Below, one piece after another: positions 1 through 64,000 of a stretch of 64,000 bases of DNA. The notes under the pieces were generated by a model. It had not been told where the DNA came from, did not search any database, and saw nothing but the letters and a program-made list of their open reading frames with translations. Position numbers and translations under genes: made by a program. How positions within the stretch are numbered: the stretch's first letter is position 1; each line of letters begins with the position of its first letter. The DNA comes from a virus. The DNA is taken from the IMG/VR virus record IMGVR_UViG_3300033064_001806, positions 1 to 64,000 of that record; one strand, written 5' to 3'.

Positions 1-888
1 GATACTGCAACAGGTAAATCATCACCAGTTCAAGTAGGTACACTAACTAATTGGAGTAGTGTATCAGCAGGAAACAATCAGACAATTGCAATTAAAACAG
101 ATGGTACTGCATGGGCTTGGGGGGTTAATACAAACGGTAGGTTAGGTTTGGGTGATTCAGCAAATAGATCATCACCAGTTCAAGTAGGAACACTAACTAA
201 TTGGGTATCTGGTTCAGCTACTTCAACAGTTAGTGCAATATTAAATTCATCTGGCATTGTATATACCGCTGGTAATAATGCAAGTGTAATAGTTAACGCG
301 TTAGGAAGGTATGTTTCTTCTACATTTGACAGATCATCACCAGTTCAAGTAGGAACACTAACTAATTGGAGTAGTATTTCATTGAAGTACAATCATTGTC
401 TTGCGATAACAACAGCTGGCTCTCTCTACTCGTGGGGAGCTAATAGTTTTGGTCAACTTGGAAATTGGACGGGTGGACCGATTTTTGATAAGTCATCTCC
501 TGTTCAAGTGGGAGGATTAACTGATTGGAGTACTGCACAAGCGGGTGACTTCCATAGTGTTGGAACAGCAACAGATGGTACATTATGGACTTGGGGGTTA
601 AATGATAGTGGTCAACTTGGTCTTGGGGTTACTACTAATCGATCAAGTCCAGTTCAAGTAGGTACACTTGCAACATGGAACAAATCGTCTGCTGGAGTTT
701 CTTTTACCATGGCAATTAAAACGGATGGAACTCTTTGGGGTTGGGGATTGAATACGGGTGGTCAATTAGGTTTGGATGCTATTGGTAATTTTAATAAATC
801 ATCTCCAGTTCAAGTAGGAACATCTATCAGTTGGCATTCTGTTTCAATTGATGAAGTACAAAGTATTTTAATAAAGCGGTATCAATAA
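1..888 (+). CDS. RCC1-repeat beta-propeller protein (5' truncated by window), probable tail fibre/receptor-binding protein
   Basis: Frame is open from base 1; repeated SSPVQVGTLTNW / DGTLWxWGxNxxGQLG RCC1 blades. Confidence 0.85.
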   Translation, partial: DTATGKSSPVQVGTLTNWSSVSAGNNQTIAIKTDGTAWAWGVNTNGRLGLGDSANRSSPVQVGTLTNWVSGSATSTVSAILNSSGIVYTAGNNASVIVNALGRYVSSTFDRSSPVQVGTLTNWSSISLKYNHCLAITTAGSLYSWGANSFGQLGNWTGGPIFDKSSPVQVGGLTDWSTAQAGDFHSVGTATDGTLWTWGLNDSGQLGLGVTTNRSSPVQVGTLATWNKSSAGVSFTMAIKTDGTLWGWGLNTGGQLGLDAIGNFNKSSPVQVGTSISWHSVSIDEVQSILIKRYQ

Positions 889-890
889 TA

Positions 891-922
891 TTTGGTTTAT
901 ACCTATAAAAAGTGTATATTTG
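891..922 (+). promoter_or_regulatory. Bacteroidota sigma70-type promoter (-33 TTTG, -7 TAnnTTTG)
   Basis: TTTG 891-894, 20-nt spacer, TATATTTG 915-922, upstream of the glycosyltransferase cluster. Confidence 0.7.
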
Positions 923-955
923 TAGTTAACATATTAAAAATAAAAGGTTTTGTTT

Positions 956-1963
956 ATGGATAAAAATAAAATGCATCCACTTGATGTTGCATTGGAAGCA
1001 TCTATTGGCGGTAATCCAAATTTAAGTGAAGAAATTTTAAGAAGTGAATCACAAGCAGACTATCGTGTTCTGTTTAACTTAGGTTGGCATGAAATGCGCC
1101 ATGGAAACATGATGAAAGCGTTTGAACATTTCAATTATGGTAGATTTATTAATGTATTCGGTCTTCCAGCACTACCAGGAAAGATATGGAAGGATGAACC
1201 ACTTGTGGGCAAAACACTTCTTTTCAGATGCGAAGGTGGTTATGGAGACCAAATTCTTAATTTTCGTTTCGCTAAGAGATTTGAGGAAATGGGTGCAAGA
1301 GTTTTAGTATCATGTGCACCAGAATTAAAAGAAATTTTCTCTCGTCACGGTTTTATCTGTGTTGATAATGAAGTAATTATGTGTGCACATTATGATTATT
1401 GGATTCCAGCTATGTCTACTCCTTATGTTTTGGGGATGGAATTGGATGATTTAGATGGAAAACCTTTTATATTCCCAAAAGAAAAAAGAAATTTGTTTTC
1501 TAAGAAGGGTGCATTGAAGGTTGGTATTCGTTGGAGTGGTTCATCTGAATTTGAAGACGAACAACACAGAAGATTTCCATCGGAATTGATGATTGATCTT
1601 CATGATATTCCAAATACAACATTTTACTCACTACAAAGAGATGAAAACCTTGTAGATGGTCTTCCATTTGGTGATATGCGTGAACAAATGAAGACTTGGG
1701 AAGATACTGCTTCTATTATTGCAGGTTGCGATGTCATAATTACATCTTGTACATCTATCGCACACCTTTCTGCTGCTATGGGAATATCAACATGGATTGT
1801 TACACCTATCATGCCTTACTATACGTGGGTATTTCCAGGTGATAATTCACATTGGTATGATTCTGTTAGACTATTCAGACAAGAAAAATATGGAGAATGG
1901 GATGCACCTTTTCAAAAAATTCGTGAAGAACTCACTAAACTGGTAGAAGGATATGGAAAATGA
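956..1963 (+). CDS. TPR-like plus GT-B (GT9-like) glycosyltransferase
   Basis: EGGYGDQI..RF, VGIRWSG, YSLQ and DVIITSCTSIAHLSAAMG..TW motifs typical of TPR-GT9 proteins; ATG at 956. Confidence 0.75.
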   Translation: MDKNKMHPLDVALEASIGGNPNLSEEILRSESQADYRVLFNLGWHEMRHGNMMKAFEHFNYGRFINVFGLPALPGKIWKDEPLVGKTLLFRCEGGYGDQILNFRFAKRFEEMGARVLVSCAPELKEIFSRHGFICVDNEVIMCAHYDYWIPAMSTPYVLGMELDDLDGKPFIFPKEKRNLFSKKGALKVGIRWSGSSEFEDEQHRRFPSELMIDLHDIPNTTFYSLQRDENLVDGLPFGDMREQMKTWEDTASIIAGCDVIITSCTSIAHLSAAMGISTWIVTPIMPYYTWVFPGDNSHWYDSVRLFRQEKYGEWDAPFQKIREELTKLVEGYGK

Positions 1964-2577
1964 TACAACATTATTATTTCGCTGTTCCAGGATGGTTTGT
2001 ACAAGAAAATTTATTTACCCAAATGGTTTTATCATGTAATGATAGTGACCAATATCATTTTGTAGAGATTGGCAGTTGGAAAGGTAAATCATCAACTTAT
2101 ATGGGCGTTGAAATAATCAACAGCGGTAAAAAAATTAAATTTGACTGTGTAGACACATGGTTGGGTTCACCCGAACACTTGGATAAAAACAATGATGCAT
2201 ACGAACCACTACTTGAAATACCAAATGGTTTATACAATGAGTTTATAAAAAATATACATCCAGTTAAATCTGCCATACATCCGATACAAATGACTTCGGT
2301 TGAGGCATCTAAATTATATGAAGATGGGAGTTTAGATTTTATTTTCATAGACGGAGCACATGATTACAAAAGTGTTAAAGAAGATGTAGAACACTGGTTT
2401 CCAAAATTAAAAGTTGGTGGATATATTACCGGTGATGATTATGTAGGGCATGGACTTTCTGTTAGTAATGCGGTTGATGAATACTTTGGTAAAAATAATG
2501 TAACCACTATAAAAGCTCCTGCATACAAATATGCAGAACAAACTTGGGTAGTTAAAAAGAAAGAGGAGTTATTATGA
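1960..2577 (+). CDS. Class I SAM-dependent methyltransferase (Methyltransf_24-like)
   Basis: VEIGSWKGKS motif I, LDFIFIDGAHDY, LKVGGYITGDDY. Confidence 0.85.
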   Translation: MIQHYYFAVPGWFVQENLFTQMVLSCNDSDQYHFVEIGSWKGKSSTYMGVEIINSGKKIKFDCVDTWLGSPEHLDKNNDAYEPLLEIPNGLYNEFIKNIHPVKSAIHPIQMTSVEASKLYEDGSLDFIFIDGAHDYKSVKEDVEHWFPKLKVGGYITGDDYVGHGLSVSNAVDEYFGKNNVTTIKAPAYKYAEQTWVVKKKEELL

Positions 2578-3350
2578 ATATAGATATTATACTACGAACA
2601 CATGATTTAATAGATATTCATCCTGCGAGAGAACCTAGATACTGTGGTGTTGATAAACAAACACTTATTCGTAAGTCTGTAACTTCACTTGTAAATAGTG
2701 CGGATAATTATGAGGGTGGTAAAGTAAAATTTATTTGGTTAGATGACCACTCATTTCAATCTACGATAGATTATATACACGAAATATTTAAGAAATCCAA
2801 ACATGAATACGAATATATCCCGCTTGAAGAAAAGGGTTTTAATTATTCAGGATATATGCAATTTGAAATGGGTAGAAGATCAACTGCAGATTTAATTTAT
2901 TTCGTAGAGGATGATTATCTACATTATCCAACTGCAATAGAAGAAATGGTTGATTCCTATGTAACATTCAAAAAAAATCTTGGTGTTGAAGTTGCTATTC
3001 ATCCATTTGATGATCCAGACAACTATAAAACAAAATACATAGATGAATGCAGAATTGTTCTCGGTAAGAACAGAAGATTTAGAACAAACAAATATTCTAC
3101 TTTTGTTTTCATTTGTTCACCAGAATTGATTAGAAAACATTGGAGTAGATTCTATATGCTTTCAACTGAATACATGACAGAATGGGGAGAAAGAAATTTA
3201 GTTCACGAAGGAACAACTATCAACCATATTTGGAGATGGGAAGCAAAATTGTTCACACCAATCACTTCACTAGCACTTCATATGGGGTTTGATGAACAAA
3301 AAGATGCCTTTTTAGATTGGAAAGAATTGTGGAACTCAATAAAGATATAA
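2574..3350 (+). CDS. GT-A fold (GT2-like) glycosyltransferase
   Basis: WLDDHS and IYFVEDDYLH DxD-type motifs, C-terminal SLALH. Confidence 0.7.
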   Translation: MNIDIILRTHDLIDIHPAREPRYCGVDKQTLIRKSVTSLVNSADNYEGGKVKFIWLDDHSFQSTIDYIHEIFKKSKHEYEYIPLEEKGFNYSGYMQFEMGRRSTADLIYFVEDDYLHYPTAIEEMVDSYVTFKKNLGVEVAIHPFDDPDNYKTKYIDECRIVLGKNRRFRTNKYSTFVFICSPELIRKHWSRFYMLSTEYMTEWGERNLVHEGTTINHIWRWEAKLFTPITSLALHMGFDEQKDAFLDWKELWNSIKI

Positions 3351-3352
3351 CT

Positions 3353-4036
3353 ATGAAAATATCATACCATACTTTACATTGGGATAATGTAGATAGTAAA
3401 ATTTTAGAATCACATAAAAAAGTATTTAATCATTTTGGAATTGATATTCAATATACGAACATGAATGTTAATCAAGGTGTTTGGATGACAAGTGTTTGCC
3501 GTAATACAATATCCGATGTTTATGTATTTTTTGAAGTGGACTGTGTTCCACTTAATAAACAAGTTATTGATGATTGTATAAAATATGCAGTTGATAATAA
3601 TTCAATGGTTGGTGCTGCTCAAGTTTCAAATCATATATTACCAAAAACTCATGTTTATGTTGCACCATGTTTTCTTGTTTTGTCTCGTAAATGTTATGAA
3701 GAATTAAATATGCCTTCTATGTATCCATCGGAGAGGGGTGATACAGCGGAAGAATTAAGTTATGCCGCTGAATATTATGGAAAGAGATACCGTTGCCTTT
3801 ATCCTACAAAATTCGATGGTGTTCCAAAGAATGATGGTGTTTGGAGATTATCCAATTATGGATATTATGGAATAGGTACATTGTACGAAAATAAAATTTA
3901 TCATTTGTTTGAAAGTAGATGGAATGACCATATTGATTTGTTCGAGAAAAGATGTAATCAAATAATCGATGGTAATTTTGATACAAATGGTATGTATAAT
4001 TCGTTAGACGAATTTAATGGAAAGACAATTGTTTAA
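3353..4036 (+). CDS. Putative GT-A glycosyltransferase
   Basis: VFFEVDCVPL DxD-like motif, RGDTAE, IYHLF; lies in the GT cluster; ATG at 3353. Confidence 0.55.
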   Translation: MKISYHTLHWDNVDSKILESHKKVFNHFGIDIQYTNMNVNQGVWMTSVCRNTISDVYVFFEVDCVPLNKQVIDDCIKYAVDNNSMVGAAQVSNHILPKTHVYVAPCFLVLSRKCYEELNMPSMYPSERGDTAEELSYAAEYYGKRYRCLYPTKFDGVPKNDGVWRLSNYGYYGIGTLYENKIYHLFESRWNDHIDLFEKRCNQIIDGNFDTNGMYNSLDEFNGKTIV

Positions 4037-4083
4037 TGTTTATATTTATATATGATTCATTTTACTAACTAATGGAACTATAA

Positions 4084-4536
4084 ATGAGATACGTGTATGT
4101 AGAAAACGGTATAGTTGCAAGTGAAAATCGTTATTTACCTATGAATTGGAATAATATATCTAATTTTAATTCATTGGATGCCGATTCATTGAAGCAATTT
4201 GGGTGGTATCCATACCGATTTGTTGGAGCAACAATACCAAGTGGTTATACAGTTGATAGTTCTTATTATGAAATTACTGATGATGAAGTACTTGAAATTC
4301 AAACTGCAAGACCTTTAACAGATGAAGAAAATCAAACTATAATTGAGTCACAATGGAATAATATAAGATCAAGACGAAATATTGAATTAAATGAAAGTGA
4401 TTGGACACACATTTCAGATTCACCATTAACTGCTGAAAAAAAAGAAGAATGGCAAATATATCGTCAAGAATTAAGAGACATAACTAAGCAATCTAACCCA
4501 TTTTCAGTAGAATGGCCAACTCCACCGGATGCATAA
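4084..4536 (+). CDS. Tail fibre assembly chaperone-like protein
   Basis: C-terminal IRSRRN..L.ESDWT....PL....W..YRQELRDI..Q..P....WP.PP signature. Confidence 0.8.
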   Translation: MRYVYVENGIVASENRYLPMNWNNISNFNSLDADSLKQFGWYPYRFVGATIPSGYTVDSSYYEITDDEVLEIQTARPLTDEENQTIIESQWNNIRSRRNIELNESDWTHISDSPLTAEKKEEWQIYRQELRDITKQSNPFSVEWPTPPDA

Positions 4537-6817
4537 AGTGAAAAATAAAGTATTACAACTAATAAAAGAAATGAATCTTGCTATCTTCAATGAAAATGAT
4601 TTGGTAGATAAGCAGATTATTGTTTTATATCCAGGTACTTTTAATCCAATGGCTTTGCACCATAAAGAAGAATATGATAGATTGTGCCGTAGATTTGGTT
4701 CAGATAGTGTGTATATTGTTACCGATGATATACAAGACGCTATTAGAAAACCACTTACGTTTGCAGAAAAAAACGCTATAATGAAGCGTCATAATGTAAA
4801 GAATGTTATTAAAACAACAAATCCTTATAACCCACTTGAATTATTAGAAGACTTCGATTCAACACATACGGTAGTTATATACGCAGTTGGAAAAGATAAT
4901 ATCGGTAAATTAAATGAATTCAAGCGGTTAACTAAGTATAATAAGGCTTCTAATTTACCTTATAAAGATATTCAAAATCCTTATTTATATTATGTAATTA
5001 CAAATCATGTTGTTTATAATATACCCAGCTTTGGACAAATGAATCAAGAAAATATTCAAAAAGCGTTGGGTGATAAAACTGCTAAACTAACAGAATTAAA
5101 ATCTCGTTTTATTTCTATTTTTGGTTGGTTTGATGCTCAGATTTTTAATACAGTTGTTGCAAGAATGAATGTAAAACGCGGTGAAATGATTGAAGTAAAA
5201 AAGAAAAAGAAAGGCGAGTTAAGACCACTTCACATGATAACAAAAAAGTTTTGGGATAAAGTATTTGAATCTGTTATAACAGAAGAAATAATAGCTTATC
5301 ACAGAAGTTCAAAAAATCTTCATAAGTTTGATATATCAAATGTTAGTGTTGATAGTAATAGACAAAGATATGGATATGGGCTTTATTTTTCTGATAATAT
5401 ACCACATAATCAGTACGGTGATTACTTATATAAAGTAAAACTTTTTAAAGATAAAAAAGAATATGTTTTAATAGACACACAGAATCCAGTTGAAGAAGAT
5501 ATAGTTAATAAAATTGTAGAATCAATTAAGGGGTATGGTAAAAATTCTGATGAAGTTGTTAAGTTTGCTTATAGTGGTTGGTTATTTTACAAAACTTTAT
5601 CAAGAATTTTAGGTGGTGATAAATACGCTTCTTTATTTTTATTTAATAATGGCGTTGATGGTTTAAAAAATAGGATAAGTAATAATTGGAATGATTATAT
5701 ATTATTTAATGATGATTCTATAACTATTGAAGATATTAAATATGACAAAGTATTTGAATCTGTTATAACAGAAGAAGTAGAACAAATAAATGAAGTAGCA
5801 ACATTACCGACTGGTTTATTGAAAGAAATAGAACCAGTTGCCATAGAACTTTTTACGGAAATTGCTGATTTAATACGATTAGATTCGAGTTTTAATGGAT
5901 TTAAGCGTATTTTAGTTTCTAAAACCGAATCTGGACTTGAAAATCAACAATATATTACAACAATTGTAAACCGTTGGATTAAAAACGAAGACTATGTTAA
6001 ACAATATGGTAATGAATTTTTTAAGAGTATTAAGTTACAATCTGTTGAAATTGAAATTGAAGGTGGATTTGCTGCCAAATTTCCTGAAATAACAAAAGTT
6101 GTACAGTATTGTTTTAAAAATGGTAAAGATGTAGAAAATGCAGGATTCTCTTTGGAAATAGAACATTTACTTGATCCAGATTTTGATTCAGAATATGAAT
6201 TAAATAATAAAATAAATTATACAAAATTTAATTCTGAGTTGACACAATTTTCTACCTTTAGTGATGAGTTTGCCGGCGGTGCTGCATTAGGTTCTTCTAC
6301 TAACTTTTTAGATAAAGCACGATTTATAATATATTTCACATTTGAATTTATTCCATTCTTTATAAAGATACAACTTGTAAAACGTGGTACAATAGAAACT
6401 ACAGTTGATACTATAATACAAGAATTTGTTAAAAAAGTATTTTTACCTACTATTGCACATGAGTTGATACATTATGTACAAAGAGTAAAAGAATTTTCTA
6501 ATTCTCAAACACTTCATGGTGCATCATATAATCGTTTACCGAAAGATGATCCAAATTTTTGGAAAACATATTTGTCTGATACTATGGAAATTGGTGCTCA
6601 TGCAGAAGAATTTGTAGAACAAATGAGATCGAATTTTCCAATGGAAACTGATAAATCAATATTGAAAATGTTACAATACGATGAAATACCACTCGGTGCA
6701 TCAGACGCACTAAAAAAATATTACGATGCGTTTTTCAAGGAAATGGGTAATAGTCCAAATGATCCAGTTAAGAAAAGATTTATAAAAACAGTTTATCAAA
6801 TCATAGATAAAAGTTAA
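4529..6817 (+). CDS. Polyvalent protein: degenerate HIGH-type nucleotidyltransferase, ART-like domain and zincin metallopeptidase
   Basis: LYPGTFNPMALHH; AYHRS...F.....YGYGLYFSD; TIAHELIHYVQ...Y....EIGAHA. Confidence 0.65.
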   Translation: MHKVKNKVLQLIKEMNLAIFNENDLVDKQIIVLYPGTFNPMALHHKEEYDRLCRRFGSDSVYIVTDDIQDAIRKPLTFAEKNAIMKRHNVKNVIKTTNPYNPLELLEDFDSTHTVVIYAVGKDNIGKLNEFKRLTKYNKASNLPYKDIQNPYLYYVITNHVVYNIPSFGQMNQENIQKALGDKTAKLTELKSRFISIFGWFDAQIFNTVVARMNVKRGEMIEVKKKKKGELRPLHMITKKFWDKVFESVITEEIIAYHRSSKNLHKFDISNVSVDSNRQRYGYGLYFSDNIPHNQYGDYLYKVKLFKDKKEYVLIDTQNPVEEDIVNKIVESIKGYGKNSDEVVKFAYSGWLFYKTLSRILGGDKYASLFLFNNGVDGLKNRISNNWNDYILFNDDSITIEDIKYDKVFESVITEEVEQINEVATLPTGLLKEIEPVAIELFTEIADLIRLDSSFNGFKRILVSKTESGLENQQYITTIVNRWIKNEDYVKQYGNEFFKSIKLQSVEIEIEGGFAAKFPEITKVVQYCFKNGKDVENAGFSLEIEHLLDPDFDSEYELNNKINYTKFNSELTQFSTFSDEFAGGAALGSSTNFLDKARFIIYFTFEFIPFFIKIQLVKRGTIETTVDTIIQEFVKKVFLPTIAHELIHYVQRVKEFSNSQTLHGASYNRLPKDDPNFWKTYLSDTMEIGAHAEEFVEQMRSNFPMETDKSILKMLQYDEIPLGASDALKKYYDAFFKEMGNSPNDPVKKRFIKTVYQIIDKS
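5258..5776 (+). repeat. Perfect 30-bp direct repeat (5258-5287 and 5747-5776) flanking the ART domain
   Basis: aaagtatttgaatctgttataacagaagaa occurs twice, 489 bp (163 codons) apart; encodes KVFESVITEE. Confidence 0.95.
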
Positions 6818-6839
6818 TAAAGTAATAAAAGGTTATGTT

Positions 6840-7481
6840 ATGGAAATAAAAATTGAGAATATACAAGATGTTAAAAAACTTCTTGCAGGTGAACACGATA
6901 GTCAGAATAAAGTTCAAATCGGTTATGTGGGTGAACCATTAGAAGATACAGAAACAAGAAAAGTTGGTGATAAATGGTTTGATTCTGATGGAAATGAATG
7001 GGAACAAAAGAATGGATATAAAGTAAAACTTGGAAAACAATGGCAACAAGAATTACATCAGTATTTAACTACATTCAAAAATTGTCCAAAAGAAACTTGT
7101 ACTTGTTCAATGCCAAAGCGATTAGATGAAAAGATGAGAAATATACATGGAATGTGTTTTGACTGTGTAATTGACATGGAACACAAACTTCGCTTAGAAG
7201 GTAAGTGGGATGAATATGAAAACAGAAAAGTAAAAGAAAATGCTATTGCTTGGTTAGCGGAAGCAGAAAGAGATAAAAATGTAGTAGCAGAAGAATTGTC
7301 TAAAGTAGATTTTGCTAATTCTTTCGGTGATTCTGAAAAATGGAATGTTCCAATAAGTAAAGATGAATTATTAGAAAAAATAGAAAAGGAATTTGAAGAG
7401 TTTAGAAAAAACTTTATTGCAAAGTTGGAAAATGGAGAACAGAATGAAACAGTTAATAGTAGAGCGAGCAGTACCAACTAA
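6840..7481 (+). CDS. Hypothetical protein with Cys cluster (possible Zn finger)
   Basis: CPKETCTC...CFDC; intact ORF with phage-like codon usage. Confidence 0.6.
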   Translation: MEIKIENIQDVKKLLAGEHDSQNKVQIGYVGEPLEDTETRKVGDKWFDSDGNEWEQKNGYKVKLGKQWQQELHQYLTTFKNCPKETCTCSMPKRLDEKMRNIHGMCFDCVIDMEHKLRLEGKWDEYENRKVKENAIAWLAEAERDKNVVAEELSKVDFANSFGDSEKWNVPISKDELLEKIEKEFEEFRKNFIAKLENGEQNETVNSRASSTN

Positions 7482-8019
7482 CAAGAAATTATACTCTAGT
7501 ATAAAATCTCGCGTTAAAAAAAGATTTAAGGTATGGCCAAGTGCATATGCTTCCGCTGCATTAGTAAAAGCATACAAAAAAGCAGGTGGAGGATATAGAA
7601 CTGTTAAGGAAACTATTCAAAATCCGCAATATACATTAGAAGGATTCTCTACTGATTGTAGTGATTCAATTGTTGAATTGCATTTCAAACTCGGTGACGG
7701 TACAAAAGAAAATTTAACAGAAGCAAAATACCGTGGAAGAAAAGTTTCACTTGGTAAACCATTCAGAACTCCAGATGGACCAAAAAAGTTTTCTGTTTAT
7801 GTAAAAAAACCAAACGGAAATATAGTAAAAGTAAACTTTGGACATAAAGGAAAAGGCGGTGAAAAAACAATGCGTATAAAGAAAAGTAACCCTACTCGTA
7901 GAAAAGCGTTTCGTTCAAGGCATAACTGCGATAATCCTGGAAAAAGATGGAAAGCAAGATACTGGTCATGTAGATTCGGTTGGCCTAGCTCTGGTAAAGG
8001 TGCAATAGATAAAACATAA
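7444..8019 (+). CDS. Basic two-module protein, probable head-internal protein (DUF6321-like C-terminus)
   Basis: WPSAYAS..LVKAYK..GG.YR module; LTEA site followed by KKFSVYVK...VKVNFG...FRSRHNC...ARYWSC; start 7432 or 7444. Confidence 0.6.
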   Translation: MKQLIVERAVPTNKKLYSSIKSRVKKRFKVWPSAYASAALVKAYKKAGGGYRTVKETIQNPQYTLEGFSTDCSDSIVELHFKLGDGTKENLTEAKYRGRKVSLGKPFRTPDGPKKFSVYVKKPNGNIVKVNFGHKGKGGEKTMRIKKSNPTRRKAFRSRHNCDNPGKRWKARYWSCRFGWPSSGKGAIDKT

Positions 8020-8022
8020 GTT

Positions 8023-8793
8023 ATGAACAAAGAAACATTCAAATCAATTTTACAACCAGAAATGGGTGCAAATAATGTTGCAACAACTGATGATGCTGCA
8101 CGGATATTATCGGACGCTTATGATTACGCAAACATTGCAAATACTTGTACTTTTTTCGGTTCTATGGTTGCAAGTGGTGATAAAGCAACATTAAAAGATT
8201 TGATAAAAAATGGATTTGACTTAAATAGAGCAACTGGTGGTGATGAGGGTTATATATTAATTGCAACTGGCTTTTGTTTGTATTGGATAAAATCTACGTT
8301 CACACAATTACCACCAATGCCACCAACAACAGTTCCACTCGCTGGAACAATGGTTTTATTTCCAGGAAATCCAAAAGATTTAGAAAAGGAAATTAAATTA
8401 GCTTTTAGTCAAGGTGATTTTAATCTTTTTGTTGATTCTTTATACTCTGCTCTCGTTGGTCATCAGACTACAATAGTAGGTACTTACAATGGACTTGTTC
8501 CATCTGTTCCTGCTCCTATAGCAGTAACATTACCTTGGTTGGGCTTACTGAGTGTACCACCACCGTCTGGAAGTGGGTTATCTGGTAGTGCAGCGATTGA
8601 GGATGAACTGAAAAGTAAAGCAGGTGAGAAACTTGAAGACTTAAAAAAATTGGTTGAGGATGCAGTTAAAAAAGCAGCAGCGGGTGGAACTAAAGAAACA
8701 CTAAAAGGAACATTAGATGATGTAATTGGAAAGGTTGGTGAGTTAGGAAAATCAGTTGCAACAAATTCTATAACAGAACCAACAGTTAAATAA
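8023..8793 (+). CDS. Hypothetical protein, possibly virion-associated
   Basis: Intact ORF with Pro-rich loops (LPPMPP, VPAP..LPW). Confidence 0.5.
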   Translation: MNKETFKSILQPEMGANNVATTDDAARILSDAYDYANIANTCTFFGSMVASGDKATLKDLIKNGFDLNRATGGDEGYILIATGFCLYWIKSTFTQLPPMPPTTVPLAGTMVLFPGNPKDLEKEIKLAFSQGDFNLFVDSLYSALVGHQTTIVGTYNGLVPSVPAPIAVTLPWLGLLSVPPPSGSGLSGSAAIEDELKSKAGEKLEDLKKLVEDAVKKAAAGGTKETLKGTLDDVIGKVGELGKSVATNSITEPTVK

Positions 8794-8850
8794 CCACCAA
8801 TTGAAACTCTTGGACCAAATAACTTTTCTGGATAAAGCATATTTATCTGT

Positions 8851-9183
8851 ATGAACAACACACAGAAAAATATAACAAAGAAAATAATACGTGAGTATGT
8901 GATAAACTATTTAATGGAAGGTAAGAAACCAAAAGGTGGACTTTCCAAATGGTTTAAAGAAAAATGGATTGATATTTCACGTAAAAGCAAAAAAGGTGGG
9001 CATCCACCATGTGGTGATTCCGCTGGAAGTAAGTCAAGAAAAGGTGGAAAGAGAGCATATCCAAAATGTGTACCTGCGAGTAAAGCAACATCAATGACTG
9101 CAAAACAAAAGAAAAGTGCAGTAACACGTAAAAGAAAATATGGTGCAACTAAACGTGGAAAAGCAAAAATGGTTTCAACTTAA
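8851..9183 (+). CDS. Small basic protein (DUF5872-like)
   Basis: GGL.KWFKEKW.DI...PCG...YPKCVP..KA motif after a helical leader ending LMEG. Confidence 0.55.
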   Translation: MNNTQKNITKKIIREYVINYLMEGKKPKGGLSKWFKEKWIDISRKSKKGGHPPCGDSAGSKSRKGGKRAYPKCVPASKATSMTAKQKKSAVTRKRKYGATKRGKAKMVST

Positions 9184-9197
9184 ACGGAAGGTTAGTT

Positions 9198-9530
9198 ATG
9201 GAAATGGATAAAAAAATAGAAATGATATTGAAGGCACTTGCCGTATTTGGTTTGATTGGTGTTATATTATTTATATTCATAGATACAAAAATTGAAGGTG
9301 ATAATATAAGACAATACACAAAAACAAAAGATAGTTTGGAAGGTGTAATTCAAATGTATCAAGCGGAGTACATAATTCTAAAAGAACACTCTGATAGATT
9401 GGATTCCATTATAAAGTCGCAAACCGAGAAGGTAAAATATATTAAGAAAAACTTTTATATATTTAAAACACCAAAGATTAATAATCCAGATTCAGCAACA
9501 AAGTACATTCAGAATTTTATAAAAGAGTAA
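9198..9530 (+). CDS. Membrane-anchored coiled-coil protein (i-spanin-like)
   Basis: N-terminal TM segment (ALAVFGLIGVILFIFI) followed by a coiled coil. Confidence 0.4.
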   Translation: MEMDKKIEMILKALAVFGLIGVILFIFIDTKIEGDNIRQYTKTKDSLEGVIQMYQAEYIILKEHSDRLDSIIKSQTEKVKYIKKNFYIFKTPKINNPDSATKYIQNFIKE

Positions 9531-9533
9531 GTT

Positions 9534-9923
9534 ATGAAATATATATTAGTTTTTTTATTTGCAACTGCGGTTATGTTTTCTAAGGAAAAAGAAACTATTA
9601 AAAAAATAGATTCTGTTGTTTGCTTCAACAAAATAGAAATTACAATTCTTGCTAATAAAATACAGACATTAAAGGATTCAATTGATTATTTGAAATTAAT
9701 AGTAAGTGAACAAGACACTTTAATTGATTTTCACAAAACAAAAATTAATTGGTATAATTTAATGCTATCGAATCGCCAAAAAGCATTTGATGCTTGTAGA
9801 ATTCAATCCGATACACTACAAAGAACTGTGGATGAATTACAACCACGTTGGTATGATAATAAATTATTGTGGTTTATGAGTGGAGCAGCAACGGTGATTT
9901 CAATAATATTGGTTACTAAATGA
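9534..9923 (+). CDS. Exported coiled-coil protein with C-terminal TM (spanin-like partner)
   Basis: Signal peptide MKYILVFLFATAVMFS, coiled coil, C-terminal hydrophobic helix. Confidence 0.35.
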   Translation: MKYILVFLFATAVMFSKEKETIKKIDSVVCFNKIEITILANKIQTLKDSIDYLKLIVSEQDTLIDFHKTKINWYNLMLSNRQKAFDACRIQSDTLQRTVDELQPRWYDNKLLWFMSGAATVISIILVTK

Positions 9924-11512
9924 GTGGTATTCCAAAGAATCTTAAAGAAATTGTAAAAGACGAGTATGCAAAATGTGCTAAAAATCCTGCGTACTTTATG
10001 AAACGATACGCAAAGATTCAGCATCCAACTCGTGGCAAAATGTTATTTGAATTATACCCATTCCAAGAAGATGTATTACATGAATTTAATGAACACCGTT
10101 ACAACATTGTACTCAAGTCAAGGCAGTTGGGTATTTCTACGTTAATCGCTGGATATTCGCTTTGGATGATGTTATTTAATAATGACAAAAATATTCTTGT
10201 TATTGCTACAAAACAAGATACTGCAAAAAACTTGGTAACTAAAGTTAGAGTTATGTATGATAATTTACCAAGTTGGTTAAAAACAGGAGTTCAAGAAGAT
10301 AATAAATTATCACTCCGTTTTAATAATGGTTCACAAATTAAAGCAGTATCGGCTGCATCGGACTCTGGACGTTCTGAAGCGTTGTCACTTTTGGTGATAG
10401 ATGAGGCAGCGTTTATTGAAGAGATTGAACCAATATGGGCTTCCGCACAACAAACTCTTTCAACAGGTGGCTCTGCGATTATAAATTCCACTCCAAATGG
10501 TGTTGGTAATTTTTATCACAAAAAATGGGTAGACGCTAAATTAGGTCAGGGTGGATTTAATCCAATAGAATTATTGTGGCAACTCCATCCCGAACGTGAT
10601 CAAGAATGGCGAGATGAACAAGATATACTACTTGGTCCAAACATGGCTAAGCAAGAATGTGATGGGAACTTCTTAGCTTCTGGACGTGCAGTTGTTGATG
10701 GGGAATTGGTACAATGGTATGAGCAAACACACGCAATGGATCCACTTGAAAAACGTGGTGGTGAAGAAGCATTATGGATTTGGAAATATCCAGACCCAAC
10801 AAGAGATTATATTGTAGTTGCTGACGTTGCACGTGGTGACGGAAACGATTACTCCGCATTCCATGTAATTGATGTTGAAAGTTTAGAACAAGTTGCTGAG
10901 TATAAAGGTAAGTTGGATACAAAATCTTATGGTAATACATTAGTTTCAATAGCAACTGAATATAATGACGCATTACTTGTTGTTGAAAATGCGAATGTTG
11001 GTTGGGCAGCAATTCAACAAATAATTGACAGAAATTATGGAAATCTATATTATACGTACCGTGAAGATGGTTACGTAGACCCATCGGTACAATTACCAAA
11101 AGGTTATGACTTAAAATTAAAGCAAAATATGGTTCCTGGATTTACAACGTCATCGAAAACTCGCCCACTCTTAATTTCTAAATTGGAAACATACTTCAGA
11201 GAAAGGGGTCCAATAGTTCATTCAAGACGGTTAATTGAAGAATTATATGTATTCATTTGGAATGGACCAAAAGCAGAAGCACAGCGTGGTTATAATGACG
11301 ATTTAGTAATGTCTTTTGCAATTGGTCTTTGGGTAAGGGACACTGCTATGAAATTAAGAAAAGAAGGTATAGAACAAACTCGTTTAAGTTTGAATTATAT
11401 TAATAAATCAGCAACTCCACATAAAACATCATATTCTTTCAATGACAACAATAATGGTTGGAGTATGAAAGTAAATAATACAGACGAAGATTTAACTTGG
11501 TTAATTAAATAG
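9920..11512 (+). CDS. terL: Terminase large subunit (T4 gp17-like)
   Basis: LYPFQ adenine motif, KSRQLGIST Walker A, LVIDEAAF Walker B, STPNG, nuclease ADVARG..D.S and DDLVM. Confidence 0.97.
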   Translation: MSGIPKNLKEIVKDEYAKCAKNPAYFMKRYAKIQHPTRGKMLFELYPFQEDVLHEFNEHRYNIVLKSRQLGISTLIAGYSLWMMLFNNDKNILVIATKQDTAKNLVTKVRVMYDNLPSWLKTGVQEDNKLSLRFNNGSQIKAVSAASDSGRSEALSLLVIDEAAFIEEIEPIWASAQQTLSTGGSAIINSTPNGVGNFYHKKWVDAKLGQGGFNPIELLWQLHPERDQEWRDEQDILLGPNMAKQECDGNFLASGRAVVDGELVQWYEQTHAMDPLEKRGGEEALWIWKYPDPTRDYIVVADVARGDGNDYSAFHVIDVESLEQVAEYKGKLDTKSYGNTLVSIATEYNDALLVVENANVGWAAIQQIIDRNYGNLYYTYREDGYVDPSVQLPKGYDLKLKQNMVPGFTTSSKTRPLLISKLETYFRERGPIVHSRRLIEELYVFIWNGPKAEAQRGYNDDLVMSFAIGLWVRDTAMKLRKEGIEQTRLSLNYINKSATPHKTSYSFNDNNNGWSMKVNNTDEDLTWLIK

Positions 11513-11569
11513 CGTTTAAGCATTTTTAATCTATATTTATATAAATAATACTATTATAATAGGTGATAC

Positions 11570-13435
11570 ATGGCTGAAAAGAAATCATTGTTTGACAGAC
11601 TTAAAACTCTGTTTTCTACCAATGTTGTTGTAAGAAATGTTGGTGGTAAAAAATTAAAAGTAGTGGATACTGCCCGTTATCAAGCGGATGGTAATCCTCA
11701 TACTTCAAAAGTTATTGACAGATACGGTCGCCTACACGGTACTCGTGGTACACCTATTTCTGTTTATAATCAGTACAATTCATTTTCAGCAACAAAGATA
11801 GACTTATACACCGATTATGAAGCGATGGATACCGATGCAATTATTTCTTCTGCATTGGATATTTACTCAGATGAAAGTACATTGAAAAATGATCAAGGTG
11901 ATGTTTTAACTATTAGAACCGATAATGATAATATTCGTAAAATTCTTAAAAATCTTTTTTATGATGTATTAAACATAGAATATAACCTTTGGCCTTGGAT
12001 TCGTAATCTTTGTAAGTACGGAGATTTTTATTTGTATTTGGACGTAAAAGATGAATTGGGTGTAACTAACGTTGTTCCTTTTTCTCCATACGAAATGCAA
12101 CGTGAAGAAGGAACTGATCCAGAACATATTTATATGACTAAGTTTATATATGAAGGTCCACTTGGAAAGGGTGAATTTCAAAATTATGAAATAGCTCATT
12201 TCCGTTTACTCGGTGATACAAATTATCTTCCCTATGGTAAAAGCATGTTAGAAGGTGCTCGTAAACTCTACAAACAATTAATTTTGATGGAAGACGCTAT
12301 GTTAATCCACCGAATTATGAGAGCTCCTGAAAAAAGAGTATTCAAAGTTGATATTGGGAATATTCCGCCAGCCGAAGTTGACCAATATATGCAAAATATT
12401 ATGAATCGTATGAAGAAAACTCCAGTTATAAATGAACAGACCGGTGACTATAATCTTAAATTCAATATGCAAAATCTTTTGGAAGATTTCTATCTTCCAG
12501 TTCGTGGTGGTCAATCTGGTACTCAAATTGAAACTCTTGCTGGTTTACAGTATCAGGCAATAGAAGATGTTGAATACTTAAAGAGTAAACTATTCGCCGC
12601 TCTAAAAGTACCAAAGCCGTTTTTAGGATATGATGAAAGATCAGACGGTAAAGCAACACTTGCTGCATTAGATATTCGTTTTGCAAGAACAATTGAAAGA
12701 ATACAACGAATAGTTGTTTCAGAACTAACTAAAATTGCGATAGTTCATTTGTATGCACAAGGTTATGAAAATGCAGATTTGGTAAATTTTGAACTTGGTC
12801 TTACTGGTCCATCGATAATTTACGAACAAGAAAAAGTAGCTTTAATGAAAGAGAGAGTTGATTTAGCTGGTTCTTTAATAGAAAAGAAATTATTTTCAAT
12901 GAAATATATTTATTCAAACATATTCAACCTTTCAGAAGATGAAGCTGAATTTGAAAAGAATGAAGTTCTTGAAGATATTAAACACGCTTTCCGTCAGAAA
13001 CAAATTGAAAGTGAAGGAAACGACCCAGCGGTAACTAAAGAATCGTTTGGTACACCACACGATATTGCAACACTTACAGTCAGAGGCGGTGGTAGAGTGA
13101 TAAACGATGTAGAAACTCCAGAAGGTGGATGGCCAGGTGCTGGTAGACCTGCTAAAAATCTAAATTATGCAACGGATAATCATCCAATGGGAAGAGATCC
13201 AATCGGAAGTAAAGACTTAGGTAGAACATTATCAAGAACAAAAACTATGAGACCAGAGGGTAAATCTGGTTCTTCACTTTCTTTAGAAAATAAAGAACTT
13301 GGAAATTTACTTAATAGTATGGCTGGAATTAAAATTAAAACTAAAAAAATAATAGCAGAGAGTCTTAAACCCGCTGTTAAAATAGAAAATGAACCAAATA
13401 TGCTTGATGAGAATAATTTATTAGATGAATTATGA
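11570..13435 (+). CDS. Portal protein (T4 gp20-like)
   Basis: LMEDAMLIHRIMRAPEKRVFKVDIGN, EDFYLP.RGG..GT.I.TL.G, LF.ALKVPK. Confidence 0.95.
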   Translation: MAEKKSLFDRLKTLFSTNVVVRNVGGKKLKVVDTARYQADGNPHTSKVIDRYGRLHGTRGTPISVYNQYNSFSATKIDLYTDYEAMDTDAIISSALDIYSDESTLKNDQGDVLTIRTDNDNIRKILKNLFYDVLNIEYNLWPWIRNLCKYGDFYLYLDVKDELGVTNVVPFSPYEMQREEGTDPEHIYMTKFIYEGPLGKGEFQNYEIAHFRLLGDTNYLPYGKSMLEGARKLYKQLILMEDAMLIHRIMRAPEKRVFKVDIGNIPPAEVDQYMQNIMNRMKKTPVINEQTGDYNLKFNMQNLLEDFYLPVRGGQSGTQIETLAGLQYQAIEDVEYLKSKLFAALKVPKPFLGYDERSDGKATLAALDIRFARTIERIQRIVVSELTKIAIVHLYAQGYENADLVNFELGLTGPSIIYEQEKVALMKERVDLAGSLIEKKLFSMKYIYSNIFNLSEDEAEFEKNEVLEDIKHAFRQKQIESEGNDPAVTKESFGTPHDIATLTVRGGGRVINDVETPEGGWPGAGRPAKNLNYATDNHPMGRDPIGSKDLGRTLSRTKTMRPEGKSGSSLSLENKELGNLLNSMAGIKIKTKKIIAESLKPAVKIENEPNMLDENNLLDEL

Positions 13436-13486
13436 TTTTTGTTATATTTATTTAATGATAATGTACATTAACAGGTATAAGGAAAA

Positions 13487-14329
13487 ATGAAAAAAATTAA
13501 ACACTCAAAGTTTAAAAATACTGCTATGTTATTTGAATTGCTAACGCGTCAAATAACATCTGATATTATTTCCTCGAATGAGTCCGTAGCAATACAGATT
13601 CTAAAAAAGTATTTTAACAAAAATACCGAACTTATAAAAGAATATAAGTTGTACAAGACTTTATGCGATGAGCGTCTTAAATCCGATACAAAAGCAGTTA
13701 TGCTTATTGAAGCGGTATTAAAAGCAAGACGTGGGTTAAATAGAAAAAAACTAAATGAAGAAAAATATCAACTTATTAAAACTATAAAAGAAAACTTTGA
13801 TATAGATTCATTTTTCCAAACAAAAGTTCAAAACTATAAACTACTTGCTTCTGTTTATAAAATATTTGAAAATAATGAAATAGATAATCCAGTTGAGTTT
13901 ACTAAATCACGTATAACAATTTTAGAAACAATTACTTCTAATAGTAAGAAAACAATTGTTAATGAAGAATTTTCTATTAAAAACGAACCAAAAGAAATTA
14001 GATTATTAGCGTATGCATATTTAGTTGAGAAGTTTAATAGAAAATACGGTGATTTAAGTGAATCACAAAAAACTCTTTTAAGAGAATACATTGGAAATAT
14101 TAGTAACACTAACAATTTAAAATCTCTTATACAATCAGAAGCGGTAAGTGTAAAAAATACTTTTAAGAAAAATATACATAGAGTTAGTGATAAATCTTTA
14201 AAAATAAAATTAATAGAAGTCATTAATCTTTTAGATGATTATTCAACAATTAAGAAAGTAGAAGAAAACCATATATCTGCACTTCTTCGTTATTACAGTT
14301 TAATAGACGATTTATCATGGAGTAAATAA
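13487..14329 (+). CDS. Head-morphogenesis region protein (possible prohead core protein)
   Basis: Helical Lys-rich ORF directly after the portal. Confidence 0.55.
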   Translation: MKKIKHSKFKNTAMLFELLTRQITSDIISSNESVAIQILKKYFNKNTELIKEYKLYKTLCDERLKSDTKAVMLIEAVLKARRGLNRKKLNEEKYQLIKTIKENFDIDSFFQTKVQNYKLLASVYKIFENNEIDNPVEFTKSRITILETITSNSKKTIVNEEFSIKNEPKEIRLLAYAYLVEKFNRKYGDLSESQKTLLREYIGNISNTNNLKSLIQSEAVSVKNTFKKNIHRVSDKSLKIKLIEVINLLDDYSTIKKVEENHISALLRYYSLIDDLSWSK

Positions 14330-14649
14330 TGCCAGGCATAAACGAAATACATCCTTACAATTTTCCTGTTTCACAAGCGTCTGATTTTGAAAGATTTGGT
14401 AATCCAGGAAAATGGTTTAAATCAATTACTTGTACAACTGGTATAACTGCATTTACTAGCTCTAATTTTGGTGTTGGTGGGGTTATTGTAGCAGCGAGTT
14501 CTACGGGAACTGCATCGTTATCTGGTGGTGGAACGGTCGCACTTGCTACACTAGCAACAACACAAACTGTTCATGAACTATCATTGAGTAGTGTTAAGGT
14601 AGATAGTGGTACTGTATACGCATTAGTTCGTAATCAAGTGATTAGGTAA
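14329..14649 (+). CDS. Hypothetical beta-rich protein (possible head decoration)
   Basis: Small Ser/Thr/Gly-rich ORF coupled to the upstream gene (TAATG). Confidence 0.5.
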   Translation: MPGINEIHPYNFPVSQASDFERFGNPGKWFKSITCTTGITAFTSSNFGVGGVIVAASSTGTASLSGGGTVALATLATTQTVHELSLSSVKVDSGTVYALVRNQVIR

Positions 14650-14653
14650 CAGT

Positions 14654-15337
14654 ATGGATGTAAACGCTTTCATACATAAAATAAAAGAATCCGAAGAATT
14701 CAAACAGTTTCAAGAAGAACTTGATGAAATGAGTGTAACTAGTATGGTCGCTGGATATGAAACTCCAAAGGCATTTGCTGCTAATGAAGATGATTTTGAA
14801 GAACATAATAAAGAAACTGCGGAAGTTTACGGATATAAACTTGTTCCAAAGACTAAAAAAAGAAATTATGAATCTGTATATAAACAAACTATGCGTTTAT
14901 TAAATGAAGCATCTGTTTCGGTATTTGCATCCGATGGTGATGAATTCAAAGATGGATTTGTAAAAGATGAAGACACTTGGAGAAAATACGTATCAACAAA
15001 AGCAGAAGCTTCTGGATATAAAATAGTTAATGAAAAGAATGTTTTTGGTAAAACTCCAGAAAAATTAAAATCTGTAAAAGAATATTTAAGTGAAGCATCA
15101 TATAAAGAATTCCGTAAAGATGAAACAAGAACTACAAATAGAAAAATAAATGATTCTATTAAACGCATAAATAGAATTATGTATGAAGTTGAGAAAGTAG
15201 TAGAACATGCTTCACGATTAAAGACTGAAATGGCAGTTGATCAAAGAACACTTTGGGGGGAATCACGTAATCGTCTTGTAAAAATATCAGAACGAATTAA
15301 TAGAATTAGTAAAAAAATACACGAATTAGGTGCTTAA
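14654..15337 (+). CDS. Probable prohead core/internal protein
   Basis: IKES, LDEM, LNEA and LSEA protease-type sites; C-terminal coiled coil. Confidence 0.55.
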   Translation: MDVNAFIHKIKESEEFKQFQEELDEMSVTSMVAGYETPKAFAANEDDFEEHNKETAEVYGYKLVPKTKKRNYESVYKQTMRLLNEASVSVFASDGDEFKDGFVKDEDTWRKYVSTKAEASGYKIVNEKNVFGKTPEKLKSVKEYLSEASYKEFRKDETRTTNRKINDSIKRINRIMYEVEKVVEHASRLKTEMAVDQRTLWGESRNRLVKISERINRISKKIHELGA

Positions 15338-15338
15338 A

Positions 15339-16001
15339 ATGAAACAATTACTCGTAGATACTATACTATTTAGTGCAAGTCCAAGAATGATTGCAGAATC
15401 TGAAAAGAAAAACGATGGTAAAGTTATAGTTTCGGGTGTTTTACAAAGAGCAGAAGTAAAAAATCAAAATGGTAGAGTTTACCCAAAAAAGATTTTAATG
15501 CGTGAAGTGAAAAAATATGCTGAAACAAATATTAAAGAAAATAGAGCGTTGGGTGAGTTGGATCATCCAGATTCTTCTGTTATTAATTTAAGAAATGTTT
15601 CTCATAATGTATTGAGTGTAGATTGGAAAGGCAATGATGTAATTGGTACAGTAGAGATACTTCCAACCCCATCTGGCAATATTCTAAAACAACTGCTTGG
15701 TGCAGGAATTCGCCTTGGTATTTCTTCTCGTGGTTTAGGTTCGGTTGAAGAAATAAGTGAAAATACAGTTGAAGTACAAGAGGACTTTGAATTAATAGGT
15801 TGGGACTTTGTATCGAATCCATCCACACAAGGTGCATTCATGTATGACGATGGTCATCAGAATGAAGGTTTAATTAGAGAGGGTGTTAGTTTAGAAACTA
15901 TTTCTAAGATTGATCCTAAAATTCAACGTATTCATAATAACATTACAAATATTATTTGTGAAATTGGAAATATTTGTGAATGTATATTTGGAGATAAATG
16001 A
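15339..16001 (+). CDS. Prohead protease (T4 gp21-like)
   Basis: NQNGRVYP, ALGELDHP, VSH, GISSRGLGS, DFVSNPS. Confidence 0.96.
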   Translation: MKQLLVDTILFSASPRMIAESEKKNDGKVIVSGVLQRAEVKNQNGRVYPKKILMREVKKYAETNIKENRALGELDHPDSSVINLRNVSHNVLSVDWKGNDVIGTVEILPTPSGNILKQLLGAGIRLGISSRGLGSVEEISENTVEVQEDFELIGWDFVSNPSTQGAFMYDDGHQNEGLIREGVSLETISKIDPKIQRIHNNITNIICEIGNICECIFGDK

Positions 16002-16603
16002 TGCCTGCACTTTCACAAAAACAACAAAAATTAATGGGACTTGCTTTAGCAGTTAAACGTGGTCAAATTCCTGCTTCAAAAGTTAATAAATCTATTGAAC
16101 AACTTGCAAAATCAATGACTGAGAAAGATATTGAAAAGTTTGCAGCAACAAAACACAAAGGACTTCCAAAAAAAGTTGGTGAAAGTAAAACAACATTAAC
16201 AAAAGAAGAATTAAATCAATTAGTTGCCGATGCTGTTCAAGAAGTAATGAAAGAGAGATTTAGTACAAAAGTTCTTACATCAGAACAAAAAAGAATGTAT
16301 ATAGAATCAATCGGTAGATACAATGAATATCGTGCAGTAGTTCATCGTTCAAAACAACTACCCGCAGTTGTATCTGAAATTAAAAGAATGGTTGAGTTTG
16401 CAAGTAAAAACATGGTTGAAGAATCTGGTGATTGGTTTGAAGGTGTTTCTCATAGAAGAAGTTCAAAGCAGTTAAAAGAATCTGTGAAAGTTTTTGAACA
16501 AACAACACAAAAGATTGTAAAACTACAAAGAACTTTGGAATCAATTTACGAGAATATAGGTAAAAATCTCAGTAAATTCTATGAGATAAAAGAGATTAAT
16601 TAA
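15998..16603 (+). CDS. Head-associated protein with DUF3008-like N-terminus
   Basis: MPA.SQKQQ..MG.AL..KRG...SM...D...FA.TKHKGLP motif. Confidence 0.6.
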   Translation: MMPALSQKQQKLMGLALAVKRGQIPASKVNKSIEQLAKSMTEKDIEKFAATKHKGLPKKVGESKTTLTKEELNQLVADAVQEVMKERFSTKVLTSEQKRMYIESIGRYNEYRAVVHRSKQLPAVVSEIKRMVEFASKNMVEESGDWFEGVSHRRSSKQLKESVKVFEQTTQKIVKLQRTLESIYENIGKNLSKFYEIKEIN

Positions 16604-16621
16604 CAATAAGGAAAGAAAGTT

Positions 16622-16849
16622 ATGAATGATAGAGTATATACAAACTCTAATTCGGCTCATGTAAAAGTAAAAAATACAGGTATGCCGGTTGATGTTATGA
16701 TTAAAATATTCAAACGTAAAGTAAAAGAAGCAGGTATTCTTGAAGAATATAAAAATCGTATGGAATATATTAAACCATCAAAGAAAAAAGCTGAAAAAAG
16801 AAACGCTGCTATTAGAAGACAGCGAAAATTAGACGTAGAAAATATCTAA
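16622..16849 (+). CDS. rpsU: Phage-encoded 30S ribosomal protein bS21
   Basis: VKV....D..IK.FKRKVKEAGILEEYK.R..Y.KPS..K..K...A.RR; lies between protease and scaffold, as in known bS21 phages. Confidence 0.9.
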   Translation: MNDRVYTNSNSAHVKVKNTGMPVDVMIKIFKRKVKEAGILEEYKNRMEYIKPSKKKAEKRNAAIRRQRKLDVENI

Positions 16850-16868
16850 CATAGCAGGAGTATTTTTA

Positions 16869-17930
16869 ATGACCTCGCATTATATCGAAGAAATTATTCG
16901 TGAAGAAATACGGAAAATCATTGAAGATATGGAAAGAAATTCTTTTTTATCCGAGGAAGACGAGGAAGCGCCCGCAGCAGAGGAAACTCCAAAGGAAGAA
17001 CCAAAAGAGGAAACTCCAAAGGAAGAACCAAAAGAGGAAGAGAAAAAATCAGCGGATGATACTGCTTCGAGTGAAGAAGGTGGTGATGAAAAAAAAGAAG
17101 AAGAACCACCAGCAGAAGAAGAATCACCAACAGGTTTAAAATCAGTTGAATTGACAAATCCAGTTGAAGTTCAAAACTTAAAAAAGAAATCAACGAGTAT
17201 TGGTCCAGAAACTCAAGGTAAACTTCTATCATTTGAGTACGAAGAAATTTTAGATGTTTACGATCAGGCTGTTCAAAAAGCAGAAGATGAAGACTCAAAA
17301 AAGAAAATTGGTTTAATAACTAAAAAAATCCAAAACATTTCAATTCTAAAACATAGTATAATTAGTAAAAAACCATTGGACAGGGAAACAACAATGGCTT
17401 TAGATTATTACTACAAACACACTTCTGATATAAATGAATTAGTTCGCTCTGATATTCAATTAGCAACTAAAAAGCAAATTGAAAAGCAATTAAGACTTGG
17501 CAAACCAAAAGAAAAAGAAAGTAAAAGAACTCCAGTATTTACTGATGCCATACAAACGTTCACCGTTAGCAGTTTAGACTTTGCATTCAGAGAAGAAATG
17601 CAACGTTTAGATTTTAATTTAGTTGTATATCGTTCAATAGAAACACCAAATGTTTTACAGCATTTTTTGGATGCGGGTACATGGATTGATAAGGGCTATG
17701 TAACTACTTCCCTAAATCCACTTATAGTTGAAAGTTTGAATAAGAAACGATTACCACTTTTTGAAATGTTAATTCCAGCAGGTTCATCGGTACTCACATT
17801 ACCATGTAAAGTAAATGATTACTGCCATGAAACAGAAGTAACCTTACCGAGAAATTGTAAATTTACAATCCACGGATATAATGAAACACGAAACATATAC
17901 AAAGTATTAGTGGAGCAAAACAATGCCTGA
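16869..17930 (+). CDS. ADP-ribosyltransferase (R-S-E class, VIP2/Alt-like) with acidic leader
   Basis: LVVYR, KGYVTTS and HETEVTLPRN motifs near the C-terminus. Confidence 0.8.
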   Translation: MTSHYIEEIIREEIRKIIEDMERNSFLSEEDEEAPAAEETPKEEPKEETPKEEPKEEEKKSADDTASSEEGGDEKKEEEPPAEEESPTGLKSVELTNPVEVQNLKKKSTSIGPETQGKLLSFEYEEILDVYDQAVQKAEDEDSKKKIGLITKKIQNISILKHSIISKKPLDRETTMALDYYYKHTSDINELVRSDIQLATKKQIEKQLRLGKPKEKESKRTPVFTDAIQTFTVSSLDFAFREEMQRLDFNLVVYRSIETPNVLQHFLDAGTWIDKGYVTTSLNPLIVESLNKKRLPLFEMLIPAGSSVLTLPCKVNDYCHETEVTLPRNCKFTIHGYNETRNIYKVLVEQNNA

Positions 17931-18051
17931 TGATAAAAAAGAAAAGAAAATTGATACAAAAGATAGAGATAGGAGATTTCTTTATACTGAAATCGATTTA
18001 AGTTCTATTTTTGGTATTCCTGCCGAAGAAAAAAAATCACAAAAACAATAA
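17923..18051 (+). CDS. 42-aa small protein (not in ORF track)
   Basis: MPDDKKEKKIDTKDRDRRFLYTEIDLSSIFGIPAEEKKSQKQ; GGAG upstream; overlaps the ART gene stop. Confidence 0.5.
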   Translation: MPDDKKEKKIDTKDRDRRFLYTEIDLSSIFGIPAEEKKSQKQ

Positions 18052-18188
18052 AAAATTAACAATACACCATACTTATTTATGACATAATACCCTATGAAGA
18101 ACCAATATTATCTTCAACTTATAGGGGCATATACTATTTTTATATTAATTAGACGTTAACAATAACGCTAGAATAGTTGGAGATTATA

Positions 18189-19220
18189 ATGAATGATTTA
18201 CTGAAAGAAGCAATTGCAGATGCTAAAGCAGTTAAAGAAGTAGCACTCGCAAACGCAAAACTCGCTTTGGAAGAAGCGTTCACACCTCGTTTACAGTCTA
18301 TGCTTTCTAAGAAACTTTCTGAAGAAGCAGAAGCCGAAGAAACAGAAGAACCTGTTGAAGAATACGGTTTCTACAATGAAGCAGAAGAAGAAGAGAAAGA
18401 ACCAGCAATGGAAGAGGGCGATGAAGAAACTGAAGAACCAGCAATGGAAGAAGCAGAAGATGAAGAAGAACCAGCAATGGAAGAAGGTGAAGATGAAGAA
18501 GAACCAATGGACGAAGATTTGATGGAAATAATCCGTCAACTTGAAGAAGATTTAGTATCGTCTGACATTGGTGGTGGTGACAATAAAAAACCAGCTCCAA
18601 AAGCATCATCTACATCTACTCAAATGAAAGGAGAAAAATTGGTTCAATTAGTTGAAGAAGAAGGTGAAGAAGATGACGAAGAAGTAGCAGAAATCCAAGA
18701 GATTTTACGTGCTCTTCGTGAAGAAGAAGAAACAGAAGAACCAATGGAAGAAGCAGAAGAAGAAGAAGTTGACATCAAAGAAGTTTTACGTGCTCTTCGT
18801 GAAGAAGATGAAGAAGAAGCTCCTGTTGAGGAAGGCGAAGAAGAATCAGAAGAAGAACCAGTTGCAGAATCAAGACTTCGTGAAGCATATGCTGTTATTA
18901 AGTTCTTACGTTCAAAAATCAACGAAGTTAATCTTTTGAATTCAAAGTTATTGTTCTCTAACAAATTGTTTAGAAGTAACTCTTTAACCGAAGCTCAAAA
19001 AATGACTGTTATTGAAAACTTTGATCGTGCAACAACTCTCCGTGAAGTCAAACTTGTGTATACAACTTTGGGTGAAGCATTGAAAGGTGCAACTAAAACT
19101 CGTCGAATTAAAGAATCGTTTGCATCTAAACCAACTGCAAGCACACGTCCTTCAAGTAATATTTTGAATGAAGGCGATGTTATGGCAAGCCGTTTACGCA
19201 AATTAGCAGGTTTAAAATAA
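18189..19220 (+). CDS. Prohead scaffolding protein (T4 gp22-like)
   Basis: LLKEAIADAKAVK..A.ANAK.ALEEAF; very acidic middle; C-terminal RL.KLAGL; directly before the MCP. Confidence 0.85.
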   Translation: MNDLLKEAIADAKAVKEVALANAKLALEEAFTPRLQSMLSKKLSEEAEAEETEEPVEEYGFYNEAEEEEKEPAMEEGDEETEEPAMEEAEDEEEPAMEEGEDEEEPMDEDLMEIIRQLEEDLVSSDIGGGDNKKPAPKASSTSTQMKGEKLVQLVEEEGEEDDEEVAEIQEILRALREEEETEEPMEEAEEEEVDIKEVLRALREEDEEEAPVEEGEEESEEEPVAESRLREAYAVIKFLRSKINEVNLLNSKLLFSNKLFRSNSLTEAQKMTVIENFDRATTLREVKLVYTTLGEALKGATKTRRIKESFASKPTASTRPSSNILNEGDVMASRLRKLAGLK

Positions 19221-19241
19221 TTTTATTATAGGAAGAAAAAA

Positions 19242-20879
19242 ATGAATGTACAATCTTTATTAAATGCTTCTGGAAGTCCCCACAAGCAACTTATCAAAGA
19301 AAACCGTCAAATAGTTAACAAATGGTCAAAGACAGGTTTACTTGATAACTTAAACAACGACTATGAAAAGAACTCTATTGCAGTTCTTTTAGAAAACCAA
19401 GCAAAACAACTTATAGATGAATCAAACCGTACAGGTACAGCAGCTGGCTCAGAAGAATGGGCAGGTGTTGCACTTCCATTGGTTCGCAGAATTTTCTCTG
19501 AAATTGCTGCGAAAGATTTTGTGTCTGTTCAACCAATGAACTTACCTTCTGGTCTTGTATTCTTCTTAGATTTCAAATATGGTACAGCACAACCTGGATT
19601 CACAGCCGCTCAAGGTAAAGATACACAGACTGACTCTGTATTTGGTGTAACAGGTGCAGAAGCAAAAGACGCTGATGCTTCAGGTGGTCTTTATGGTGCA
19701 GGTCGTTTTGGTTATTCAATCAATGAAGCAAATATCAGTTTAGCAAAAGCAGCTACATTATCTGCAACAGAATTCGTAACTGGTTCTGTAACACACGCAA
19801 CACCATCATTATTCCAACACGATACAGAATTCAAAGACGCTTACTCTGGATCTCTTGTAGCTGGCGGTATTATGACAATTACAATTAATTCAAGTTCTCT
19901 TGTAAATGAAGATTTTGACGCAGTTCGTGCTTTCAAAATTAGTGGTTCAACTATCTTCAGCTATTTTCCACAATACACATTCACATCAAACAATAATTCA
20001 ACAATTACATTCGTTGTTTCTGCATCAGCAGCTCCTGCAACAATCGGTATTGCATACGAAAAGCAACCTACAGCAACAACTCGTGGTGACTTTGAAGATG
20101 GTTTAGCAGGTTCAAGTCTTGATATTCCAGAAATCAACTTAGAATTACGTTCAGAATCCATTGTTGCTAAAACACGTAAGTTGAAAGCAGTATGGACACC
20201 TGAATTCGCACAAGATTTGAATGCATATCACTCAATCGATGCAGAAGCTGAATTAACTTCTATGTTGTCTGAGTATATCTCTCAAGAAATTGACTTAGAA
20301 ATTCTTGATATGTTGATTAAGAATGCACAAACAACAGAAAGATGGTCAGCACGTATCGGTCGGGCTTATAACTCTGCTACAAGTGCATTTGCAGATTATT
20401 CAACAGCACAAGGTGCAGCATCTGCATATAACCAACAAACTTGGTTCCAAACATTAGGTACAAAGATTCAAAAAGTATCCAACATCATTCATCAGAAAAC
20501 ATTACGTGGTGGTGCAAACTTCTTAGTATGTTCTCCACAAGTTGCTACAATTCTTGAATCTATGCCTGGCTATGCAGTTGATGGCGAAGGTATGAAATTC
20601 GCAATGGGTGTTCAAAAAGTTGGTCAATTAAATGGCCGTATCACAGTTTACAAGAACCCATATATGTTAGAAAACCAAATGTTAGTTGGTTTCCGTGGAA
20701 CACAATTCCTCGAAACTGGCGCGGTTTATGCACCATATATTCCACTTGTAATGACACCATTGGTTTACGATCCAACTAACTTCACACCAAGAAAAGGTGT
20801 GTTGACACGCTATGCGAAGAAAATTGTTCGTCCTGAATTCTACGGTTTGATTCAAATCGAGTCTTTAGGTGACATCTAG
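19242..20879 (+). CDS. Major capsid protein (T4 gp23-like)
   Basis: LLENQ, LPLVRR, VSVQPMNLPSGLVF, AKTRKLKA.WT.E.AQDL.A.H, YAPYIPL, F.P.KG..TRY. Confidence 0.97.
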   Translation: MNVQSLLNASGSPHKQLIKENRQIVNKWSKTGLLDNLNNDYEKNSIAVLLENQAKQLIDESNRTGTAAGSEEWAGVALPLVRRIFSEIAAKDFVSVQPMNLPSGLVFFLDFKYGTAQPGFTAAQGKDTQTDSVFGVTGAEAKDADASGGLYGAGRFGYSINEANISLAKAATLSATEFVTGSVTHATPSLFQHDTEFKDAYSGSLVAGGIMTITINSSSLVNEDFDAVRAFKISGSTIFSYFPQYTFTSNNNSTITFVVSASAAPATIGIAYEKQPTATTRGDFEDGLAGSSLDIPEINLELRSESIVAKTRKLKAVWTPEFAQDLNAYHSIDAEAELTSMLSEYISQEIDLEILDMLIKNAQTTERWSARIGRAYNSATSAFADYSTAQGAASAYNQQTWFQTLGTKIQKVSNIIHQKTLRGGANFLVCSPQVATILESMPGYAVDGEGMKFAMGVQKVGQLNGRITVYKNPYMLENQMLVGFRGTQFLETGAVYAPYIPLVMTPLVYDPTNFTPRKGVLTRYAKKIVRPEFYGLIQIESLGDI

Positions 20880-20903
20880 TATTAGATAGTTAGTTGAAAA
20901 ATT

Positions 20904-20930
20904 AAAGGAGTGAGAAATCACTCCTTTTTT
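20904..20930 (+). terminator. Intrinsic terminator after the MCP gene
   Basis: AAAGGAGTGA-gaaa-TCACTCCTTTTTT. Confidence 0.9.
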
Positions 20931-21003
20931 ATTTTATGTTATATTTATTTACGAGTGTTCAAACAGATTACACTCTTTTTTATATTTAGTATTTTTAAAA
21001 ATA

Positions 21004-22008
21004 ATGGGAAATAGTATGAAAACGATTAATGGGAGAAAAAAACTGTTTGAAGATGATGAAATTTTTGGTACAACAGACACACTCGGTTTAAGTAAAGTAC
21101 CAGTAGATGCAGCTAAAGCGGCTTATAAAGGTGGAAAAAATGATGGTGATATGGAAGATGATAAGATACCATCGAAGAAAGTTTCCGTTGCTGCTGGAAA
21201 ATTAAAACCATCTCAAAAAGAAGTAGTTCCACAGAAAGCAGTTGAATTTGCATTTTCTGCAATCATGAAAATTAATCCTATGCCAAGTGGTCCAGGTGGA
21301 GATTTACAAGCAATTATTTCAAATGATAATTATATCATGGATGGACACCACCGTTGGGCTGCAACTTTCTTAGTTGATCCATCTGCTACTCTTGATGCAA
21401 CACAGATTGACCTTCCAGGTGGAGCGCTGGTTACAGCATTGAATGTTGTAACTAAGGGATTGGGTAGAGGGGGAAATACAGGTAAAGGTGATATATCTAA
21501 ATTTGGTGGTAAACCAATCGAAGACGCTATTGATGCAGTTTTAGCTAATGGATATTGGGCAGAGAAAGATCCAGAAAAATGTAAAGCAGCGTTTGAAGAA
21601 TGGGGTGGTGGTTCTGTGGAAGAAGGAAAGAAAAAAATGGTTGCTAATGCAGCTAAAATGCCAAAAGCAATTCCTGGTTGGGCTCCAAATCGTGTTGATA
21701 TGCCAGTTATCAATGCACCCGAAGTTGGTAAGATTGCAACAGCTATCGCAGCAGGTGTTATTGATCTCAAAACTCCTTATGGTGATGACGTTAAATCAAA
21801 GATGGAATCTTATTATAAAATGAGAAGAGGACAAAAACCATTATCAGAAAACATAATGAAAAAACTCCGCCAATATAATACGGTAAATCAAAAGAGACTT
21901 CAAGAATCATATTTGAAAAAAGTTAGAAAACAAAAATTACAAGAAAAACTTATTAGTGCATTGCGCCCATTGGTTAAAGAAGCAATTAGAACAATGATAA
22001 ATAAATAA
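21004..22008 (+). CDS. ParB/Sulfiredoxin-N domain protein, probable head cargo
   Basis: LKPSQ...IISNDNYIMDGHHRWAA; LFE, LSE, LQE and VKE sites flank the domain. Confidence 0.75.
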   Translation: MGNSMKTINGRKKLFEDDEIFGTTDTLGLSKVPVDAAKAAYKGGKNDGDMEDDKIPSKKVSVAAGKLKPSQKEVVPQKAVEFAFSAIMKINPMPSGPGGDLQAIISNDNYIMDGHHRWAATFLVDPSATLDATQIDLPGGALVTALNVVTKGLGRGGNTGKGDISKFGGKPIEDAIDAVLANGYWAEKDPEKCKAAFEEWGGGSVEEGKKKMVANAAKMPKAIPGWAPNRVDMPVINAPEVGKIATAIAAGVIDLKTPYGDDVKSKMESYYKMRRGQKPLSENIMKKLRQYNTVNQKRLQESYLKKVRKQKLQEKLISALRPLVKEAIRTMINK

Positions 22009-22032
22009 GTTAAAAATAATAATAGACGATAT

Positions 22033-22065
22033 AACCCAGTATGATAATATTGGGTTTTTATTTTT
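22033..22065 (+). terminator. Intrinsic terminator
   Basis: AACCCAGTAT-gata-ATATTGGGTT followed by a T-tract. Confidence 0.7.
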
Positions 22066-22109
22066 ATTATATATTTATTTAAAAATGATGTATACATACA
22101 GGAACAAAT

Positions 22110-23402
22110 ATGACTAACAAAAATCAAACTTCATTGAAATCAATAGTGAATGGACTTTTATCTGAAAAAAAGATGGTTCGTACATTAAATAAAACTACAA
22201 AAAAAGCTATTTCTTTAGATGAGACTACAATTGGCTCAATATTGAACTCAGATGTTTTTTCTGTTAGAGAATCCAAAGCATTAAAAATGTTATTTCGTAA
22301 AACAAGAACAAAGTCATTGAGTGAAGTAACCATTAAAAGATTGGATAAACAAGTAAAAATTATATCCGAATTAAGAGATGGACATATTAAATTATCCGAG
22401 GGATTTTTCGGTGATATGTGGGATGGCTTGAAAAGTCTTGGAGATAAAGCTAAAGAAGCAGTTGTAGGTGGTTGGAGTAAAATGAAAGCAATTTGGAGTG
22501 AATTCAAAGAATTAGTTCAAGAAGTTATTAATTCTGCAAAAAATGGATTATTGAAATTGTGTAACATTGGTGCTAATGTTGGAAATGCTGGTCAAGAAAT
22601 GGTTGATGGGATGAAAAATAAAAAAATTATTGCTGATCCAGACTTTATTAAAGAGATTAAACAATTAAAGGAAACTGGTGGATGGTGGAAATCATCATGG
22701 TTTCAGAAATGGATAGTAAATCCAACTTGGGAAAAAGATGTATTGGCTGGAAATGGTACTGTTGATCAAGAACCTAAAGTTGACCCTAAAGCAGCAGAAC
22801 AAGGATTACAGGCAATACCTCAATTAGAAAGTTTTATAAACAAAAGAAATTCATTGTTATCGGACTATCACGTTTTATCTGAATTATTAAAAAGAAATCG
22901 TAGAAAAAATAATATATCAGAAGGTCATGCAGTAGAACATCTTGAGGATGCAATAAAAAATCCTGCATTGAAAAAAGTTATACATTATGCAATAGAGTTG
23001 ATACAATGGGTATTTATTCCGTTTGCTAAATTAGGACAAGTTGTTGCTAAATGGGCAGGTCCAAAGGCACTCGCAGCGTTCTCAGGTGCTACTAAAGCAT
23101 TAGGTGGTCCAGGAACTTATGGATTTGAATTACTCGGTACACTTTTTGGTGAAATTCTTGAAGTTATTGTAAAGAAATTTACCGGTAACATGACAGTTGA
23201 ATTTGTTGCAAAAACATTGTTTCCAGGCGTTGGGCTTGCAGTTGATGTTGTTAAAGTAGTACACACTGCTCTCCTTTGCTGGACTATTGCGAATATATTG
23301 ATAAACTTGGTTGATGTTGCTGATAAACAAAAGGCAGAGTCATATACACCAAAGGGTGAATTTAAAATGCAGAACGGTAATTTATTATTTATTACAGAAT
23401 AA
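22110..23402 (+). CDS. Hypothetical protein with amphipathic and hydrophobic helices, probable head cargo
   Basis: LSE, LDE and ISE sites; GFFGDMWDGLKSLG amphipathic helix; hydrophobic C-terminal half. Confidence 0.55.
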   Translation: MTNKNQTSLKSIVNGLLSEKKMVRTLNKTTKKAISLDETTIGSILNSDVFSVRESKALKMLFRKTRTKSLSEVTIKRLDKQVKIISELRDGHIKLSEGFFGDMWDGLKSLGDKAKEAVVGGWSKMKAIWSEFKELVQEVINSAKNGLLKLCNIGANVGNAGQEMVDGMKNKKIIADPDFIKEIKQLKETGGWWKSSWFQKWIVNPTWEKDVLAGNGTVDQEPKVDPKAAEQGLQAIPQLESFINKRNSLLSDYHVLSELLKRNRRKNNISEGHAVEHLEDAIKNPALKKVIHYAIELIQWVFIPFAKLGQVVAKWAGPKALAAFSGATKALGGPGTYGFELLGTLFGEILEVIVKKFTGNMTVEFVAKTLFPGVGLAVDVVKVVHTALLCWTIANILINLVDVADKQKAESYTPKGEFKMQNGNLLFITE

Positions 23403-23414
23403 TTGCAATCAAAA

Positions 23415-23951
23415 ATGAATAAAAATACCATAAAATTAAAGAAACTCCTCGATGAAATAAAAGTCGAGGAGTCTTCTAATTTAGTTAAGGAATTTTCGTT
23501 TGACCCATTAACAGTTACCGCAGTTGCACTTTCTGCTCCTGATGTTGCTAGAGTTACTGCTGACGGTATAGATTTTATTTCAAAAGAAATTGGTATGGGT
23601 GATAAAACTAAAGCAGCAGAATTACTGAGGACTGGTGCAGATAAATTGCATCAATTTTATATAAATGATATTATGAAAATGTTGAACGTCGGTGTACCTG
23701 GCTTTGATAAAATTCCGATGGATAAAAAACAAAAAATAGCTAATTCCGTATTTGCCGTTATTATAACTTCAATTGGATTTCATATAGCAATGGATGCTCC
23801 AGGTTTATTTGCTGCATTCATGCGATTAAAGCATATTTGGTGGTATAGTGATATTCGAGAAAAAATAAAAAATATTTTATATTCTATTAAGTTTGGAAAC
23901 CTCGGTGCTTTCTTTAAAAAAGAACTTGACACCATACTTGCAAACGAGTAA
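23415..23951 (+). CDS. Hypothetical membrane-type protein with IKLKKLLDE leader
   Basis: Leader plus VKE site; hydrophobic segment VFAVIITSIGFHIA. Confidence 0.5.
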   Translation: MNKNTIKLKKLLDEIKVEESSNLVKEFSFDPLTVTAVALSAPDVARVTADGIDFISKEIGMGDKTKAAELLRTGADKLHQFYINDIMKMLNVGVPGFDKIPMDKKQKIANSVFAVIITSIGFHIAMDAPGLFAAFMRLKHIWWYSDIREKIKNILYSIKFGNLGAFFKKELDTILANE

Positions 23952-23971
23952 TTAATAAAATTAAATTTTAC

Positions 23972-23999
23972 AAAGGTAACTAATTCGTTACCTTTTTTT
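23972..23999 (+). terminator. Intrinsic terminator
   Basis: AAAGGTAAC-taattc-GTTACCTTTTTTT. Confidence 0.85.
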
Positions 24000-24022
24000 A
24001 TGCTTAATTCTATTTATTACAA

Positions 24023-24622
24023 ATGGAAACTAACACTCAATATATAGATATTTTAAAACTTATACTTCCAAGTGCAGCAACTCTCCTTGGTGTAGTACTG
24101 TCTTGGTACTTAAAATACAAATACGGTGAATATAAACAAAAGAAAATTGACCGCGAACTCTCACATTCCAAATTAATTCAAACAATATTAGACCAGTTAT
24201 TGGTTGAGTATAAATGTCAACGGGCATTTATATTTCAACGGCACAACGGTGGACGCTATCAAACTGGTAAATCTATGACTAAATTATCTACATCGTTTGA
24301 AGCGTTGGAAGAAGGTGTTAGTACTGAAGTTAGTAGATACCAAAACTTACCAATATCATTATATACAAATTTTGTGGAGGACGTACTTGGACATAAAGCT
24401 GTTTATGCATCCGTAGAAGATATTTCAGATTTAATAACAAAGGCCTTTTTTACACAGAGAGGTTCAAAATCCGCAGTTGTATATCCAATCAGAAAAAATA
24501 ATGAACTTATTGCTTTAGTTGGATTTGAATGGACACATAAGTCAGAGAAAATAGATAACCTTTTATTGAAAATAGAAGAAGACTTAAATACAACTAGCGA
24601 AACTCTCTCCAAATTATTATAG
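24023..24622 (+). CDS. TM plus GAF-like domain protein (possible T4 gpT-type holin)
   Basis: Single N-terminal TM; RAFIFQ.HNGG and SAVVYPI.....LIALVGFEW GAF-like pattern. Confidence 0.5.
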   Translation: METNTQYIDILKLILPSAATLLGVVLSWYLKYKYGEYKQKKIDRELSHSKLIQTILDQLLVEYKCQRAFIFQRHNGGRYQTGKSMTKLSTSFEALEEGVSTEVSRYQNLPISLYTNFVEDVLGHKAVYASVEDISDLITKAFFTQRGSKSAVVYPIRKNNELIALVGFEWTHKSEKIDNLLLKIEEDLNTTSETLSKLL

Positions 24623-24630
24623 GAGTTGAC

Positions 24631-25359
24631 ATGGATTTAACCCATAACGAAATGAATGAAAATAAAAATGTTGTTGGATTAAATGGTCCTGATATAAAGA
24701 AAGGAAGAAAAACGATAAAAAATAAAATAGGGTTTCACTTATCATTAAACGAAGAACAAAAAAATATTAAATCAGAAGCATTGCTAGATACCGTTTCTGT
24801 TTTTTTAGGAAAAGCAGGATCTGGTAAAACCTTATTAGCAACTCAAATTGCACTGGAATGTCTTTATTATAAAGAAGTTGATAAAATTATAATTACAAGA
24901 CCAACCGTATCAAATGAAGATCTTGGGTTTTTACCTGGAAATATAAAAGAAAAAATGGATCCATGGTTATCTCCTATTCATGCAAACATGGCAATGTTAT
25001 CCGGTAAAGAAAAAGTTGACAAATTAATACAAGAAGATAAAATTGAAATCGCACCTATAAGTTTTCTACGTGGTAGAACATTTGTTAAGTCTTGTGTAAT
25101 TGTAGATGAATGCCAGAATGTAACTAAAGTACAATTAGAGATGATTCTTTCAAGACTTGGGGTTAATTCAAAAATGATCCTAACAGGTGATTCTGCACAA
25201 ATTGACCTTAAAAATAAGAAAGATTCTGGATTACCATATTTATATAATATGAAAGACAAAATTAAAGGATTAGGGGTTTATGAATTGTTAACTAACCACC
25301 GCCATCCAATTGTTGATAGTATATTACAATATTTTGATGAAACAAAAACTGAGAAGTAA
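24631..25359 (+). CDS. phoH: PhoH-like ATPase
   Basis: GKAGSGKT, ITRP, LGFLPG..KEKMDPW, RGRTF, VDECQN, TGD..QIDL, NHRHP. Confidence 0.95.
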   Translation: MDLTHNEMNENKNVVGLNGPDIKKGRKTIKNKIGFHLSLNEEQKNIKSEALLDTVSVFLGKAGSGKTLLATQIALECLYYKEVDKIIITRPTVSNEDLGFLPGNIKEKMDPWLSPIHANMAMLSGKEKVDKLIQEDKIEIAPISFLRGRTFVKSCVIVDECQNVTKVQLEMILSRLGVNSKMILTGDSAQIDLKNKKDSGLPYLYNMKDKIKGLGVYELLTNHRHPIVDSILQYFDETKTEK

Positions 25360-26490
25360 ATGACAGACATTCCAATTTGGCCAGGTAGTTCATCGTTCAC
25401 AACTGGTAGTACACCATTTGGGTATTTTGATTCTGAGGCATCTTTTCAAGTAGATGCAGATAAAGTAGCGAATTGGTGTGCTAAAAGACTCGGTTATCCA
25501 TTGGTTGATGTGGAATTACAACGAGTAAACTTTTATGCTTGTTTTGAAGAAGCAGTAGCTGAATATTCAAACCATGTTAATCAGTATAACATTCAGCAGA
25601 ATTTATTAAGTATCATGGGTTCACCTACTGCATCTAATTTAACTCATAGAAACATTTCAGCAAATATGGGTGGCCTTATACAGTTAGGAACTGAGTATGG
25701 AAGTGAAACATTTACCAATGGTAATGTGAAGTTTTATTCCGCTTCTATTGATTGTGTGACAGGTGTACAACGATATAATTTAGACACACTTATTCGTGAT
25801 ATAAAAGCACCAACACAAAATATAGAAATAAAAAGAGTTCATCACTATGCACCACCCGCTTCCATGCGTTTCTATGACCCTTATTTAGGTAATCAAGCGA
25901 TGTTAGATACATTCGGATTTGGTGCTTATTCAACTGGTGTTTCTTTTACGTTGATGCCTATGTATGCTGATTTATTGCGTGTTCAAGCAATTGAGTTTAA
26001 CGATATGATGCGAAAATCTGCATTTACATTTGAATTGATAAATAATGAGCTAAAGGTATTTCCGTTACCAGTAAGAGACTTTAAACTTTGGATTGAATAT
26101 ATTATAAAAGAAGAGCGTTCAAATCCATTAAAATATCCAAATGGAACTGTTTCTGATATTTCAAACGCTCCATATAGTTTAATGAAGTATTCTTATATAA
26201 ATTCGCCTGGAACACGGTGGATATTTAACTTTACACTTGCATTGGTAAAAGAAATGTTGGGTTATGTTCGTGGTAAGTATGGAAATATACCAATACCAAA
26301 CGGTGAAACAACATTAAATGCTGCAGATTTACTATCTGCTGCAACATCTGAAAAACAAGCACTTGTAACGGAACTTCGCACTATGTTAGAAAACATGACA
26401 CGCGCAAAACTATTAGAGGCTAAAAGAGCAGAAACAGAACACTTGAATGTTAGTTTGAATGGTACTCCACTTTCAATTTATATAGGATAA
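25360..26490 (+). CDS. Neck/head-tail adaptor (T4 gp13-like)
   Basis: RLGYPLVDVEL, WI..FTLAL.KE.LG..RGKY..IP......LN. Confidence 0.8.
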   Translation: MTDIPIWPGSSSFTTGSTPFGYFDSEASFQVDADKVANWCAKRLGYPLVDVELQRVNFYACFEEAVAEYSNHVNQYNIQQNLLSIMGSPTASNLTHRNISANMGGLIQLGTEYGSETFTNGNVKFYSASIDCVTGVQRYNLDTLIRDIKAPTQNIEIKRVHHYAPPASMRFYDPYLGNQAMLDTFGFGAYSTGVSFTLMPMYADLLRVQAIEFNDMMRKSAFTFELINNELKVFPLPVRDFKLWIEYIIKEERSNPLKYPNGTVSDISNAPYSLMKYSYINSPGTRWIFNFTLALVKEMLGYVRGKYGNIPIPNGETTLNAADLLSAATSEKQALVTELRTMLENMTRAKLLEAKRAETEHLNVSLNGTPLSIYIG

Positions 26491-26494
26491 ATAA

Positions 26495-27019
26495 ATGCCA
26501 TTATTTCACGGAACACGAGATGCTGGTCTTGTACATAAATTCAATATGGAATTAATTGCAGATATTATAGATACTGAGGTTGCTGTTTATAAACTTTCAT
26601 TAGAAGATACAAAGACAAATATGTACAATGAATCTGATAAGAAGGTTTACTTTAGTCCTGTAAAAGTTTCTGCTTTAATAAATCGTCAACCTCAAGCATA
26701 TGAAGGAACTGAGTTTGGACAAGATTATAATCAAGCATGTGATTTTGGTTTTATTCGTGAGTTATTAAAAGACGTTGAAATATTTGTTGAAGTCGGTGAT
26801 GTTATTGAATATAACGGTGAATGGTGGGAGGTTGACTCTGTACAAGAGAATCAGTATTTTGGTGGTAAGAATCCCGATTATGCTTTCTCTGGCGATAAGT
26901 GGGGACATAATGTTTCCATTATTGCTACAACCCACTTAACAAGACGTTCAAGAATTCACATAGAAGAATTCAGACCAAGTATAGAAAATAATTTGAATGA
27001 TTTACCGAGCAACATATAA
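26495..27019 (+). CDS. Neck/head closure protein (gp14-like)
   Basis: Y.ES..K.Y..PV and GDVIEYN..W.EV motifs; follows the gp13-like gene. Confidence 0.65.
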   Translation: MPLFHGTRDAGLVHKFNMELIADIIDTEVAVYKLSLEDTKTNMYNESDKKVYFSPVKVSALINRQPQAYEGTEFGQDYNQACDFGFIRELLKDVEIFVEVGDVIEYNGEWWEVDSVQENQYFGGKNPDYAFSGDKWGHNVSIIATTHLTRRSRIHIEEFRPSIENNLNDLPSNI

Positions 27020-28104
27020 TGCAAAATTCTTCCAAATATAGAAAACCACCATTAAAACGAACTCGTGATAGTTTCATAGATGACAAAAATTCGGTGGAAA
27101 ATCCAAGGATAGATTTTGGACAGGCTCGTAGTACACAAATACGTAGAGATAAGGATAAAGTAAGAAATCTTGGTGTTACATTATATGATGTAGATTTTGC
27201 AATAAAATCATTCATAGACCAAAGTATGAAATTGAAAGTTGAAGACAATGGTGAACTTATACAAGTTCCAACGATATATGCTAATTCAGAAAAATGGGCT
27301 TCAATTCAAAAAGATGGATTTCTAAAAGATAAAAAAGGAAAAACATTAGTTCCGCTAATAACGTTTAGACGTTCAAATGTTACAATAAAAAATGAACTGA
27401 AGCGTAATAAAGTTGCTTCTATAAATCAAGGTATGGCTTATATTACACGTCAAAAATATAATACATCCACACCATATGATAAGTTTTCTGCAATGTATGA
27501 GAAAAAAAGACCAAGTGAATACTTCTTAACTCCAATTCCAGATTATGTAGATATAAGTTATGATTTTATAGTATGGTGTGAATACCAAAATCAATTGAAT
27601 TTTTTGATAGAAAACTTTATTTACTTTTCTGGACAAACATTTGGTGATAAAAATTTCTTCAAATTTTCTACAAATATGGATAGTGTTAGTATTGAAGACA
27701 GTAATACAACAGGGCAAGATCGTGTAGTGAGAGCTTCATTTTCAATTACAGCACATGCTTATTTAATACCAAAAGAAATAGCAAATCAAGCATCGATGCA
27801 ACGAACTGTTACTGCAAATAAATTATCTTTTGGGTTTGAAACAATTAGTTCACTTTCTGATTTATATAATAACAGTTCCATAGATAGATTAACGGATGAA
27901 GGTAGAATTGGTGGTGCGGTAGGTGGACCAGGTGGTAGAGATATTGGAATTAGAGACAGTAAGTCTAATTTTAGAAAGTTAAATCAGAAAGGCGATGAAG
28001 CAAATCTCGCTTATTATAGAAGAAAAGCGCAAGAGTTTATTGATGTATCTGAAAATAATGCACCTGGAATATATCCAAAAGAAAATGATTTTACAGATAA
28101 ATAA
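27019..28104 (+). CDS. Tail terminator/completion protein (gp15-like)
   Basis: VP.IYA..EKW, PLI..RR, P.YVDISYDF.VW......N.LIE. Confidence 0.65.
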   Translation: MQNSSKYRKPPLKRTRDSFIDDKNSVENPRIDFGQARSTQIRRDKDKVRNLGVTLYDVDFAIKSFIDQSMKLKVEDNGELIQVPTIYANSEKWASIQKDGFLKDKKGKTLVPLITFRRSNVTIKNELKRNKVASINQGMAYITRQKYNTSTPYDKFSAMYEKKRPSEYFLTPIPDYVDISYDFIVWCEYQNQLNFLIENFIYFSGQTFGDKNFFKFSTNMDSVSIEDSNTTGQDRVVRASFSITAHAYLIPKEIANQASMQRTVTANKLSFGFETISSLSDLYNNSSIDRLTDEGRIGGAVGGPGGRDIGIRDSKSNFRKLNQKGDEANLAYYRRKAQEFIDVSENNAPGIYPKENDFTDK

Positions 28105-28152
28105 TTGATATTTATATATGTTATATTTTTAATTTTTTAATTGAGGTTTTAT

Positions 28153-28440
28153 ATGTCAGAGCAAGTTGAAAGCAAAGATTTTACGCAAGAAGATATTGCT
28201 ACGGTAAAAGGGTTACAATCGGGTTATGCAAGAACTACTGCACAGATTGGACAAGTCGAAATTGAGTTACATTTACTACAAAAGCGATTGAAGGGTATGC
28301 ATGAATTACGAGATACTTTATTTGAAGAATACGCTAAGTTACAAATTCAAGAAAAAGAACTCATAGATTCACTAAATGAAAAATATGGAGATGGTGTTTT
28401 AGATTTAGACTCTGGTAAATTTATTCCGGCTAAATCTTAA
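28153..28440 (+). CDS. Small coiled-coil protein
   Basis: Coiled coil ending L.EKYG.G.LDL.SG.F.P; GAGG SD. Confidence 0.6.
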   Translation: MSEQVESKDFTQEDIATVKGLQSGYARTTAQIGQVEIELHLLQKRLKGMHELRDTLFEEYAKLQIQEKELIDSLNEKYGDGVLDLDSGKFIPAKS

Positions 28441-28501
28441 TTTGATTTTTTTGTTTCATATTTATATGAAGACTTAATTCTATAATTTTTTGGAGATAAT
28501 A

Positions 28502-30943
28502 GTGGCTACAGAAAGAATTGTAAGTCCTGGTGTTTTTACCAACGAAAACGATCTATCTTTCCTTCAACAAGGGATAGGACAAATTGGTGCTGCACTTATT
28601 GGACCAACTATGAAGGGACCGGCTTTCGTCCCAACACTTGTTCAGGGATACAGCGATTTTGTTACAAAATTTGGCGGTACTTACGAACAATCATATTTAC
28701 CATACACAGCTAAAAACTATCTAAATAATGCAGGTAGTGCAACAATAGTTCGTGTACTTGGTTCAGGTGGATACTCATTAAAACACCCAATTGCTATTGT
28801 AGCAAGTGGTTCTGGACAAGGTAGGAAATTAATATCCTTTTTACATCCAACATTTGTTGTAACAAGTGGCGATTCTACTTCATTGTTTGCAAATTCTATT
28901 CTTACTTCAGGTGGAACAGGTTCTTTTGTATTGACTGTTTCTGGTGCATTTACAACAGACACATCAACATTTACAAATGCAACAAATGAAAATGGAACAG
29001 CATTTAGTTCTTCTATTAATCCAGAAAATAATTCATATATCGGTGATTTATATGGATATAATCCTTACGGTACACACGCAGTTTATAACTACGTAAACTT
29101 TAAAAAACAAGCATCCGCTTCTTTAGCAGCAGACGCTTCCGTTGTTATTTCTATTGAAACTGGTTCTGCTGGTTCTCCATGGGACTTTACAGACGATTAT
29201 CTTGAAGCAGCAACTCCTTGGGTTAATTCTCAATTAATCGGTAATATAAAATCTGATTTATTTAAGTTTCATACTTTATCCCATGGTATTCATTCTAACT
29301 ATGAAACCAAAGTTGGTATTTCAAACATTCGTCCTGCTGGTACAATTGCAGGTTCTGAATATGGTGATTTCGATGTTATCGTTAGATTCGTTGATCAATC
29401 CAAATTACCACAGACACCATTCAATTCACAAGACGAAGATATTCGCCCAACAATAGTTGAACAATTCAAGTGTAATCTCGATCCAAATTCTCCTAAATAT
29501 ATTGCAAGAGTTGTTGGTGATAGATACATTACAGTTGATGATGACGGTAAAGTTATTGTAAACGGTGATTATTCTAATAAATCAAAATATATTCGTGTAG
29601 AAACAACAGAAGCAGTAGCAAACGGTGCAGTTTCTCCAAACTTAGTGCCATTCGGTTTCCGTGCTCTTGCTACTCCAATTCCAAGTGCATTCACTCAACC
29701 CCCTGCTTGTTCTTATGTATCTGACCAACTTTCTGGTGGTTCATATAACAGAAGAGTGTTCTGGGGATTCAATTATGATTTCGCTAACACAGATAACTTT
29801 AATTACTTACGTTCATTACCAATTGCAGCAAATCAGTCAACTGGCTCTAATATAGATTTCTACTTAGGTAACTTTTCTCAAAATGCTGCAGCTAATTTCC
29901 CATCATCTGCAACATCATATACTGCATCTATTGATTTAAGTACAAATACTTCTCTTGATTCACGTAAATTTATGTTACCGTTTCAAGGTGGATTTGATGG
30001 TCACAAACCAAACTTACAAAAAAAGATAGGTACTTATATATTAGCAGGTAACACACAAGGCTTTGATATTTCATCAAACTCTTCAGCTGGTTATACATCT
30101 TATAAAAAAGCAGTCGATGCTATTTCAAACGCAGATGAATTTGATATTAACTTAGTTGTAACACCAGGTGTTCTTCATTCAATACACTCAGCAATTACAA
30201 CACACGTAATTGATGTTTGTGAAGACCGTGGTGATTGTTTCTTTGTAATGGATAACTCACAAATTTCCGATAATATTGCAACAGCGGTATCTTCACTTGA
30301 AGGTTTAGATACAAACTATGCAGCAACATATTATCCTTGGGTTAAAATTCTTGATTTCGATAGAAACAAACCAATCTGGGTTCCACCTTCAGTAGTTCTT
30401 CCTGGTGTAATAGCATTCAATGACCGTGTGTCTGCTGAATGGTTTGCTCCTGCTGGCTTAAATCGTGGTGGCTTAACAGAAGTTGTTGAAGTTAAAACAA
30501 GATTAACACACGCAGAACGTGATTCATTATATGAAGGTCGTATTAATCCTATCGCAGTATTTCCATCAACTGGTGTATGTGTATGGGGACAAAAGACACT
30601 TCAAGGTCGTCCATCTGCTCTTGACCGTATTAATGTTCGTCGTTTGTTAATTGCAACTAAGAAGTTTATCGCTTCTTCTACAAGATACTTAGTGTTTGAA
30701 CAAAACACTTCACAAACAAGAACTCGCTTCTTGAACATCGTGAACCCATATCTTGAGTCAATACAACAACGTCAAGGTTTATACGCATTCCGTGTTATCA
30801 TGGATGAGAGTAACAATACGCCAGACATTATAGATCGCAACATATTGTACGGACAATTGTTCTTACAACCTGCAAAAACTGCTGAATTCATTATTCTTGA
30901 TTTCAACATTCAATCAACAGGTGCTGCGTTTCCAGGTGCGTAA
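28502..30943 (+). CDS. Contractile tail sheath protein (gp18-like)
   Basis: SPGVFT.E.D, GP..KGP.FVP, YYPW, WFAPAG.NRG, INPI, WGQKT, RINVRRL; GTG start after GGAG. Confidence 0.96.
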   Translation: MATERIVSPGVFTNENDLSFLQQGIGQIGAALIGPTMKGPAFVPTLVQGYSDFVTKFGGTYEQSYLPYTAKNYLNNAGSATIVRVLGSGGYSLKHPIAIVASGSGQGRKLISFLHPTFVVTSGDSTSLFANSILTSGGTGSFVLTVSGAFTTDTSTFTNATNENGTAFSSSINPENNSYIGDLYGYNPYGTHAVYNYVNFKKQASASLAADASVVISIETGSAGSPWDFTDDYLEAATPWVNSQLIGNIKSDLFKFHTLSHGIHSNYETKVGISNIRPAGTIAGSEYGDFDVIVRFVDQSKLPQTPFNSQDEDIRPTIVEQFKCNLDPNSPKYIARVVGDRYITVDDDGKVIVNGDYSNKSKYIRVETTEAVANGAVSPNLVPFGFRALATPIPSAFTQPPACSYVSDQLSGGSYNRRVFWGFNYDFANTDNFNYLRSLPIAANQSTGSNIDFYLGNFSQNAAANFPSSATSYTASIDLSTNTSLDSRKFMLPFQGGFDGHKPNLQKKIGTYILAGNTQGFDISSNSSAGYTSYKKAVDAISNADEFDINLVVTPGVLHSIHSAITTHVIDVCEDRGDCFFVMDNSQISDNIATAVSSLEGLDTNYAATYYPWVKILDFDRNKPIWVPPSVVLPGVIAFNDRVSAEWFAPAGLNRGGLTEVVEVKTRLTHAERDSLYEGRINPIAVFPSTGVCVWGQKTLQGRPSALDRINVRRLLIATKKFIASSTRYLVFEQNTSQTRTRFLNIVNPYLESIQQRQGLYAFRVIMDESNNTPDIIDRNILYGQLFLQPAKTAEFIILDFNIQSTGAAFPGA

Positions 30944-30950
30944 TTAAATT

Positions 30951-30986
30951 AAAAATGGGAAGATGAAATACTCTTCCCACTTTTTT
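30951..30986 (+). terminator. Intrinsic terminator after the sheath gene
   Basis: TGGGAAGA...TCTTCCCA followed by a T-tract. Confidence 0.75.
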
Positions 30987-31035
30987 GAAATTGATATATT
31001 TATACTTAAAGGATATTTTAAAATTGGAGATATAA

Positions 31036-31524
31036 ATGGCTGAATTACTTGACCCCACGGAAATATTTTTTACCCCGTTTGAGCCGAAGTTACAAAATAG
31101 ATTTATTTTGTACATCGAGGGTGTTCCTGCTTATTTAGTGAAAGGTGCTGGTAGACCTAACATTAGCTTTAACCCTATCACGCTCGATCACATTAATATT
31201 AAACGTAAAGTAAAAGGTAAGGGCGAATGGCAAGATATTTCTATTAAATTATACGATCCAATCGTTCCTTCTGCTGCACAAGCGGTAATGGAATGGGTTC
31301 GTTTATCACATGAATCTGTAACTGGTCGTGATGGTTATTCTGACTTCTACAAGAAAGATTTAACACTTCATGTACTTGGTCCAGTTGGTGATAAGATTGA
31401 AGAATGGACTATTAAAGGTGCATTTATCACCGCTACTACATTTGGTGATATGGATTGGGCAAACGACGCATTTGTTGAGATTGGACTCACATTAGCATAC
31501 GATTACGCTATCCTTCAATACTAA
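31036..31524 (+). CDS. Tail tube protein (gp19-like)
   Basis: EPK..NRF, W..I...YDPI.PS.AQAVMEW, GRDGY..FYKK, EEW..KGAF, L.YDYA. Confidence 0.92.
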   Translation: MAELLDPTEIFFTPFEPKLQNRFILYIEGVPAYLVKGAGRPNISFNPITLDHINIKRKVKGKGEWQDISIKLYDPIVPSAAQAVMEWVRLSHESVTGRDGYSDFYKKDLTLHVLGPVGDKIEEWTIKGAFITATTFGDMDWANDAFVEIGLTLAYDYAILQY

Positions 31525-31550
31525 TTTAATATTAGAACTAAAAGAAATTA

Positions 31551-31597
31551 CCCCATACTTATTAATAGAAATATTAGTAAGTATGGGGATTTTTTAT
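31551..31597 (+). terminator. Long terminator hairpin containing ATACTTAT in its 5' arm
   Basis: CCCCATACTTATTAATA-gaaa-TATTAGTAAGTATGGGG followed by ATTTTTT. Confidence 0.8.
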
Positions 31598-31829
31598 CAA
31601 ACACTTTTGTAGTTTACATAAAGACTCCATTGCAACCATTGTATATTATGGAAGCAATACACCATTCATCCGACGTTTACAAGAACTCGGATTAATTGTT
31701 GGTACAACCTTTACTGTTATTAGAAAAGCACCGTTTGGTGGACCAACTGAGATTCATTACGGTTATACGAGATTGGCAATTAGGCCAGACCCAAAAGTAG
31801 ATATTATTATGGTTGACGAAGAATGGTAG
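31596..31829 (+). CDS. feoA: FeoA-domain protein lacking a canonical start (ATC start or pseudogene); not in ORF track
   Basis: IKHFCSLHKDSIATIVYYGSNTPFIRRLQELGLIVGTTFTVIRKAPFGGPTEIHYGYTRLAIRPDPKVDIIMVDEEW; RRL.ELG...G...V.R.APFGGP.EI......LA.R is the FeoA signature. Confidence 0.75.
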   Translation: MKHFCSLHKDSIATIVYYGSNTPFIRRLQELGLIVGTTFTVIRKAPFGGPTEIHYGYTRLAIRPDPKVDIIMVDEEW

Positions 31830-31898
31830 TTTTTCTAAGTTAATCATATTTATAAGTGTATAAAAATTGTTTTATTATGAATTGTTATAGGATTAGTT

Positions 31899-32765
31899 AT
31901 GACTAAAATTCCAACCGGCTACGATGTTGGTCAACGAGAAATTACTTCTGACGCTGACATTAAAGCCCACTTACTATCTGAGCATAAAGTTTCAGATGTT
32001 AAACGTACAAACTTTCCAACTGAAATTATCCCCTTACCTTCAAAAGGTCTTATATATCCATTAGGTCATCCACTTGAAAGTGGCGTGATTGAAATGAAGT
32101 ATATGACTGCAAGGGAAGAAGATATTTTAACATCACAAAACCTTATTAAACAAGGTGTTGTGTTAGACAAATTGTTTGAGTCTTTGATTGTTACTCCTGT
32201 TAATTATAATGATTTATATATGGGTGACAAGAACGCAATTATGGTTGCAGCGAGAATATTGGGTTACGGTAAAGATTATCAAGTCGAAGTTGATGATCCA
32301 TTCTCTCCTGGAACAAAACAAAAAGTAACAATAGATTTAACTCAAATTGAGCACAAGGAGGTTGATTACAGCTTATTTGAGAGGAGAGTAAACGAATTTG
32401 ATTACGAACTACCTAATTCAAAAAGAGTAGTAACATTTCGTTTAATGACTCATGCTTTGGAAAAAGACATCCAAGCAGAATTAAAAACAATGAATAAGAC
32501 ATTAGTAAGAACCGGAATTGACAGGGAACTTACAACAAGACTCAAACATATTATTACTTCCGTAGACGCTGAAAGTGGTAGAGCAGCGGTAAATCATTTT
32601 GTAGATAATGAACTATTTGCAGCAGATTCACGTGCTTTAAGACAATATATTAAATCAATATCACCTGACCTTGATTTAACGTACACTTTTAATTCAGATA
32701 CAACTGGCGAGGTGAAGGAGTTGGAAATACCTATGGGTGTTTCATTTTTTTGGCCTGGGAACTGA
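31899..32765 (+). CDS. Baseplate hub/tail assembly chaperone (T4 gp26-like)
   Basis: LPSKG..Y, MKYMTAREEDILT, D...I...ARI.GYG; ends FFWP; lies between tube and tape measure. Confidence 0.8.
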   Translation: MTKIPTGYDVGQREITSDADIKAHLLSEHKVSDVKRTNFPTEIIPLPSKGLIYPLGHPLESGVIEMKYMTAREEDILTSQNLIKQGVVLDKLFESLIVTPVNYNDLYMGDKNAIMVAARILGYGKDYQVEVDDPFSPGTKQKVTIDLTQIEHKEVDYSLFERRVNEFDYELPNSKRVVTFRLMTHALEKDIQAELKTMNKTLVRTGIDRELTTRLKHIITSVDAESGRAAVNHFVDNELFAADSRALRQYIKSISPDLDLTYTFNSDTTGEVKELEIPMGVSFFWPGN

Positions 32766-32973
32766 TTATAAATTAGGTTTGCACGAAGAGTTATTTGTGT
32801 TATGTTATAGAGGACAAGGCGGGTGGACGTGGAATGACGTTTATAATTTACCAATACACCTTAGACGATTCTATATAAAGCAAGTTTCTAAAGCAGTTGA
32901 AGAACACAATAAACAATATGAAGAGTCAGGCAAATCTAAATCTCCAGCAATGCCTACATTTAGACCAAAATAA
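32737..32973 (+). CDS. Tail chaperone second ORF (gp51-like), probably reached by frameshift
   Basis: LHEELF.L...G.GGW....VYNLPI.LRRFY; no in-frame ATG near the start; overlaps the T7 run at the end of the upstream gene. Confidence 0.7.
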   Translation: MFHFFGLGTDYKLGLHEELFVLCYRGQGGWTWNDVYNLPIHLRRFYIKQVSKAVEEHNKQYEESGKSKSPAMPTFRPK

Positions 32974-32975
32974 TC

Positions 32976-33007
32976 AAAGTCCGTATATTTATTTATACGG
33001 ACTTTTT
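32976..33007 (+). terminator. Terminator hairpin containing ATATTTAT across stem and loop
   Basis: AAAGTCCGTATA-tttatt-TATACGGACTTTTT. Confidence 0.85.
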
Positions 33008-33028
33008 GTTTAATTATAATGTGGTATA

Positions 33029-36000
33029 ATGGCTAAAGAAGACAAGAAAGAATCAGAAGAGTTACGTGACCTCCGCAGACAAGAAGCAGAAATCACACGT
33101 GAAATCATAGATCTTCGTGAAAAACTCGTTGCACTATCCAAATCTGATGGTGCAAATTTACGAGAAGTTCAGAAAGTTCAGGAAAGTCTATTAGGTTTAG
33201 AAAAACAGAAGCAGGGAGTTCAGGGGCAAATATACAACCAATACGGTGAAATACTTAAAAGTGAACAAACTCATTTAGATAGTATTCAGAAAATAGTAGA
33301 AACACAAGAAGACTTACTAGAATTAACAGAAGAAACAAATGAGGAGTATAAAAAGGCTCGTGCTGTTAAAATGGAATTGCTTGATCTTGAAGATGAATTA
33401 AAAACAAAATATGATGATATTCAAAAAGGTCTTTCTGAAACTATAAAAAGTTCGCATGAGTATAATTTTGTAACCGATATGATTTCCCAAACAACTGCAG
33501 CAGTTCAAGAGCGAGTAGAGGGTACAAGTAAAGAAATGATTGCCTTGGGTGATGCAACGCGTAAAAATCTTTACACTAATATTGATTTGGTTGATACATT
33601 ACAAGATATGGATGTTTCAGCAAAAGCGGTTCGTGAGGGTAAATTTATTGAATTAAGTTCAGTTCGTGAAGAATTATCTTTAAAGAAAACAGGTAGAATG
33701 CTTGACGCACTCAAAGAAGATTTTAACCGTGGTTCAGTAAAAGACGCTGCGGGTAAGACAAAGTATTCTCAACAAGATTTGGATTTTATTCAGAAACAAA
33801 TGGGAATCTATACAATACAAGAAAAGAGTTTGAATAGTATTATTTCTCTTAAACAAAAATCCAATGAAGAAAATAAACAAGATGCTAGTACGCAAGCAAA
33901 AATTATACAAAAAACAGAAGAATTACAGAGTGCAATTGGTGAAACAAAATTTGGGGCGGTTTTCGATGGTTTAGAAAGTGGTATAAAGAAAATACCAGGT
34001 GGTACAGCACTTACAAAAGTTCTTGGATTTGATACATTTAAGAAAAACATGCAAGAAAATGTTGGTAAGTCATTAACAGGCATAGCAACTGGCTTCCAAG
34101 GAGGAATGGTTTCTGGTATGAAAGCATCTGGACAAGCAGTAATGGGATTTGGTAAAACATTGTTGATGGGACCACAAGCCGTAATATTTGGAATAATTGC
34201 AGCAGTAGGAGCGTTGGTTGCATTGTTTGTTTCATTAGATGGAAAAACTTCAAAGATACAAAAAACTTTCGGTGGAACAAAAGCAGAAGCTGAAAAAACA
34301 CATCATGCTGCACATAAATTAGCAGAAAACATGAAAGTAGCAGGCATTAATTCAGAGCAAACATTAAAAGCAATGGAAGATGTTAGTGAAAGAATGGGTG
34401 GACTTGATGTTTCTGCCATAATGCAAGGTGGTAATAAAGCAATGGCTCAGATGGTTTCTGATAGTGCTGTACTTTCTGAGAAGTTTGGTTTGAGTGCAGA
34501 TGAGATTGGAAATATACAAACATTGGCAACTTTAACTGGTACAAGTGTTGGTAGTTTAGTAAACCAAACAACAAAATTGGGTAAAGGTTTACTAACAGAT
34601 AAAGCAGCAATGAAAACTTTAGCTGAAATACCAAAGCAAGTTACCGTTGCATTTAAGGGTACAACACAAGAACTTATTAAAGCTGCTCAAAAAGCAAAAT
34701 TGTACGGAACTACCTTGGAATCAATTCAAAAAGTAGGTAGAGGAATGTTAGATATTGAATCCTCATTATCAGCAGAAATGGAAGCTAGGGTGTTAACTGG
34801 TAAAAATATAAACTTTGATGCTGCAAGGGGTTACGCATTGAACGGTTTAACTGCTAAATTACAAGATGAGATATTAACTCAAATGGGTTCTATGGAAGAT
34901 TTCAAAAAAATGAATGTACTTCAACAAGAATCTATGGCAAAAGCGTTTGGTATGTCTGTTGAAGAAATGACTACTATGTTAGCCAAGGGTGAAGAACTAA
35001 AAAATGTTGGTTTGAGTGCTGCAAAATTAGAAGAAAAACAATATCAAAATGCCGTTGGTTTAAGAGAAGAAGCAGAAAAAGCTCGTCAAGCAGGAAAAGG
35101 TGATTTGGCCGCTAAGTTAACAAGTATGGCTGCAGAAAAAGATTCCGCCACAATGGCAGAAAAACTCGGTGACATAATGACAAAAGTGAAAGAAAAATTT
35201 GAATCACTTATGTTTCCTATTGTTGAAATGGTTCATGGATTATTTGACGCAAAAGACGCAGGTGGCGGTATTATGGCAGTATTTGATGATGTTGTTAATT
35301 CTATAAAACCAATTTTATCTATACTTGGTGTTATAATTAAAATTATTTTAGCTGGTATGATTCCTGCATTCAAATTCACATTCAGTATTATATCTATGTT
35401 AGTTAAACCACTTTCATGGGTTGCTTCATTATTTGGTAGTGTAGAAGAAAAAACAGAACAAGTTGGAAAAACTGTGAAGGGTGTATCTGACGGTGTAAAT
35501 AAAATAACCAAACCAGTTAAAGAAGTAGAATCAGGATTTGGTGGTGTTCTAAAGTTAGTTGGATTAATAGGTGCAGCTTTTGCAGGTAAGGCTTTGATTG
35601 GAAAGGGTTTAGGGATGCTTAAAGATAAAGCTATGGATTTGGGTACAACATTGATGAGTAAAGTTGGTGGTGCTGCAAGTAAAGTGACAGGAAAATTAAC
35701 TGGAAAGATGGGTGGATTGGCAAGTAAGGTAGCAGGAAAATTACCTGGAAAAATGGGCGGATTTGCACAAAAGGCATTGGGTAAACTCACAGGGGCAGGT
35801 GGTGATGCAGGTGGTGGAGATGCCACAAGTAAAATGTTAGATACACAAACAGCAAATCTTGATAAAACATCTAAACTAGCAGATGGTGCTAAATCTATGG
35901 GTGATAAAATTGCTGATTTCGGTAAAGGATTGGGTTCTGCTATACAATCAATTGGTACAGGTATTGGTGGTGCATTTCAAGGAATTTTAACAGGAATAGG

Positions 36001-37435
36001 AAAAGGAATAGAAGCGCTTGGACAATCATTAGCAACAATGACTCCTATTGGTCCAGTTGGGGTTGCAGTTGGTTTATTTTTCTTAGCGTTGGGTGCTTCA
36101 CTACTTATGGCAGCACCTGCAATAAAAGCAATTGCTCCCGTATTAATGAAGTTTGTAGAAATTATAGGTGTAGCATTGGTTAAGGCGTTAGAAGTTGCAG
36201 GACCCATAATACAAAAAGTAATAGAAACTGTTGGTATAGTTCTAACCGCTTTTATGCCAGTATTGATTAGAGTTGCTGAAGTTCTTGGTACAGTATTTAT
36301 TGCGGCAATAAAAGAAATTGGTCCAATTGTAAAAACTGTGTTTGAAGGTATTGCAAGCGTAATGAGTACAATAGGCACACAGATAGTTAACATAATAAAT
36401 ACGATTGGTGATAATATAGTAAAAATAGTCGATAAACTTATGGCTATAACTGGTATCAATCCATTAACATTAATGGCAATTGCAGCGGGTATAGTTATAT
36501 TAGGTGGTGCTCTTGCCGGATTTGGTGCAGGTGCTGGTGCAGGTGCACTTATGGAGGGTCTCGGTAGTTTAGTCGGTGGTGACAGTCCAATAGACCAATT
36601 AATAACAATCTTAGATAAGGTTGACCCAAAAACAATTGGTGCTGTTGTTGCCGGTATTGCAGGTATTGGTGTTGCTATGAAAGTCATGGCAGAGCATTTG
36701 GGTAATATCGATGCTAGTAAATTAGAAGAATTTGGTGACGCTTTAAGTGGATTGATGAAAAACATGAGTGGTGGACTTATGGAAGGACTTAGTAGTTTGG
36801 CTGGAGGTAAAAGTCCATTAGAGCAAATGAGTGAACTTGTTACTAAGTTAAATCCAGAAAAAATATCTGGTGCAGCAAAAGCATTTAGTCAAATATCAGA
36901 TTCACTAAAAAAACTTTCCGATACTATTTCAACACTTGATGTTGATAAATTATCTACAGTTATGGATAAAGTTGGCGGTGGTGGGGGTGTTGCTAATGTA
37001 GTTGGTTCTATTATGGGTGGGATAACTTCATTATTTGGTGGTGGTGGTACTGAAGAAAGTAAACCGGCATCCGCAGCAAATAAAGCAAATGAATATACAG
37101 CAAAATCAACAATAACAAGTATTCCACAAACTACTACACCAGCTACAACAGCAGCAATAACAAGTATTCCACAAACTACTACACCATCTACAACAGCAGC
37201 ACCACCAACAGTTACAGGTGTACCTCCTGGTGAAGCACCTGGTAAAGCGAAGGGTGATGTTGGAGATGCGTTGGGTTCTAAATTAGATAGATTAATTTCT
37301 ATCATAGAAAGTATGGCTAGTCAGCCAACTATAATAAAGTTTGGTGAAAAAACAGTTGAAGAGATACAAAGTAAAATTGATTTCAAAAAAGCGTATAATA
37401 TAGCGATAGATAATACATACGGCCGTAGAATTTAA
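33029..37435 (+). CDS. Tail tape measure protein
   Basis: 1468 aa, long helical Ala/Gly-rich sequence with hydrophobic segments, LDIESS..AEMEA.VLTG motif; follows the chaperone pair. Confidence 0.88.
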   Translation: MAKEDKKESEELRDLRRQEAEITREIIDLREKLVALSKSDGANLREVQKVQESLLGLEKQKQGVQGQIYNQYGEILKSEQTHLDSIQKIVETQEDLLELTEETNEEYKKARAVKMELLDLEDELKTKYDDIQKGLSETIKSSHEYNFVTDMISQTTAAVQERVEGTSKEMIALGDATRKNLYTNIDLVDTLQDMDVSAKAVREGKFIELSSVREELSLKKTGRMLDALKEDFNRGSVKDAAGKTKYSQQDLDFIQKQMGIYTIQEKSLNSIISLKQKSNEENKQDASTQAKIIQKTEELQSAIGETKFGAVFDGLESGIKKIPGGTALTKVLGFDTFKKNMQENVGKSLTGIATGFQGGMVSGMKASGQAVMGFGKTLLMGPQAVIFGIIAAVGALVALFVSLDGKTSKIQKTFGGTKAEAEKTHHAAHKLAENMKVAGINSEQTLKAMEDVSERMGGLDVSAIMQGGNKAMAQMVSDSAVLSEKFGLSADEIGNIQTLATLTGTSVGSLVNQTTKLGKGLLTDKAAMKTLAEIPKQVTVAFKGTTQELIKAAQKAKLYGTTLESIQKVGRGMLDIESSLSAEMEARVLTGKNINFDAARGYALNGLTAKLQDEILTQMGSMEDFKKMNVLQQESMAKAFGMSVEEMTTMLAKGEELKNVGLSAAKLEEKQYQNAVGLREEAEKARQAGKGDLAAKLTSMAAEKDSATMAEKLGDIMTKVKEKFESLMFPIVEMVHGLFDAKDAGGGIMAVFDDVVNSIKPILSILGVIIKIILAGMIPAFKFTFSIISMLVKPLSWVASLFGSVEEKTEQVGKTVKGVSDGVNKITKPVKEVESGFGGVLKLVGLIGAAFAGKALIGKGLGMLKDKAMDLGTTLMSKVGGAASKVTGKLTGKMGGLASKVAGKLPGKMGGFAQKALGKLTGAGGDAGGGDATSKMLDTQTANLDKTSKLADGAKSMGDKIADFGKGLGSAIQSIGTGIGGAFQGILTGIGKGIEALGQSLATMTPIGPVGVAVGLFFLALGASLLMAAPAIKAIAPVLMKFVEIIGVALVKALEVAGPIIQKVIETVGIVLTAFMPVLIRVAEVLGTVFIAAIKEIGPIVKTVFEGIASVMSTIGTQIVNIINTIGDNIVKIVDKLMAITGINPLTLMAIAAGIVILGGALAGFGAGAGAGALMEGLGSLVGGDSPIDQLITILDKVDPKTIGAVVAGIAGIGVAMKVMAEHLGNIDASKLEEFGDALSGLMKNMSGGLMEGLSSLAGGKSPLEQMSELVTKLNPEKISGAAKAFSQISDSLKKLSDTISTLDVDKLSTVMDKVGGGGGVANVVGSIMGGITSLFGGGGTEESKPASAANKANEYTAKSTITSIPQTTTPATTAAITSIPQTTTPSTTAAPPTVTGVPPGEAPGKAKGDVGDALGSKLDRLISIIESMASQPTIIKFGEKTVEEIQSKIDFKKAYNIAIDNTYGRRI
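37110..37201 (+). repeat. 45-bp tandem duplication in the tape measure C-terminus
   Basis: ITSIPQTTTP(A/S)TTAA twice, near-identical DNA. Confidence 0.9.
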
Positions 37436-37477
37436 TAATATACTTAGAGTTATATTTATATGAAATAATTAGGATGC

Positions 37478-40400
37478 ATGATGTCATTAATAGATTTACA
37501 ATCAGACTTATCAAAATTTAGATCAACCTCTGTAAAGCAAGCAAAAACTACATCTGCTTCTTCAAAAGCTAAGGATGGTAAGAATTTTGCCAATGTAACT
37601 CCTGTTTCTGATAAAATGGAATCCATGTCTCCTAATATAAATCCACTCGAACAAAGTAATTTAGAAGGAATGATGAGTTCAACTAAATTGGATGATATAA
37701 AAAAATTCAATACAAAACCATTATCTGGACTACTTGGTAAAACTAAATTAGACGATATAAAGAAATTCAATACAAAACCATTATCTGGACTACTTGGTAA
37801 AACTAAATTAGACGATATAAAGAAATTCAATACAAAACCAATAGAAGATTTGTTGGGTAAATCTAATTTGGATGATAATAAGGCGTTTAAAACAACACCA
37901 ATTGAAAGTAGATTGGAAGGAACTAAATTAGATGATGTAAACCCGTTTACAACCACACCCATAGAAAAAAGATTCGAGACTTCTAAATTAGATGATATTG
38001 TGAAAAAAGTTTTTCAAGAGGGACTTGTAAACGCTGTTTCTAAATACTCTAACATTAATATTGATTCGGAATTAACACCGTTGGCTAAATTATCTTCTGG
38101 TACTATTGCATCTAAATTTGCTCAAATACGTGAAGAAAATTTTGAAAGTAAATTAAATAAATCAGAAATAAATCCAAGAATAATCGGCATTGGTCAAAAT
38201 AATTTACAATCTAATATACAACCAAAACAAACTACATTAACTTTTAATAGAAAAGATTCTACACCAGAAATACCAATAAACAGTTCAGACCCATCTGATA
38301 ATATAACAGATCCTAAAGTTGAGATAAATAGAATACCATTGTCTTTAGATAGAAATAGTCAGTCTGTTGATATAACATCAAGAGGGGTTGTATTGCCCAA
38401 TGATGATGTAGTTGATCCAAAAGTTATTATAAATACTAAACCATTATTTAATGATTTGAAACCACAATCTGTTATTATAAATAAAGATTTATTTTCTCCG
38501 TTAAATAATATATTAAATCCAGACATTGCATTCGAGCGTTCTATTTTGTCAATGGATAAAACAATAGAATCACCAGAATTGTTTACTGACTTACCAGTTG
38601 ATGGATTTATTACAATACCAGATACAAAAATATTTAAAACTGATTTACGAACTAAATTGGTAAAAGATATAAGTGATTATAATGTAGATGGTATTCCTGC
38701 GAAGTATGCACCCATTTCAAAATTAATGGAAATGACTCCATCGCAAATAGTTGATACAATTCGATATGATTTAGAATCTGTTCAATTAGAAGACAACAGT
38801 AAATATAATTTAGATAAGGCTATAAAAACTATTCCTTTTGGTAGAAATGAAGATCCATCAAAATCAAAATATTCTGCAGTTGACACACAAGAAGTAAACT
38901 TTTTTCCAGATTCAATGGCAAGTGGATTTACAGCAAGACAGCAGTTAGGTGATAGTAAATTCAATGGTGATTCAACATATGGTTGGGTTGGAAAATCTGG
39001 TGCAGCACCTTCTGTAAATTATATGAGTGATGAGAACGCAAAAGGATTTAAAACTTTTGTTGAAAAAAATAAAACTGCTTTTGTTATCAATAGTTCAGGA
39101 TTTGGATTTGTAAAGATACCAGAAGTTAATTACTTTGATGAAAATAAACTTTATACAAAAGAAGGGTTTAAGGCGTTTACTTCACAGTTAGAAAGTGCTT
39201 ATATAGATAATTCTTCTAAGTATGGATGGGAAGGAAAATCTGGTGCAGCACCTGAAGTTAATTACTTTGATATAACTGAAACAAATACAACAGCTGGTTT
39301 TACTAAATTTGTACAACTGTATGATAGTAAATATATTCCAGACTCTTCTGTATTTAATTGGGAGGGAGCAGCACCTGCGGTAAACTACTTTGATATTACA
39401 AATACACATACAGCCGACGGTTTTAAAACTTTATCTCAACCATTTATATCAAGTTATATTCCTGACTCTTCTCAATTTGATTGGGACGGAACACGTGATC
39501 AATCACCAGAAGTAAATTATTTTGATTTACTCGGTAGATATACTACTACCGGATTTACTAAATTCGCACAGAACTATGATAGTAAATATATCCAAGATGC
39601 TTCACAATTCGACTGGGACGGTTCAAAAGAGCAGGCTCCAGTTGTAAACTACTTTGACTTGACTAGCACGTATACAAACGATGGATTTACTTCTTTCTCA
39701 AATTTGTACGATAGCAAGTATATTCAAGATTCTTCCCAATTTGATTGGAATGGTAATAAAGAAAATGTTCCAACTGTTAATTATTTTGATTTAACAAACG
39801 CGCATACTAATATTGGTTTTCATTCGTTTGCAGCTAAATTAGATTCTAAGTACATTAAAGAATCTTCCCAATTTGATTGGAATGGTGCACGTGACAAAGC
39901 ACCTGCGGTTGATTACTTTGATTTAACAAAGAGAAACACAACATCTGGATTTACAACATTTCACATACTACATGATTCAAAATATGTAAAAGAATCATCA
40001 ATATTCGATTGGGATGGTGTTCGTTCACAAGCACCTGCGATAAACTATTTAGACTTATTGAAACAGTATACAACAGAAGGATTCAATACCTTTACTCAGT
40101 TTCAAATAACAAAGTATATTCCTGACTCTTCTCAATTTGATTGGAATGGAACACGTTCAGACGCTCCAGCGGTGGATTATTTTGATTTAACTAAAAAGAA
40201 TACAACAGTTGGTTTCCATGCATTTTCAAGAAAATATGAGAGTAAATACGTACCAGAATCATCAGAATTTGATTGGGACGGAACAAAACAAAAAGCGCCT
40301 GCTGTTGATTACTTTGATTTAACTAAGAAATTTACCACGGTAGGTTTTCATACGTTTGCAAGAAAATTAGAAACAAAGTATATACCAGAATCATCGGAAT

Positions 40401-43400
40401 TTGATTGGGATGGACAGAAGCAAAAAGCACCTGCGGTTAATTACTTTGACTTGAATAAAAGAAACACAACAATAGGCTTTCACACATTTGCACAACAGTA
40501 TGATACAAAGTATATACCAGAATCATCAGTATTCGATTGGAATGGAAATAGAGGTAAAGCACCTGCTGTAAATTATTTTGATAAATCAAATATTGCAACA
40601 TCCAAAGGTTTTCATATATTATCACAACAACAAGAACCAACTTCTTATCAAACAAGTGGCAACCAACTAAAAGGTGGTGCATCAATATTTGATTGGGATG
40701 GTTCTCGCACTGCTGCACCAGAAGTTAACTACTTTGATACGGGTAATCAAAGAACAACAAAAGGATTTCATAAGTTTGCTAAGCAACTTGAGCCAACTAA
40801 ATATCAAATAGCAGGAACAACTCTAAAAGATGATGCTTCTGAGTTTGATTGGAATGGTACAAGAGCAAAATCACCAGAAGTTGATTACTTTGATTTAACT
40901 AAAAGATTTACAAAAAAAGGTTTCCATAGATTAGCAGAAGTTAGAGAGGAAACCAAATACAAAACAGAGGCTTCAGAATTTACATTCAAAGGTTCACGGC
41001 CTAAAAAAGGTGTAAACTATTTCGATGCTACTGCAAAAAATGCTGCTGGTTTTACTCAAAAACCAGAATCATTACAAACAGAATATAAACACGAATCTTC
41101 AAATTTTGGGTTTACTGGTAAATTACCAAGTCCAATTGATTTCTTTGATAATAAAGATTCAGATGGTTTTGTATTAAATGCAGAGCCACTTCAAAGTAAA
41201 TTTAAGGAAGATACTAGTAGGTTTACATTTCTAGGAAAAAGAAGTAATGCACCTGCAATTGATTATATAGAAAATAAAAATGCTCCAGGTTTTAATTCAT
41301 TTCCACCATTACTCGAATCCAAATATGATTTAGATTCTACACAATTTGGTTGGAAGGGTGTTAGAATAAGTGCACCATCAGTAGATTTCTTAGATAACGC
41401 TGCTTCAAGTGGGTTTACAACGTTCGCACAAACATATCAAAGTTTTTATACTGAAGATTTTGGTACATATAATTGGAAAGGACCACGTTCAGACGCACCA
41501 AATGTTAGTTGGTTTGGTATTACACCAAAAAGAAAAATGCAACTACCAGACTTGGATTCTGCTACCCGTAGTGTTATGACTGATCAAGGGTTTAAAACTT
41601 TCTTTGAAAATAAAGAAAATACAAACTTAGCTTCAAGTTATTCAACACTATCAACTGAAAATGGACTGAACAAATCTTTAGTGAATAATATTCCTATGAC
41701 TAATTTCTTTGGATATACGCCTTCCACAAGAAACGGGTTTATGATAAAAATGACATCAACGAATGATACTATGTATCCGATAGTTTCACCAATGATGCGA
41801 TACGATTTACAACTGCAACAAAGAACTCCTATTCAAATATCAAGAGGTGAACTCCAAGGTGGACTCATTAAAGATAGAGAATTGTATGCACCCAACACTT
41901 TTGGTAAAAAGATTTTCGGTAATGGTAGATTATCTTCTTTACAAAATCAAGTACCAGATTCAAAGGTTGATACTGATTCTTCTTACTATGGAAGAACATA
42001 CGAAGAAAACATAAGAAACTTTACAGAGAAAAAAGGATACGTTGCTAAATGGGCAATAAAACAAAATTCACCTTCACCATTAGACTTACAATATTCCAAA
42101 TTTAATTTAAGAGCAGACTCTTATAATCCAGACTTCTTAGGTTCAGCAGACCAACCATTTGTGATGAGAGACATTGGACAGCGATGGGGATTTGGTGTAA
42201 ACTTTGATGAAGGACTTGTTCGTGGTGGTGCTGTTACAATGGCAGACCGTATTCTTAATGACGTAATACGTATTGGTAAATTCTTGATAACTGGTAAAGG
42301 TTTACTGTTCTTAGCAAAACAAGTTGGCTTACAATTAATGAATCCGAATGTAGATGAAAGGCCAGTGAACGGTATTATTGATTCATTAGCTTCTGCAACT
42401 TCATTTGGAATGTCACCAACACAAATTTTCAATCCTTTGGCTTTAATTGCAAATGTAGGTGGTGCACCAATTGGTTTAAGACTACCAAGACATAGTTTGT
42501 TGGGTGCTTTAGATTCATCGATGTTGAACAGATACGGTGATACTGCTATAAAAAGAGAATTTTTAGAAGATGGTACACCTGCTGGTTCAAATTTCAAAGA
42601 ATTAGAAGTACCAGAAAGCGATGGTGATCAAACAGATTACAGTAGATTAATCGGATTGATGAAAGAATTATTACCTAATTCATTCAAACCTAATGTTGCA
42701 GGTTTAACATTTGATCATGAACACGCAAAAATATATAGAATTTCAAGTGGATTTGGTGGACCAGGTGCTCCATTAGGAATTGGTGGTACAAAAATAAGAA
42801 GAGCAACTCATCCATACCTTACTTATTATACAACCAATGCATTCTTAGTTGAGGCTGTACCACCAACTCCACCTGCCACAACAACCGCAGCAAGTGCAGT
42901 ACCAACTTCTCCGGCTGCTGCAGCTGCTTCAGCAGGTGCTGCATTAGGACTTGGTACAACTTCAAATCCACAATATCAAAAAACTGCACTTAGAAATCAA
43001 TTTTATAATCTTGGTGATAAAAATGGTGATGTGAATCCAGGTGGAAGTTATTCTGCTGAATTGTTTAATCAATATAACACAAGTGAAAAATCTGCATTCG
43101 GTATGATTAAAGGACTTATAAACTTGTTACCAAATGGTCCAGGTAATACTGTAAGTGCAGGTGGTGGTACAGCGAGTACAGGTAGTGTAGGTACTTCTGG
43201 AAGTGCTGCATCCATTCCAATATCTTTACATTCTGAGACAATAAACAGAATAAAAGGTTTGAACACATTCACTCCAAAAACAAAAACATTTTCATCGATA
43301 ATTAAACCAGAAACATATGCTAACGCATTGAATAATCAAGACGTTCCGTTACATAAAAGTTCTCCAACTGAATCAGATCCACTTAAAAAATATTTAACAT

Positions 43401-45115
43401 CAACTTACAGTAACTTACGTAAGGCAGATGTTGGATCAGTTGATTCACGTTCACGTAAATACAATGACTTTAGACACGATATATATGATAGTGAAGTTCC
43501 ACCAACTACTCCATCTGGTTCAAGCCCAGCAGCAGGTCAATTACAAATAAAACAATTTATAATGTCTGACCCTAAGTTTGTACGCTACCATAAACAAAAT
43601 TTAGAAAATTTCTATGGTCTTGGTGCACACGGAGAACCAGGCAGTCAGAGAAATTTACCATTTGTATCAAATATACATTATATGAAAGATAAGAAAACCG
43701 GTGCTTCTGTACCAGTTTTGAAGAAAGGTAGACAATTCCGTGGTGATAGAATTAATATTATAGATTATAAACAAGTAAAGAGTGCGATTAATAAGAATTT
43801 AGTATATGAAAAAGATTTAGATGGATTAAAAGGTGCTGAAGACTTAGTAGAATTTTACTTTACTAGCTTAAAGATTGGTGCAGGTGGTGTTAACAAACCC
43901 GCTGAAGCAATAGTATTTAGAGCAACTTTTGATAACATTCAAGACACACATAGTCCAAAATGGAATGCCGTAAAATATATGGGTAGAGGAGATCCACTCT
44001 ATACTTATGATGGTTATGAAAGAAGTATTTCGTTTGGATTTACTGTGCACATTGGTTCTCGTGATGAAATGAAAGCATCATGGAGAAAGTTAAATTATCT
44101 TGCTTCATGGACAGCACCAGATTACACAACAGCTGGTTTAATTCGTGGTCCAGTTATTCGTTTGAATATTGGTCACTTATATCGTAAAATGCCAGGGTTT
44201 ATAAGTTCATTATCATATACATTTGATAATGTTGGTAGTACATGGGAAACATCAAAATTACCAGAAGATAGATCACAAACGGTAAAAACTGCTGATAATG
44301 ACGCAACACCTAACGTATTACTTTCTTCACCTGGCGTACTACAATTACCAAAAAATATTCAGGTATCTGTTGGATTTACTCCGTTTGGTGTGTATCGTCC
44401 AGAATACAATGGTGTCATGTACTCATTGTATGATGATGGAAATACAGGTGATGGTATTGAATCTGGTCTAATGCCAAGTTCTGATACTAAGGTAAACTAC
44501 TTCAGAGCAATTGATACTAAGGATGATGGTACACGTGCAAGTATAACCGATGCTGATAATACAGCGCTGTTCTCATCACCTAAGCCAGATGGTAACGAAG
44601 CCAAATTGGTTGATGTACAACCTAAGCTAAGCGAAAATACTAATGATGATGCTCCATCTACTGCAGGCGATGATTTTCTAGGACTAGTTGACGGTGCAAG
44701 AGTCACACAAACTGAAAAAGATGTACCAAAAGATGATGCAACAAAAGTCGATGGTAATGCACCGGCTGGTACTGGTATTTTATTATCAACCGATAATGGT
44801 GCAGTTAAGCAAGGTGCTAATTCTCTAGATCCTGGAAAATTAACTGGCCTTGGTGGATTTGGTGGAAGTACAGAAACTCAACAATCTAATAACTATATAG
44901 CGATTCCTAAGACTGGAGGTAACATACCTGCATATATACCAGCAATAGAAACTGAAGTTGTGACAGGCGCTGAATTTGATGCTGCATTTACTCCGGCACC
45001 AATAGCATCTGAGCAGGTAGGAACACCTACTAACTTTACTGAAACAACTGGTAAAACAGATAAACCTAAGAGTAAAAAAAATGCGAAGGTGATAAATAAA
45101 AAGAAAAAGCCATAG
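37478..45115 (+). CDS. 2545-aa repeat-rich tail/baseplate protein with C-terminal tube-initiator-like domain
   Basis: 20-aa and about 40-aa repeat arrays; C-terminal FRA.......D...P.W....Y.GR....Y.Y.G..RSISF.F motif. Confidence 0.7.
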   Translation: MMSLIDLQSDLSKFRSTSVKQAKTTSASSKAKDGKNFANVTPVSDKMESMSPNINPLEQSNLEGMMSSTKLDDIKKFNTKPLSGLLGKTKLDDIKKFNTKPLSGLLGKTKLDDIKKFNTKPIEDLLGKSNLDDNKAFKTTPIESRLEGTKLDDVNPFTTTPIEKRFETSKLDDIVKKVFQEGLVNAVSKYSNINIDSELTPLAKLSSGTIASKFAQIREENFESKLNKSEINPRIIGIGQNNLQSNIQPKQTTLTFNRKDSTPEIPINSSDPSDNITDPKVEINRIPLSLDRNSQSVDITSRGVVLPNDDVVDPKVIINTKPLFNDLKPQSVIINKDLFSPLNNILNPDIAFERSILSMDKTIESPELFTDLPVDGFITIPDTKIFKTDLRTKLVKDISDYNVDGIPAKYAPISKLMEMTPSQIVDTIRYDLESVQLEDNSKYNLDKAIKTIPFGRNEDPSKSKYSAVDTQEVNFFPDSMASGFTARQQLGDSKFNGDSTYGWVGKSGAAPSVNYMSDENAKGFKTFVEKNKTAFVINSSGFGFVKIPEVNYFDENKLYTKEGFKAFTSQLESAYIDNSSKYGWEGKSGAAPEVNYFDITETNTTAGFTKFVQLYDSKYIPDSSVFNWEGAAPAVNYFDITNTHTADGFKTLSQPFISSYIPDSSQFDWDGTRDQSPEVNYFDLLGRYTTTGFTKFAQNYDSKYIQDASQFDWDGSKEQAPVVNYFDLTSTYTNDGFTSFSNLYDSKYIQDSSQFDWNGNKENVPTVNYFDLTNAHTNIGFHSFAAKLDSKYIKESSQFDWNGARDKAPAVDYFDLTKRNTTSGFTTFHILHDSKYVKESSIFDWDGVRSQAPAINYLDLLKQYTTEGFNTFTQFQITKYIPDSSQFDWNGTRSDAPAVDYFDLTKKNTTVGFHAFSRKYESKYVPESSEFDWDGTKQKAPAVDYFDLTKKFTTVGFHTFARKLETKYIPESSEFDWDGQKQKAPAVNYFDLNKRNTTIGFHTFAQQYDTKYIPESSVFDWNGNRGKAPAVNYFDKSNIATSKGFHILSQQQEPTSYQTSGNQLKGGASIFDWDGSRTAAPEVNYFDTGNQRTTKGFHKFAKQLEPTKYQIAGTTLKDDASEFDWNGTRAKSPEVDYFDLTKRFTKKGFHRLAEVREETKYKTEASEFTFKGSRPKKGVNYFDATAKNAAGFTQKPESLQTEYKHESSNFGFTGKLPSPIDFFDNKDSDGFVLNAEPLQSKFKEDTSRFTFLGKRSNAPAIDYIENKNAPGFNSFPPLLESKYDLDSTQFGWKGVRISAPSVDFLDNAASSGFTTFAQTYQSFYTEDFGTYNWKGPRSDAPNVSWFGITPKRKMQLPDLDSATRSVMTDQGFKTFFENKENTNLASSYSTLSTENGLNKSLVNNIPMTNFFGYTPSTRNGFMIKMTSTNDTMYPIVSPMMRYDLQLQQRTPIQISRGELQGGLIKDRELYAPNTFGKKIFGNGRLSSLQNQVPDSKVDTDSSYYGRTYEENIRNFTEKKGYVAKWAIKQNSPSPLDLQYSKFNLRADSYNPDFLGSADQPFVMRDIGQRWGFGVNFDEGLVRGGAVTMADRILNDVIRIGKFLITGKGLLFLAKQVGLQLMNPNVDERPVNGIIDSLASATSFGMSPTQIFNPLALIANVGGAPIGLRLPRHSLLGALDSSMLNRYGDTAIKREFLEDGTPAGSNFKELEVPESDGDQTDYSRLIGLMKELLPNSFKPNVAGLTFDHEHAKIYRISSGFGGPGAPLGIGGTKIRRATHPYLTYYTTNAFLVEAVPPTPPATTTAASAVPTSPAAAAASAGAALGLGTTSNPQYQKTALRNQFYNLGDKNGDVNPGGSYSAELFNQYNTSEKSAFGMIKGLINLLPNGPGNTVSAGGGTASTGSVGTSGSAASIPISLHSETINRIKGLNTFTPKTKTFSSIIKPETYANALNNQDVPLHKSSPTESDPLKKYLTSTYSNLRKADVGSVDSRSRKYNDFRHDIYDSEVPPTTPSGSSPAAGQLQIKQFIMSDPKFVRYHKQNLENFYGLGAHGEPGSQRNLPFVSNIHYMKDKKTGASVPVLKKGRQFRGDRINIIDYKQVKSAINKNLVYEKDLDGLKGAEDLVEFYFTSLKIGAGGVNKPAEAIVFRATFDNIQDTHSPKWNAVKYMGRGDPLYTYDGYERSISFGFTVHIGSRDEMKASWRKLNYLASWTAPDYTTAGLIRGPVIRLNIGHLYRKMPGFISSLSYTFDNVGSTWETSKLPEDRSQTVKTADNDATPNVLLSSPGVLQLPKNIQVSVGFTPFGVYRPEYNGVMYSLYDDGNTGDGIESGLMPSSDTKVNYFRAIDTKDDGTRASITDADNTALFSSPKPDGNEAKLVDVQPKLSENTNDDAPSTAGDDFLGLVDGARVTQTEKDVPKDDATKVDGNAPAGTGILLSTDNGAVKQGANSLDPGKLTGLGGFGGSTETQQSNNYIAIPKTGGNIPAYIPAIETEVVTGAEFDAAFTPAPIASEQVGTPTNFTETTGKTDKPKSKKNAKVINKKKKP
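37681..37999 (+). repeat. 60-bp coding tandem repeat (TKLDDIKKFNTKPLSGLLGK), about 5 units
   Basis: Units start at 37681, 37741, 37801, 37861 and 37921 and decay toward the 3' end. Confidence 0.9.
38870..41520 (+). repeat. About 21 copies of a roughly 40-aa (120-bp) coding repeat
   Basis: Consensus SxFDWxGxxxxAPxV(N/D)YFDLTxxxTTxGFxxFxxxY(D/E)SKYIx(D/E). Confidence 0.9.
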
Positions 45116-45198
45116 AAAAAATATGGATTGACGGTAAAAAAAGAAAGGGTAATAATTATATATAGTATATTCTATAATCAATATTATTAGAGAGTTTT

Positions 45199-45534
45199 AT
45201 GGCAAAACGCTATGAACGCGCATACATAGTTAGTAACGCAAAGAAAATTGAATCGGACGGTAATGAAAAATATATTAGACGATTATCCAGTATATTTTAT
45301 CCGAACTTTTCTAAAGCAGAAGATGTTCAAATTCTTTCACAGGAAGGTGATAGGTTAGATATTCTTGCACAAGAATACTATAATGATCCAGCACTTTGGT
45401 TTGTTATAGCTAAAGTTAATAATTTGGGAAAAGGAAGTTTGAATGTTCCAGGTGGAATGATATTACGAATACCATACTATCAGGAAGATACTGGTATACT
45501 TTCATTATTGGATAATTATAATACTTGGAGGTAA
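45199..45534 (+). CDS. LysM-like baseplate wedge protein (gp53-like)
   Basis: GDRLD.LA.EYY.DP.LW.VIA..N.......PG..LRIP. Confidence 0.8.
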   Translation: MAKRYERAYIVSNAKKIESDGNEKYIRRLSSIFYPNFSKAEDVQILSQEGDRLDILAQEYYNDPALWFVIAKVNNLGKGSLNVPGGMILRIPYYQEDTGILSLLDNYNTWR

Positions 45535-45537
45535 ACA

Positions 45538-47550
45538 ATGCCTACATGGTCTTCTGGTTATGAAAATCCATTTTATCATGCATCACTTGGTTATGTAAGA
45601 GGTGAACTTAATTCAAGGGCGATCAATGCAGGTGCTAAAGTAAGAGCAGGAAAAACTAATAAAGCACTTGAATGGTCATATGGAAAAACAGCATACGGTC
45701 ACGTAACGGGTGGCGGTGTTACATTAGGGTTTCCTGGAACTAAAGTAATGTCTAATTCAAAAGGTGATTTAACATTATATAATTCACGTAATACGCCAAA
45801 GTTTCCATTATTGATGGGGATAGATGTTACAAATGATGGAGCTTTGGGTTCTTTGTTACGAGGTAAGTTTACCTTTACATATTTTCCACAGCTCGGTAGT
45901 AGTGGATTCAGCATGGCTGGAATTGATAAAGCGTTCTTCACTCCTGGAAAAGATGTTGTTCTTTCTTGGGGTTGGAGTTATGGTGGAGCTGGTTCAAGAC
46001 AATCGTTTACTGGAATAGTTAATAATTTTAATTGGTCGTTCAATGCGGATTTATCAATGACTGCTGACTGTTCTGTTGTATCTGCCGCAACTATTGCACT
46101 CGGTATGTCAGGTGATCAAAGTGTAAAGTCGGGTGATGGTGAGCCTCCAGTAGAAACAGTAGATCCAACTGAAGTTGCAATACCGGCAAGTAATTTATCT
46201 TCGGTTATTGATGCTGATTTAGGACTTGGTGATAAAGAACCAGACGCAGAGCCACCAGTAGATCCAAAAGATCCACCAATAGTAACAGATGCGGGTGGCG
46301 CTGGTATTCCTGTGTTTGAACCAAAGACGGCAGGTGAGGTATTTCCTTTACCAAAAGGTAATACTGTTAATAAATATTTAGATTATATTGGCATTGGGTG
46401 GCCATTTCAAGATAGTGAACCAGACGAAGAAGAAGTTGATGCAAAAGACCCACCAGATGACCCACCAATAGATGGTGAAGGTGCAGCGGTAAAACCATTT
46501 TGGTATATTACAGTTGCAACACTTGTGGATTTTACAAATATGTTGGTAGAAAAGTTTGAAGGTACAGGGAATGCTACTGCACTTGGCAGAATAATAGAAG
46601 TGAGTTGTAACAAGAATTACACACAAGGATATACAGATGGTTCTGTAAAATCGGCATACCCGATAGATGTTATTTTTCCCAACACCGCCATGGGTTCTTA
46701 TGGAGATTGCGTACCAGTATATGGTTTAGACGGTCTTTTCGGTACTGGTAATAAAATTTATATAGATGGTATTTTACTTGGAGTTGACTGGGTTAAAAAG
46801 GCGTATGATGAGTTTGTGGTAGACAACGCTGCAAATATACCATATAAGAATATTACAAAGTTTCTTGAAAGTGTATTAAAGCGAATAAATATTGCTTCTG
46901 GTGACATATACCAAATATCAGCAGTCTTATGTGAACCACCGAATAATTTTGATGGTGCTGTTAGTGGTGGTATATCAAAAACAATATTATCGATTGAGGA
47001 CGCAAATATTGGACAAGCTATTACAGAAGCGGTTGACAGTAAGGCAATCAAATTTGAAGCAACTATATTCAAGCCACTTATAAAATCTGTTAGTATATCA
47101 TCGAAACCACCTGCAGCAATGACTGCTGCTGCTTATACACAGGTTCGGGGTGGTAAGGCTGCCAATCTTGAAACACCAACTGGTGCGGATGGTGGTAGGA
47201 GTTCAGTACTTAATGAAATGAAAAAGGCAGAAGCAAATTTTACAAAAACTGGTTTTAATTTATCTTGGTGTGAGGCATATCGTGGTTTACAGAGCAAGAT
47301 GAAAAAATTAGGAAACGGAAAGGGTGATCATTGGATTAATCAAGCGCTGTATCCAGTTGACTTTACGGTAACTATTGATGGTATTAGTGGATTTAGATTT
47401 GGTGATGTTATAAAAACATCGTTAATTCCGTCAGCATACAGTAATGCAGGTTTAGTATTTGTTGTTACTAAAATAGATCATAAAATTACTGCAGGTGGTT
47501 GGGAAACTACATTATCAACTGCTGCCAGACTTACCGGTAAATTAGGATAA
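45538..47550 (+). CDS. Baseplate hub-like protein
   Basis: F.PG..V...WGWS, G.V.NF.WS, C-terminal P.....TIDGISG.RFG...LP....F.V..I.H.I....W.T. Confidence 0.65.
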   Translation: MPTWSSGYENPFYHASLGYVRGELNSRAINAGAKVRAGKTNKALEWSYGKTAYGHVTGGGVTLGFPGTKVMSNSKGDLTLYNSRNTPKFPLLMGIDVTNDGALGSLLRGKFTFTYFPQLGSSGFSMAGIDKAFFTPGKDVVLSWGWSYGGAGSRQSFTGIVNNFNWSFNADLSMTADCSVVSAATIALGMSGDQSVKSGDGEPPVETVDPTEVAIPASNLSSVIDADLGLGDKEPDAEPPVDPKDPPIVTDAGGAGIPVFEPKTAGEVFPLPKGNTVNKYLDYIGIGWPFQDSEPDEEEVDAKDPPDDPPIDGEGAAVKPFWYITVATLVDFTNMLVEKFEGTGNATALGRIIEVSCNKNYTQGYTDGSVKSAYPIDVIFPNTAMGSYGDCVPVYGLDGLFGTGNKIYIDGILLGVDWVKKAYDEFVVDNAANIPYKNITKFLESVLKRINIASGDIYQISAVLCEPPNNFDGAVSGGISKTILSIEDANIGQAITEAVDSKAIKFEATIFKPLIKSVSISSKPPAAMTAAAYTQVRGGKAANLETPTGADGGRSSVLNEMKKAEANFTKTGFNLSWCEAYRGLQSKMKKLGNGKGDHWINQALYPVDFTVTIDGISGFRFGDVIKTSLIPSAYSNAGLVFVVTKIDHKITAGGWETTLSTAARLTGKLG

Positions 47551-47558
47551 GGAATACT

Positions 47559-48251
47559 ATGGCAAAAAGAAGAAAAATATATTATCCCGATGAACAGATA
47601 GAGAAAAATCTCTTTACTGCCGGTAGGGAATATATGCTTTTAGATAATTGGCAAGAATATTCTGGATATTATCATAGGTACGCAGGTAAGGAAGTATTTA
47701 CTGAAAAGGAATGGGATCCTAACAAATCAAACAGATTAATCCGCTTCAAAGAAGGAACAAATACATATTTCAAATATTTGGATTTGAAACAATTTACTGT
47801 ATTATCAAACGGTGATAAAAGAAAGATAATTGGGGAAACTACTCAATTTTACAGATACCGTGCACCAAGAGTTGTTGTAGTAAAACCAACTTCTGAAAAC
47901 TTGAAGAAAGGGAAGATACTAAGATATTTCGTTTATAAAAGAAATGAACCAGAACGTGTATTTTTTGAAATAGATGCAAATCAAGTAAAAAATTACTCTT
48001 CACTTAATAAAGGAATAAATCATATATTATATGGATTAGTTAACATTACTTGGAAAGTAGATGGACCAGAATACGATATTTATAGTGGTTCTATTTTAAT
48101 GAAGCCTGGTGTACACGATACAAATAAAAGAATTGTATTGAGGAATTCAAAAAAATACCCTATGTTAGCGAAAGTAGTAACTAACTTTAGAAAATATTCT
48201 AAATATGATACTGGCTTATCACAAAGTACCGGTTGTATTAATTGTAAATAA
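47559..48251 (+). CDS. Baseplate-region hypothetical protein
   Basis: YYP...I..NL.T.G.E and P......G.I.RYF..K.N motifs. Confidence 0.55.
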   Translation: MAKRRKIYYPDEQIEKNLFTAGREYMLLDNWQEYSGYYHRYAGKEVFTEKEWDPNKSNRLIRFKEGTNTYFKYLDLKQFTVLSNGDKRKIIGETTQFYRYRAPRVVVVKPTSENLKKGKILRYFVYKRNEPERVFFEIDANQVKNYSSLNKGINHILYGLVNITWKVDGPEYDIYSGSILMKPGVHDTNKRIVLRNSKKYPMLAKVVTNFRKYSKYDTGLSQSTGCINCK

Positions 48252-48257
48252 AATTTT

Positions 48258-49478
48258 ATGTTTCAAGATAAATCGTGCGTTTGTGTTCCATTACTTTCAA
48301 ATTGGAACAAACATTCTTCTGATACCGCAGTAATTGGTCTGTACTTTCGATTCACCGATGGTACAGATAGGTATATTAACTTTACACATCCAGATGAACT
48401 AGATTCCGATATTCAATTAACTCAGATTAAGTTATCCTCAACTTCTCTTGTGTTTAACAAGAAGGCAATGCTTTATCATGGGTTCAATGAAGGTATTGAT
48501 TTGAATTCATACTTACATTATTACGCTGGTGATAGTATTAATCCAAGAGAATTTTATCCAAAGGGGATGGAAGTTTTATCCACTAAGTTCTTTAGAATAG
48601 AAGATTTAGGTCATGTTATACCGTTGGCGAATCAATTGGAGTGGGCAAAGAAGATTGGGGAATATGTTTTGGGGTTTGAACAGTTTAGAAGTGAAATGAC
48701 AATAACTGAACAATGTATTGATTATTGCAATGACTTTACTAATGTTTTTTATGAAATAGAAAAGAATGAAATTCTTGTTGGTGATGAACGTAAAAAGCAA
48801 AACTATATGTGGTATACCGCAACAAGTAGACCGAGCAATGCGTGGAATAACTTTAACTTTTCTGCATTGAATAAAAAAGACGGTACACGGAATAAAATTC
48901 ACTCAAGATTTGAAGGTGGGAAAATAGTTCAGTTTGATTATGACGCTTTCCATATTAAGTTATTAGCAAAGATTTTAGATTATAAATTCGATTACCACCC
49001 ATATGAACAAATAAAAGCAGAATTAGGAATGAATGGTGAGTATGACGCATTCAAAACAAGAGTGTTTCAAAACATCTATGGTAGAATAACACCAGACTTT
49101 ATTCAACATCCATTCTTCCAACGTGTACAAGTGGTTATAGATCAGTTGTGGGAAGGGTATGAAAAGGATGGTTATGTTGATTCTCACTTCTATGGCAAAC
49201 TATTCAGAGGTATTCAAGATCCAACACCGAATAAAGTATTTAATTATATACTTCAATCGTTAGAAACTGAATATAATGTGAAAAAGATTAAAACTGTTTT
49301 ACCTGTTATTAACGATAAAAAGTCCATTTTCTCTATGTATTTGTACGATGCGTTCGTGTTTGATATACATCCAGACGAAGAAAACCTAATAAATCTATTA
49401 AAAAATATTTTTGAAACTGATGGAATGACAGTAAAAGTTTATGCTGGTGATGACTTTGGTGCTATTAAAAGAATTTAA
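48258..49478 (+). CDS. Compact, divergent family A DNA polymerase-like protein
   Basis: TATSRPSN..NFSALNK, motif A QFDYDAFH, motif B K...F...YG, NYILQS.E.E, motif C YLYDA. Confidence 0.75.
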   Translation: MFQDKSCVCVPLLSNWNKHSSDTAVIGLYFRFTDGTDRYINFTHPDELDSDIQLTQIKLSSTSLVFNKKAMLYHGFNEGIDLNSYLHYYAGDSINPREFYPKGMEVLSTKFFRIEDLGHVIPLANQLEWAKKIGEYVLGFEQFRSEMTITEQCIDYCNDFTNVFYEIEKNEILVGDERKKQNYMWYTATSRPSNAWNNFNFSALNKKDGTRNKIHSRFEGGKIVQFDYDAFHIKLLAKILDYKFDYHPYEQIKAELGMNGEYDAFKTRVFQNIYGRITPDFIQHPFFQRVQVVIDQLWEGYEKDGYVDSHFYGKLFRGIQDPTPNKVFNYILQSLETEYNVKKIKTVLPVINDKKSIFSMYLYDAFVFDIHPDEENLINLLKNIFETDGMTVKVYAGDDFGAIKRI

Positions 49479-49526
49479 TTTGATATTTATGTAAGTACAA
49501 TTTATGTAAAAATTGAGAGAGAATTA

Positions 49527-49916
49527 TTGAAAACGCAGTTGGTATGTACTTTTGCTAAAAAATATCAAATAGAAAGAACGCTGGATAATATAAAAGAAAA
49601 TTTTAATGTATTAAACAACAAAGTTTTCTTATTCCGTTCTTTTGATGTTAAAGATGAATGCATCCTTTCTTATAATATTATAATGGATACATATAAAAAG
49701 TTTTTACCCAATTCAATCATGGTTCATCAGAAGAAAGAAACAAATACGATATATACGATAAACGCTTTAAACGAACTGATTATGAACTTGAATAATGGTG
49801 TATTGGATAAAACGTATCCTATTGAATGGGAAAGATATAGAAATTGTGCTTTATTGAAAAATAAAGACGGTTTCAAGGTTGTTAAAATAATACTAGTTAA
49901 TATATATAATTTATAA
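49527..49916 (+). CDS. Hypothetical protein downstream of the PolA-like gene
   Basis: QLVCTF...H.KKETNT.YTINALN..I...N.G.LD....W..Y; TTG start. Confidence 0.6.
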   Translation: MKTQLVCTFAKKYQIERTLDNIKENFNVLNNKVFLFRSFDVKDECILSYNIIMDTYKKFLPNSIMVHQKKETNTIYTINALNELIMNLNNGVLDKTYPIEWERYRNCALLKNKDGFKVVKIILVNIYNL

Positions 49917-49964
49917 ACAATTATATTTATAGTATATGTATTACATTATATATTAGAAGAAAAT

Positions 49965-50282
49965 ATGAAAAAAGAAGAACTTGTAGAAGTAATTACACAG
50001 AGAGTACTTGAAACACTCAGCGAACGAATTTCATTATTGGAATCGAGTGGATTTGATATTATATTCAGTTCTCTTAGAAAAGAGTTGAATAAAATAACTA
50101 TACTTCCAGATAATGTAATTGACGCAAGCCAGTATAAAGAACACGAATTAGTCGATGCTTTGAAGAAAATTGGTTATGAGTATAAAAAACCAATGGGTAA
50201 TAAACTACATTTTTTTAATAAAAAAACAAGTATAAGTCTTTATCTAATTCAGAAAACTTTGAAAATAACACTTATGCCATAA
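49965..50282 (+). CDS. Hypothetical protein with helical leader (probable head cargo)
   Basis: MKKEELVEVI...LSE...LLES leader. Confidence 0.55.
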   Translation: MKKEELVEVITQRVLETLSERISLLESSGFDIIFSSLRKELNKITILPDNVIDASQYKEHELVDALKKIGYEYKKPMGNKLHFFNKKTSISLYLIQKTLKITLMP

Positions 50283-50292
50283 GAGACATTAA

Positions 50293-51162
50293 ATGAAAAA
50301 AACACAGACTAAAAAAGTACGTATTATTAAAGAAGATGTTTCTTCTGCAAATATAAGCCCCATAAGTTACATGGTGTTTATAGATATTTCTAGTTATCTA
50401 TCCAAAGGTCGTGGTTTATTAAATTCTATGTTTTCAAGTAAAGCAACTGAATCTATTACAAAATGGTTTGGTAGAGTAAAAGAAGACGAAACTTATAAGG
50501 AAAATGAAGAGGCATTCAAAGCCATTTCTTCAAGATTTATGGGCAATCCTATTTTGAAAAAACTTTATAGTTCAATAGACAAACTTAAAACCATTTCAAC
50601 TGGCGAAACAGATCAAAGTGAAAGAGATAAAGATATTGAAAACTTATTGGGTAAAATAAGTTTATTTATTAAAAATAGACTTACAAAAAAAGACAGGGAA
50701 CTTATTGGTAAAATTTCAACTGTAGTTAATTCGATTGGTAATAATATTTCTTCTACCATAAAATCAGACTTAGAAGTAATGACAAAAGCAGAAGCACCTG
50801 CACCAATCCAGTCAAAATCTAATGAAGAAAAACCAAAAGTAGAAGGAAAAGTAAATGAAAGACTAAAAAATAAGTTGCGTAAGAAAATCAAAGAAATAAT
50901 TAGAACTCAGATGCTAACCCCAAAATTAACTAAAGAAACTCCATTGTATGACATTGCAGCCCTTATTAGGAAAGATTGGAAGAATGTTTATCTCGGTGCT
51001 AAACCTTATCTTGATGCAATGAGTAAGCTCACTAATATATCAGATAGACATGGTGCAGATGATGCTAAAACTATTGTTCTTTATTTTCTTTCTAATGCTT
51101 CTGCATGGAGAGGAGATACAGCAAAGGCAGTAAAGGCTCATCTTAAATCATTAGTCAAGTAA
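50293..51162 (+). CDS. Hypothetical two-module protein (probable head cargo)
   Basis: IIKE and VNE sites, LRKKIKEII helix; distinct C-terminal helical domain after TKE. Confidence 0.55.
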   Translation: MKKTQTKKVRIIKEDVSSANISPISYMVFIDISSYLSKGRGLLNSMFSSKATESITKWFGRVKEDETYKENEEAFKAISSRFMGNPILKKLYSSIDKLKTISTGETDQSERDKDIENLLGKISLFIKNRLTKKDRELIGKISTVVNSIGNNISSTIKSDLEVMTKAEAPAPIQSKSNEEKPKVEGKVNERLKNKLRKKIKEIIRTQMLTPKLTKETPLYDIAALIRKDWKNVYLGAKPYLDAMSKLTNISDRHGADDAKTIVLYFLSNASAWRGDTAKAVKAHLKSLVK

Positions 51163-51251
51163 ATATTATTTTACATAACATTATTAAATTAAAGTAAATT
51201 GAGAGTGGGTATAATGAAAAAGCAAAAAGACTTAGTGAAAAAAAACAATAA

Positions 51252-51887
51252 ATGTACGTGATAAAGTTAATAGATATATTAAAAGAAATGGGGATTGATA
51301 AAGGTGCGTTCCATGGATTTGGAATGAAACCACAAGATATGCGTGTTGATAGTTGCAATGTGGAATGGACAAGTCCAGACCAAGATACTGGTTGCCCTGC
51401 GTTTTCTGATTCAACTAAAATTACAGAAGAAGATATTACCAAGGCAATCGAATATCTAAATACGGAAAAACTAAAAACATTAATAGCATATTCAAGGGGT
51501 GGTGCAATATTATTACAAGCGTTATCTATGGGTGCTAAGAAACCATCAACAGTTTATTTAGTGGCTCCTGCTTGGAATAGACAATGGCCTACTGTGAGTT
51601 TAACTGGTTCTGAAGTAAACGGAAGTGGTGCAATAATTCATGGTGGTAGTGATAATGTAGTTCCATTAAAACATTCTGTAATATTAGCAAAGGCAAGTGG
51701 TATGCCATTATATGTGTTCCTTGGAATGAATCATGTTAGCATATTAAAAAACAAAGATAATCCAACTTCTGGAATACTATTGAAAAATTTAGAAAATGCT
51801 ATGGAGGTTTTGCCAGATTGGGGTGCAAGTGGAAAAGCAACGGAAGAAGAGTTAAAAATGCAAGAAGAGTTTATAAATAATATTTGA
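51252..51887 (+). CDS. Alpha/beta hydrolase with IKLIDILKE leader
   Basis: AYSRGG nucleophile elbow, IIHG..D.VVP Asp, GMNH His. Confidence 0.8.
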   Translation: MYVIKLIDILKEMGIDKGAFHGFGMKPQDMRVDSCNVEWTSPDQDTGCPAFSDSTKITEEDITKAIEYLNTEKLKTLIAYSRGGAILLQALSMGAKKPSTVYLVAPAWNRQWPTVSLTGSEVNGSGAIIHGGSDNVVPLKHSVILAKASGMPLYVFLGMNHVSILKNKDNPTSGILLKNLENAMEVLPDWGASGKATEEELKMQEEFINNI

Positions 51888-52795
51888 GAAAAATTATCAG
51901 TAAATTAAGTGTATTATTAAATGAAGTTAGAGACTTCAGAAAAAATGCAATAGATAATGCTAAATTTCGCCTTAGAGAAACATTCATTAATGAAGAAGGT
52001 GAAGACAAATCACAAGATGAAATAAAGGCAATTCTGAAAAAAGATTACTCTTCTTTTGTTAAAGAGTTGGGTGATAATATAAAAGATGAAAAATTTCTAA
52101 ACGCTATAAAATCACTTTCTAACACATCACCTCTTAAAGTATCAGGAATGTCTCCCGTAGTTACAGATTTACAACCAACACAGAATGAAGTTATAATGGA
52201 TAAATCTTTAAGTTATCCACTAACAGATGTACCAAGTGCCGAACAATACTTAAAAGGTGGAGTGGTTGCCGTTGCAGGTAAATCAATTATAACATCAGGT
52301 GGTGGTAAGTATGTAATAGATGGACATCACAGATGGTCGCAAGTGTTGTGTATCAATCCAGACGCTAAAATTAAAGCATTAGATTTAACAGACATTAAAA
52401 AACCGATTGAAGCATTAAAAGCAACACAGATTGGAATAGCTGCACAAACAGGTGCAGTTCCAACCGCAGCAGGTGGTGGAGTAAACCTTTTTACAGTTGG
52501 TGAGGGTGAGTTAAAAAAATATGTTATTGATAAAATAAAAGAACCAGTTGTTGCTGTATTTGAAAAATATGGTAAAGGTGATACACCAGAAACAATTGCA
52601 GATTATATTTGGGAAAATGTTCAAATACTTAAAAAACAATCTCCCCCAGTAGCAGGTGCACCTAAACGTGATGTGATGCCACAAACAGATGATGCACCAC
52701 AATGGGTTGACAATACTTTCAATGTAGAACAAATACCAGAAGAATTAACTAATCGATTCAAAGAACTATTACGGTATAACAACAGAAATAAATAA
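51884..52795 (+). CDS. ParB/Srx-N domain protein (paralog of 21004..22008)
   Basis: LQPTQ.EV, YVIDGHHRWS, P.R..MP; KLSVLLNE leader; TTG start. Confidence 0.75.
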   Translation: MRKIISKLSVLLNEVRDFRKNAIDNAKFRLRETFINEEGEDKSQDEIKAILKKDYSSFVKELGDNIKDEKFLNAIKSLSNTSPLKVSGMSPVVTDLQPTQNEVIMDKSLSYPLTDVPSAEQYLKGGVVAVAGKSIITSGGGKYVIDGHHRWSQVLCINPDAKIKALDLTDIKKPIEALKATQIGIAAQTGAVPTAAGGGVNLFTVGEGELKKYVIDKIKEPVVAVFEKYGKGDTPETIADYIWENVQILKKQSPPVAGAPKRDVMPQTDDAPQWVDNTFNVEQIPEELTNRFKELLRYNNRNK

Positions 52796-52801
52796 AATCA
52801 C

Positions 52802-52830
52802 TGGGGACAAAATGTCCCCATGTTTATTTT
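52802..52830 (+). terminator. Hairpin/palindrome (terminator or operator)
   Basis: TGGGGACA-aaa-TGTCCCCA followed by a T-rich tract. Confidence 0.6.
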
Positions 52831-52838
52831 ACATAAGA

Positions 52839-52870
52839 TTTGAATATTAAACATTAAAACATTATATTTG
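52839..52870 (+). promoter_or_regulatory. Bacteroidota sigma70-type promoter for the replication operon
   Basis: TTTG 52839-52842, 20-nt spacer, TATATTTG 52863-52870. Confidence 0.75.
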
Positions 52871-52930
52871 TACTAACATATTGAACGATATGAGTTCAAC
52901 ATTATTTATTATTTATTAAGGAGTTACATC

Positions 52931-53701
52931 ATGGCTATCAATCTTGATGCAATTAAAAATCGTTTGTCTTCATTAAAAAACACAAACAATCGTGTTTCAA
53001 ACATTTGGAAACCAGAACCAGGTGAACATCAAATCCGAATTGTTCCTTATGTTCACAACTTAGAAAATCCATTCATTGACCTTTACTTTCATTACAACAT
53101 AGGAAAGCGGTCTATTCTTTCTCCTGTAACATATGGTCGCCCTGACCCTATTCTTGAGTTTGCTGAGAAGTTAAAACAAACAGGTGACAAAGAAGATTGG
53201 CTAATGGGAAGAAAGCTCGAACCAAAAATGAGAACATATTTACCAGTTATTATCCGTGGACAAGAATCTGAGGGTGTAAAGTTTTGGGGATTTGGTAAAA
53301 TGATTTATGAAGAACTTTTAACATTTTTTGCTGATGAAGATTACGGTGATTTATCCGATCCTAAAAATGGGCGTGATATTGTAGTTACTGTTAAGTCAGC
53401 AGAAGAAATCGGTAAGTCTTATGCAGAAACATCTATTCGTGTTAAACCAAAACAAACACCACTTACAGAAAATGCTGCGGTTCTTGAGAAAGTTAAACAG
53501 CAACCAAAAATCAATGAACTTTATCCAGAACCAACTTATGATGAATTAAAATCCCAATTACAAACTTGGATGGGAACTACACACGAAGATGTTGTAAAAA
53601 GTTCTACAAACAACACATATGGTAAAACCAGTAATTCAGAAGAACATACAAAAGCGGTAACTTCTTCAACAGTTGCTTCTTCTTTCGATGACTTATTTTA
53701 A
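52931..53701 (+). CDS. Single-stranded DNA-binding protein (gp32-like)
   Basis: WKP..G...IRIVP, GVKFWGFGK.IY..L, D..D...GRD, acidic FDDLF tail. Confidence 0.85.
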   Translation: MAINLDAIKNRLSSLKNTNNRVSNIWKPEPGEHQIRIVPYVHNLENPFIDLYFHYNIGKRSILSPVTYGRPDPILEFAEKLKQTGDKEDWLMGRKLEPKMRTYLPVIIRGQESEGVKFWGFGKMIYEELLTFFADEDYGDLSDPKNGRDIVVTVKSAEEIGKSYAETSIRVKPKQTPLTENAAVLEKVKQQPKINELYPEPTYDELKSQLQTWMGTTHEDVVKSSTNNTYGKTSNSEEHTKAVTSSTVASSFDDLF

Positions 53702-53715
53702 TAGGGATATACGTT

Positions 53716-54861
53716 ATGGCAAAATCAAAGAGTGACTTATCCGATGAACTCGGTGGAGTTATTGCAGAAACAATAAATAAAAAGTTCAAAGAACAGCATT
53801 TTAAAACCGCTTATTTTCTTGAGGGTGATAGTGATGCACCCACGATTGTAAAAGAATGGGTTGGTACTGGCTCAACAATTCTTGATTTGGCAATTTCAAA
53901 TCGTAAGAATGGTGGATTTCCAGTAGGTAGAGTGTGTGAAATAACAGGATTAGAACAATCAGGTAAATCTCTATTAGCAGCACACGCTCTACTAAACACT
54001 CAAAGAAAAGGCGGACTTGCAGTTTACATAGACACAGAAAATGCTATCTCTACTGAATATCTAACCGCAATTGGTTTGAACCTTAAAGACATGCTCTACA
54101 TTCCATTGGATACAATGGAAGATGTGTTTGAAGCGGTTGAGGTTATTATTGAGAAGGTTCGTTCTTCCGATAAAAATAAATTGGTTACAATAGTTATTGA
54201 TTCTATTGCCGGTGCATCTACTAAAACAGAGATGGCTGCAGATTTTGATAAAGATGGTTATGCTACTGCAAAGGCACTTATCATTTCAAAGGCAATGAGA
54301 AAAATAACAAATTTAATCGGTAGAGAACGCATTTGTCTTATTATCACAAATCAACTTCGTCAAAAACTAAATGCACCTGCATTTTCAGACCAATGGACTG
54401 CACCCGGTGGTAAAGCACTTCCGTTTCATGCTTCCGTTCGTATTCGTCTCTCTTCAATCGGTTCAATTAAAGTAAAGGTTGAAGGACATGATGAAATCGT
54501 TGGTTCAAGAGTAAAGGCTAAATTAGTAAAGAACAGAGTTGGTCCACCACTACGAGAATGTGAATACGAGATTTATTTTGATTCTGGCATAGATGACTAC
54601 AGTAGTTGGCTTACCACGATGAAAGATTATAACCTTGTTGCACAAGCAGGTGCTTGGTATTCATGGACAAACAAAGAAACGGGCGAAGTTATTAAATTTC
54701 AATCGAAAGATTTTGTTGAAAAAATTATGAATCATCCAAAATTAAAAGAAATGGTTTATGATGAAATTGCTGATAAAGTAATTATGAAATACCAACAACT
54801 TGACTCTGCTCGTATTGATGAAGTAATTATTTCAAATCAGTCAATTGATACAGACGCATAA
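53716..54861 (+). CDS. uvsX: RecA/UvsX recombinase
   Basis: TGS..LD, GLEQSGKS, YIDTE, IDSIA, NQLR, PGGKALPFHASVR. Confidence 0.93.
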   Translation: MAKSKSDLSDELGGVIAETINKKFKEQHFKTAYFLEGDSDAPTIVKEWVGTGSTILDLAISNRKNGGFPVGRVCEITGLEQSGKSLLAAHALLNTQRKGGLAVYIDTENAISTEYLTAIGLNLKDMLYIPLDTMEDVFEAVEVIIEKVRSSDKNKLVTIVIDSIAGASTKTEMAADFDKDGYATAKALIISKAMRKITNLIGRERICLIITNQLRQKLNAPAFSDQWTAPGGKALPFHASVRIRLSSIGSIKVKVEGHDEIVGSRVKAKLVKNRVGPPLRECEYEIYFDSGIDDYSSWLTTMKDYNLVAQAGAWYSWTNKETGEVIKFQSKDFVEKIMNHPKLKEMVYDEIADKVIMKYQQLDSARIDEVIISNQSIDTDA

Positions 54862-55904
54862 TGAACAAGTATCAGAAACTACTTCAAGAAATAGAAACTG
54901 AGAAAGAACTACAAGGTAATTTACACCGCGATAGTAAGGTTTTGATTGTAGATGGGATGAACTTATTTATAAGAACATTCTCGGCTATTCCTTCATTAAA
55001 TGAAGATGGTCAACATATTGGTGGTCTATCTGGCTTTCTCAAATCACTTGCTGCAACAATTCGTATGACGAATCCAACACGAGTCGTGATTGTCTTTGAT
55101 GGGAAGGGTGGTTCACTAAGAAGAAAGAAAATATATTCAAATTACAAGGAAGGTAGAGCAAATAAATCTAAATTAAATAGGGTTGCGGGTTTTGAGAATC
55201 TTGAGGATGAACAAAAGTCTATGAGGTTTCAACTGTTTCGTCTGTTTACTTATTTACAGAATTTGCCATTAACCATTATATCGATGGATAATATTGAGGC
55301 TGATGATGTTATTGCCTACCTTTCTTTTTATTTGAAAGAAAAATCTGTTATATTATCGAATGATAGAGATTTTTTACAGTTGGTATCAGAACAAGTTTCT
55401 GTGTATTTACCAACGAAAAAAAAGTTATATACACCAGAAAATCTATTAGAAGAAACTGGAGTATGGTGTGAGAATTTTATTTTATTCAAAGCATTATTAG
55501 GCGATAAGAGTGATAACATTAAAGGTATTAGTGGGTTTGGTGAAAAAACAATATTGAAACACTTCCCAATACTTTCAGAAAAAAGAAAAATTGATTTAGA
55601 TATGTTCGTAGAATTTTGTAAATTGTATGATAATAAATCTAAAGCAATCAATGAACTCAAAAATAACATTAGTGTATTAGAAACTAACTATAAGCTTATG
55701 CAATTACACGATGTTGATATTTCACAAAGTTTTAAATCATCTATACGTGGCATGGTCGATGGTGAAATCCAAAAACTAAATAAAATTGAATTGGACAAAT
55801 TATTTATAGTAGATAAATTATACTCTGCTATACCTAATTTTGAACACTGGTTACAAAGAAATTTTGGAAATCTAAATACGATTCGGAATATATATGCAGG
55901 ATAA
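54861..55904 (+). CDS. 5'-3' exonuclease / T4 RNase H-like flap endonuclease
   Basis: IVDGMN, VFDG, YK.GR, EADDVIA, SNDRDFLQL, GDKSDNIKG..G.GEKT. Confidence 0.92.
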   Translation: MNKYQKLLQEIETEKELQGNLHRDSKVLIVDGMNLFIRTFSAIPSLNEDGQHIGGLSGFLKSLAATIRMTNPTRVVIVFDGKGGSLRRKKIYSNYKEGRANKSKLNRVAGFENLEDEQKSMRFQLFRLFTYLQNLPLTIISMDNIEADDVIAYLSFYLKEKSVILSNDRDFLQLVSEQVSVYLPTKKKLYTPENLLEETGVWCENFILFKALLGDKSDNIKGISGFGEKTILKHFPILSEKRKIDLDMFVEFCKLYDNKSKAINELKNNISVLETNYKLMQLHDVDISQSFKSSIRGMVDGEIQKLNKIELDKLFIVDKLYSAIPNFEHWLQRNFGNLNTIRNIYAG

Positions 55905-57246
55905 TTTATCCCAATACGGTCAAACGTTTCAAACAAAAGTAATTATTTCACTATTGAAAGATAGAGAATTCTTACAACAAGTGTCAGACCTTATAGATCC
56001 AACTTATTTTGAATCACAGGCAAACTCTTGGTTAGTTGAGAAGATTATTTCTTATTATGAGAAATATAAAAGCCCACCAACATCAGATGTATTCAAATCT
56101 GAATTACTAGTGGTAGAAGATAAAATATTGAAAACAACGGTAGTTGATGCACTTAAACAAGTAAAAAAGTACACAGACAATTCAGATGATGAGTATGTTA
56201 AAAATACTGTACTTGAATTTTGTAAAAATCAAAAGATGAAAATAGCGATATTAGAATCAGTTGATTTGTTAAGAAGTGGTAAGTATGATTTGATTAAAAA
56301 GAAAATTGATAATGCACTTAAAGCAGGAGCGGATAAAGATATTGGACATGAATATAAAATTGATGTAATATCTCGCTATGCAGAAGGTGCGAGAGTGTGT
56401 GTTCCAACTGGTTGGAATATTATAAATGACATTATGTCAGGTGGGTTAGCAGAAGGAGAACTTGGTGTACTAGTTGCACCAGCAGGTGGTGGTAAGTCAT
56501 GGGGCTTAGTGAGTGTTGCTGCAAATGCAGTTAAAGCAGGTAAACGTGTTATTTATTATACACTTGAATTGAATCAACATTATGTTGCAAGAAGATTCGA
56601 TGCTTACTTCACAAAGATTGCTTTTCAAAACTTAGGCGAAGAACACGCACAAGAAAAAATTAAATCGGCAATGGAGAACTTAAAAGGTGAATTGATTGTT
56701 AAATATTATCCAACAAAAACTCCATCGATTAACACACTCACTTCACATATCGAGAAATGTATTAGTCAAGGCAAACCACCCGATTTGATTATTGTTGATT
56801 ACGCAGACTTGATTAAACCCGCAAAAGCAGGTGATAAGAGATTAGAGTTAAACGATATTTACGAAGACCTTAGAGGAATTGCAGGTTTATATCAACTTCC
56901 AATTTGGACTGCTTCACAAGCAAATCGTTCTTCATTGGAAGACGATGTTATCGAAGGTGGTAAGGTTTCAGAATCATATAATAAAATGATGATTGCTGAC
57001 TTTGTAATGTCACTATCAAGGAAGTTAGATGACAAAGTTGGTGGCACAGGTAGATGGCATATTATTAAAAATAGGTTTGGTCCAGATGGCATGACGTTTC
57101 CAAGTAAGGTAAACACAATGACTGGCCATATAGAAATATACGAACCTAACTCCGATATGGGTAAAACTGTAACGGTTACTATGAAAGGTGAAAAGAATGT
57201 AAAGAAAGCACTTTCACAGAAATTCAAAGAATTAGAAGGATTCTAA
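55894..57246 (+). CDS. Replicative DnaB-like helicase (gp41-like)
   Basis: APAGGGKS, YTLEL, IIVDYADL, WTASQANR, KNRFG. Confidence 0.93.
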   Translation: MQDNLSQYGQTFQTKVIISLLKDREFLQQVSDLIDPTYFESQANSWLVEKIISYYEKYKSPPTSDVFKSELLVVEDKILKTTVVDALKQVKKYTDNSDDEYVKNTVLEFCKNQKMKIAILESVDLLRSGKYDLIKKKIDNALKAGADKDIGHEYKIDVISRYAEGARVCVPTGWNIINDIMSGGLAEGELGVLVAPAGGGKSWGLVSVAANAVKAGKRVIYYTLELNQHYVARRFDAYFTKIAFQNLGEEHAQEKIKSAMENLKGELIVKYYPTKTPSINTLTSHIEKCISQGKPPDLIIVDYADLIKPAKAGDKRLELNDIYEDLRGIAGLYQLPIWTASQANRSSLEDDVIEGGKVSESYNKMMIADFVMSLSRKLDDKVGGTGRWHIIKNRFGPDGMTFPSKVNTMTGHIEIYEPNSDMGKTVTVTMKGEKNVKKALSQKFKELEGF

Positions 57247-57305
57247 TACTTATACAATGCTATGTTATAAAGCAGAATTACCTAATTTTGAGTGGTGGGA
57301 CGGTG

Positions 57306-57348
57306 AAAAATGGGTTATGAAATAATTTTATTAAAACCCAATTTTTTT
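57306..57348 (+). terminator. Probable terminator after the helicase gene
   Basis: TGGGTT...AACCCA stem with extended AT pairing and a T7 tract. Confidence 0.55.
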
Positions 57349-57389
57349 AATCAAAACCATATACTTATTCGTATATGGTTTTGATTTTT
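57349..57389 (+). promoter_or_regulatory. Perfect 16-bp hairpin with ATACTTAT at stem top and loop, upstream of RNR
   Basis: AATCAAAACCATATAC-ttattc-GTATATGGTTTTGATT. Confidence 0.7.
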
Positions 57390-57433
57390 ATAATAAAAAT
57401 GACGTTTTCAATAAAAAAATGATGGAGAAATAA

Positions 57434-59287
57434 ATGAATATTAGCAATAGAATTCTTTCTGAGATAACAGTATATATGAAATATGCTCGTTACTTACCAG
57501 AAGTAAATAGAAGAGAAACTTGGACGGAGTTAGTAACAAGAAACAAAGAAATGCACCAACGTAAATACCCTAAACTAGTAGATGAAATTGAAAATGTCTA
57601 TAAGTTTGTTTATGATAAAAAAGTACTTCCATCTATGCGTTCTTTACAATTTGGTGGTAAGCCCATTGAAATTTCACCAAATAGAATTTACAACTGTGCG
57701 TATTTACCAATTGATGATTGGCGCGCATTTGCTGAAGTAATGTTTCTTTTACTTGGCGGTACAGGTGTAGGTTATTCAGTTCAAAAGCACCATGTAGAAC
57801 AACTTCCTCCTATTCATAAACCAAAATCTAAAGAACGTCGTTATCTTATTGGTGATTCAATTGAAGGTTGGGCTGATGCGATAAAGGCACTTCTAAAGTC
57901 TTATTTCACAGGCGGTTCATCTATTCGCTTTGATTATTCAGATATTCGTCAGAAAGGTGCTCGTTTAATTACAAGTGGTGGTAAAGCACCTGGTCCTGAA
58001 CCACTTAAAATTTGTATTGAAAAAATTCGTGCTATTCTTGATTTGAAAGGCGATGGTGAACAACTCTCACCAATTGAAGTACATGATATAGTTTGCCATA
58101 TTGCAGACGCAGTTCTTGCAGGTGGTATTCGTCGTGCTGCTCTCATTTCTCTTTTCTCCGCAGATGATGACGATATGATTTCGTGTAAGTTTGGAAACTG
58201 GTGGGAATTAGATCCACAACGTGGTAGAGCAAATAATTCTGCCGTTCTTCTTCGTAGTAAAGTATCTGAAGAATTCTTCAAATCACTTTGGAAGAAAATA
58301 GAATTATCTAATGCAGGTGAACCTGGTATTTATCTTTCAAACGATAAAGATTGGGGCACGAACCCCTGTTGTGAAATTGCACTTCGTCCTTTCCAATTTT
58401 GTAACCTTTGTGAAGTAAATGTATCAGATGTTGTTGACCAAGAAGATTTAGAAGCAAGAGTACGTGCTGCTACATTCATTGGTACACTTCAAGCGGGTTA
58501 TACAGACTTCCATTATCTTCGCCCTATTTGGCAAAGAACTACCGAGAAAGACGCATTACTTGGAATTGGTATGACAGGTATTGGTTCTGGTAAAGTAACG
58601 AAACTGGATTTGAAAGCAGCCGCTAAAGTATCAAGAGAGGAAAATGAAAGAGTTGCTTCCATACTTGATATTAATAAATCTGCTCGTACAACAACAATTA
58701 AACCAGCAGGTACATCATCTTTAACTCTTGGGTGTTCATCTGGTATTCATGCATGGCACAATGATTTTTATTTACGTAGAGTGCGTGTTGGAAAGAATGA
58801 AGCAATTTATTCTTATCTTGCAATCAATCATCCAGAGTTGGTTGAGGATGAATACTTCAGACCACATGATACTGCTGTGATTGGTGTTCCACAAAAGGCA
58901 CCAGAGGGGTCGATTCTTCGTAGTGAATCACCATTGCAATTATTAGAAAGAGTAAAATTGTTTAATCAACAATGGATAAAACCAGGACATAGAACTGGTA
59001 TGAACACTCATAATATTTCCGCAACAGTTAGTATCAGAGAAAATGAATGGCCTGCGGTAGGTCAATGGCTTTGGGATAATCGGGAACATTACAATGGACT
59101 TTCTGTATTGCCACATGACGGAGGATCTTATATCCAGAGCCCATTTCAGGATATTACAAAAGAAGAATACGAACGATTGATGGAAACACTACACGATGTT
59201 GATTTATCAAAGATTGTAGAAATGGATGATAATACTGATTTGTCTAATGAATTAGCTTGTGCAGGTGGTGCATGTGAGATAAAATAA
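57434..59287 (+). CDS. nrdJ: Class II (adenosylcobalamin-dependent) ribonucleotide reductase
   Basis: PSMR.LQ, YNCAY, GTGVGYSV, GG.RR.ALI, NPCCEI..Q.CNL.E, T.KPAGT, C-terminal CAGGACEI; no R2 gene adjacent. Confidence 0.9.
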   Translation: MNISNRILSEITVYMKYARYLPEVNRRETWTELVTRNKEMHQRKYPKLVDEIENVYKFVYDKKVLPSMRSLQFGGKPIEISPNRIYNCAYLPIDDWRAFAEVMFLLLGGTGVGYSVQKHHVEQLPPIHKPKSKERRYLIGDSIEGWADAIKALLKSYFTGGSSIRFDYSDIRQKGARLITSGGKAPGPEPLKICIEKIRAILDLKGDGEQLSPIEVHDIVCHIADAVLAGGIRRAALISLFSADDDDMISCKFGNWWELDPQRGRANNSAVLLRSKVSEEFFKSLWKKIELSNAGEPGIYLSNDKDWGTNPCCEIALRPFQFCNLCEVNVSDVVDQEDLEARVRAATFIGTLQAGYTDFHYLRPIWQRTTEKDALLGIGMTGIGSGKVTKLDLKAAAKVSREENERVASILDINKSARTTTIKPAGTSSLTLGCSSGIHAWHNDFYLRRVRVGKNEAIYSYLAINHPELVEDEYFRPHDTAVIGVPQKAPEGSILRSESPLQLLERVKLFNQQWIKPGHRTGMNTHNISATVSIRENEWPAVGQWLWDNREHYNGLSVLPHDGGSYIQSPFQDITKEEYERLMETLHDVDLSKIVEMDDNTDLSNELACAGGACEIK

Positions 59288-59329
59288 TTTTATATAGTTA
59301 TTGTATATGTAAACATCACAGTAATTAAT

Positions 59330-59701
59330 ATGGAGAATATAGTGAGAGATTTAGTTAATGAAGGCAGAGAACTGCAAAATAGAGTAACAAGTAAATTTTC
59401 AAAGATGGTAAAAGAAGCCGCTCAAGAAGAAGTTTCTTCACCAATAAGAAATCTTGTGAATAAAATGGAAAAATTTACAGATAATAATCAACATACCGAT
59501 ACATTGAGTGAATTGGCAAAACATTTAAAATCAAAAAAACATCAACTTTTGTTGCAAGCAATTGATGATATTCATGAAGTAGAAGGTTCTCTACCAAGTG
59601 AAATTAGTAAATATAGAGATCGTATATACAATGAATTGACAGCACTCGCTAAAAAAAGTATGAATGCTAAAGAGTATTCTGCTATTATGGGTTCGATGTA
59701 A
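59330..59701 (+). CDS. Hypothetical helical protein (paralog of 60579..60932)
   Basis: LVNEG/VKEA leader; EL.K....KK....L.A...I...E shared with the paralog. Confidence 0.6.
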   Translation: MENIVRDLVNEGRELQNRVTSKFSKMVKEAAQEEVSSPIRNLVNKMEKFTDNNQHTDTLSELAKHLKSKKHQLLLQAIDDIHEVEGSLPSEISKYRDRIYNELTALAKKSMNAKEYSAIMGSM

Positions 59702-59753
59702 ATTAAATAGTTAAAGGTGTTATAGTTCTTTGGAATAATGAAGGAGTATAGTT

Positions 59754-60026
59754 ATGGATATTACATCATTTTTTATGGGTATATGTGCAGTTACAGTTTT
59801 AACGGCAGTTGCAGTTGTAGTTGTGGGTATGTTCAGAATTAGTAAATTAAACAAAGAACTAAATAATTTAGTTAGAAACCAAGATACGATGGATAGAATT
59901 ATTGTTGATAATGAAAGAGAAATCAGAAGAACAATAGATTCCAGAATTGACAGTTTCGGTTCAAAGATTGAAAAAGAAATAAAATTCATACATGAAAGAA
60001 TTGATGGATTGAATAAAGTAAAATAA
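59754..60026 (+). CDS. Small single-TM coiled-coil protein
   Basis: Hydrophobic N-terminus FFMGICAVTVLTAVAVVVVGMF; AAGGAG SD. Confidence 0.7.
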   Translation: MDITSFFMGICAVTVLTAVAVVVVGMFRISKLNKELNNLVRNQDTMDRIIVDNEREIRRTIDSRIDSFGSKIEKEIKFIHERIDGLNKVK

Positions 60027-60092
60027 ATAATAATTTTTAAAATGAATTCATAGAACTATAACACACATTTTTTATAAGTTAGGAGACTTGTT

Positions 60093-60272
60093 ATGAATAA
60101 ACAAGAATTATTTGAACAGATTTCAAATTTGTTCAATGAGTTTGTGGCAGCACACAACTCAACAAAAAAGAAAGACGCTGCAATTGCTCGTAAAGCAGCA
60201 GGTGGAATTAAGAAATTAGTTACACCTTATAACCAAGCGTCTGTGACGGAAGCTAAGGTAGCAAAGCAATAA
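60093..60272 (+). CDS. Histone H1-like (Hc1-family) small basic protein; not in ORF track
   Basis: MNKQELFEQISNLFNEFVAAHNSTKKKDAAIARKAAGGIKKLVTPYNQASVTEAKVAKQ; K.A..ARKA...IKKL.......S pattern; AGGAG SD. Confidence 0.65.
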   Translation: MNKQELFEQISNLFNEFVAAHNSTKKKDAAIARKAAGGIKKLVTPYNQASVTEAKVAKQ

Positions 60273-60302
60273 AAAAGGGTGATGGAAACATCACCCTTTT
60301 TT
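60271..60302 (+). terminator. Intrinsic, probably bidirectional terminator
   Basis: AAAAAAGGGTGATG-gaaa-CATCACCCTTTTTT. Confidence 0.9.
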
Positions 60303-60369
60303 ATTTATCCCATATTTATATTTACAATAGTATTTTTCACATCAAGGCAAATATAAATGGGATGGCGTA

Positions 60370-60576
60370 ATGTCAGTAAAAAAACCAAGAGAATACAGAA
60401 GTGTATTGGCAAAAATATGTTTAGTACTTGGGACATTCTTCAATCCTCTTGGATTCGATGCGGCTTTTGCTTTAATGATGAAATTTACAGGGAGCTACAT
60501 ACTTACCGATATTATATTTTATTCGGTAGCTCTATTATTTTTTGGACTTTATTTTATCTTATCTCGTAGGAGTTAA
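60370..60576 (+). CDS. Small membrane protein
   Basis: Two hydrophobic helices around FFNPLGFDA. Confidence 0.6.
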   Translation: MSVKKPREYRSVLAKICLVLGTFFNPLGFDAAFALMMKFTGSYILTDIIFYSVALLFFGLYFILSRRS

Positions 60577-60578
60577 AA

Positions 60579-60932
60579 ATGAACATATCATCAAGAAAAC
60601 AACTGTTAGCAGAAGCAGGTGATGTATTAAAAAAGATTCGTGAAGAAGTTGAAGGCCTCGATAAAAAAGTAGAAACTTCTGTTAAAAAAATAATTAAGTT
60701 CTGTGAAGAAGATAAAGACATGGTATCAGGACTTCTTGAACTTGCAAAATTAGTTGGTGATAAAAAATACCAAAAAGTATTAGAAGCGGTAAAAGAAATT
60801 GTAAAAGCAGAAGAAGGCTCACACTATTTCATCGATCAATATATAACAGAAATTAAAAGTATATTATTATCTGCTGCAAAAGAACAATTTAGCTCACAAG
60901 AGTTTGGTGTAATATATTCTGCAATCGGCTAA
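60579..60932 (+). CDS. Hypothetical helical protein (paralog of 59330..59701)
   Basis: LLAEA/IREE leader; AGGAG SD. Confidence 0.6.
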   Translation: MNISSRKQLLAEAGDVLKKIREEVEGLDKKVETSVKKIIKFCEEDKDMVSGLLELAKLVGDKKYQKVLEAVKEIVKAEEGSHYFIDQYITEIKSILLSAAKEQFSSQEFGVIYSAIG

Positions 60933-60955
60933 TTCAAATTCAATTATAGGTAGTT

Positions 60956-63655
60956 ATGAGAAGAAACATTACATACTTAAATGGTGTTACTGTTCAACAA
61001 GAAGATTTAGTACAAGATAAAAATGGTGCTATTATTTGGAATGGGATTGAATACGGTAATCCTGTTTTCTCTGGTATGCAAGCACTCAATGGAAATGGAG
61101 ATATTGTAGATGTTTATAATATAACTTTATCTTTCTGTGAAAATACAAGATGGAAAGAAGTTGATAGAGAATTTACCAAAGATGTTTTGAAATATAGACC
61201 AGTTGGATTTTATAAATATAGATTAAAATTTACATACGATAGAGAAACTGCAAGAATACGCGGCACTTCTCAAAATGTAATAGTTGAAGATTTCACAAAA
61301 GAAACTTCAAAAATATATAAAATCATGATAATAGATAACTATCGTCAATTACCGTTGGAAGAAGGAGTTCATTATACTATTGCACCAAATGGTTATGTTT
61401 GGTTTTTAGGTACTTGGCCATATCCTGAATTGAAAATAATGATTGATTGGCTTGATACCACTACAAACGAAACAAAGACCACAGAATATATAACCAATAC
61501 GATAATAGATAATGGTTATAGTGGAGCAGCAGAAAAAAGAAGTAATGTGTTTACTATTACACAAAGTGGACAATCCGTTCTGTTTAGTGAGAACTTAAAT
61601 TTTGTTGCAAGTCTTTATTCAACTCCTGGTATAAATTCAATAATTGCATCCAATCCACTTGGTATGTGGAGAGAACCACTTATATACACTATAAATGGTG
61701 GTGAGTGTTATGTGGAAGTGGGTATTGATGGTTCATTAAAATATTTAGATTCCAATAAAATAGAAACAACAGCAGAAGAAATACGGAAAAAAAGTTTATA
61801 TCGTAATCCATTTGGCACTGGATTAGATTTAACACACAAGAGTGTAAGGGAATTTGAAACTGGTGAAAACATTTCTGGTAAACCTGCAATTGGCTTATTT
61901 CAGATAGTAGAGCCGTACATTCCAGGATTAAATTTTAATATTAAAAACAAGAATTTAGCAGCAACATCTGGCATAAGAACAGTTGATGTACAACCAAAAG
62001 GTCTTGCTTTCAGAACATATTTTCCAATACCAGTAAATACACCAGACGCACCACTTCAAGTTGGTATGAGAATGTTCGTAGATAATAGAAGGATAGAAGC
62101 TGTTCCATATAGAAGGTGCTTTGAAGGACTTAGAACTGAGTATAGTTTGAATGAAGAATTCATTGTTTATTTTGAAAAGGAAGAGCCTTGTTTTTCTGAC
62201 TCAGCAGGAGCACCTGCAATGCAATTTTCTTCTAGTATTGAATTAGAAGAAGGTGTAGTTATTGATTGGGAAGGGCAAACAGTCAACAAAGAGTTACCAG
62301 ATTGTGAATGTTTACGAGTTAGAGTTATAAGAGAACCATATGAAGAGCAAAGAACAGACTGTGGATGTAGACAAGTAACACGTTCTGACATTTATGAAAT
62401 TTGTCCAGAATCAACACCACCTGCTATTTATGCTGATTATGAATCAAGAATAAGAACAGATGGTTCTACTATTTTTACAGTTCCACCAACTGGACTTACT
62501 CCGATAGTTTCAAGAGTAGAAAGAATTGAAAAATGTAAAGATAAACCATTGTTTGAAAGAACGGATTTTACTTACCATAAAATTCCAGATAGTGATATTA
62601 TAATTGGAAACATACAAAGTGTAATCGGTGGAATGTTTAGTGCAGAAGAATCAGTTGATTGCTATGTTACTAATTCAATTCAAACTGGTTCCAATGATTA
62701 TTATTATAATATTACTGGCTGTAATACGTGTGGTAGTAGTTCTTATTTTACCGTTTCTTACGGTCATTCCGAAGGTTCTGGCTCAACATATGATTCACAA
62801 TATGAATATAAATCACCAACAAAAGTAATATACAGTAAGTATAGATTAACGGCACTTGAATCACCAGAAACAAATTTTAGTTTTTATTATACAGGAAGTA
62901 TAGAAACACCAAAGGATATTTATAGTATAAATTTTTATCGTGAATCATACGGTGATAGAATAGATCCAGGTAATTTTGAAATATCATTACAAGAACTAAA
63001 TGGAACTGCTTATCCAAATATGTATTATACTGGTAGTAATGTTCAACCAAGTTCTTCAAATAAGATTATAAGTTTAGTAGATAATTCAGAATATATAAAT
63101 GAATCAAATTGCGAAGAAGATCCGTATGCTTCCTATGATTTAGTAAGTGGTTCATTGATTCGTGGAATTTACAATACAGGTACAGGTAGTATTACTACAA
63201 ATACACAATACACAACATACGGTAAAGTTTATCCAACCCTTGGTTTAATTGTATTAAATGGTAACAGATTGAATGGAGAAGTATCATTCAATAGTGTGAG
63301 TGGTAGTAACATAGATGGCGATAATTCATTAAAGATATTTACCGCAATAAGTGGTGCTGCTTCGCTTGGTTATTCAATAAGAGCTAGAAAAGTAAAAGAA
63401 CGAGGTGTATCACATTATATAGTTAGAGTACCTGCATCAGAAGCAACCTATACAAATAACCCAAGTGCCATAAATTCAATTGGTAGATTAAAATACGATT
63501 GTATGTCTGAGCAACCAATAACGTATGTTACAACCGTTGGTTTATATAATGATGATAAAGATTTAATAGCAGTTGCTAAATTTAATAAGCCTATAAAGAA
63601 AGAACACGATGATGATTTATTTATAAAAATAAAGATGGCTAAGCAAGATATATAA
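60956..63655 (+). CDS. Large virion structural-type protein (baseplate/collar-like C-terminus)
   Basis: RIDPGNFE, YG.VYP..G.IVL, TY.TTVGLYND..DL.AVAK...P..K C-terminal motif. Confidence 0.55.
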   Translation: MRRNITYLNGVTVQQEDLVQDKNGAIIWNGIEYGNPVFSGMQALNGNGDIVDVYNITLSFCENTRWKEVDREFTKDVLKYRPVGFYKYRLKFTYDRETARIRGTSQNVIVEDFTKETSKIYKIMIIDNYRQLPLEEGVHYTIAPNGYVWFLGTWPYPELKIMIDWLDTTTNETKTTEYITNTIIDNGYSGAAEKRSNVFTITQSGQSVLFSENLNFVASLYSTPGINSIIASNPLGMWREPLIYTINGGECYVEVGIDGSLKYLDSNKIETTAEEIRKKSLYRNPFGTGLDLTHKSVREFETGENISGKPAIGLFQIVEPYIPGLNFNIKNKNLAATSGIRTVDVQPKGLAFRTYFPIPVNTPDAPLQVGMRMFVDNRRIEAVPYRRCFEGLRTEYSLNEEFIVYFEKEEPCFSDSAGAPAMQFSSSIELEEGVVIDWEGQTVNKELPDCECLRVRVIREPYEEQRTDCGCRQVTRSDIYEICPESTPPAIYADYESRIRTDGSTIFTVPPTGLTPIVSRVERIEKCKDKPLFERTDFTYHKIPDSDIIIGNIQSVIGGMFSAEESVDCYVTNSIQTGSNDYYYNITGCNTCGSSSYFTVSYGHSEGSGSTYDSQYEYKSPTKVIYSKYRLTALESPETNFSFYYTGSIETPKDIYSINFYRESYGDRIDPGNFEISLQELNGTAYPNMYYTGSNVQPSSSNKIISLVDNSEYINESNCEEDPYASYDLVSGSLIRGIYNTGTGSITTNTQYTTYGKVYPTLGLIVLNGNRLNGEVSFNSVSGSNIDGDNSLKIFTAISGAASLGYSIRARKVKERGVSHYIVRVPASEATYTNNPSAINSIGRLKYDCMSEQPITYVTTVGLYNDDKDLIAVAKFNKPIKKEHDDDLFIKIKMAKQDI

Positions 63656-63676
63656 TGGTATCTGAAATATTTTTCG

Positions 63677-63724
63677 TATATTTGTATAAATAATAGATTT
63701 TCAACCCGTGACAATTTGTCACGG
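63677..63724 (+). promoter_or_regulatory. TAnnTTTG -7 box and downstream palindrome before thioredoxin
   Basis: TATATTTG 63677-63684; CCGTGACAA-t-TTGTCACGG 63706-63724; no clear -33 box. Confidence 0.45.
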
Positions 63725-63758
63725 TTTCACTACCATCTATTTTCATTTAAGGACGAAC

Positions 63759-64000
63759 ATGATTACCATTAAACATTACACAGCCTCTTGGTGTATGCCA
63801 TGTAAACAACTTAAACCCATTATGAGTGAAATCTTACTTAAACGTCCAAATGTCAATTATAAACTTATTGATGTGGACAATAATCCAGATGAAGCATCGA
63901 TGCATGGTGTTCGTGGAGTTCCTACTGTAATATTTATGAAAGATGGGGTTGAAGTAAATAGAATTATTGGTTTGGTTTCTAAAACAAATTACGAAATGGC
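63759..64000 (+). CDS. trxA: Thioredoxin (3' truncated by window); not in ORF track
   Basis: MITIKHYTASWCMPCKQLKP...IDVD......HGVRGVPT..F.KDG. Confidence 0.92.
   Translation, partial: MITIKHYTASWCMPCKQLKPIMSEILLKRPNVNYKLIDVDNNPDEASMHGVRGVPTVIFMKDGVEVNRIIGLVSKTNYEM

Follow-up and report, generated by a model that had tools for sequence, protein, structure and literature searches.

N-terminal tags and inter-module joints in a Far-T4 phage suggest an expanded system of capsid targeting and maturation cleavage

Gene content of the structural half of the genome

The window, a stretch of 64,000 nt from IMG/VR record IMGVR_UViG_3300033064_001806, belongs to a 110-kb contig of a distant T4-like ("Far-T4") myovirus, of which it forms the structural half. 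Features discussed here are listed below; genes are named by their first nucleotide and a slash marks a putative cleavage position.

4529..6817, + strand, tagged polyprotein: tag of 11-14 aa ending LIKE/M, NMNAT-like module, ART cassette, zincin-like module
5255..5287, + strand, joint 1 (aa 243-253), ending VITE/E; exact 10-aa repeat, DNA identical
5285..5773, + strand, module B (aa 253-415), ART-PolyVal-like ADP-ribosyltransferase cassette, from hhalign
5744..5776, + strand, joint 2 (aa 406-416), same sequence as joint 1
5828..6814, + strand, module C, HExxH, zincin-like, motif read in the sequence
7393..8019, + strand, very basic DUF5872 protein, net +35, N-terminal site LIVE/R before a conserved AVPT
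8851..9183, + strand, basic DUF5872-like protein, net +27, with an N-terminus that is like tag 2 and ends IIRE/Y
13487..14329, + strand, head-core protein adjoining the portal, most [ILV]xE beyond shuffles (z 3.35)
15330..16001, + strand, gp21-type prohead protease, phrog_207 match at 4e-55
16869..17930, + strand, R-S-ExE ADP-ribosyltransferase of the head module, its ART preceded by an N-terminal helix and an acidic linker
18177..19220, + strand, scaffold protein rich in [ILV]xE, 24 sites versus 15.8 in shuffles
19242..20879, + strand, major capsid protein (MCP), predicted maturation site LIDE/S
21004..22008, + strand, ParB/Srx-like (DGHHRW) late protein without a tag, paralogue of the 51884 domain
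23403..23951, + strand, tag-1 protein with one hydrophobic helix, site LLDE/I at aa 18
49965..50282, + strand, gene listed in an earlier note, leader not supported
50293..51162, + strand, protein with N-terminus IIKE/D
51252..51887, + strand, tag-1 protein, putative alpha/beta hydrolase, ILKE/M at aa 12
51884..52795, + strand, tag-1 protein with ParB/Srx-like DGHHRW domain, LLNE/V at aa 14
59330..60932, + strand, two small helical paralogues (59330-59701 and 60579-60932), h-h-x-E at aa 11/12

The N-terminus of the prohead protease, ending LLVD/T, mirrors the self-cleaved nonapeptide of T4 gp21. The predicted LIDE/S site of the MCP lines up with the T4 gp23 cleavage site LTE/A, and its equivalent in the close relative Mel-JY01 is LISE/A; the N-termini of T4 gp24 and gp21, as read here, end LRE and LIE. 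The hydrophobic-x-Glu motif of the tags and joints described below agrees with the rule for T4 gp21 and with this predicted site in the MCP. Sites of the [ILV]xE type are kept in Mel-JY01 about twice as frequently in head-core proteins (33/54) as in other proteins (89/271; p 2e-4). The N-terminal FE/LL site of 13487 is kept in Mel-JY01 and G003, as are, in Mel-JY01, four of the five scaffold sites quoted in the earlier note. The scaffold N-terminus of Mel-JY01 has Asn at the place of Glu in the present phage.

Background frequency of the motif

Across 20,391 residues there are 375 [ILV]xE motifs, or 1.84 per 100 aa, where composition predicts 1.48. Counts above shuffles are restricted to head-core proteins, namely 13487, the scaffold (z 2.6), 22110 (z 2.4), 14654 and the protease. 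No excess over shuffles was found in 4529 (z 0.1), 16869 (-1.0), 50293 (-0.2) or 51252 (-0.8); cargo proteins are not enriched internally, and their internal tag-like sites occur at shuffle level. Enrichment of generic [ILV]xE at domain boundaries, as implied by the earlier note, is not supported. The motif is at chance level in most of the proposed cargo proteins. Within 4529, just three of five strong sites lie inside low-confidence linkers (pLDDT), which is not significant.

The genome-wide distribution of the stricter hydrophobic-[LIV]-x-E pattern is skewed towards N-termini, with 27 of 173 sites ending in the first 20 residues (p 2e-5); about 11 would be expected because this zone comprises 6.4% of positions. 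N-terminal matches on UvsX, a pol-I-like exonuclease and 57434 are not kept in relatives. The leader peptides quoted in the earlier note are all present in the genes named, but only six are N-terminal: the 50293 string is internal (residue 195) and that of 21004 is a C-terminal tail (residue 320), and neither is supported as a leader. Comparison with relatives backs the leaders of 4529, 7393, 23403, 50293 (N-terminus only), 51252 and 51884; support for those of 8851 and 16869 is weak. The proposed leader of 49965 contains only single-hydrophobic sites, none of them kept in Mel-JY01.

Two N-terminal tags on unrelated proteins

Tag 1, a 10-residue N-terminal MIKLKDLLxE with variants, heads nine unrelated proteins of the present genome, three of them inside the window (23403, 51252 and 51884). 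Its strict pattern matches seven times in 35,345 residues, always at an N-terminus. Two pairs aside, there is no paralogy among these proteins, and their tag codons vary synonymously at conserved positions. Position 10 is Asp rather than Glu in gene 98926 and in a relative of it, and Mel-JY01 has few tags. Eight of the nine tag-1 genes lie in units opening with the motif also found ahead of the portal, sheath and tube genes, and the tagged genes 78239, 109723, 93641 and 101686 lie in early-type units, the labels early and late resting on gene content only.

A search of IMG/VR for tag 1, with position 10 left free in the pattern, recovered 107 ORFs of at least 40 aa representing 82 distinct cargos. 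Glu10 is nonetheless present in 98/107, encoded by GAA in 80 and GAG in 18, and past the tag mean column identity falls to 8%. These cargos include NUDIX proteins, kinases and PAP2, and one matches PF18818. Tag 2 has 17 residues with LNE at its end and precedes 57 additional cargos in IMG/VR; 73 of its 75 matches are N-terminal, and [YF]LNE, again outside the search pattern, is found in 69/75. Many tag-2 cargos are ART-PolyVal ADP-ribosyltransferases (PF18760, 1e-15 to 9e-10). Together the two tags precede more than 130 unrelated cargos. Homologues of the prohead protease (55-69% identity) occur on 10 of 15 tag-1 contigs and six of nine tag-2 contigs, including all three tag-bearing contigs that are complete with terminal repeats.

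A modular polyprotein with repeated joints

The polyprotein 4529 lies 3 kb upstream of TerL, in the same place as in Mel-JY01 and G003, and is preceded by a late-type promoter motif at 4042. Its tag is kept in 37 homologues. The NMNAT-like module spans aa 15-252 (CTP_transf_like, E 0.015), and the only profile match of module C is SprT-like at E 0.026. Module B has no direct Pfam match; its relation to ADP-ribosyltransferases comes from hhalign against the tag-2 cargos that match PF18760 (91.9%, E 7e-7). Of the domain types called in the earlier note, a probable ART, of PolyVal type, and an HExxH module are retained for 4529.

Joints 1 and 2 share identical DNA over ~31 nt and lie within segments of pLDDT<50 (216-284 and 399-421, respectively). 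Module B is missing exactly between the joints in 21 homologues, whose HSPs stop at aa 253-255 and resume in a second HSP at aa 405. It is absent from L153, L158 and L162 and stands free behind tag 2 in L150/L228, where the upstream VITE/E is kept and the downstream joint is not. Two homologues that have no zincin (P0245 and P0249) keep the first joint. Elsewhere among polyvalent proteins, this ART module is attached by Gly-rich linkers that lack the motif.

Other candidate cargo proteins

The head-module ADP-ribosyltransferase 16869 matches PF03496 above the cut-off (E 2.1e-9; 37.4 bits against 23.4), as called in the earlier note, and YRS, TTS and ETE motifs can be read in its sequence. Its homologues also carry PF03496, and its N-terminal h-h-x-E is only partly kept. 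The alpha/beta hydrolase assignment of 51252 can be retained as a putative one: Abhydrolase_1 scores below the cut-off (E 1.2e-4), and in the ESM Atlas (0.95) the ten best matches all fall in one clan.

An h-h-x-E site lies within the first 30 aa of 103/120 homologues of 51884, mostly ending at residue 10-11. The AF2 model of 51884 has a pLDDT of 86.7, with residues 1-40 poorly defined. The ParB-like call for 21004 and 51884 can be retained on the DGHHRW motif, which is invariant among 37 sequences; fold matches are weak (ParBc_2, E 0.038; ParB-N as best Foldseek match, E 0.05), and VIA Z values of 4.1-5.0 to SerK, sulfiredoxin, PadC and SbnI are tied by unrelated helical entries.

In Mel-JY01 a SAM-lyase module is fused to a 50293 module at IINE/S, a junction corresponding to the N-terminal IIKE/D of 50293. 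The G003 homologue of 7393 carries a tag at its N-terminus and a tag-like site internally, and 23403 sits directly behind a late-type unit. A SAM lyase is among the putative cargo encoded outside the window. At its N-terminus, 60579 is similar to the front part of P0175, a ParB-like homologue.

A predicted capsid-targeting and cleavage system

The presence of tags and joints that are conserved, used in a modular way and found together with the protease is, on balance, probably best explained by an expanded T4-style system of capsid targeting and maturation cleavage in this phage and its lineage. Core binding, cleavage, packaging and injection of the tagged proteins are what we infer from these sequence features. 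An N-terminal tag 1 or 2 would direct an otherwise unrelated protein to the core of the assembling prohead, where the gp21-type protease would cleave behind the Glu of hydrophobic-hydrophobic-x-Glu. In 4529-6817 the motif would double as an inter-module joint, and separate release of modules would therefore be possible. The predicted cargo comprises two ADP-ribosyltransferases, ParB/Srx-like domains, an alpha/beta hydrolase and very basic DUF5872 proteins, with the SAM lyase outside the window. The leader-linker-cargo architecture proposed in the earlier note is real for a subset of its genes and common to the whole phage lineage, while several of the leaders it listed are at chance level.

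Capsid loading for injection is the most likely role of tags on such varied enzymes, although the NUDIX, kinase and PAP2 cargos would also fit cytoplasmic roles. The tags might instead be docking peptides for another conserved partner, timed-degradation signals or localisation signals, their likeness to a protease motif being coincidental or secondary. We consider this unlikely but the most serious alternative: several tagged genes do lie in early-type units and many cargos are ordinary-looking enzymes, yet the tag has the format of the T4 capsid-targeting sequence (~10 aa, hydrophobic at -2, terminal Glu), the predicted site of the MCP and the N-terminus of the protease itself show the same motif, and the majority of tag-1 genes are in late-type units. 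ART and ParB-like cargo also agrees with known or predicted packaged proteins (PMC5512222).

It is distinctly improbable that tags and joints are mainly recombination linkers, short conserved sequences that move cassettes between genes with no proteolysis. The DNA identity of the 4529 joints and cassette gain and loss exactly at them are what such linkers would produce; however, residues in the tags are kept through synonymous codon change, notably at Glu10, the free-standing ART retains VITE/E upstream without a downstream joint, and the single invariant Glu would be left unexplained. We give a similarly low probability to processing of 4529, if any, by its own zincin-like module rather than the prohead protease. 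Autoprocessing by MPTase domains has been proposed for polyvalent proteins such as P1 DdrB (PMC5512222), and module C has HExxH, but the zincin assignment is weak, the joints bear the prohead-protease motif and the zincin-less homologues keep the first joint. Pure chance is very improbable for the pattern as a whole. An AT-rich proteome with much Lys, Glu and Ile has many [ILV]xE sites (one per ~55 residues expected), most cargo proteins lack enrichment, ~11 N-terminal matches are expected by chance, and replication proteins bear some that are not conserved. The tag statistics in this genome and IMG/VR and the indel breakpoints at the 4529 joints nevertheless refute chance for tags and joints; it holds for no more than 49965, the tail of 21004 and the string inside 50293.

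Beyond the capsid-targeting reading for this lineage lies a broader one, which we regard as plausible but slightly on the doubtful side: Far-T4 phages may possess a general, sequence-readable "address label" system, with at least two near-invariant N-terminal tags and protease-cuttable joints by which any protein or module could be added to the cargo of the capsid. Sequence alone would then suffice to list injected effectors, in dozens to hundreds of families (ARTs, ParB-like nucleases, SAM lyase, Acb1-like proteins, NUDIX proteins, kinases), much as signal peptides reveal secreted proteins. Tags that act as capsid-loading and cleavage signals would offer a simple handle on proteins injected with the DNA by uncultured phages, a class with many enzymes of host takeover and anti-defence that virion proteomics is otherwise the only way to find. 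The T4 principle, so far seen with a few small internal proteins, would in this abundant lineage of aquatic phages have grown to a plug-and-play form with exchangeable modules and protease-cut joints, and the tags could become tools for loading foreign proteins into Far-T4 capsids.

Comparison with known systems

Polyvalent proteins of phages and conjugative elements, described by Iyer et al. 2017 (PMC5512222), combine several effectors in one polypeptide, with ART-PolyVal, zincin-like MPTase and ParB-like domains among them; their genes lie near late or virion genes, and packaging is predicted for them. With at least two effector modules in one polypeptide (NMNAT-like, ART, HExxH) and module indels in relatives, 4529 resembles them. 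It differs in that its modules are joined by a fixed peptide with the prohead-protease motif behind a capsid-type tag; modules here also occur singly behind tags, and MPTase autoprocessing is not required.

Giant phages phiKZ and SPN3US similarly have propeptide-bearing ejection and inner-body proteins: many proteins inside their heads are processed by a prohead protease related to that of T4, at a short motif with Glu at its end (PMC5694885, PMC10052503). Their propeptides are long, in contrast to a shared tag of 10-17 residues. The giant-phage cleavage context is small-x-Glu. Loading of the P1 Dar proteins is hierarchical, via DarA/Hdf, and no shared short N-terminal tag is known from P1. 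Its Dar system (DarA, DdrB and others) is alike in placing anti-restriction proteins, including the ParB-like DdrB, into the head (PMC5512222).

The closest parallel is T4, whose capsid-targeting sequence (CTS) is a ~10-aa N-terminal peptide, MKTYQEFIAE, that is cut once and brings foreign proteins into the capsid (PMC8442874). T4 gp21 removes its own nine N-terminal residues, and T4 packages the IPs and Alt (PMC9958956). As with the CTS of IPI-III and Alt, which the prohead protease gp21 removes, tag 1 is an N-terminal peptide of about ten residues with a hydrophobic residue at position 8 and Glu at 10, common to otherwise unrelated, fast-changing cargo in a phage encoding a gp21-family protease, and ART cargo parallels packaged Alt. 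The sequence itself is different, and the likeness is one of format only, ten residues being too few for a homology test. Unlike that of T4, the proposed system, which is read from sequence, has at least two tag classes and, in IMG/VR, more than 130 distinct and more enzymatic cargos rather than a handful, and its motif serves also as a joint between modules.

N-terminal tags in the contig

Reading N-termini across the whole contig revealed a recurring protein start, MIKLKDLLxE and its variants (tag 1). The strict pattern has seven matches in 35,345 residues, every one inside the first 15 residues of its protein, and two paralogues bring two more (genes are named by start coordinate):

23403, 51252, 51884, + strand: strict tag-1 genes in the window
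67638, 78239, 98926, 106666: strict tag-1 genes outside the window
107673, 108359: additional tag-1 paralogues

Apart from the tag, these proteins show no relationship to one another, paralogues 107673 and 108359 aside. A motif acting in the DNA was rejected as the explanation because synonymous codon changes occur where the residues are conserved. Genome-wide, 27 of 173 hydrophobic-[LIV]-x-E sites end within the first 20 residues (11 expected, p 2e-5); relatives do not conserve the N-terminal sites of UvsX, the exonuclease and 57434, and we count these as the chance fraction. A PSSM search for internal tag-like sites returned 17 matches vs 10 in shuffles, the whole excess being N-terminal. 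The N-terminus of 60579–60932, SSRKQLLAE|A (the bar marks a predicted cut), resembles the front of P0175, a 392-residue ParB-like homologue, and is possibly a third tag type.

The earlier note had proposed shared leaders and a generic [ILV]xE cleavage motif enriched at domain boundaries. Its quoted peptides are all present in the sequence, and the motif occurs 375 times in 20,391 residues (1.84 per 100, expected 1.48). It exceeds per-protein shuffles only in the head-core proteins (13487, 14654, the protease, 15998 and the scaffold) plus 22110, and the proposed cargos 4529, 16869, 50293 and 51252 do not, so boundary enrichment fails in its generic form. Also unsupported were the leader of 49965, the tail of 21004 and the internal string of 50293. 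Against the related phage Mel-JY01, 33/54 [ILV]xE sites are kept in four head-core proteins vs 89/271 in 49 other orthologues, a contrast that control motifs do not display. Mel-JY01 itself encodes proteins that begin with MIKLKSLLQE.

Tags across IMG/VR

A degenerate DNA pattern covering the first eight residues of tag 1, with ORFs of at least 40 aa kept, matched at least 107 ORFs in IMG/VR with at least 82 distinct cargos. Among the 107 matches listed, the open frame upstream is almost nil in 99, position 9 takes 16 different residues, and position 10, free in the pattern, is Glu in 98. Tag 2, a 17-residue N-terminal peptide whose pattern was derived from gene 109723 of the contig and a free-standing ADP-ribosyltransferase (ART), gave 84 matches with 57 distinct cargos; it is N-terminal in 73/75, and [YF]LNE, which lies outside the pattern, comes next in 69/75.

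Most of these cargos are without annotation. Annotated cargos among the matches listed include Zeta-toxin-like kinases, NUDIX, PAP2, lysozyme, a 2H/Acb1-like protein and a PolyVal zincin, and many tag-2 cargos are ART-PolyVal domains (PF18760, 1e-15 to 9e-10). A tblastn search with tag 2 against cultured phage records gave no match, the short query probably falling under its sensitivity. On a 296-kb IMG/VR contig (L083, 3771–10874), five successive genes open with tag 1 followed by a common second block, …IFVPRRMEDR…, and form a tandem family of tagged paralogues.

Exchange joints in the polyprotein

The product of 4529–6817 starts with an 11–14 residue tag present in 37/37 homologues found. 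Residues 243–253 and 406–416 are two perfect copies of a 10-residue repeat, ending VITE|E and identical in DNA, and the 163 residues between the copies make up an ART that hhalign links to ART-PolyVal (91.9%). This cassette is absent from 21 homologues, whose alignments stop at residues 253–255 and restart at 405 (examples are loci L153, L158 and L162). On another contig it is a separate gene with tag 2 and then VITE|E at its start, ending at the exact position where the second joint would start. Other relatives carry a ligase-like or zinc-finger module behind the first joint. Mel-JY01 joins a SAM-lyase module to the module of our 50293 at IINE|S, a junction matching the 50293 N-terminus, IIKE|D. 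An AF2 model of the whole polyprotein (mean pLDDT 61) is too weak alone for domain definition; both joints lie in low-confidence stretches of this model, which is mediocre elsewhere too, and this fits a linker reading without being significant.

Relatives and link to the prohead protease

Long ORFs of the window, the initial 64 kb of the 110,363-bp contig, all lie on the + strand at 30–36% G+C. PHROGs identified the following head genes:

9920–11512, + strand: TerL
11570–13435, + strand: portal
15330–16001, + strand: gp21-type head maturation protease (phrog_207, 4e-55)
19242–20879, + strand: major head protein (MCP)

The MCP shares 70% identity with Mel-JY01, whose gene order is that of the window, 56% with Flavobacterium immuto phages and 37% with Rhodothermus phage RM378, which represents the "Far-T4" space in culture (PMC4360716). 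A ribosomal protein S21 homologue (16622–16849; its counterpart is annotated RpsU in Mel-JY01) sits within the head module, flanked by a DUF3008 protein and an ART. An Rfam scan of the window gave no match; the 374-nt stretch behind the tail tube gene (31525–31898) has neither a long ORF nor an Rfam match. Outside the window, the contig encodes a GroES/GroEL pair (104668–106608); another viral genome, G003, has a GroEL with 65% identity.

A homologue of the window's protease is encoded by 10/15 tag-1 contigs and 6/9 tag-2 contigs, including all three complete terminal-repeat records. G002, a 207-kb genome rated complete, retains the sheath at 52% identity and lacks the protease; we rejected it as a case of tags without protease because portal and MCP are missing as well, and read it as a fragment. 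In the alignment with T4 gp23, the predicted MCP site LIDE|S falls on the cleavage site; Mel-JY01 has LISE|A there. T4 gp21 cuts off its own N-terminal nonapeptide, which sits in the active site (PMC9958956), and protease N-termini ending LLVD, LIVD or LLIE across this clade mirror it. The predicted complex of protease and tagged N-terminus scored 0.01, too weak to speak for or against binding.

Cargo identities

Searching full-length candidates in Pfam and PHROGs gave few matches. Gene 16869, between the protease and scaffold genes, encodes an R-S-ExE ART (PF03496, 2e-9), bearing out the earlier assignment; the protein also has an acidic linker and an N-terminal helix that is conserved. Of the proposed ParB/Srx pair, 51884 and 21004 do have a DGHHRW domain in common. 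For 51884 the predicted structure has good confidence beyond residue 40; Foldseek and VIA gave it no clear match, and ParB/Srx proteins recur among its weak fold matches. Homologues of 51884 carry hydrophobic-hydrophobic-x-Glu near residue 10–11 in 103/120 cases, many with canonical tag 1. Weak evidence from a profile match and the Atlas points to an alpha/beta hydrolase in 51252. The very basic DUF5872 proteins 7393 and 8851 are reminiscent of the basic internal proteins of T4. Outside the window, 67638 (67638–68267) encodes a SAM lyase behind tag 1 (PF23780, 1e-10). The same contig encodes MetK, a SAM synthetase (77088–78257), and 78239, next after MetK, bears tag 1 too.

Promoters and host

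A single base separates two promoter-like motifs, the first (Bacteroidota -33/-7 style) standing ahead of replication genes and its A-variant ahead of the structural genes portal, sheath, tube and tape measure:

916, 52864, 63678: early-type motif, TTG-N19-TATATTTG
11533, 28458, 30996, 32985, 37452: late-type motif, ATATTTAT[AT]

The A-variant also precedes 8/9 tag-1 genes. The early and late labels are inferred from gene content, and the motifs suggest that the host belongs to the Bacteroidota and that one base switches between early and late. Mel-JY01 (L001–L004), the nearest relative in culture, is entered as a Microcystis phage; this host may deserve a second look because its relatives and our contig's promoters point to Bacteroidota.

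Comparison with known systems

The leader-linker-cargo arrangement proposed earlier is partly supported: the tags are real, the joints bound modules that come and go, and the protease co-occurs, while generic motif enrichment and three of the quoted items fall away. Packaging of the tagged proteins into the capsid and their cleavage are predicted from sequence. The tag strings appear in no paper of the open-access literature searched. Two known systems come closest: the T4 capsid targeting sequence together with gp21, and the polyvalent proteins described by Iyer et al. The former is an N-terminal peptide of ~10 residues, Ile8 and Glu10 among them; it undergoes a single cut and takes whatever protein is fused to it into the head (PMC8442874); the latter are ART, MPTase and ParB-like multidomain proteins beside late genes, predicted to be packaged (PMC5512222). 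New here are near-invariant tags common to a lineage, a very large, enzymatic cargo set, and a protease motif that serves as an exchange joint.

Follow-up and report, generated by a model that had tools for sequence, protein, structure and literature searches.

Two perfect copies of a 30-nt sequence within one gene of an uncultured T4-like phage are probably the two junctions of an optional ADP-ribosyltransferase (ART) module in a modular and likely packaged protein, and recombination within conserved blocks, of which the linker encoded by these copies is part, would account for gain, loss and replacement of the module. The protein, P0001, is ordered as a leader, a nucleotidyltransferase-like N-terminal domain (NTD), linker, ART, linker and an HExxH-bearing C-terminal domain (CTD). 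Its gene lies in the 64-kb stretch of viral DNA analyzed here, which we call the window.

The window (64 kb) contains the 30-mer AAAGTATTTGAATCTGTTATAACAGAAGAA exactly twice, at 5258-5287 (R1) and 5747-5776 (R2), both on the + strand. The copies are identical at all 30 positions and, with flanks counted from 5255 and 5744, at 34 of 36. They are spaced by 489 nt (163 codons), and both are in frame within the open reading frame 4529-6817, each being translated to KVFESVITEE. Our search of the window thus confirmed the repeat as it had been given in a preliminary description of this DNA. No third copy was found in the window with up to three mismatches allowed (0 expected from 100 shuffles). The features of the gene and two other genes of the phage that are considered below are as follows.

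4529..6817, + strand: gene of P0001, 762 aa, three modules (ORF list, translation)
4529..4570, + strand: N-terminal leader MHKVKNKVLQLIKE, ending in I-K-E (pattern count, homologue alignment)
4571..5257, + strand: N-terminal module, NTD (Pfam, PHROG, ESM Atlas, Mel-JY01 homologue)
5258..5287, + strand: R1 (KVFESVITEE), native C-terminal tail of the NTD, continuing into ART strand 1 (repeat search, ends of stand-alone NTDs)
5288..5746, + strand: optional module of predicted ART-PolyVal-type ADP-ribosyltransferase, 153 aa (AF2 model, structural matches, Pfam of relatives)
5300-5302, 5384-5386 and 5693-5695, + strand: candidate triad His258, Tyr286 and Asp389 (model, family alignment)
5747..5776, + strand: R2 (KVFESVITEE), after the native ART end ...IKYD and followed by VEQINEVATLP, the CTD start (repeat search)
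5777..6814, + strand: C-terminal module, CTD, 346 aa (invariant columns, weak Pfam match, AF2 model)
15330..16001, + strand: gp21-type prohead serine protease, candidate I-T-E cutter (Pfam PF03420 Peptidase_S77, E 1.1e-29)
19242-20879: gp23-type capsid protein of the same phage

The P0001 gene has a tail-fibre assembly chaperone gene (4084-4536) on one side and conserved phage genes upstream of terminase on the other (Pfam, PHROGs), a gene order that is kept in related loci. The gene downstream is a conserved phage gene and is also found in alleles that lack the ART. Relatives of the terminase point to a probable host among Bacteroidota or cyanobacteria. No transposase-like gene was present among the neighbouring ORFs scanned, in agreement with what had been reported from the first reading. 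It had also been proposed that the genome be searched for a further 30-mer or a donor copy. That search found nothing, either in the window or in the 110-kb virus record (estimated to be 62% complete), which contains no second copy of the ART domain or of the linker. A blastn search with the P0001 gene gave no match in 50,697 phage records, and the tblastn matches were to the NTD only, in Microcystis phage Mel-JY01 and one uncultured phage. Among PDB sequences, nothing meaningful was found with a profile built on the whole family.

The domain enclosed by the repeats had been called ART-like, and structural comparisons bear this out. The AF2 model of the 153-residue domain had a pLDDT of 94.1, and the best Foldseek match (E 8.6e-5) was 9k3a_B, a chain of the cyanophage A4 pre-ejectosome, followed by the anti-CRISPR entry 6kyf, diphtheria toxin and tankyrases. 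In VIA alignments the ART gave a Z score of 10.0 with 9k3a_B (rmsd 3.4 over 138 residues, matching chain residues 1422-1604) at a sequence identity of only 16%, and Z scores of about 7 with diphtheria toxin, tankyrase (TNKS), PARP1 and MbcT. The modelled domain has the ADP-ribosyltransferase fold of the diphtheria-toxin/PARP type, and its enzymatic activity is putative. The ART-PolyVal configuration has a histidine in strand 1, a tyrosine in strand 2 and an aspartate in strand 5 (PMC5512222). The model places AYH258RS in strand 1, GLY286FS in strand 2 and ND389YILF in a late strand, and the module has this H-Y-D configuration. In alignment A2 the H and Y are nearly invariant; at the third position close relatives have D, and distant ones have either D or N. 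The glutamate of KKEYVLID was ruled out as the third catalytic residue, since both the model and the family alignment put that residue at D389 (NDYILF).

The ART of the window had no match to Pfam PF18760 at E values up to 1. One relative found by phmmer, P0053, scored 32.7 bits (cut-off 31.2), and two others, P0040 and P0066, fell slightly under the cut-off; judged from these profile scores, the tie of the window's ART to PF18760 is transitive, via its relatives. Related ARTs were found alone, in mid-size proteins, in giant proteins of 1.4-3.6 thousand residues and, in P0032, within an unrelated context of 799 residues, for which we found no encoding IMG/VR locus. An intein or homing element was rejected, as the insert is a complete ART fold lacking a Hint or endonuclease part.

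The NTD is probably a cytidylyltransferase-like nucleotidyltransferase of the HIGH superfamily. It gave a weak match to Pfam PF01467 (E 0.11) and matched PHROG 395 with an E value of 0.0033 (2.9e-6 for a stand-alone homologue), 28 of its 30 ESM Atlas neighbours were CTP_transf_like clusters (score 0.91), and the homologue in phage Mel-JY01 carries a cytidylyltransferase-like annotation. The CTD, which is possibly a zincin-like metallopeptidase, has the invariant residues H644-E645-x-x-H648 (6458-6472) and E687/H691 and matched the Pfam SprT-like family weakly (E 0.13). Its AF2 model (pLDDT 81.5) found nothing above background in the PDB (Foldseek best E 0.34; wide VIA search best Z 5.9), and the ESM Atlas returned unnamed viral clusters only. 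The leader of P0001 is conserved in homologues, and its pattern, K-[LIV]-x-x-[LI]-[LIV]-x-[ED], is shared with the N-termini of five unrelated ORFs of the genome. It falls within the first 22 residues of 6 of 109 ORFs, where its frequency inside proteins predicts 0.22; the test is partly circular. In related contigs a second leader, MELRKFIATTIREYLNE, opens both stand-alone ARTs and proteins unrelated to them. We infer that the P0001 leader has a capsid-targeting role.

Related phages have the same gene without the ART, with another version of the ART or with other modules; DNA-level comparisons of these alleles were made on IMG/VR loci. Alleles having the ART (long alleles: P0002-P0008, loci L002-L010) show the same layout in nine independent IMG/VR contigs from different samples, with 0-2 mismatches between the repeat copies and ART cores that differ by up to about 27%. 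Because these nine contigs share one structure, the R1-ART-R2 arrangement is not an assembly artefact of the window contig. Homologues with a single repeat and no ART had been expected, and at least 12 protein clusters (P0009-P0020) and three DNA loci (L011, L012 and L014) proved to be of this short type, having exactly one linker copy at a junction in which FW[DN] is followed directly by KVFESVITEEVEQINE. Recombination between the copies had been said to excise the domain cleanly, and the excision product made in silico was in frame and, over 120 nt, shared 116-117 positions with the short alleles. L017 and P0190 have the layout NTD-R1-ART-R2-stop, and L014 has NTD-R-CTD; their flanks are 96-97% identical.

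As judged from stand-alone forms of the two domains, the linker (DKVFESVITEE) was not created for the ART, its ancestral state being the C-terminal tail of the NTD. The stand-alone NTD is a protein of 247 residues that ends in ...KFWNKVYNEIIK followed by the stop codon (about 58 clusters, at least 69 related loci), and its loci keep the gene neighbours of P0001. Stand-alone ARTs read leader, spacer, (I/F)TEE-I[IV]AYHRS ... IKYDPY and stop. The ITEE-II stretch is the native N-terminal edge of stand-alone ARTs too, and the ends of the module are the native ends of these proteins. The CTD and the ART would have been added at the NTD tail in one subclade, R2 being a duplicate of that tail joined to the native ART end ...IKYD. 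An origin of R2 as what is left of a tandemly duplicated 489-nt unit was rejected, as the sequence 3' of R2 is unlike that 3' of R1.

Seven changes between long and short labels were counted on the NTD tree and seven on the CTD tree, at least five and at least four of these, respectively, being forced by supported branches; the number is close to that for shuffled labels, and both trees are unrooted, so that they do not give the direction (gain or loss) of a single event. The NTD-fused ARTs form two clades, parted by a branch with 99% support and both lying within groups of stand-alone ARTs, and versions from both clades were found between the same linkers. Exchange is also seen in the nucleotide sequences. 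The identity of L007 to the window is 56-77% as far as nucleotide 5237 and 98-100% beyond it, and L003 is near-identical outside 5302-5698 and 71-86% identical inside. The window's ART is present at 98-100% identity in L002, L007 and L008 on far more diverged backbones. The sharp steps in nucleotide identity between alleles fall within 15-50 nt of the repeats, with breakpoints resolvable to conserved blocks of 45-150 nt that also hold the ART ends and the CTD start. The swap boundaries of L003 lie within the ART ends, internal to the repeats rather than in them. If selection favors intact domains, the breakpoints that survive would likewise cluster at module borders.

A two-base variant of the repeat, TCT to AAT, is present in R1 only in P0004, in R2 only in L010 and L017, in both copies in L005 and L006, and also in single-copy alleles (P0020). 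Because it occurs in copy 1 only, in copy 2 only or in both, R1 and R2, as read from this variant, exchange sequence with each other. The recombination would be homologous, using the 30-36 nt of identity. Recombination of R1 with R2, or with an empty allele, would give an in-frame form of 599 residues, and recombination with a filled allele would restore the ART module. ART cores could also be swapped with versions from a pool of stand-alone, leader-bearing ART genes.

The repeats could instead be kept for a peptide that is needed twice, as a protease site or a structural tail, with the identity of the DNA a by-product of strong A/T codon bias and recent shared ancestry and with the presence or absence of the ART owing to ordinary homologous exchange, between phages infecting one cell, across the long NTD/CTD homology rather than at the 30-mers. 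We consider this rather unlikely. The codon usage fits it, as GC3 is 0 in the repeat and 0.12-0.21 in the P0001 gene, so that few synonymous codons are used; the linker variants, however, mostly change the amino acid (F/Y, S/N/P, V/A), which does not point to a strong constraint on the peptide. Synonymous divergence is about 0.00-0.06 around both linkers versus 0.15-0.31 in the NTD, and the low values extend well past the 30-mers (codons 233-270 and 386-450) and therefore do not single out the repeat, a point in favor of the peptide explanation, as are the L003 boundaries inside the ART ends and further mosaic blocks within the CTD (e.g., codons 569-612). What it does not accommodate is the TCT to AAT double substitution in either or both copies, which needs transfer between R1 and R2, and the step in L007 from about 60% to about 100% identity, which starts 18 nt 5' of R1, where there is no long 5' homology.

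A family of giant polyvalent proteins repeats the linker-ART-linker layout with a different linker, V-x-SRSQK. Among P0307, L100 and L101 the site between SRSQK copies is empty, holds an ART of type A or holds an ART of type B, and P0307 has a third copy, T-T-RSQK, one module further on. Repeats of short linkers at module borders may be a general means for phage-injected polyproteins to gain, lose or swap effector domains, the peptide being a processing site and the DNA a portable homology block, with KVFESVITEE and V-x-SRSQK as two independent instances. We put this forward tentatively, as a possibility that we would not yet favor. If it is true, ART-PolyVal modules would circulate among stand-alone leader-bearing genes, the three-module protein and giant polyvalent proteins, and alleles of presence, absence and replacement would arise in natural populations.

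Two unrelated sites at which the filled allele has the local linker on both sides and the empty allele has one copy would also be expected of a dedicated mobile element that moves the ART and duplicates its target, as in target-site duplication. This is very unlikely. Neither the module nor the scanned neighbours contained a transposase, integrase or homing endonuclease, and a transposable element with target-site duplication was rejected since no transposase or integrase family was found in the gene or in those neighbours. Moreover, the duplicated lengths differ (30-36 nt versus about 15-21 nt), terminal inverted repeats are absent, the module ends are native ART ends, and the third copy, T-T-RSQK, in P0307 suggests a general boundary motif.

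The preliminary description had favored a single, recent insertion of the ART into the window genome, which we now regard as highly improbable. The perfect copies in the window (30 of 30) and an ART slightly more AT-rich than its flanks (GC 0.242 vs 0.286-0.291) would agree with it, but nine independent long alleles share the layout and keep near-identical repeats despite the divergence of their ARTs, and the same ART is found in three loci on much more diverged backbones. Because all long alleles share R1-ART-R2, even where the ART core is 71-86% identical, the identity of R1 and R2 in these comparisons reflects conservation or homogenization, not youth. Of the insertion by recombination at the linker DNA that had been proposed, the recombination is supported by the mosaic steps close to the repeats and by the R1-R2 exchange, and the recency does not stand. 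An assembly artefact, with a chimeric join making the insert or repeat collapse making the short alleles, has next to no probability: graphs with k=31 have overlaps just as long as a 30-nt repeat, and some short alleles come from low-k assemblies, where such a repeat could in principle be skipped, but the long form was found in nine IMG/VR contigs from different samples, the three short IMG/VR contigs (from distinct lineages) and the twelve short protein clusters (from four sources) each have their own sequence variants, and outgroup forms never carry the ART.

Under the proposed mechanism of an optional module recombining at its linkers, the modules would be released by cleavage at the putative I-T-E site in each linker, the enzyme being the prohead protease of gp21 type or else the CTD. 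T4 gp21 cuts after L/I-x-E (PMC9026906) and I-T-E is present in both linkers, where cleavage at these putative sites would fit the phage's own gp21-type enzyme. Against this cleavage reading counts that L/I-x-E is a very short motif, common by chance. P0001 itself would be packaged in the virion and injected. Indirect signs of packaging are the leader, which is common to other ORFs, and the similarity in structure between the ART and an ejection protein that is packaged.

Among the counter-defence proteins that a phage delivers, polyvalent proteins and T4-type internal proteins are believed to come first. To our knowledge, domain acquisition and exchange in such proteins have so far been inferred only from domain-architecture networks. 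The locus described here gives, on near-identical backbones, a natural series of alleles that is complete (NTD; NTD-CTD; NTD-ART-CTD; NTD-ART; leader-ART alone), together with a defined 30-nt joint, exchange between the joint copies and, in giant proteins, a second example. It illustrates how a protein is rebuilt in nature, domain by domain, at a reusable joint. Whether the identity of the linker DNA sets the rate of module loss and gain, and whether the linker peptide is the cut site of the polyprotein, can now be tested. If both are true, they would explain the reshuffling of single domains in phage-injected proteins, and a rule for the design of cargo to be engineered into phage heads would suggest itself.

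P0001 resembles the polyvalent proteins known from phages and conjugative elements (Iyer et al. 2017, PMC5512222) in having several unrelated enzymatic modules in one polypeptide, with at least two disparate activities predicted (cytidylyltransferase-like NTD, ART and HExxH CTD). Its ART is of the His/Tyr/Asp kind, like ART-PolyVal (Tox-ART-HYD2; PF18760; PMC5512222). The description of polyvalent proteins in PMC5512222 contains no repeated border linkers (the word "linker" is absent) and no alleles of module presence and absence. As in P0001, an HExxH module beside an ART is common in such proteins. Unlike them, P0001 is small, with three modules, and is encoded by a T4-like myovirus; its ART is below PF18760 detection, and its CTD is without a zincin fold match.

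CdiA and Rhs proteins swap a C-terminal tip and an immunity gene from silent orphan copies in the bacterial chromosome. The Rhs motif is also an autoproteolysis site, such that one motif would be both cleavage site and joint. In these CdiA-CT/Rhs-CT cassettes a short motif (VENN or PxxxxDPxGL) marks the border of an exchangeable effector domain, as here (PMC3150448), and it was proposed that the protein is reloaded by recombination in which the DNA encoding the motif provides the homology (Poole et al. 2011, PMC3150448). In contrast, the P0001 module is internal, is bracketed by two copies of the motif and belongs to a gene of a phage; P0001 lacks an immunity gene, and the donor pool would be expressed stand-alone genes. 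P0001 has no VENN or DPxGL motifs and no YD or FHA repeats. Membership in a CdiA/Rhs toxin system was rejected, since the motifs, carrier repeats and immunity gene are absent, and the likeness is in logic only.

The phage of the window is T4-like and encodes both a protease of the gp21 type and a gp23 capsid protein. As with the T4 internal proteins and Alt, which combine a capsid-targeting sequence with gp21 cleavage at L/I-x-E (PMC9026906, PMC3012670), the candidate cargo proteins, although unrelated, begin with a common short leader that ends in L/I-x-E, and one of them, like T4 Alt, is an ADP-ribosyltransferase, predicted in our case. The internal proteins of T-even phages are highly diverse and share only a conserved targeting sequence, which may be an evolutionary route for bringing various proteins into the capsid (PMC9026906, PMC3012670). 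T4 internal proteins, however, are single-domain proteins with one N-terminal propeptide, whereas the putative sites of P0001 lie between the modules of a polyprotein, and Alt is an R-S-E ART whereas that of P0001 is H-Y-D. The cyanopodophage A4 pre-ejectosome protein (9k3a chain B; PMC12002296) differs from P0001 in being a large single ejection protein of a podovirus, and its ART activity is not discussed in PMC12002296. It is, nonetheless, the best structural match to the module, a solved ART-type fold inside an ejection protein that is packaged in the capsid.

The 30-mer linker repeat occurs at two places only in the 64-kb window, even when up to 3 mismatches are allowed, where chance would give no copies, and both lie in one frame of the gene of P0001, the three-module protein:

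4529-6817, + strand: single open reading frame of 762 residues (P0001)
5258-5287: first linker copy, R1
5747-5776: second linker copy, R2

As the preliminary description had it, the copies are spaced 489 nt apart, each encodes KVFESVITEE, and with flanks they agree at 34 of 36 positions. The donor search that it had proposed for the rest of the genome returned neither a further copy of the linker nor one of the enclosed ART domain in the 110-kb virus record containing the window.

Alleles with one repeat and no ART had been predicted, and these exist. Homologues found by searching 5.8 billion proteins fell into two length classes: a long class of seven clusters (about 758 residues) having the ART and both linker copies, and a short class of twelve clusters (about 595 residues) having a single linker copy, no ART and the junction FW[DN]|KVFESVITEEVEQINE. 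IMG/VR contigs provided nine long and three short DNA alleles. Removal of window 5288-5776 in silico gave an in-frame product of 599 residues. Over 120 nt spanning the junction it agrees with the natural short alleles at 116-117 positions, and the junction is the one predicted for clean excision. More distant relatives (P0021-P0030) have a related motif once and lack the ART. Other architectures also occur: locus L017 and homologue P0190 read NTD-R1-ART-R2 and then stop, the CTD being removed directly after the linker by way of a microhomology junction, and homologue P0188 stops after NTD-R1-ART without R2. L017 and L014, an NTD-R-CTD locus, have flanks 96-97% identical. The CTD of L017 is wholly deleted, with the last R2 codon fused to the gene's last few codons (L017:1278-1340 versus window 6795-6840); the join, …ACAGAAGAA|TAAGAGTTAATAAA, runs through a short microhomology and places a stop codon immediately behind ITEE. 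A truncated form of 249 residues (P0246), in which NTD and linker are followed by VEQINEVAT and a terminal ...KQFIKS, may result from another deletion affecting the C-terminal module.

Residues 254-406, the enclosed domain, gave no Pfam match themselves. Exhaustive searching with phmmer gave 193 relatives, which lie in proteins 150 to 5,500 residues long; several of them are at or near the cut-off of Pfam PF18760 (ART-PolyVal). An AlphaFold model built from 18 sequences (pLDDT 94.1) had as its top structural match 9k3a_B (Foldseek E 8.6e-5, VIA Z 10.0 over 138 residues), the matched region being a domain of the capsid-packaged ejection protein of cyanophage A4, followed by diphtheria toxin, tankyrase, PARP1 and MbcT, all at Z about 7. 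His258, Tyr286 and Asp389 coincide with the H-Y-D triad sites that Iyer et al. (PMC5512222) placed in the ART of polyvalent proteins. Given these relatives, the model, its matches and the triad positions, the earlier "ART-like" designation is sound. The domain is a putative ADP-ribosyltransferase.

Shorter proteins bear on the origin of the linker. Stand-alone NTDs of 247 residues form about 58 clusters ending in ...KFWNKVYNEIIK and a stop, and 69 IMG/VR loci encode them amid the gene neighbours that the window has. The linker is therefore the tail that the NTD natively carries, and CTD and ART were added to it later. Stand-alone ARTs (about 50 clusters, about 180 residues) begin with a leader, MELRKFIATTIREYLNE, and a short spacer; (I/F)-T-E-E often follows, I[IV]AYHRS comes next, and ...IKYDPY is terminal. 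The end of R1 (ITEE-II) is therefore a stretch that ARTs natively possess as well. R2 starts directly after the native IKYD, sharing the Asp codon. One simple origin would be the fusion of an NTD-R-ART gene with a tail contributed by another NTD-R-CTD copy.

The preliminary description took the insertion to be recent; its recombination joint and clean excision stand, but the recency does not. In all long alleles both copies are present and differ from each other at 0-2 positions, despite ART cores that differ by up to about 27% of nucleotides. The R1-ART-R2 layout is not recent but dynamic. On each of two maximum-likelihood trees, one for the NTD and one for the CTD, the long/short label needs seven changes. 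Supported branches force at least five of them on the first tree and at least four on the second, numbers that are about what shuffled labels give. Locus L007 is 56-77% identical to the window up to nt 5237 and 98-100% from 5238 on, and loci L003 and L004 are near-identical to it outside 5302-5698 and 71-86% identical between those positions. These phages show a background divergence of 72-81%, so ART and CTD have spread from lineage to lineage. A tree of 77 ART sequences places the NTD-fused ARTs in two groups, each nested among stand-alone ARTs, with a 99% branch between the two; the slot has therefore been filled or refilled at least twice. The TCT to AAT double substitution (Ser to Asn) is present in R1 only (homologue P0004), in R2 only (L010, L017), in both copies (L005, L006) and in single-copy alleles (P0020). 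Since recurrence of such a double change is improbable, R1 and R2 exchange sequence. Synonymous divergence is about 0.00-0.06 around both linkers, over a region broader than the repeats themselves, versus 0.15-0.31 in the NTD. Breakpoints are resolved only as far as conserved blocks, which extend beyond the repeats, and selection for intact domains would also give surviving breakpoints at the borders.

A second instance was found in giant polyvalent proteins. P0307 (3,184 residues) has the same ART between ...TTVESRSQK and ...PVVKSRSQK, and a third motif copy one module further along (residues 1595, 1767 and 2015), whereas its relative L101 has a single ...TTVTSRSQK at about residue 1582 of the longest ORF and no ART. 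Locus L100 has a different module between two SRSQK copies with codons identical over 14 nt:

L100:5888-6688: ART-PolyVal module with flanks (module of 271 residues, PF18760 46.8 bits)

The linker of this family, V-x-SRSQK, flanks both the ART of P0307 and the L100 module. Module borders with a repeated linker, including empty and refilled alleles, therefore recur. In P0304 and P0306, K[IK]K[SQK]QK flanks the ART on both sides.

ART-PolyVal, polyvalent proteins and T4-type head processing are known parts. We found no description of polyvalent proteins with repeated border linkers, and "linker" occurs 0 times in PMC5512222. The exchange logic resembles that of CdiA/Rhs toxin tips, which are exchanged at DNA encoding VENN or DPxGL (PMC3150448). 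Unlike those systems, P0001 is a phage protein with an internal module and motif copies on both sides, and its locus offers a full natural allele series and evidence for R1/R2 exchange.

The N-terminal 243 residues of P0001 are cytidylyltransferase-like by weak Pfam and PHROG matches and consistent ESM Atlas neighbours, and the homologue in Microcystis phage Mel-JY01 is so annotated. An invariant HELxH, followed downstream by Glu and His, marks the C-terminal 346 residues; comparison of the fold with solved structures gave no match, which leaves a zincin peptidase as a hypothesis. The phage is distantly related to T4. Its terminase is 64% identical to that of Mel-JY01 and 54% to those of Flavobacterium phages, and the phage encodes a gp23-type capsid protein and a protease:

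15330-16001: gp21-type prohead protease

T4 gp21 cleaves after the Glu of L/I-x-E, and a short N-terminal targeting sequence is the sole common part of T4 internal proteins (PMC9026906, PMC3012670). I-T-E, an instance of this short motif, is present in both P0001 linkers, and P0001 starts ...KVLQLIKE. The leader pattern K-[LIV]-x-x-[LI]-[LIV]-x-[ED] (for example KLIDILKE, KLKKLLDE, KVLQLIKE) is carried at the N-terminus by 6 of 109 ORFs of this genome (window 4529, 23415 and 51252; own genome 67638, 78239 and 98926) versus 0.22 expected from its rate inside proteins. The stand-alone ART leader (about 17-21 residues, M(EKD)M/ELRKFIATTIREYLNE, ending L-N-E) stands at the starts of matched ORFs in L019 and L022-L028. 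In contigs of related phages it also heads several small proteins unrelated to the ARTs, and in this genome a single ORF outside the window (G000:C1:109723). It resembles a T4-style capsid-targeting propeptide. Together, I-T-E in both linkers, the leader pattern and the leader on unrelated proteins fit P0001 being a packaged, processed polyprotein with putative I-T-E cleavage.

Between the protease and a scaffold-like acidic protein in the head module lies a 353-residue ORF (16869-17930, + strand) with an acidic N-terminal half, YRS, GYVTTSL and ETEV motifs in the C-terminal part, a weak PHROG match to Alt-like RNA polymerase ADP-ribosyltransferase (E 0.0078) and no Pfam match. The protein could be another ART, belonging to the R-S-E type. 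The window opens, upstream of the tail-fibre chaperone gene, with six tandem units of about 150-165 nt each (1-888, + strand) encoding RCC1-like repeats (SSPVQVGTLTNW ... TDGT.W.WG.N..G.LG).
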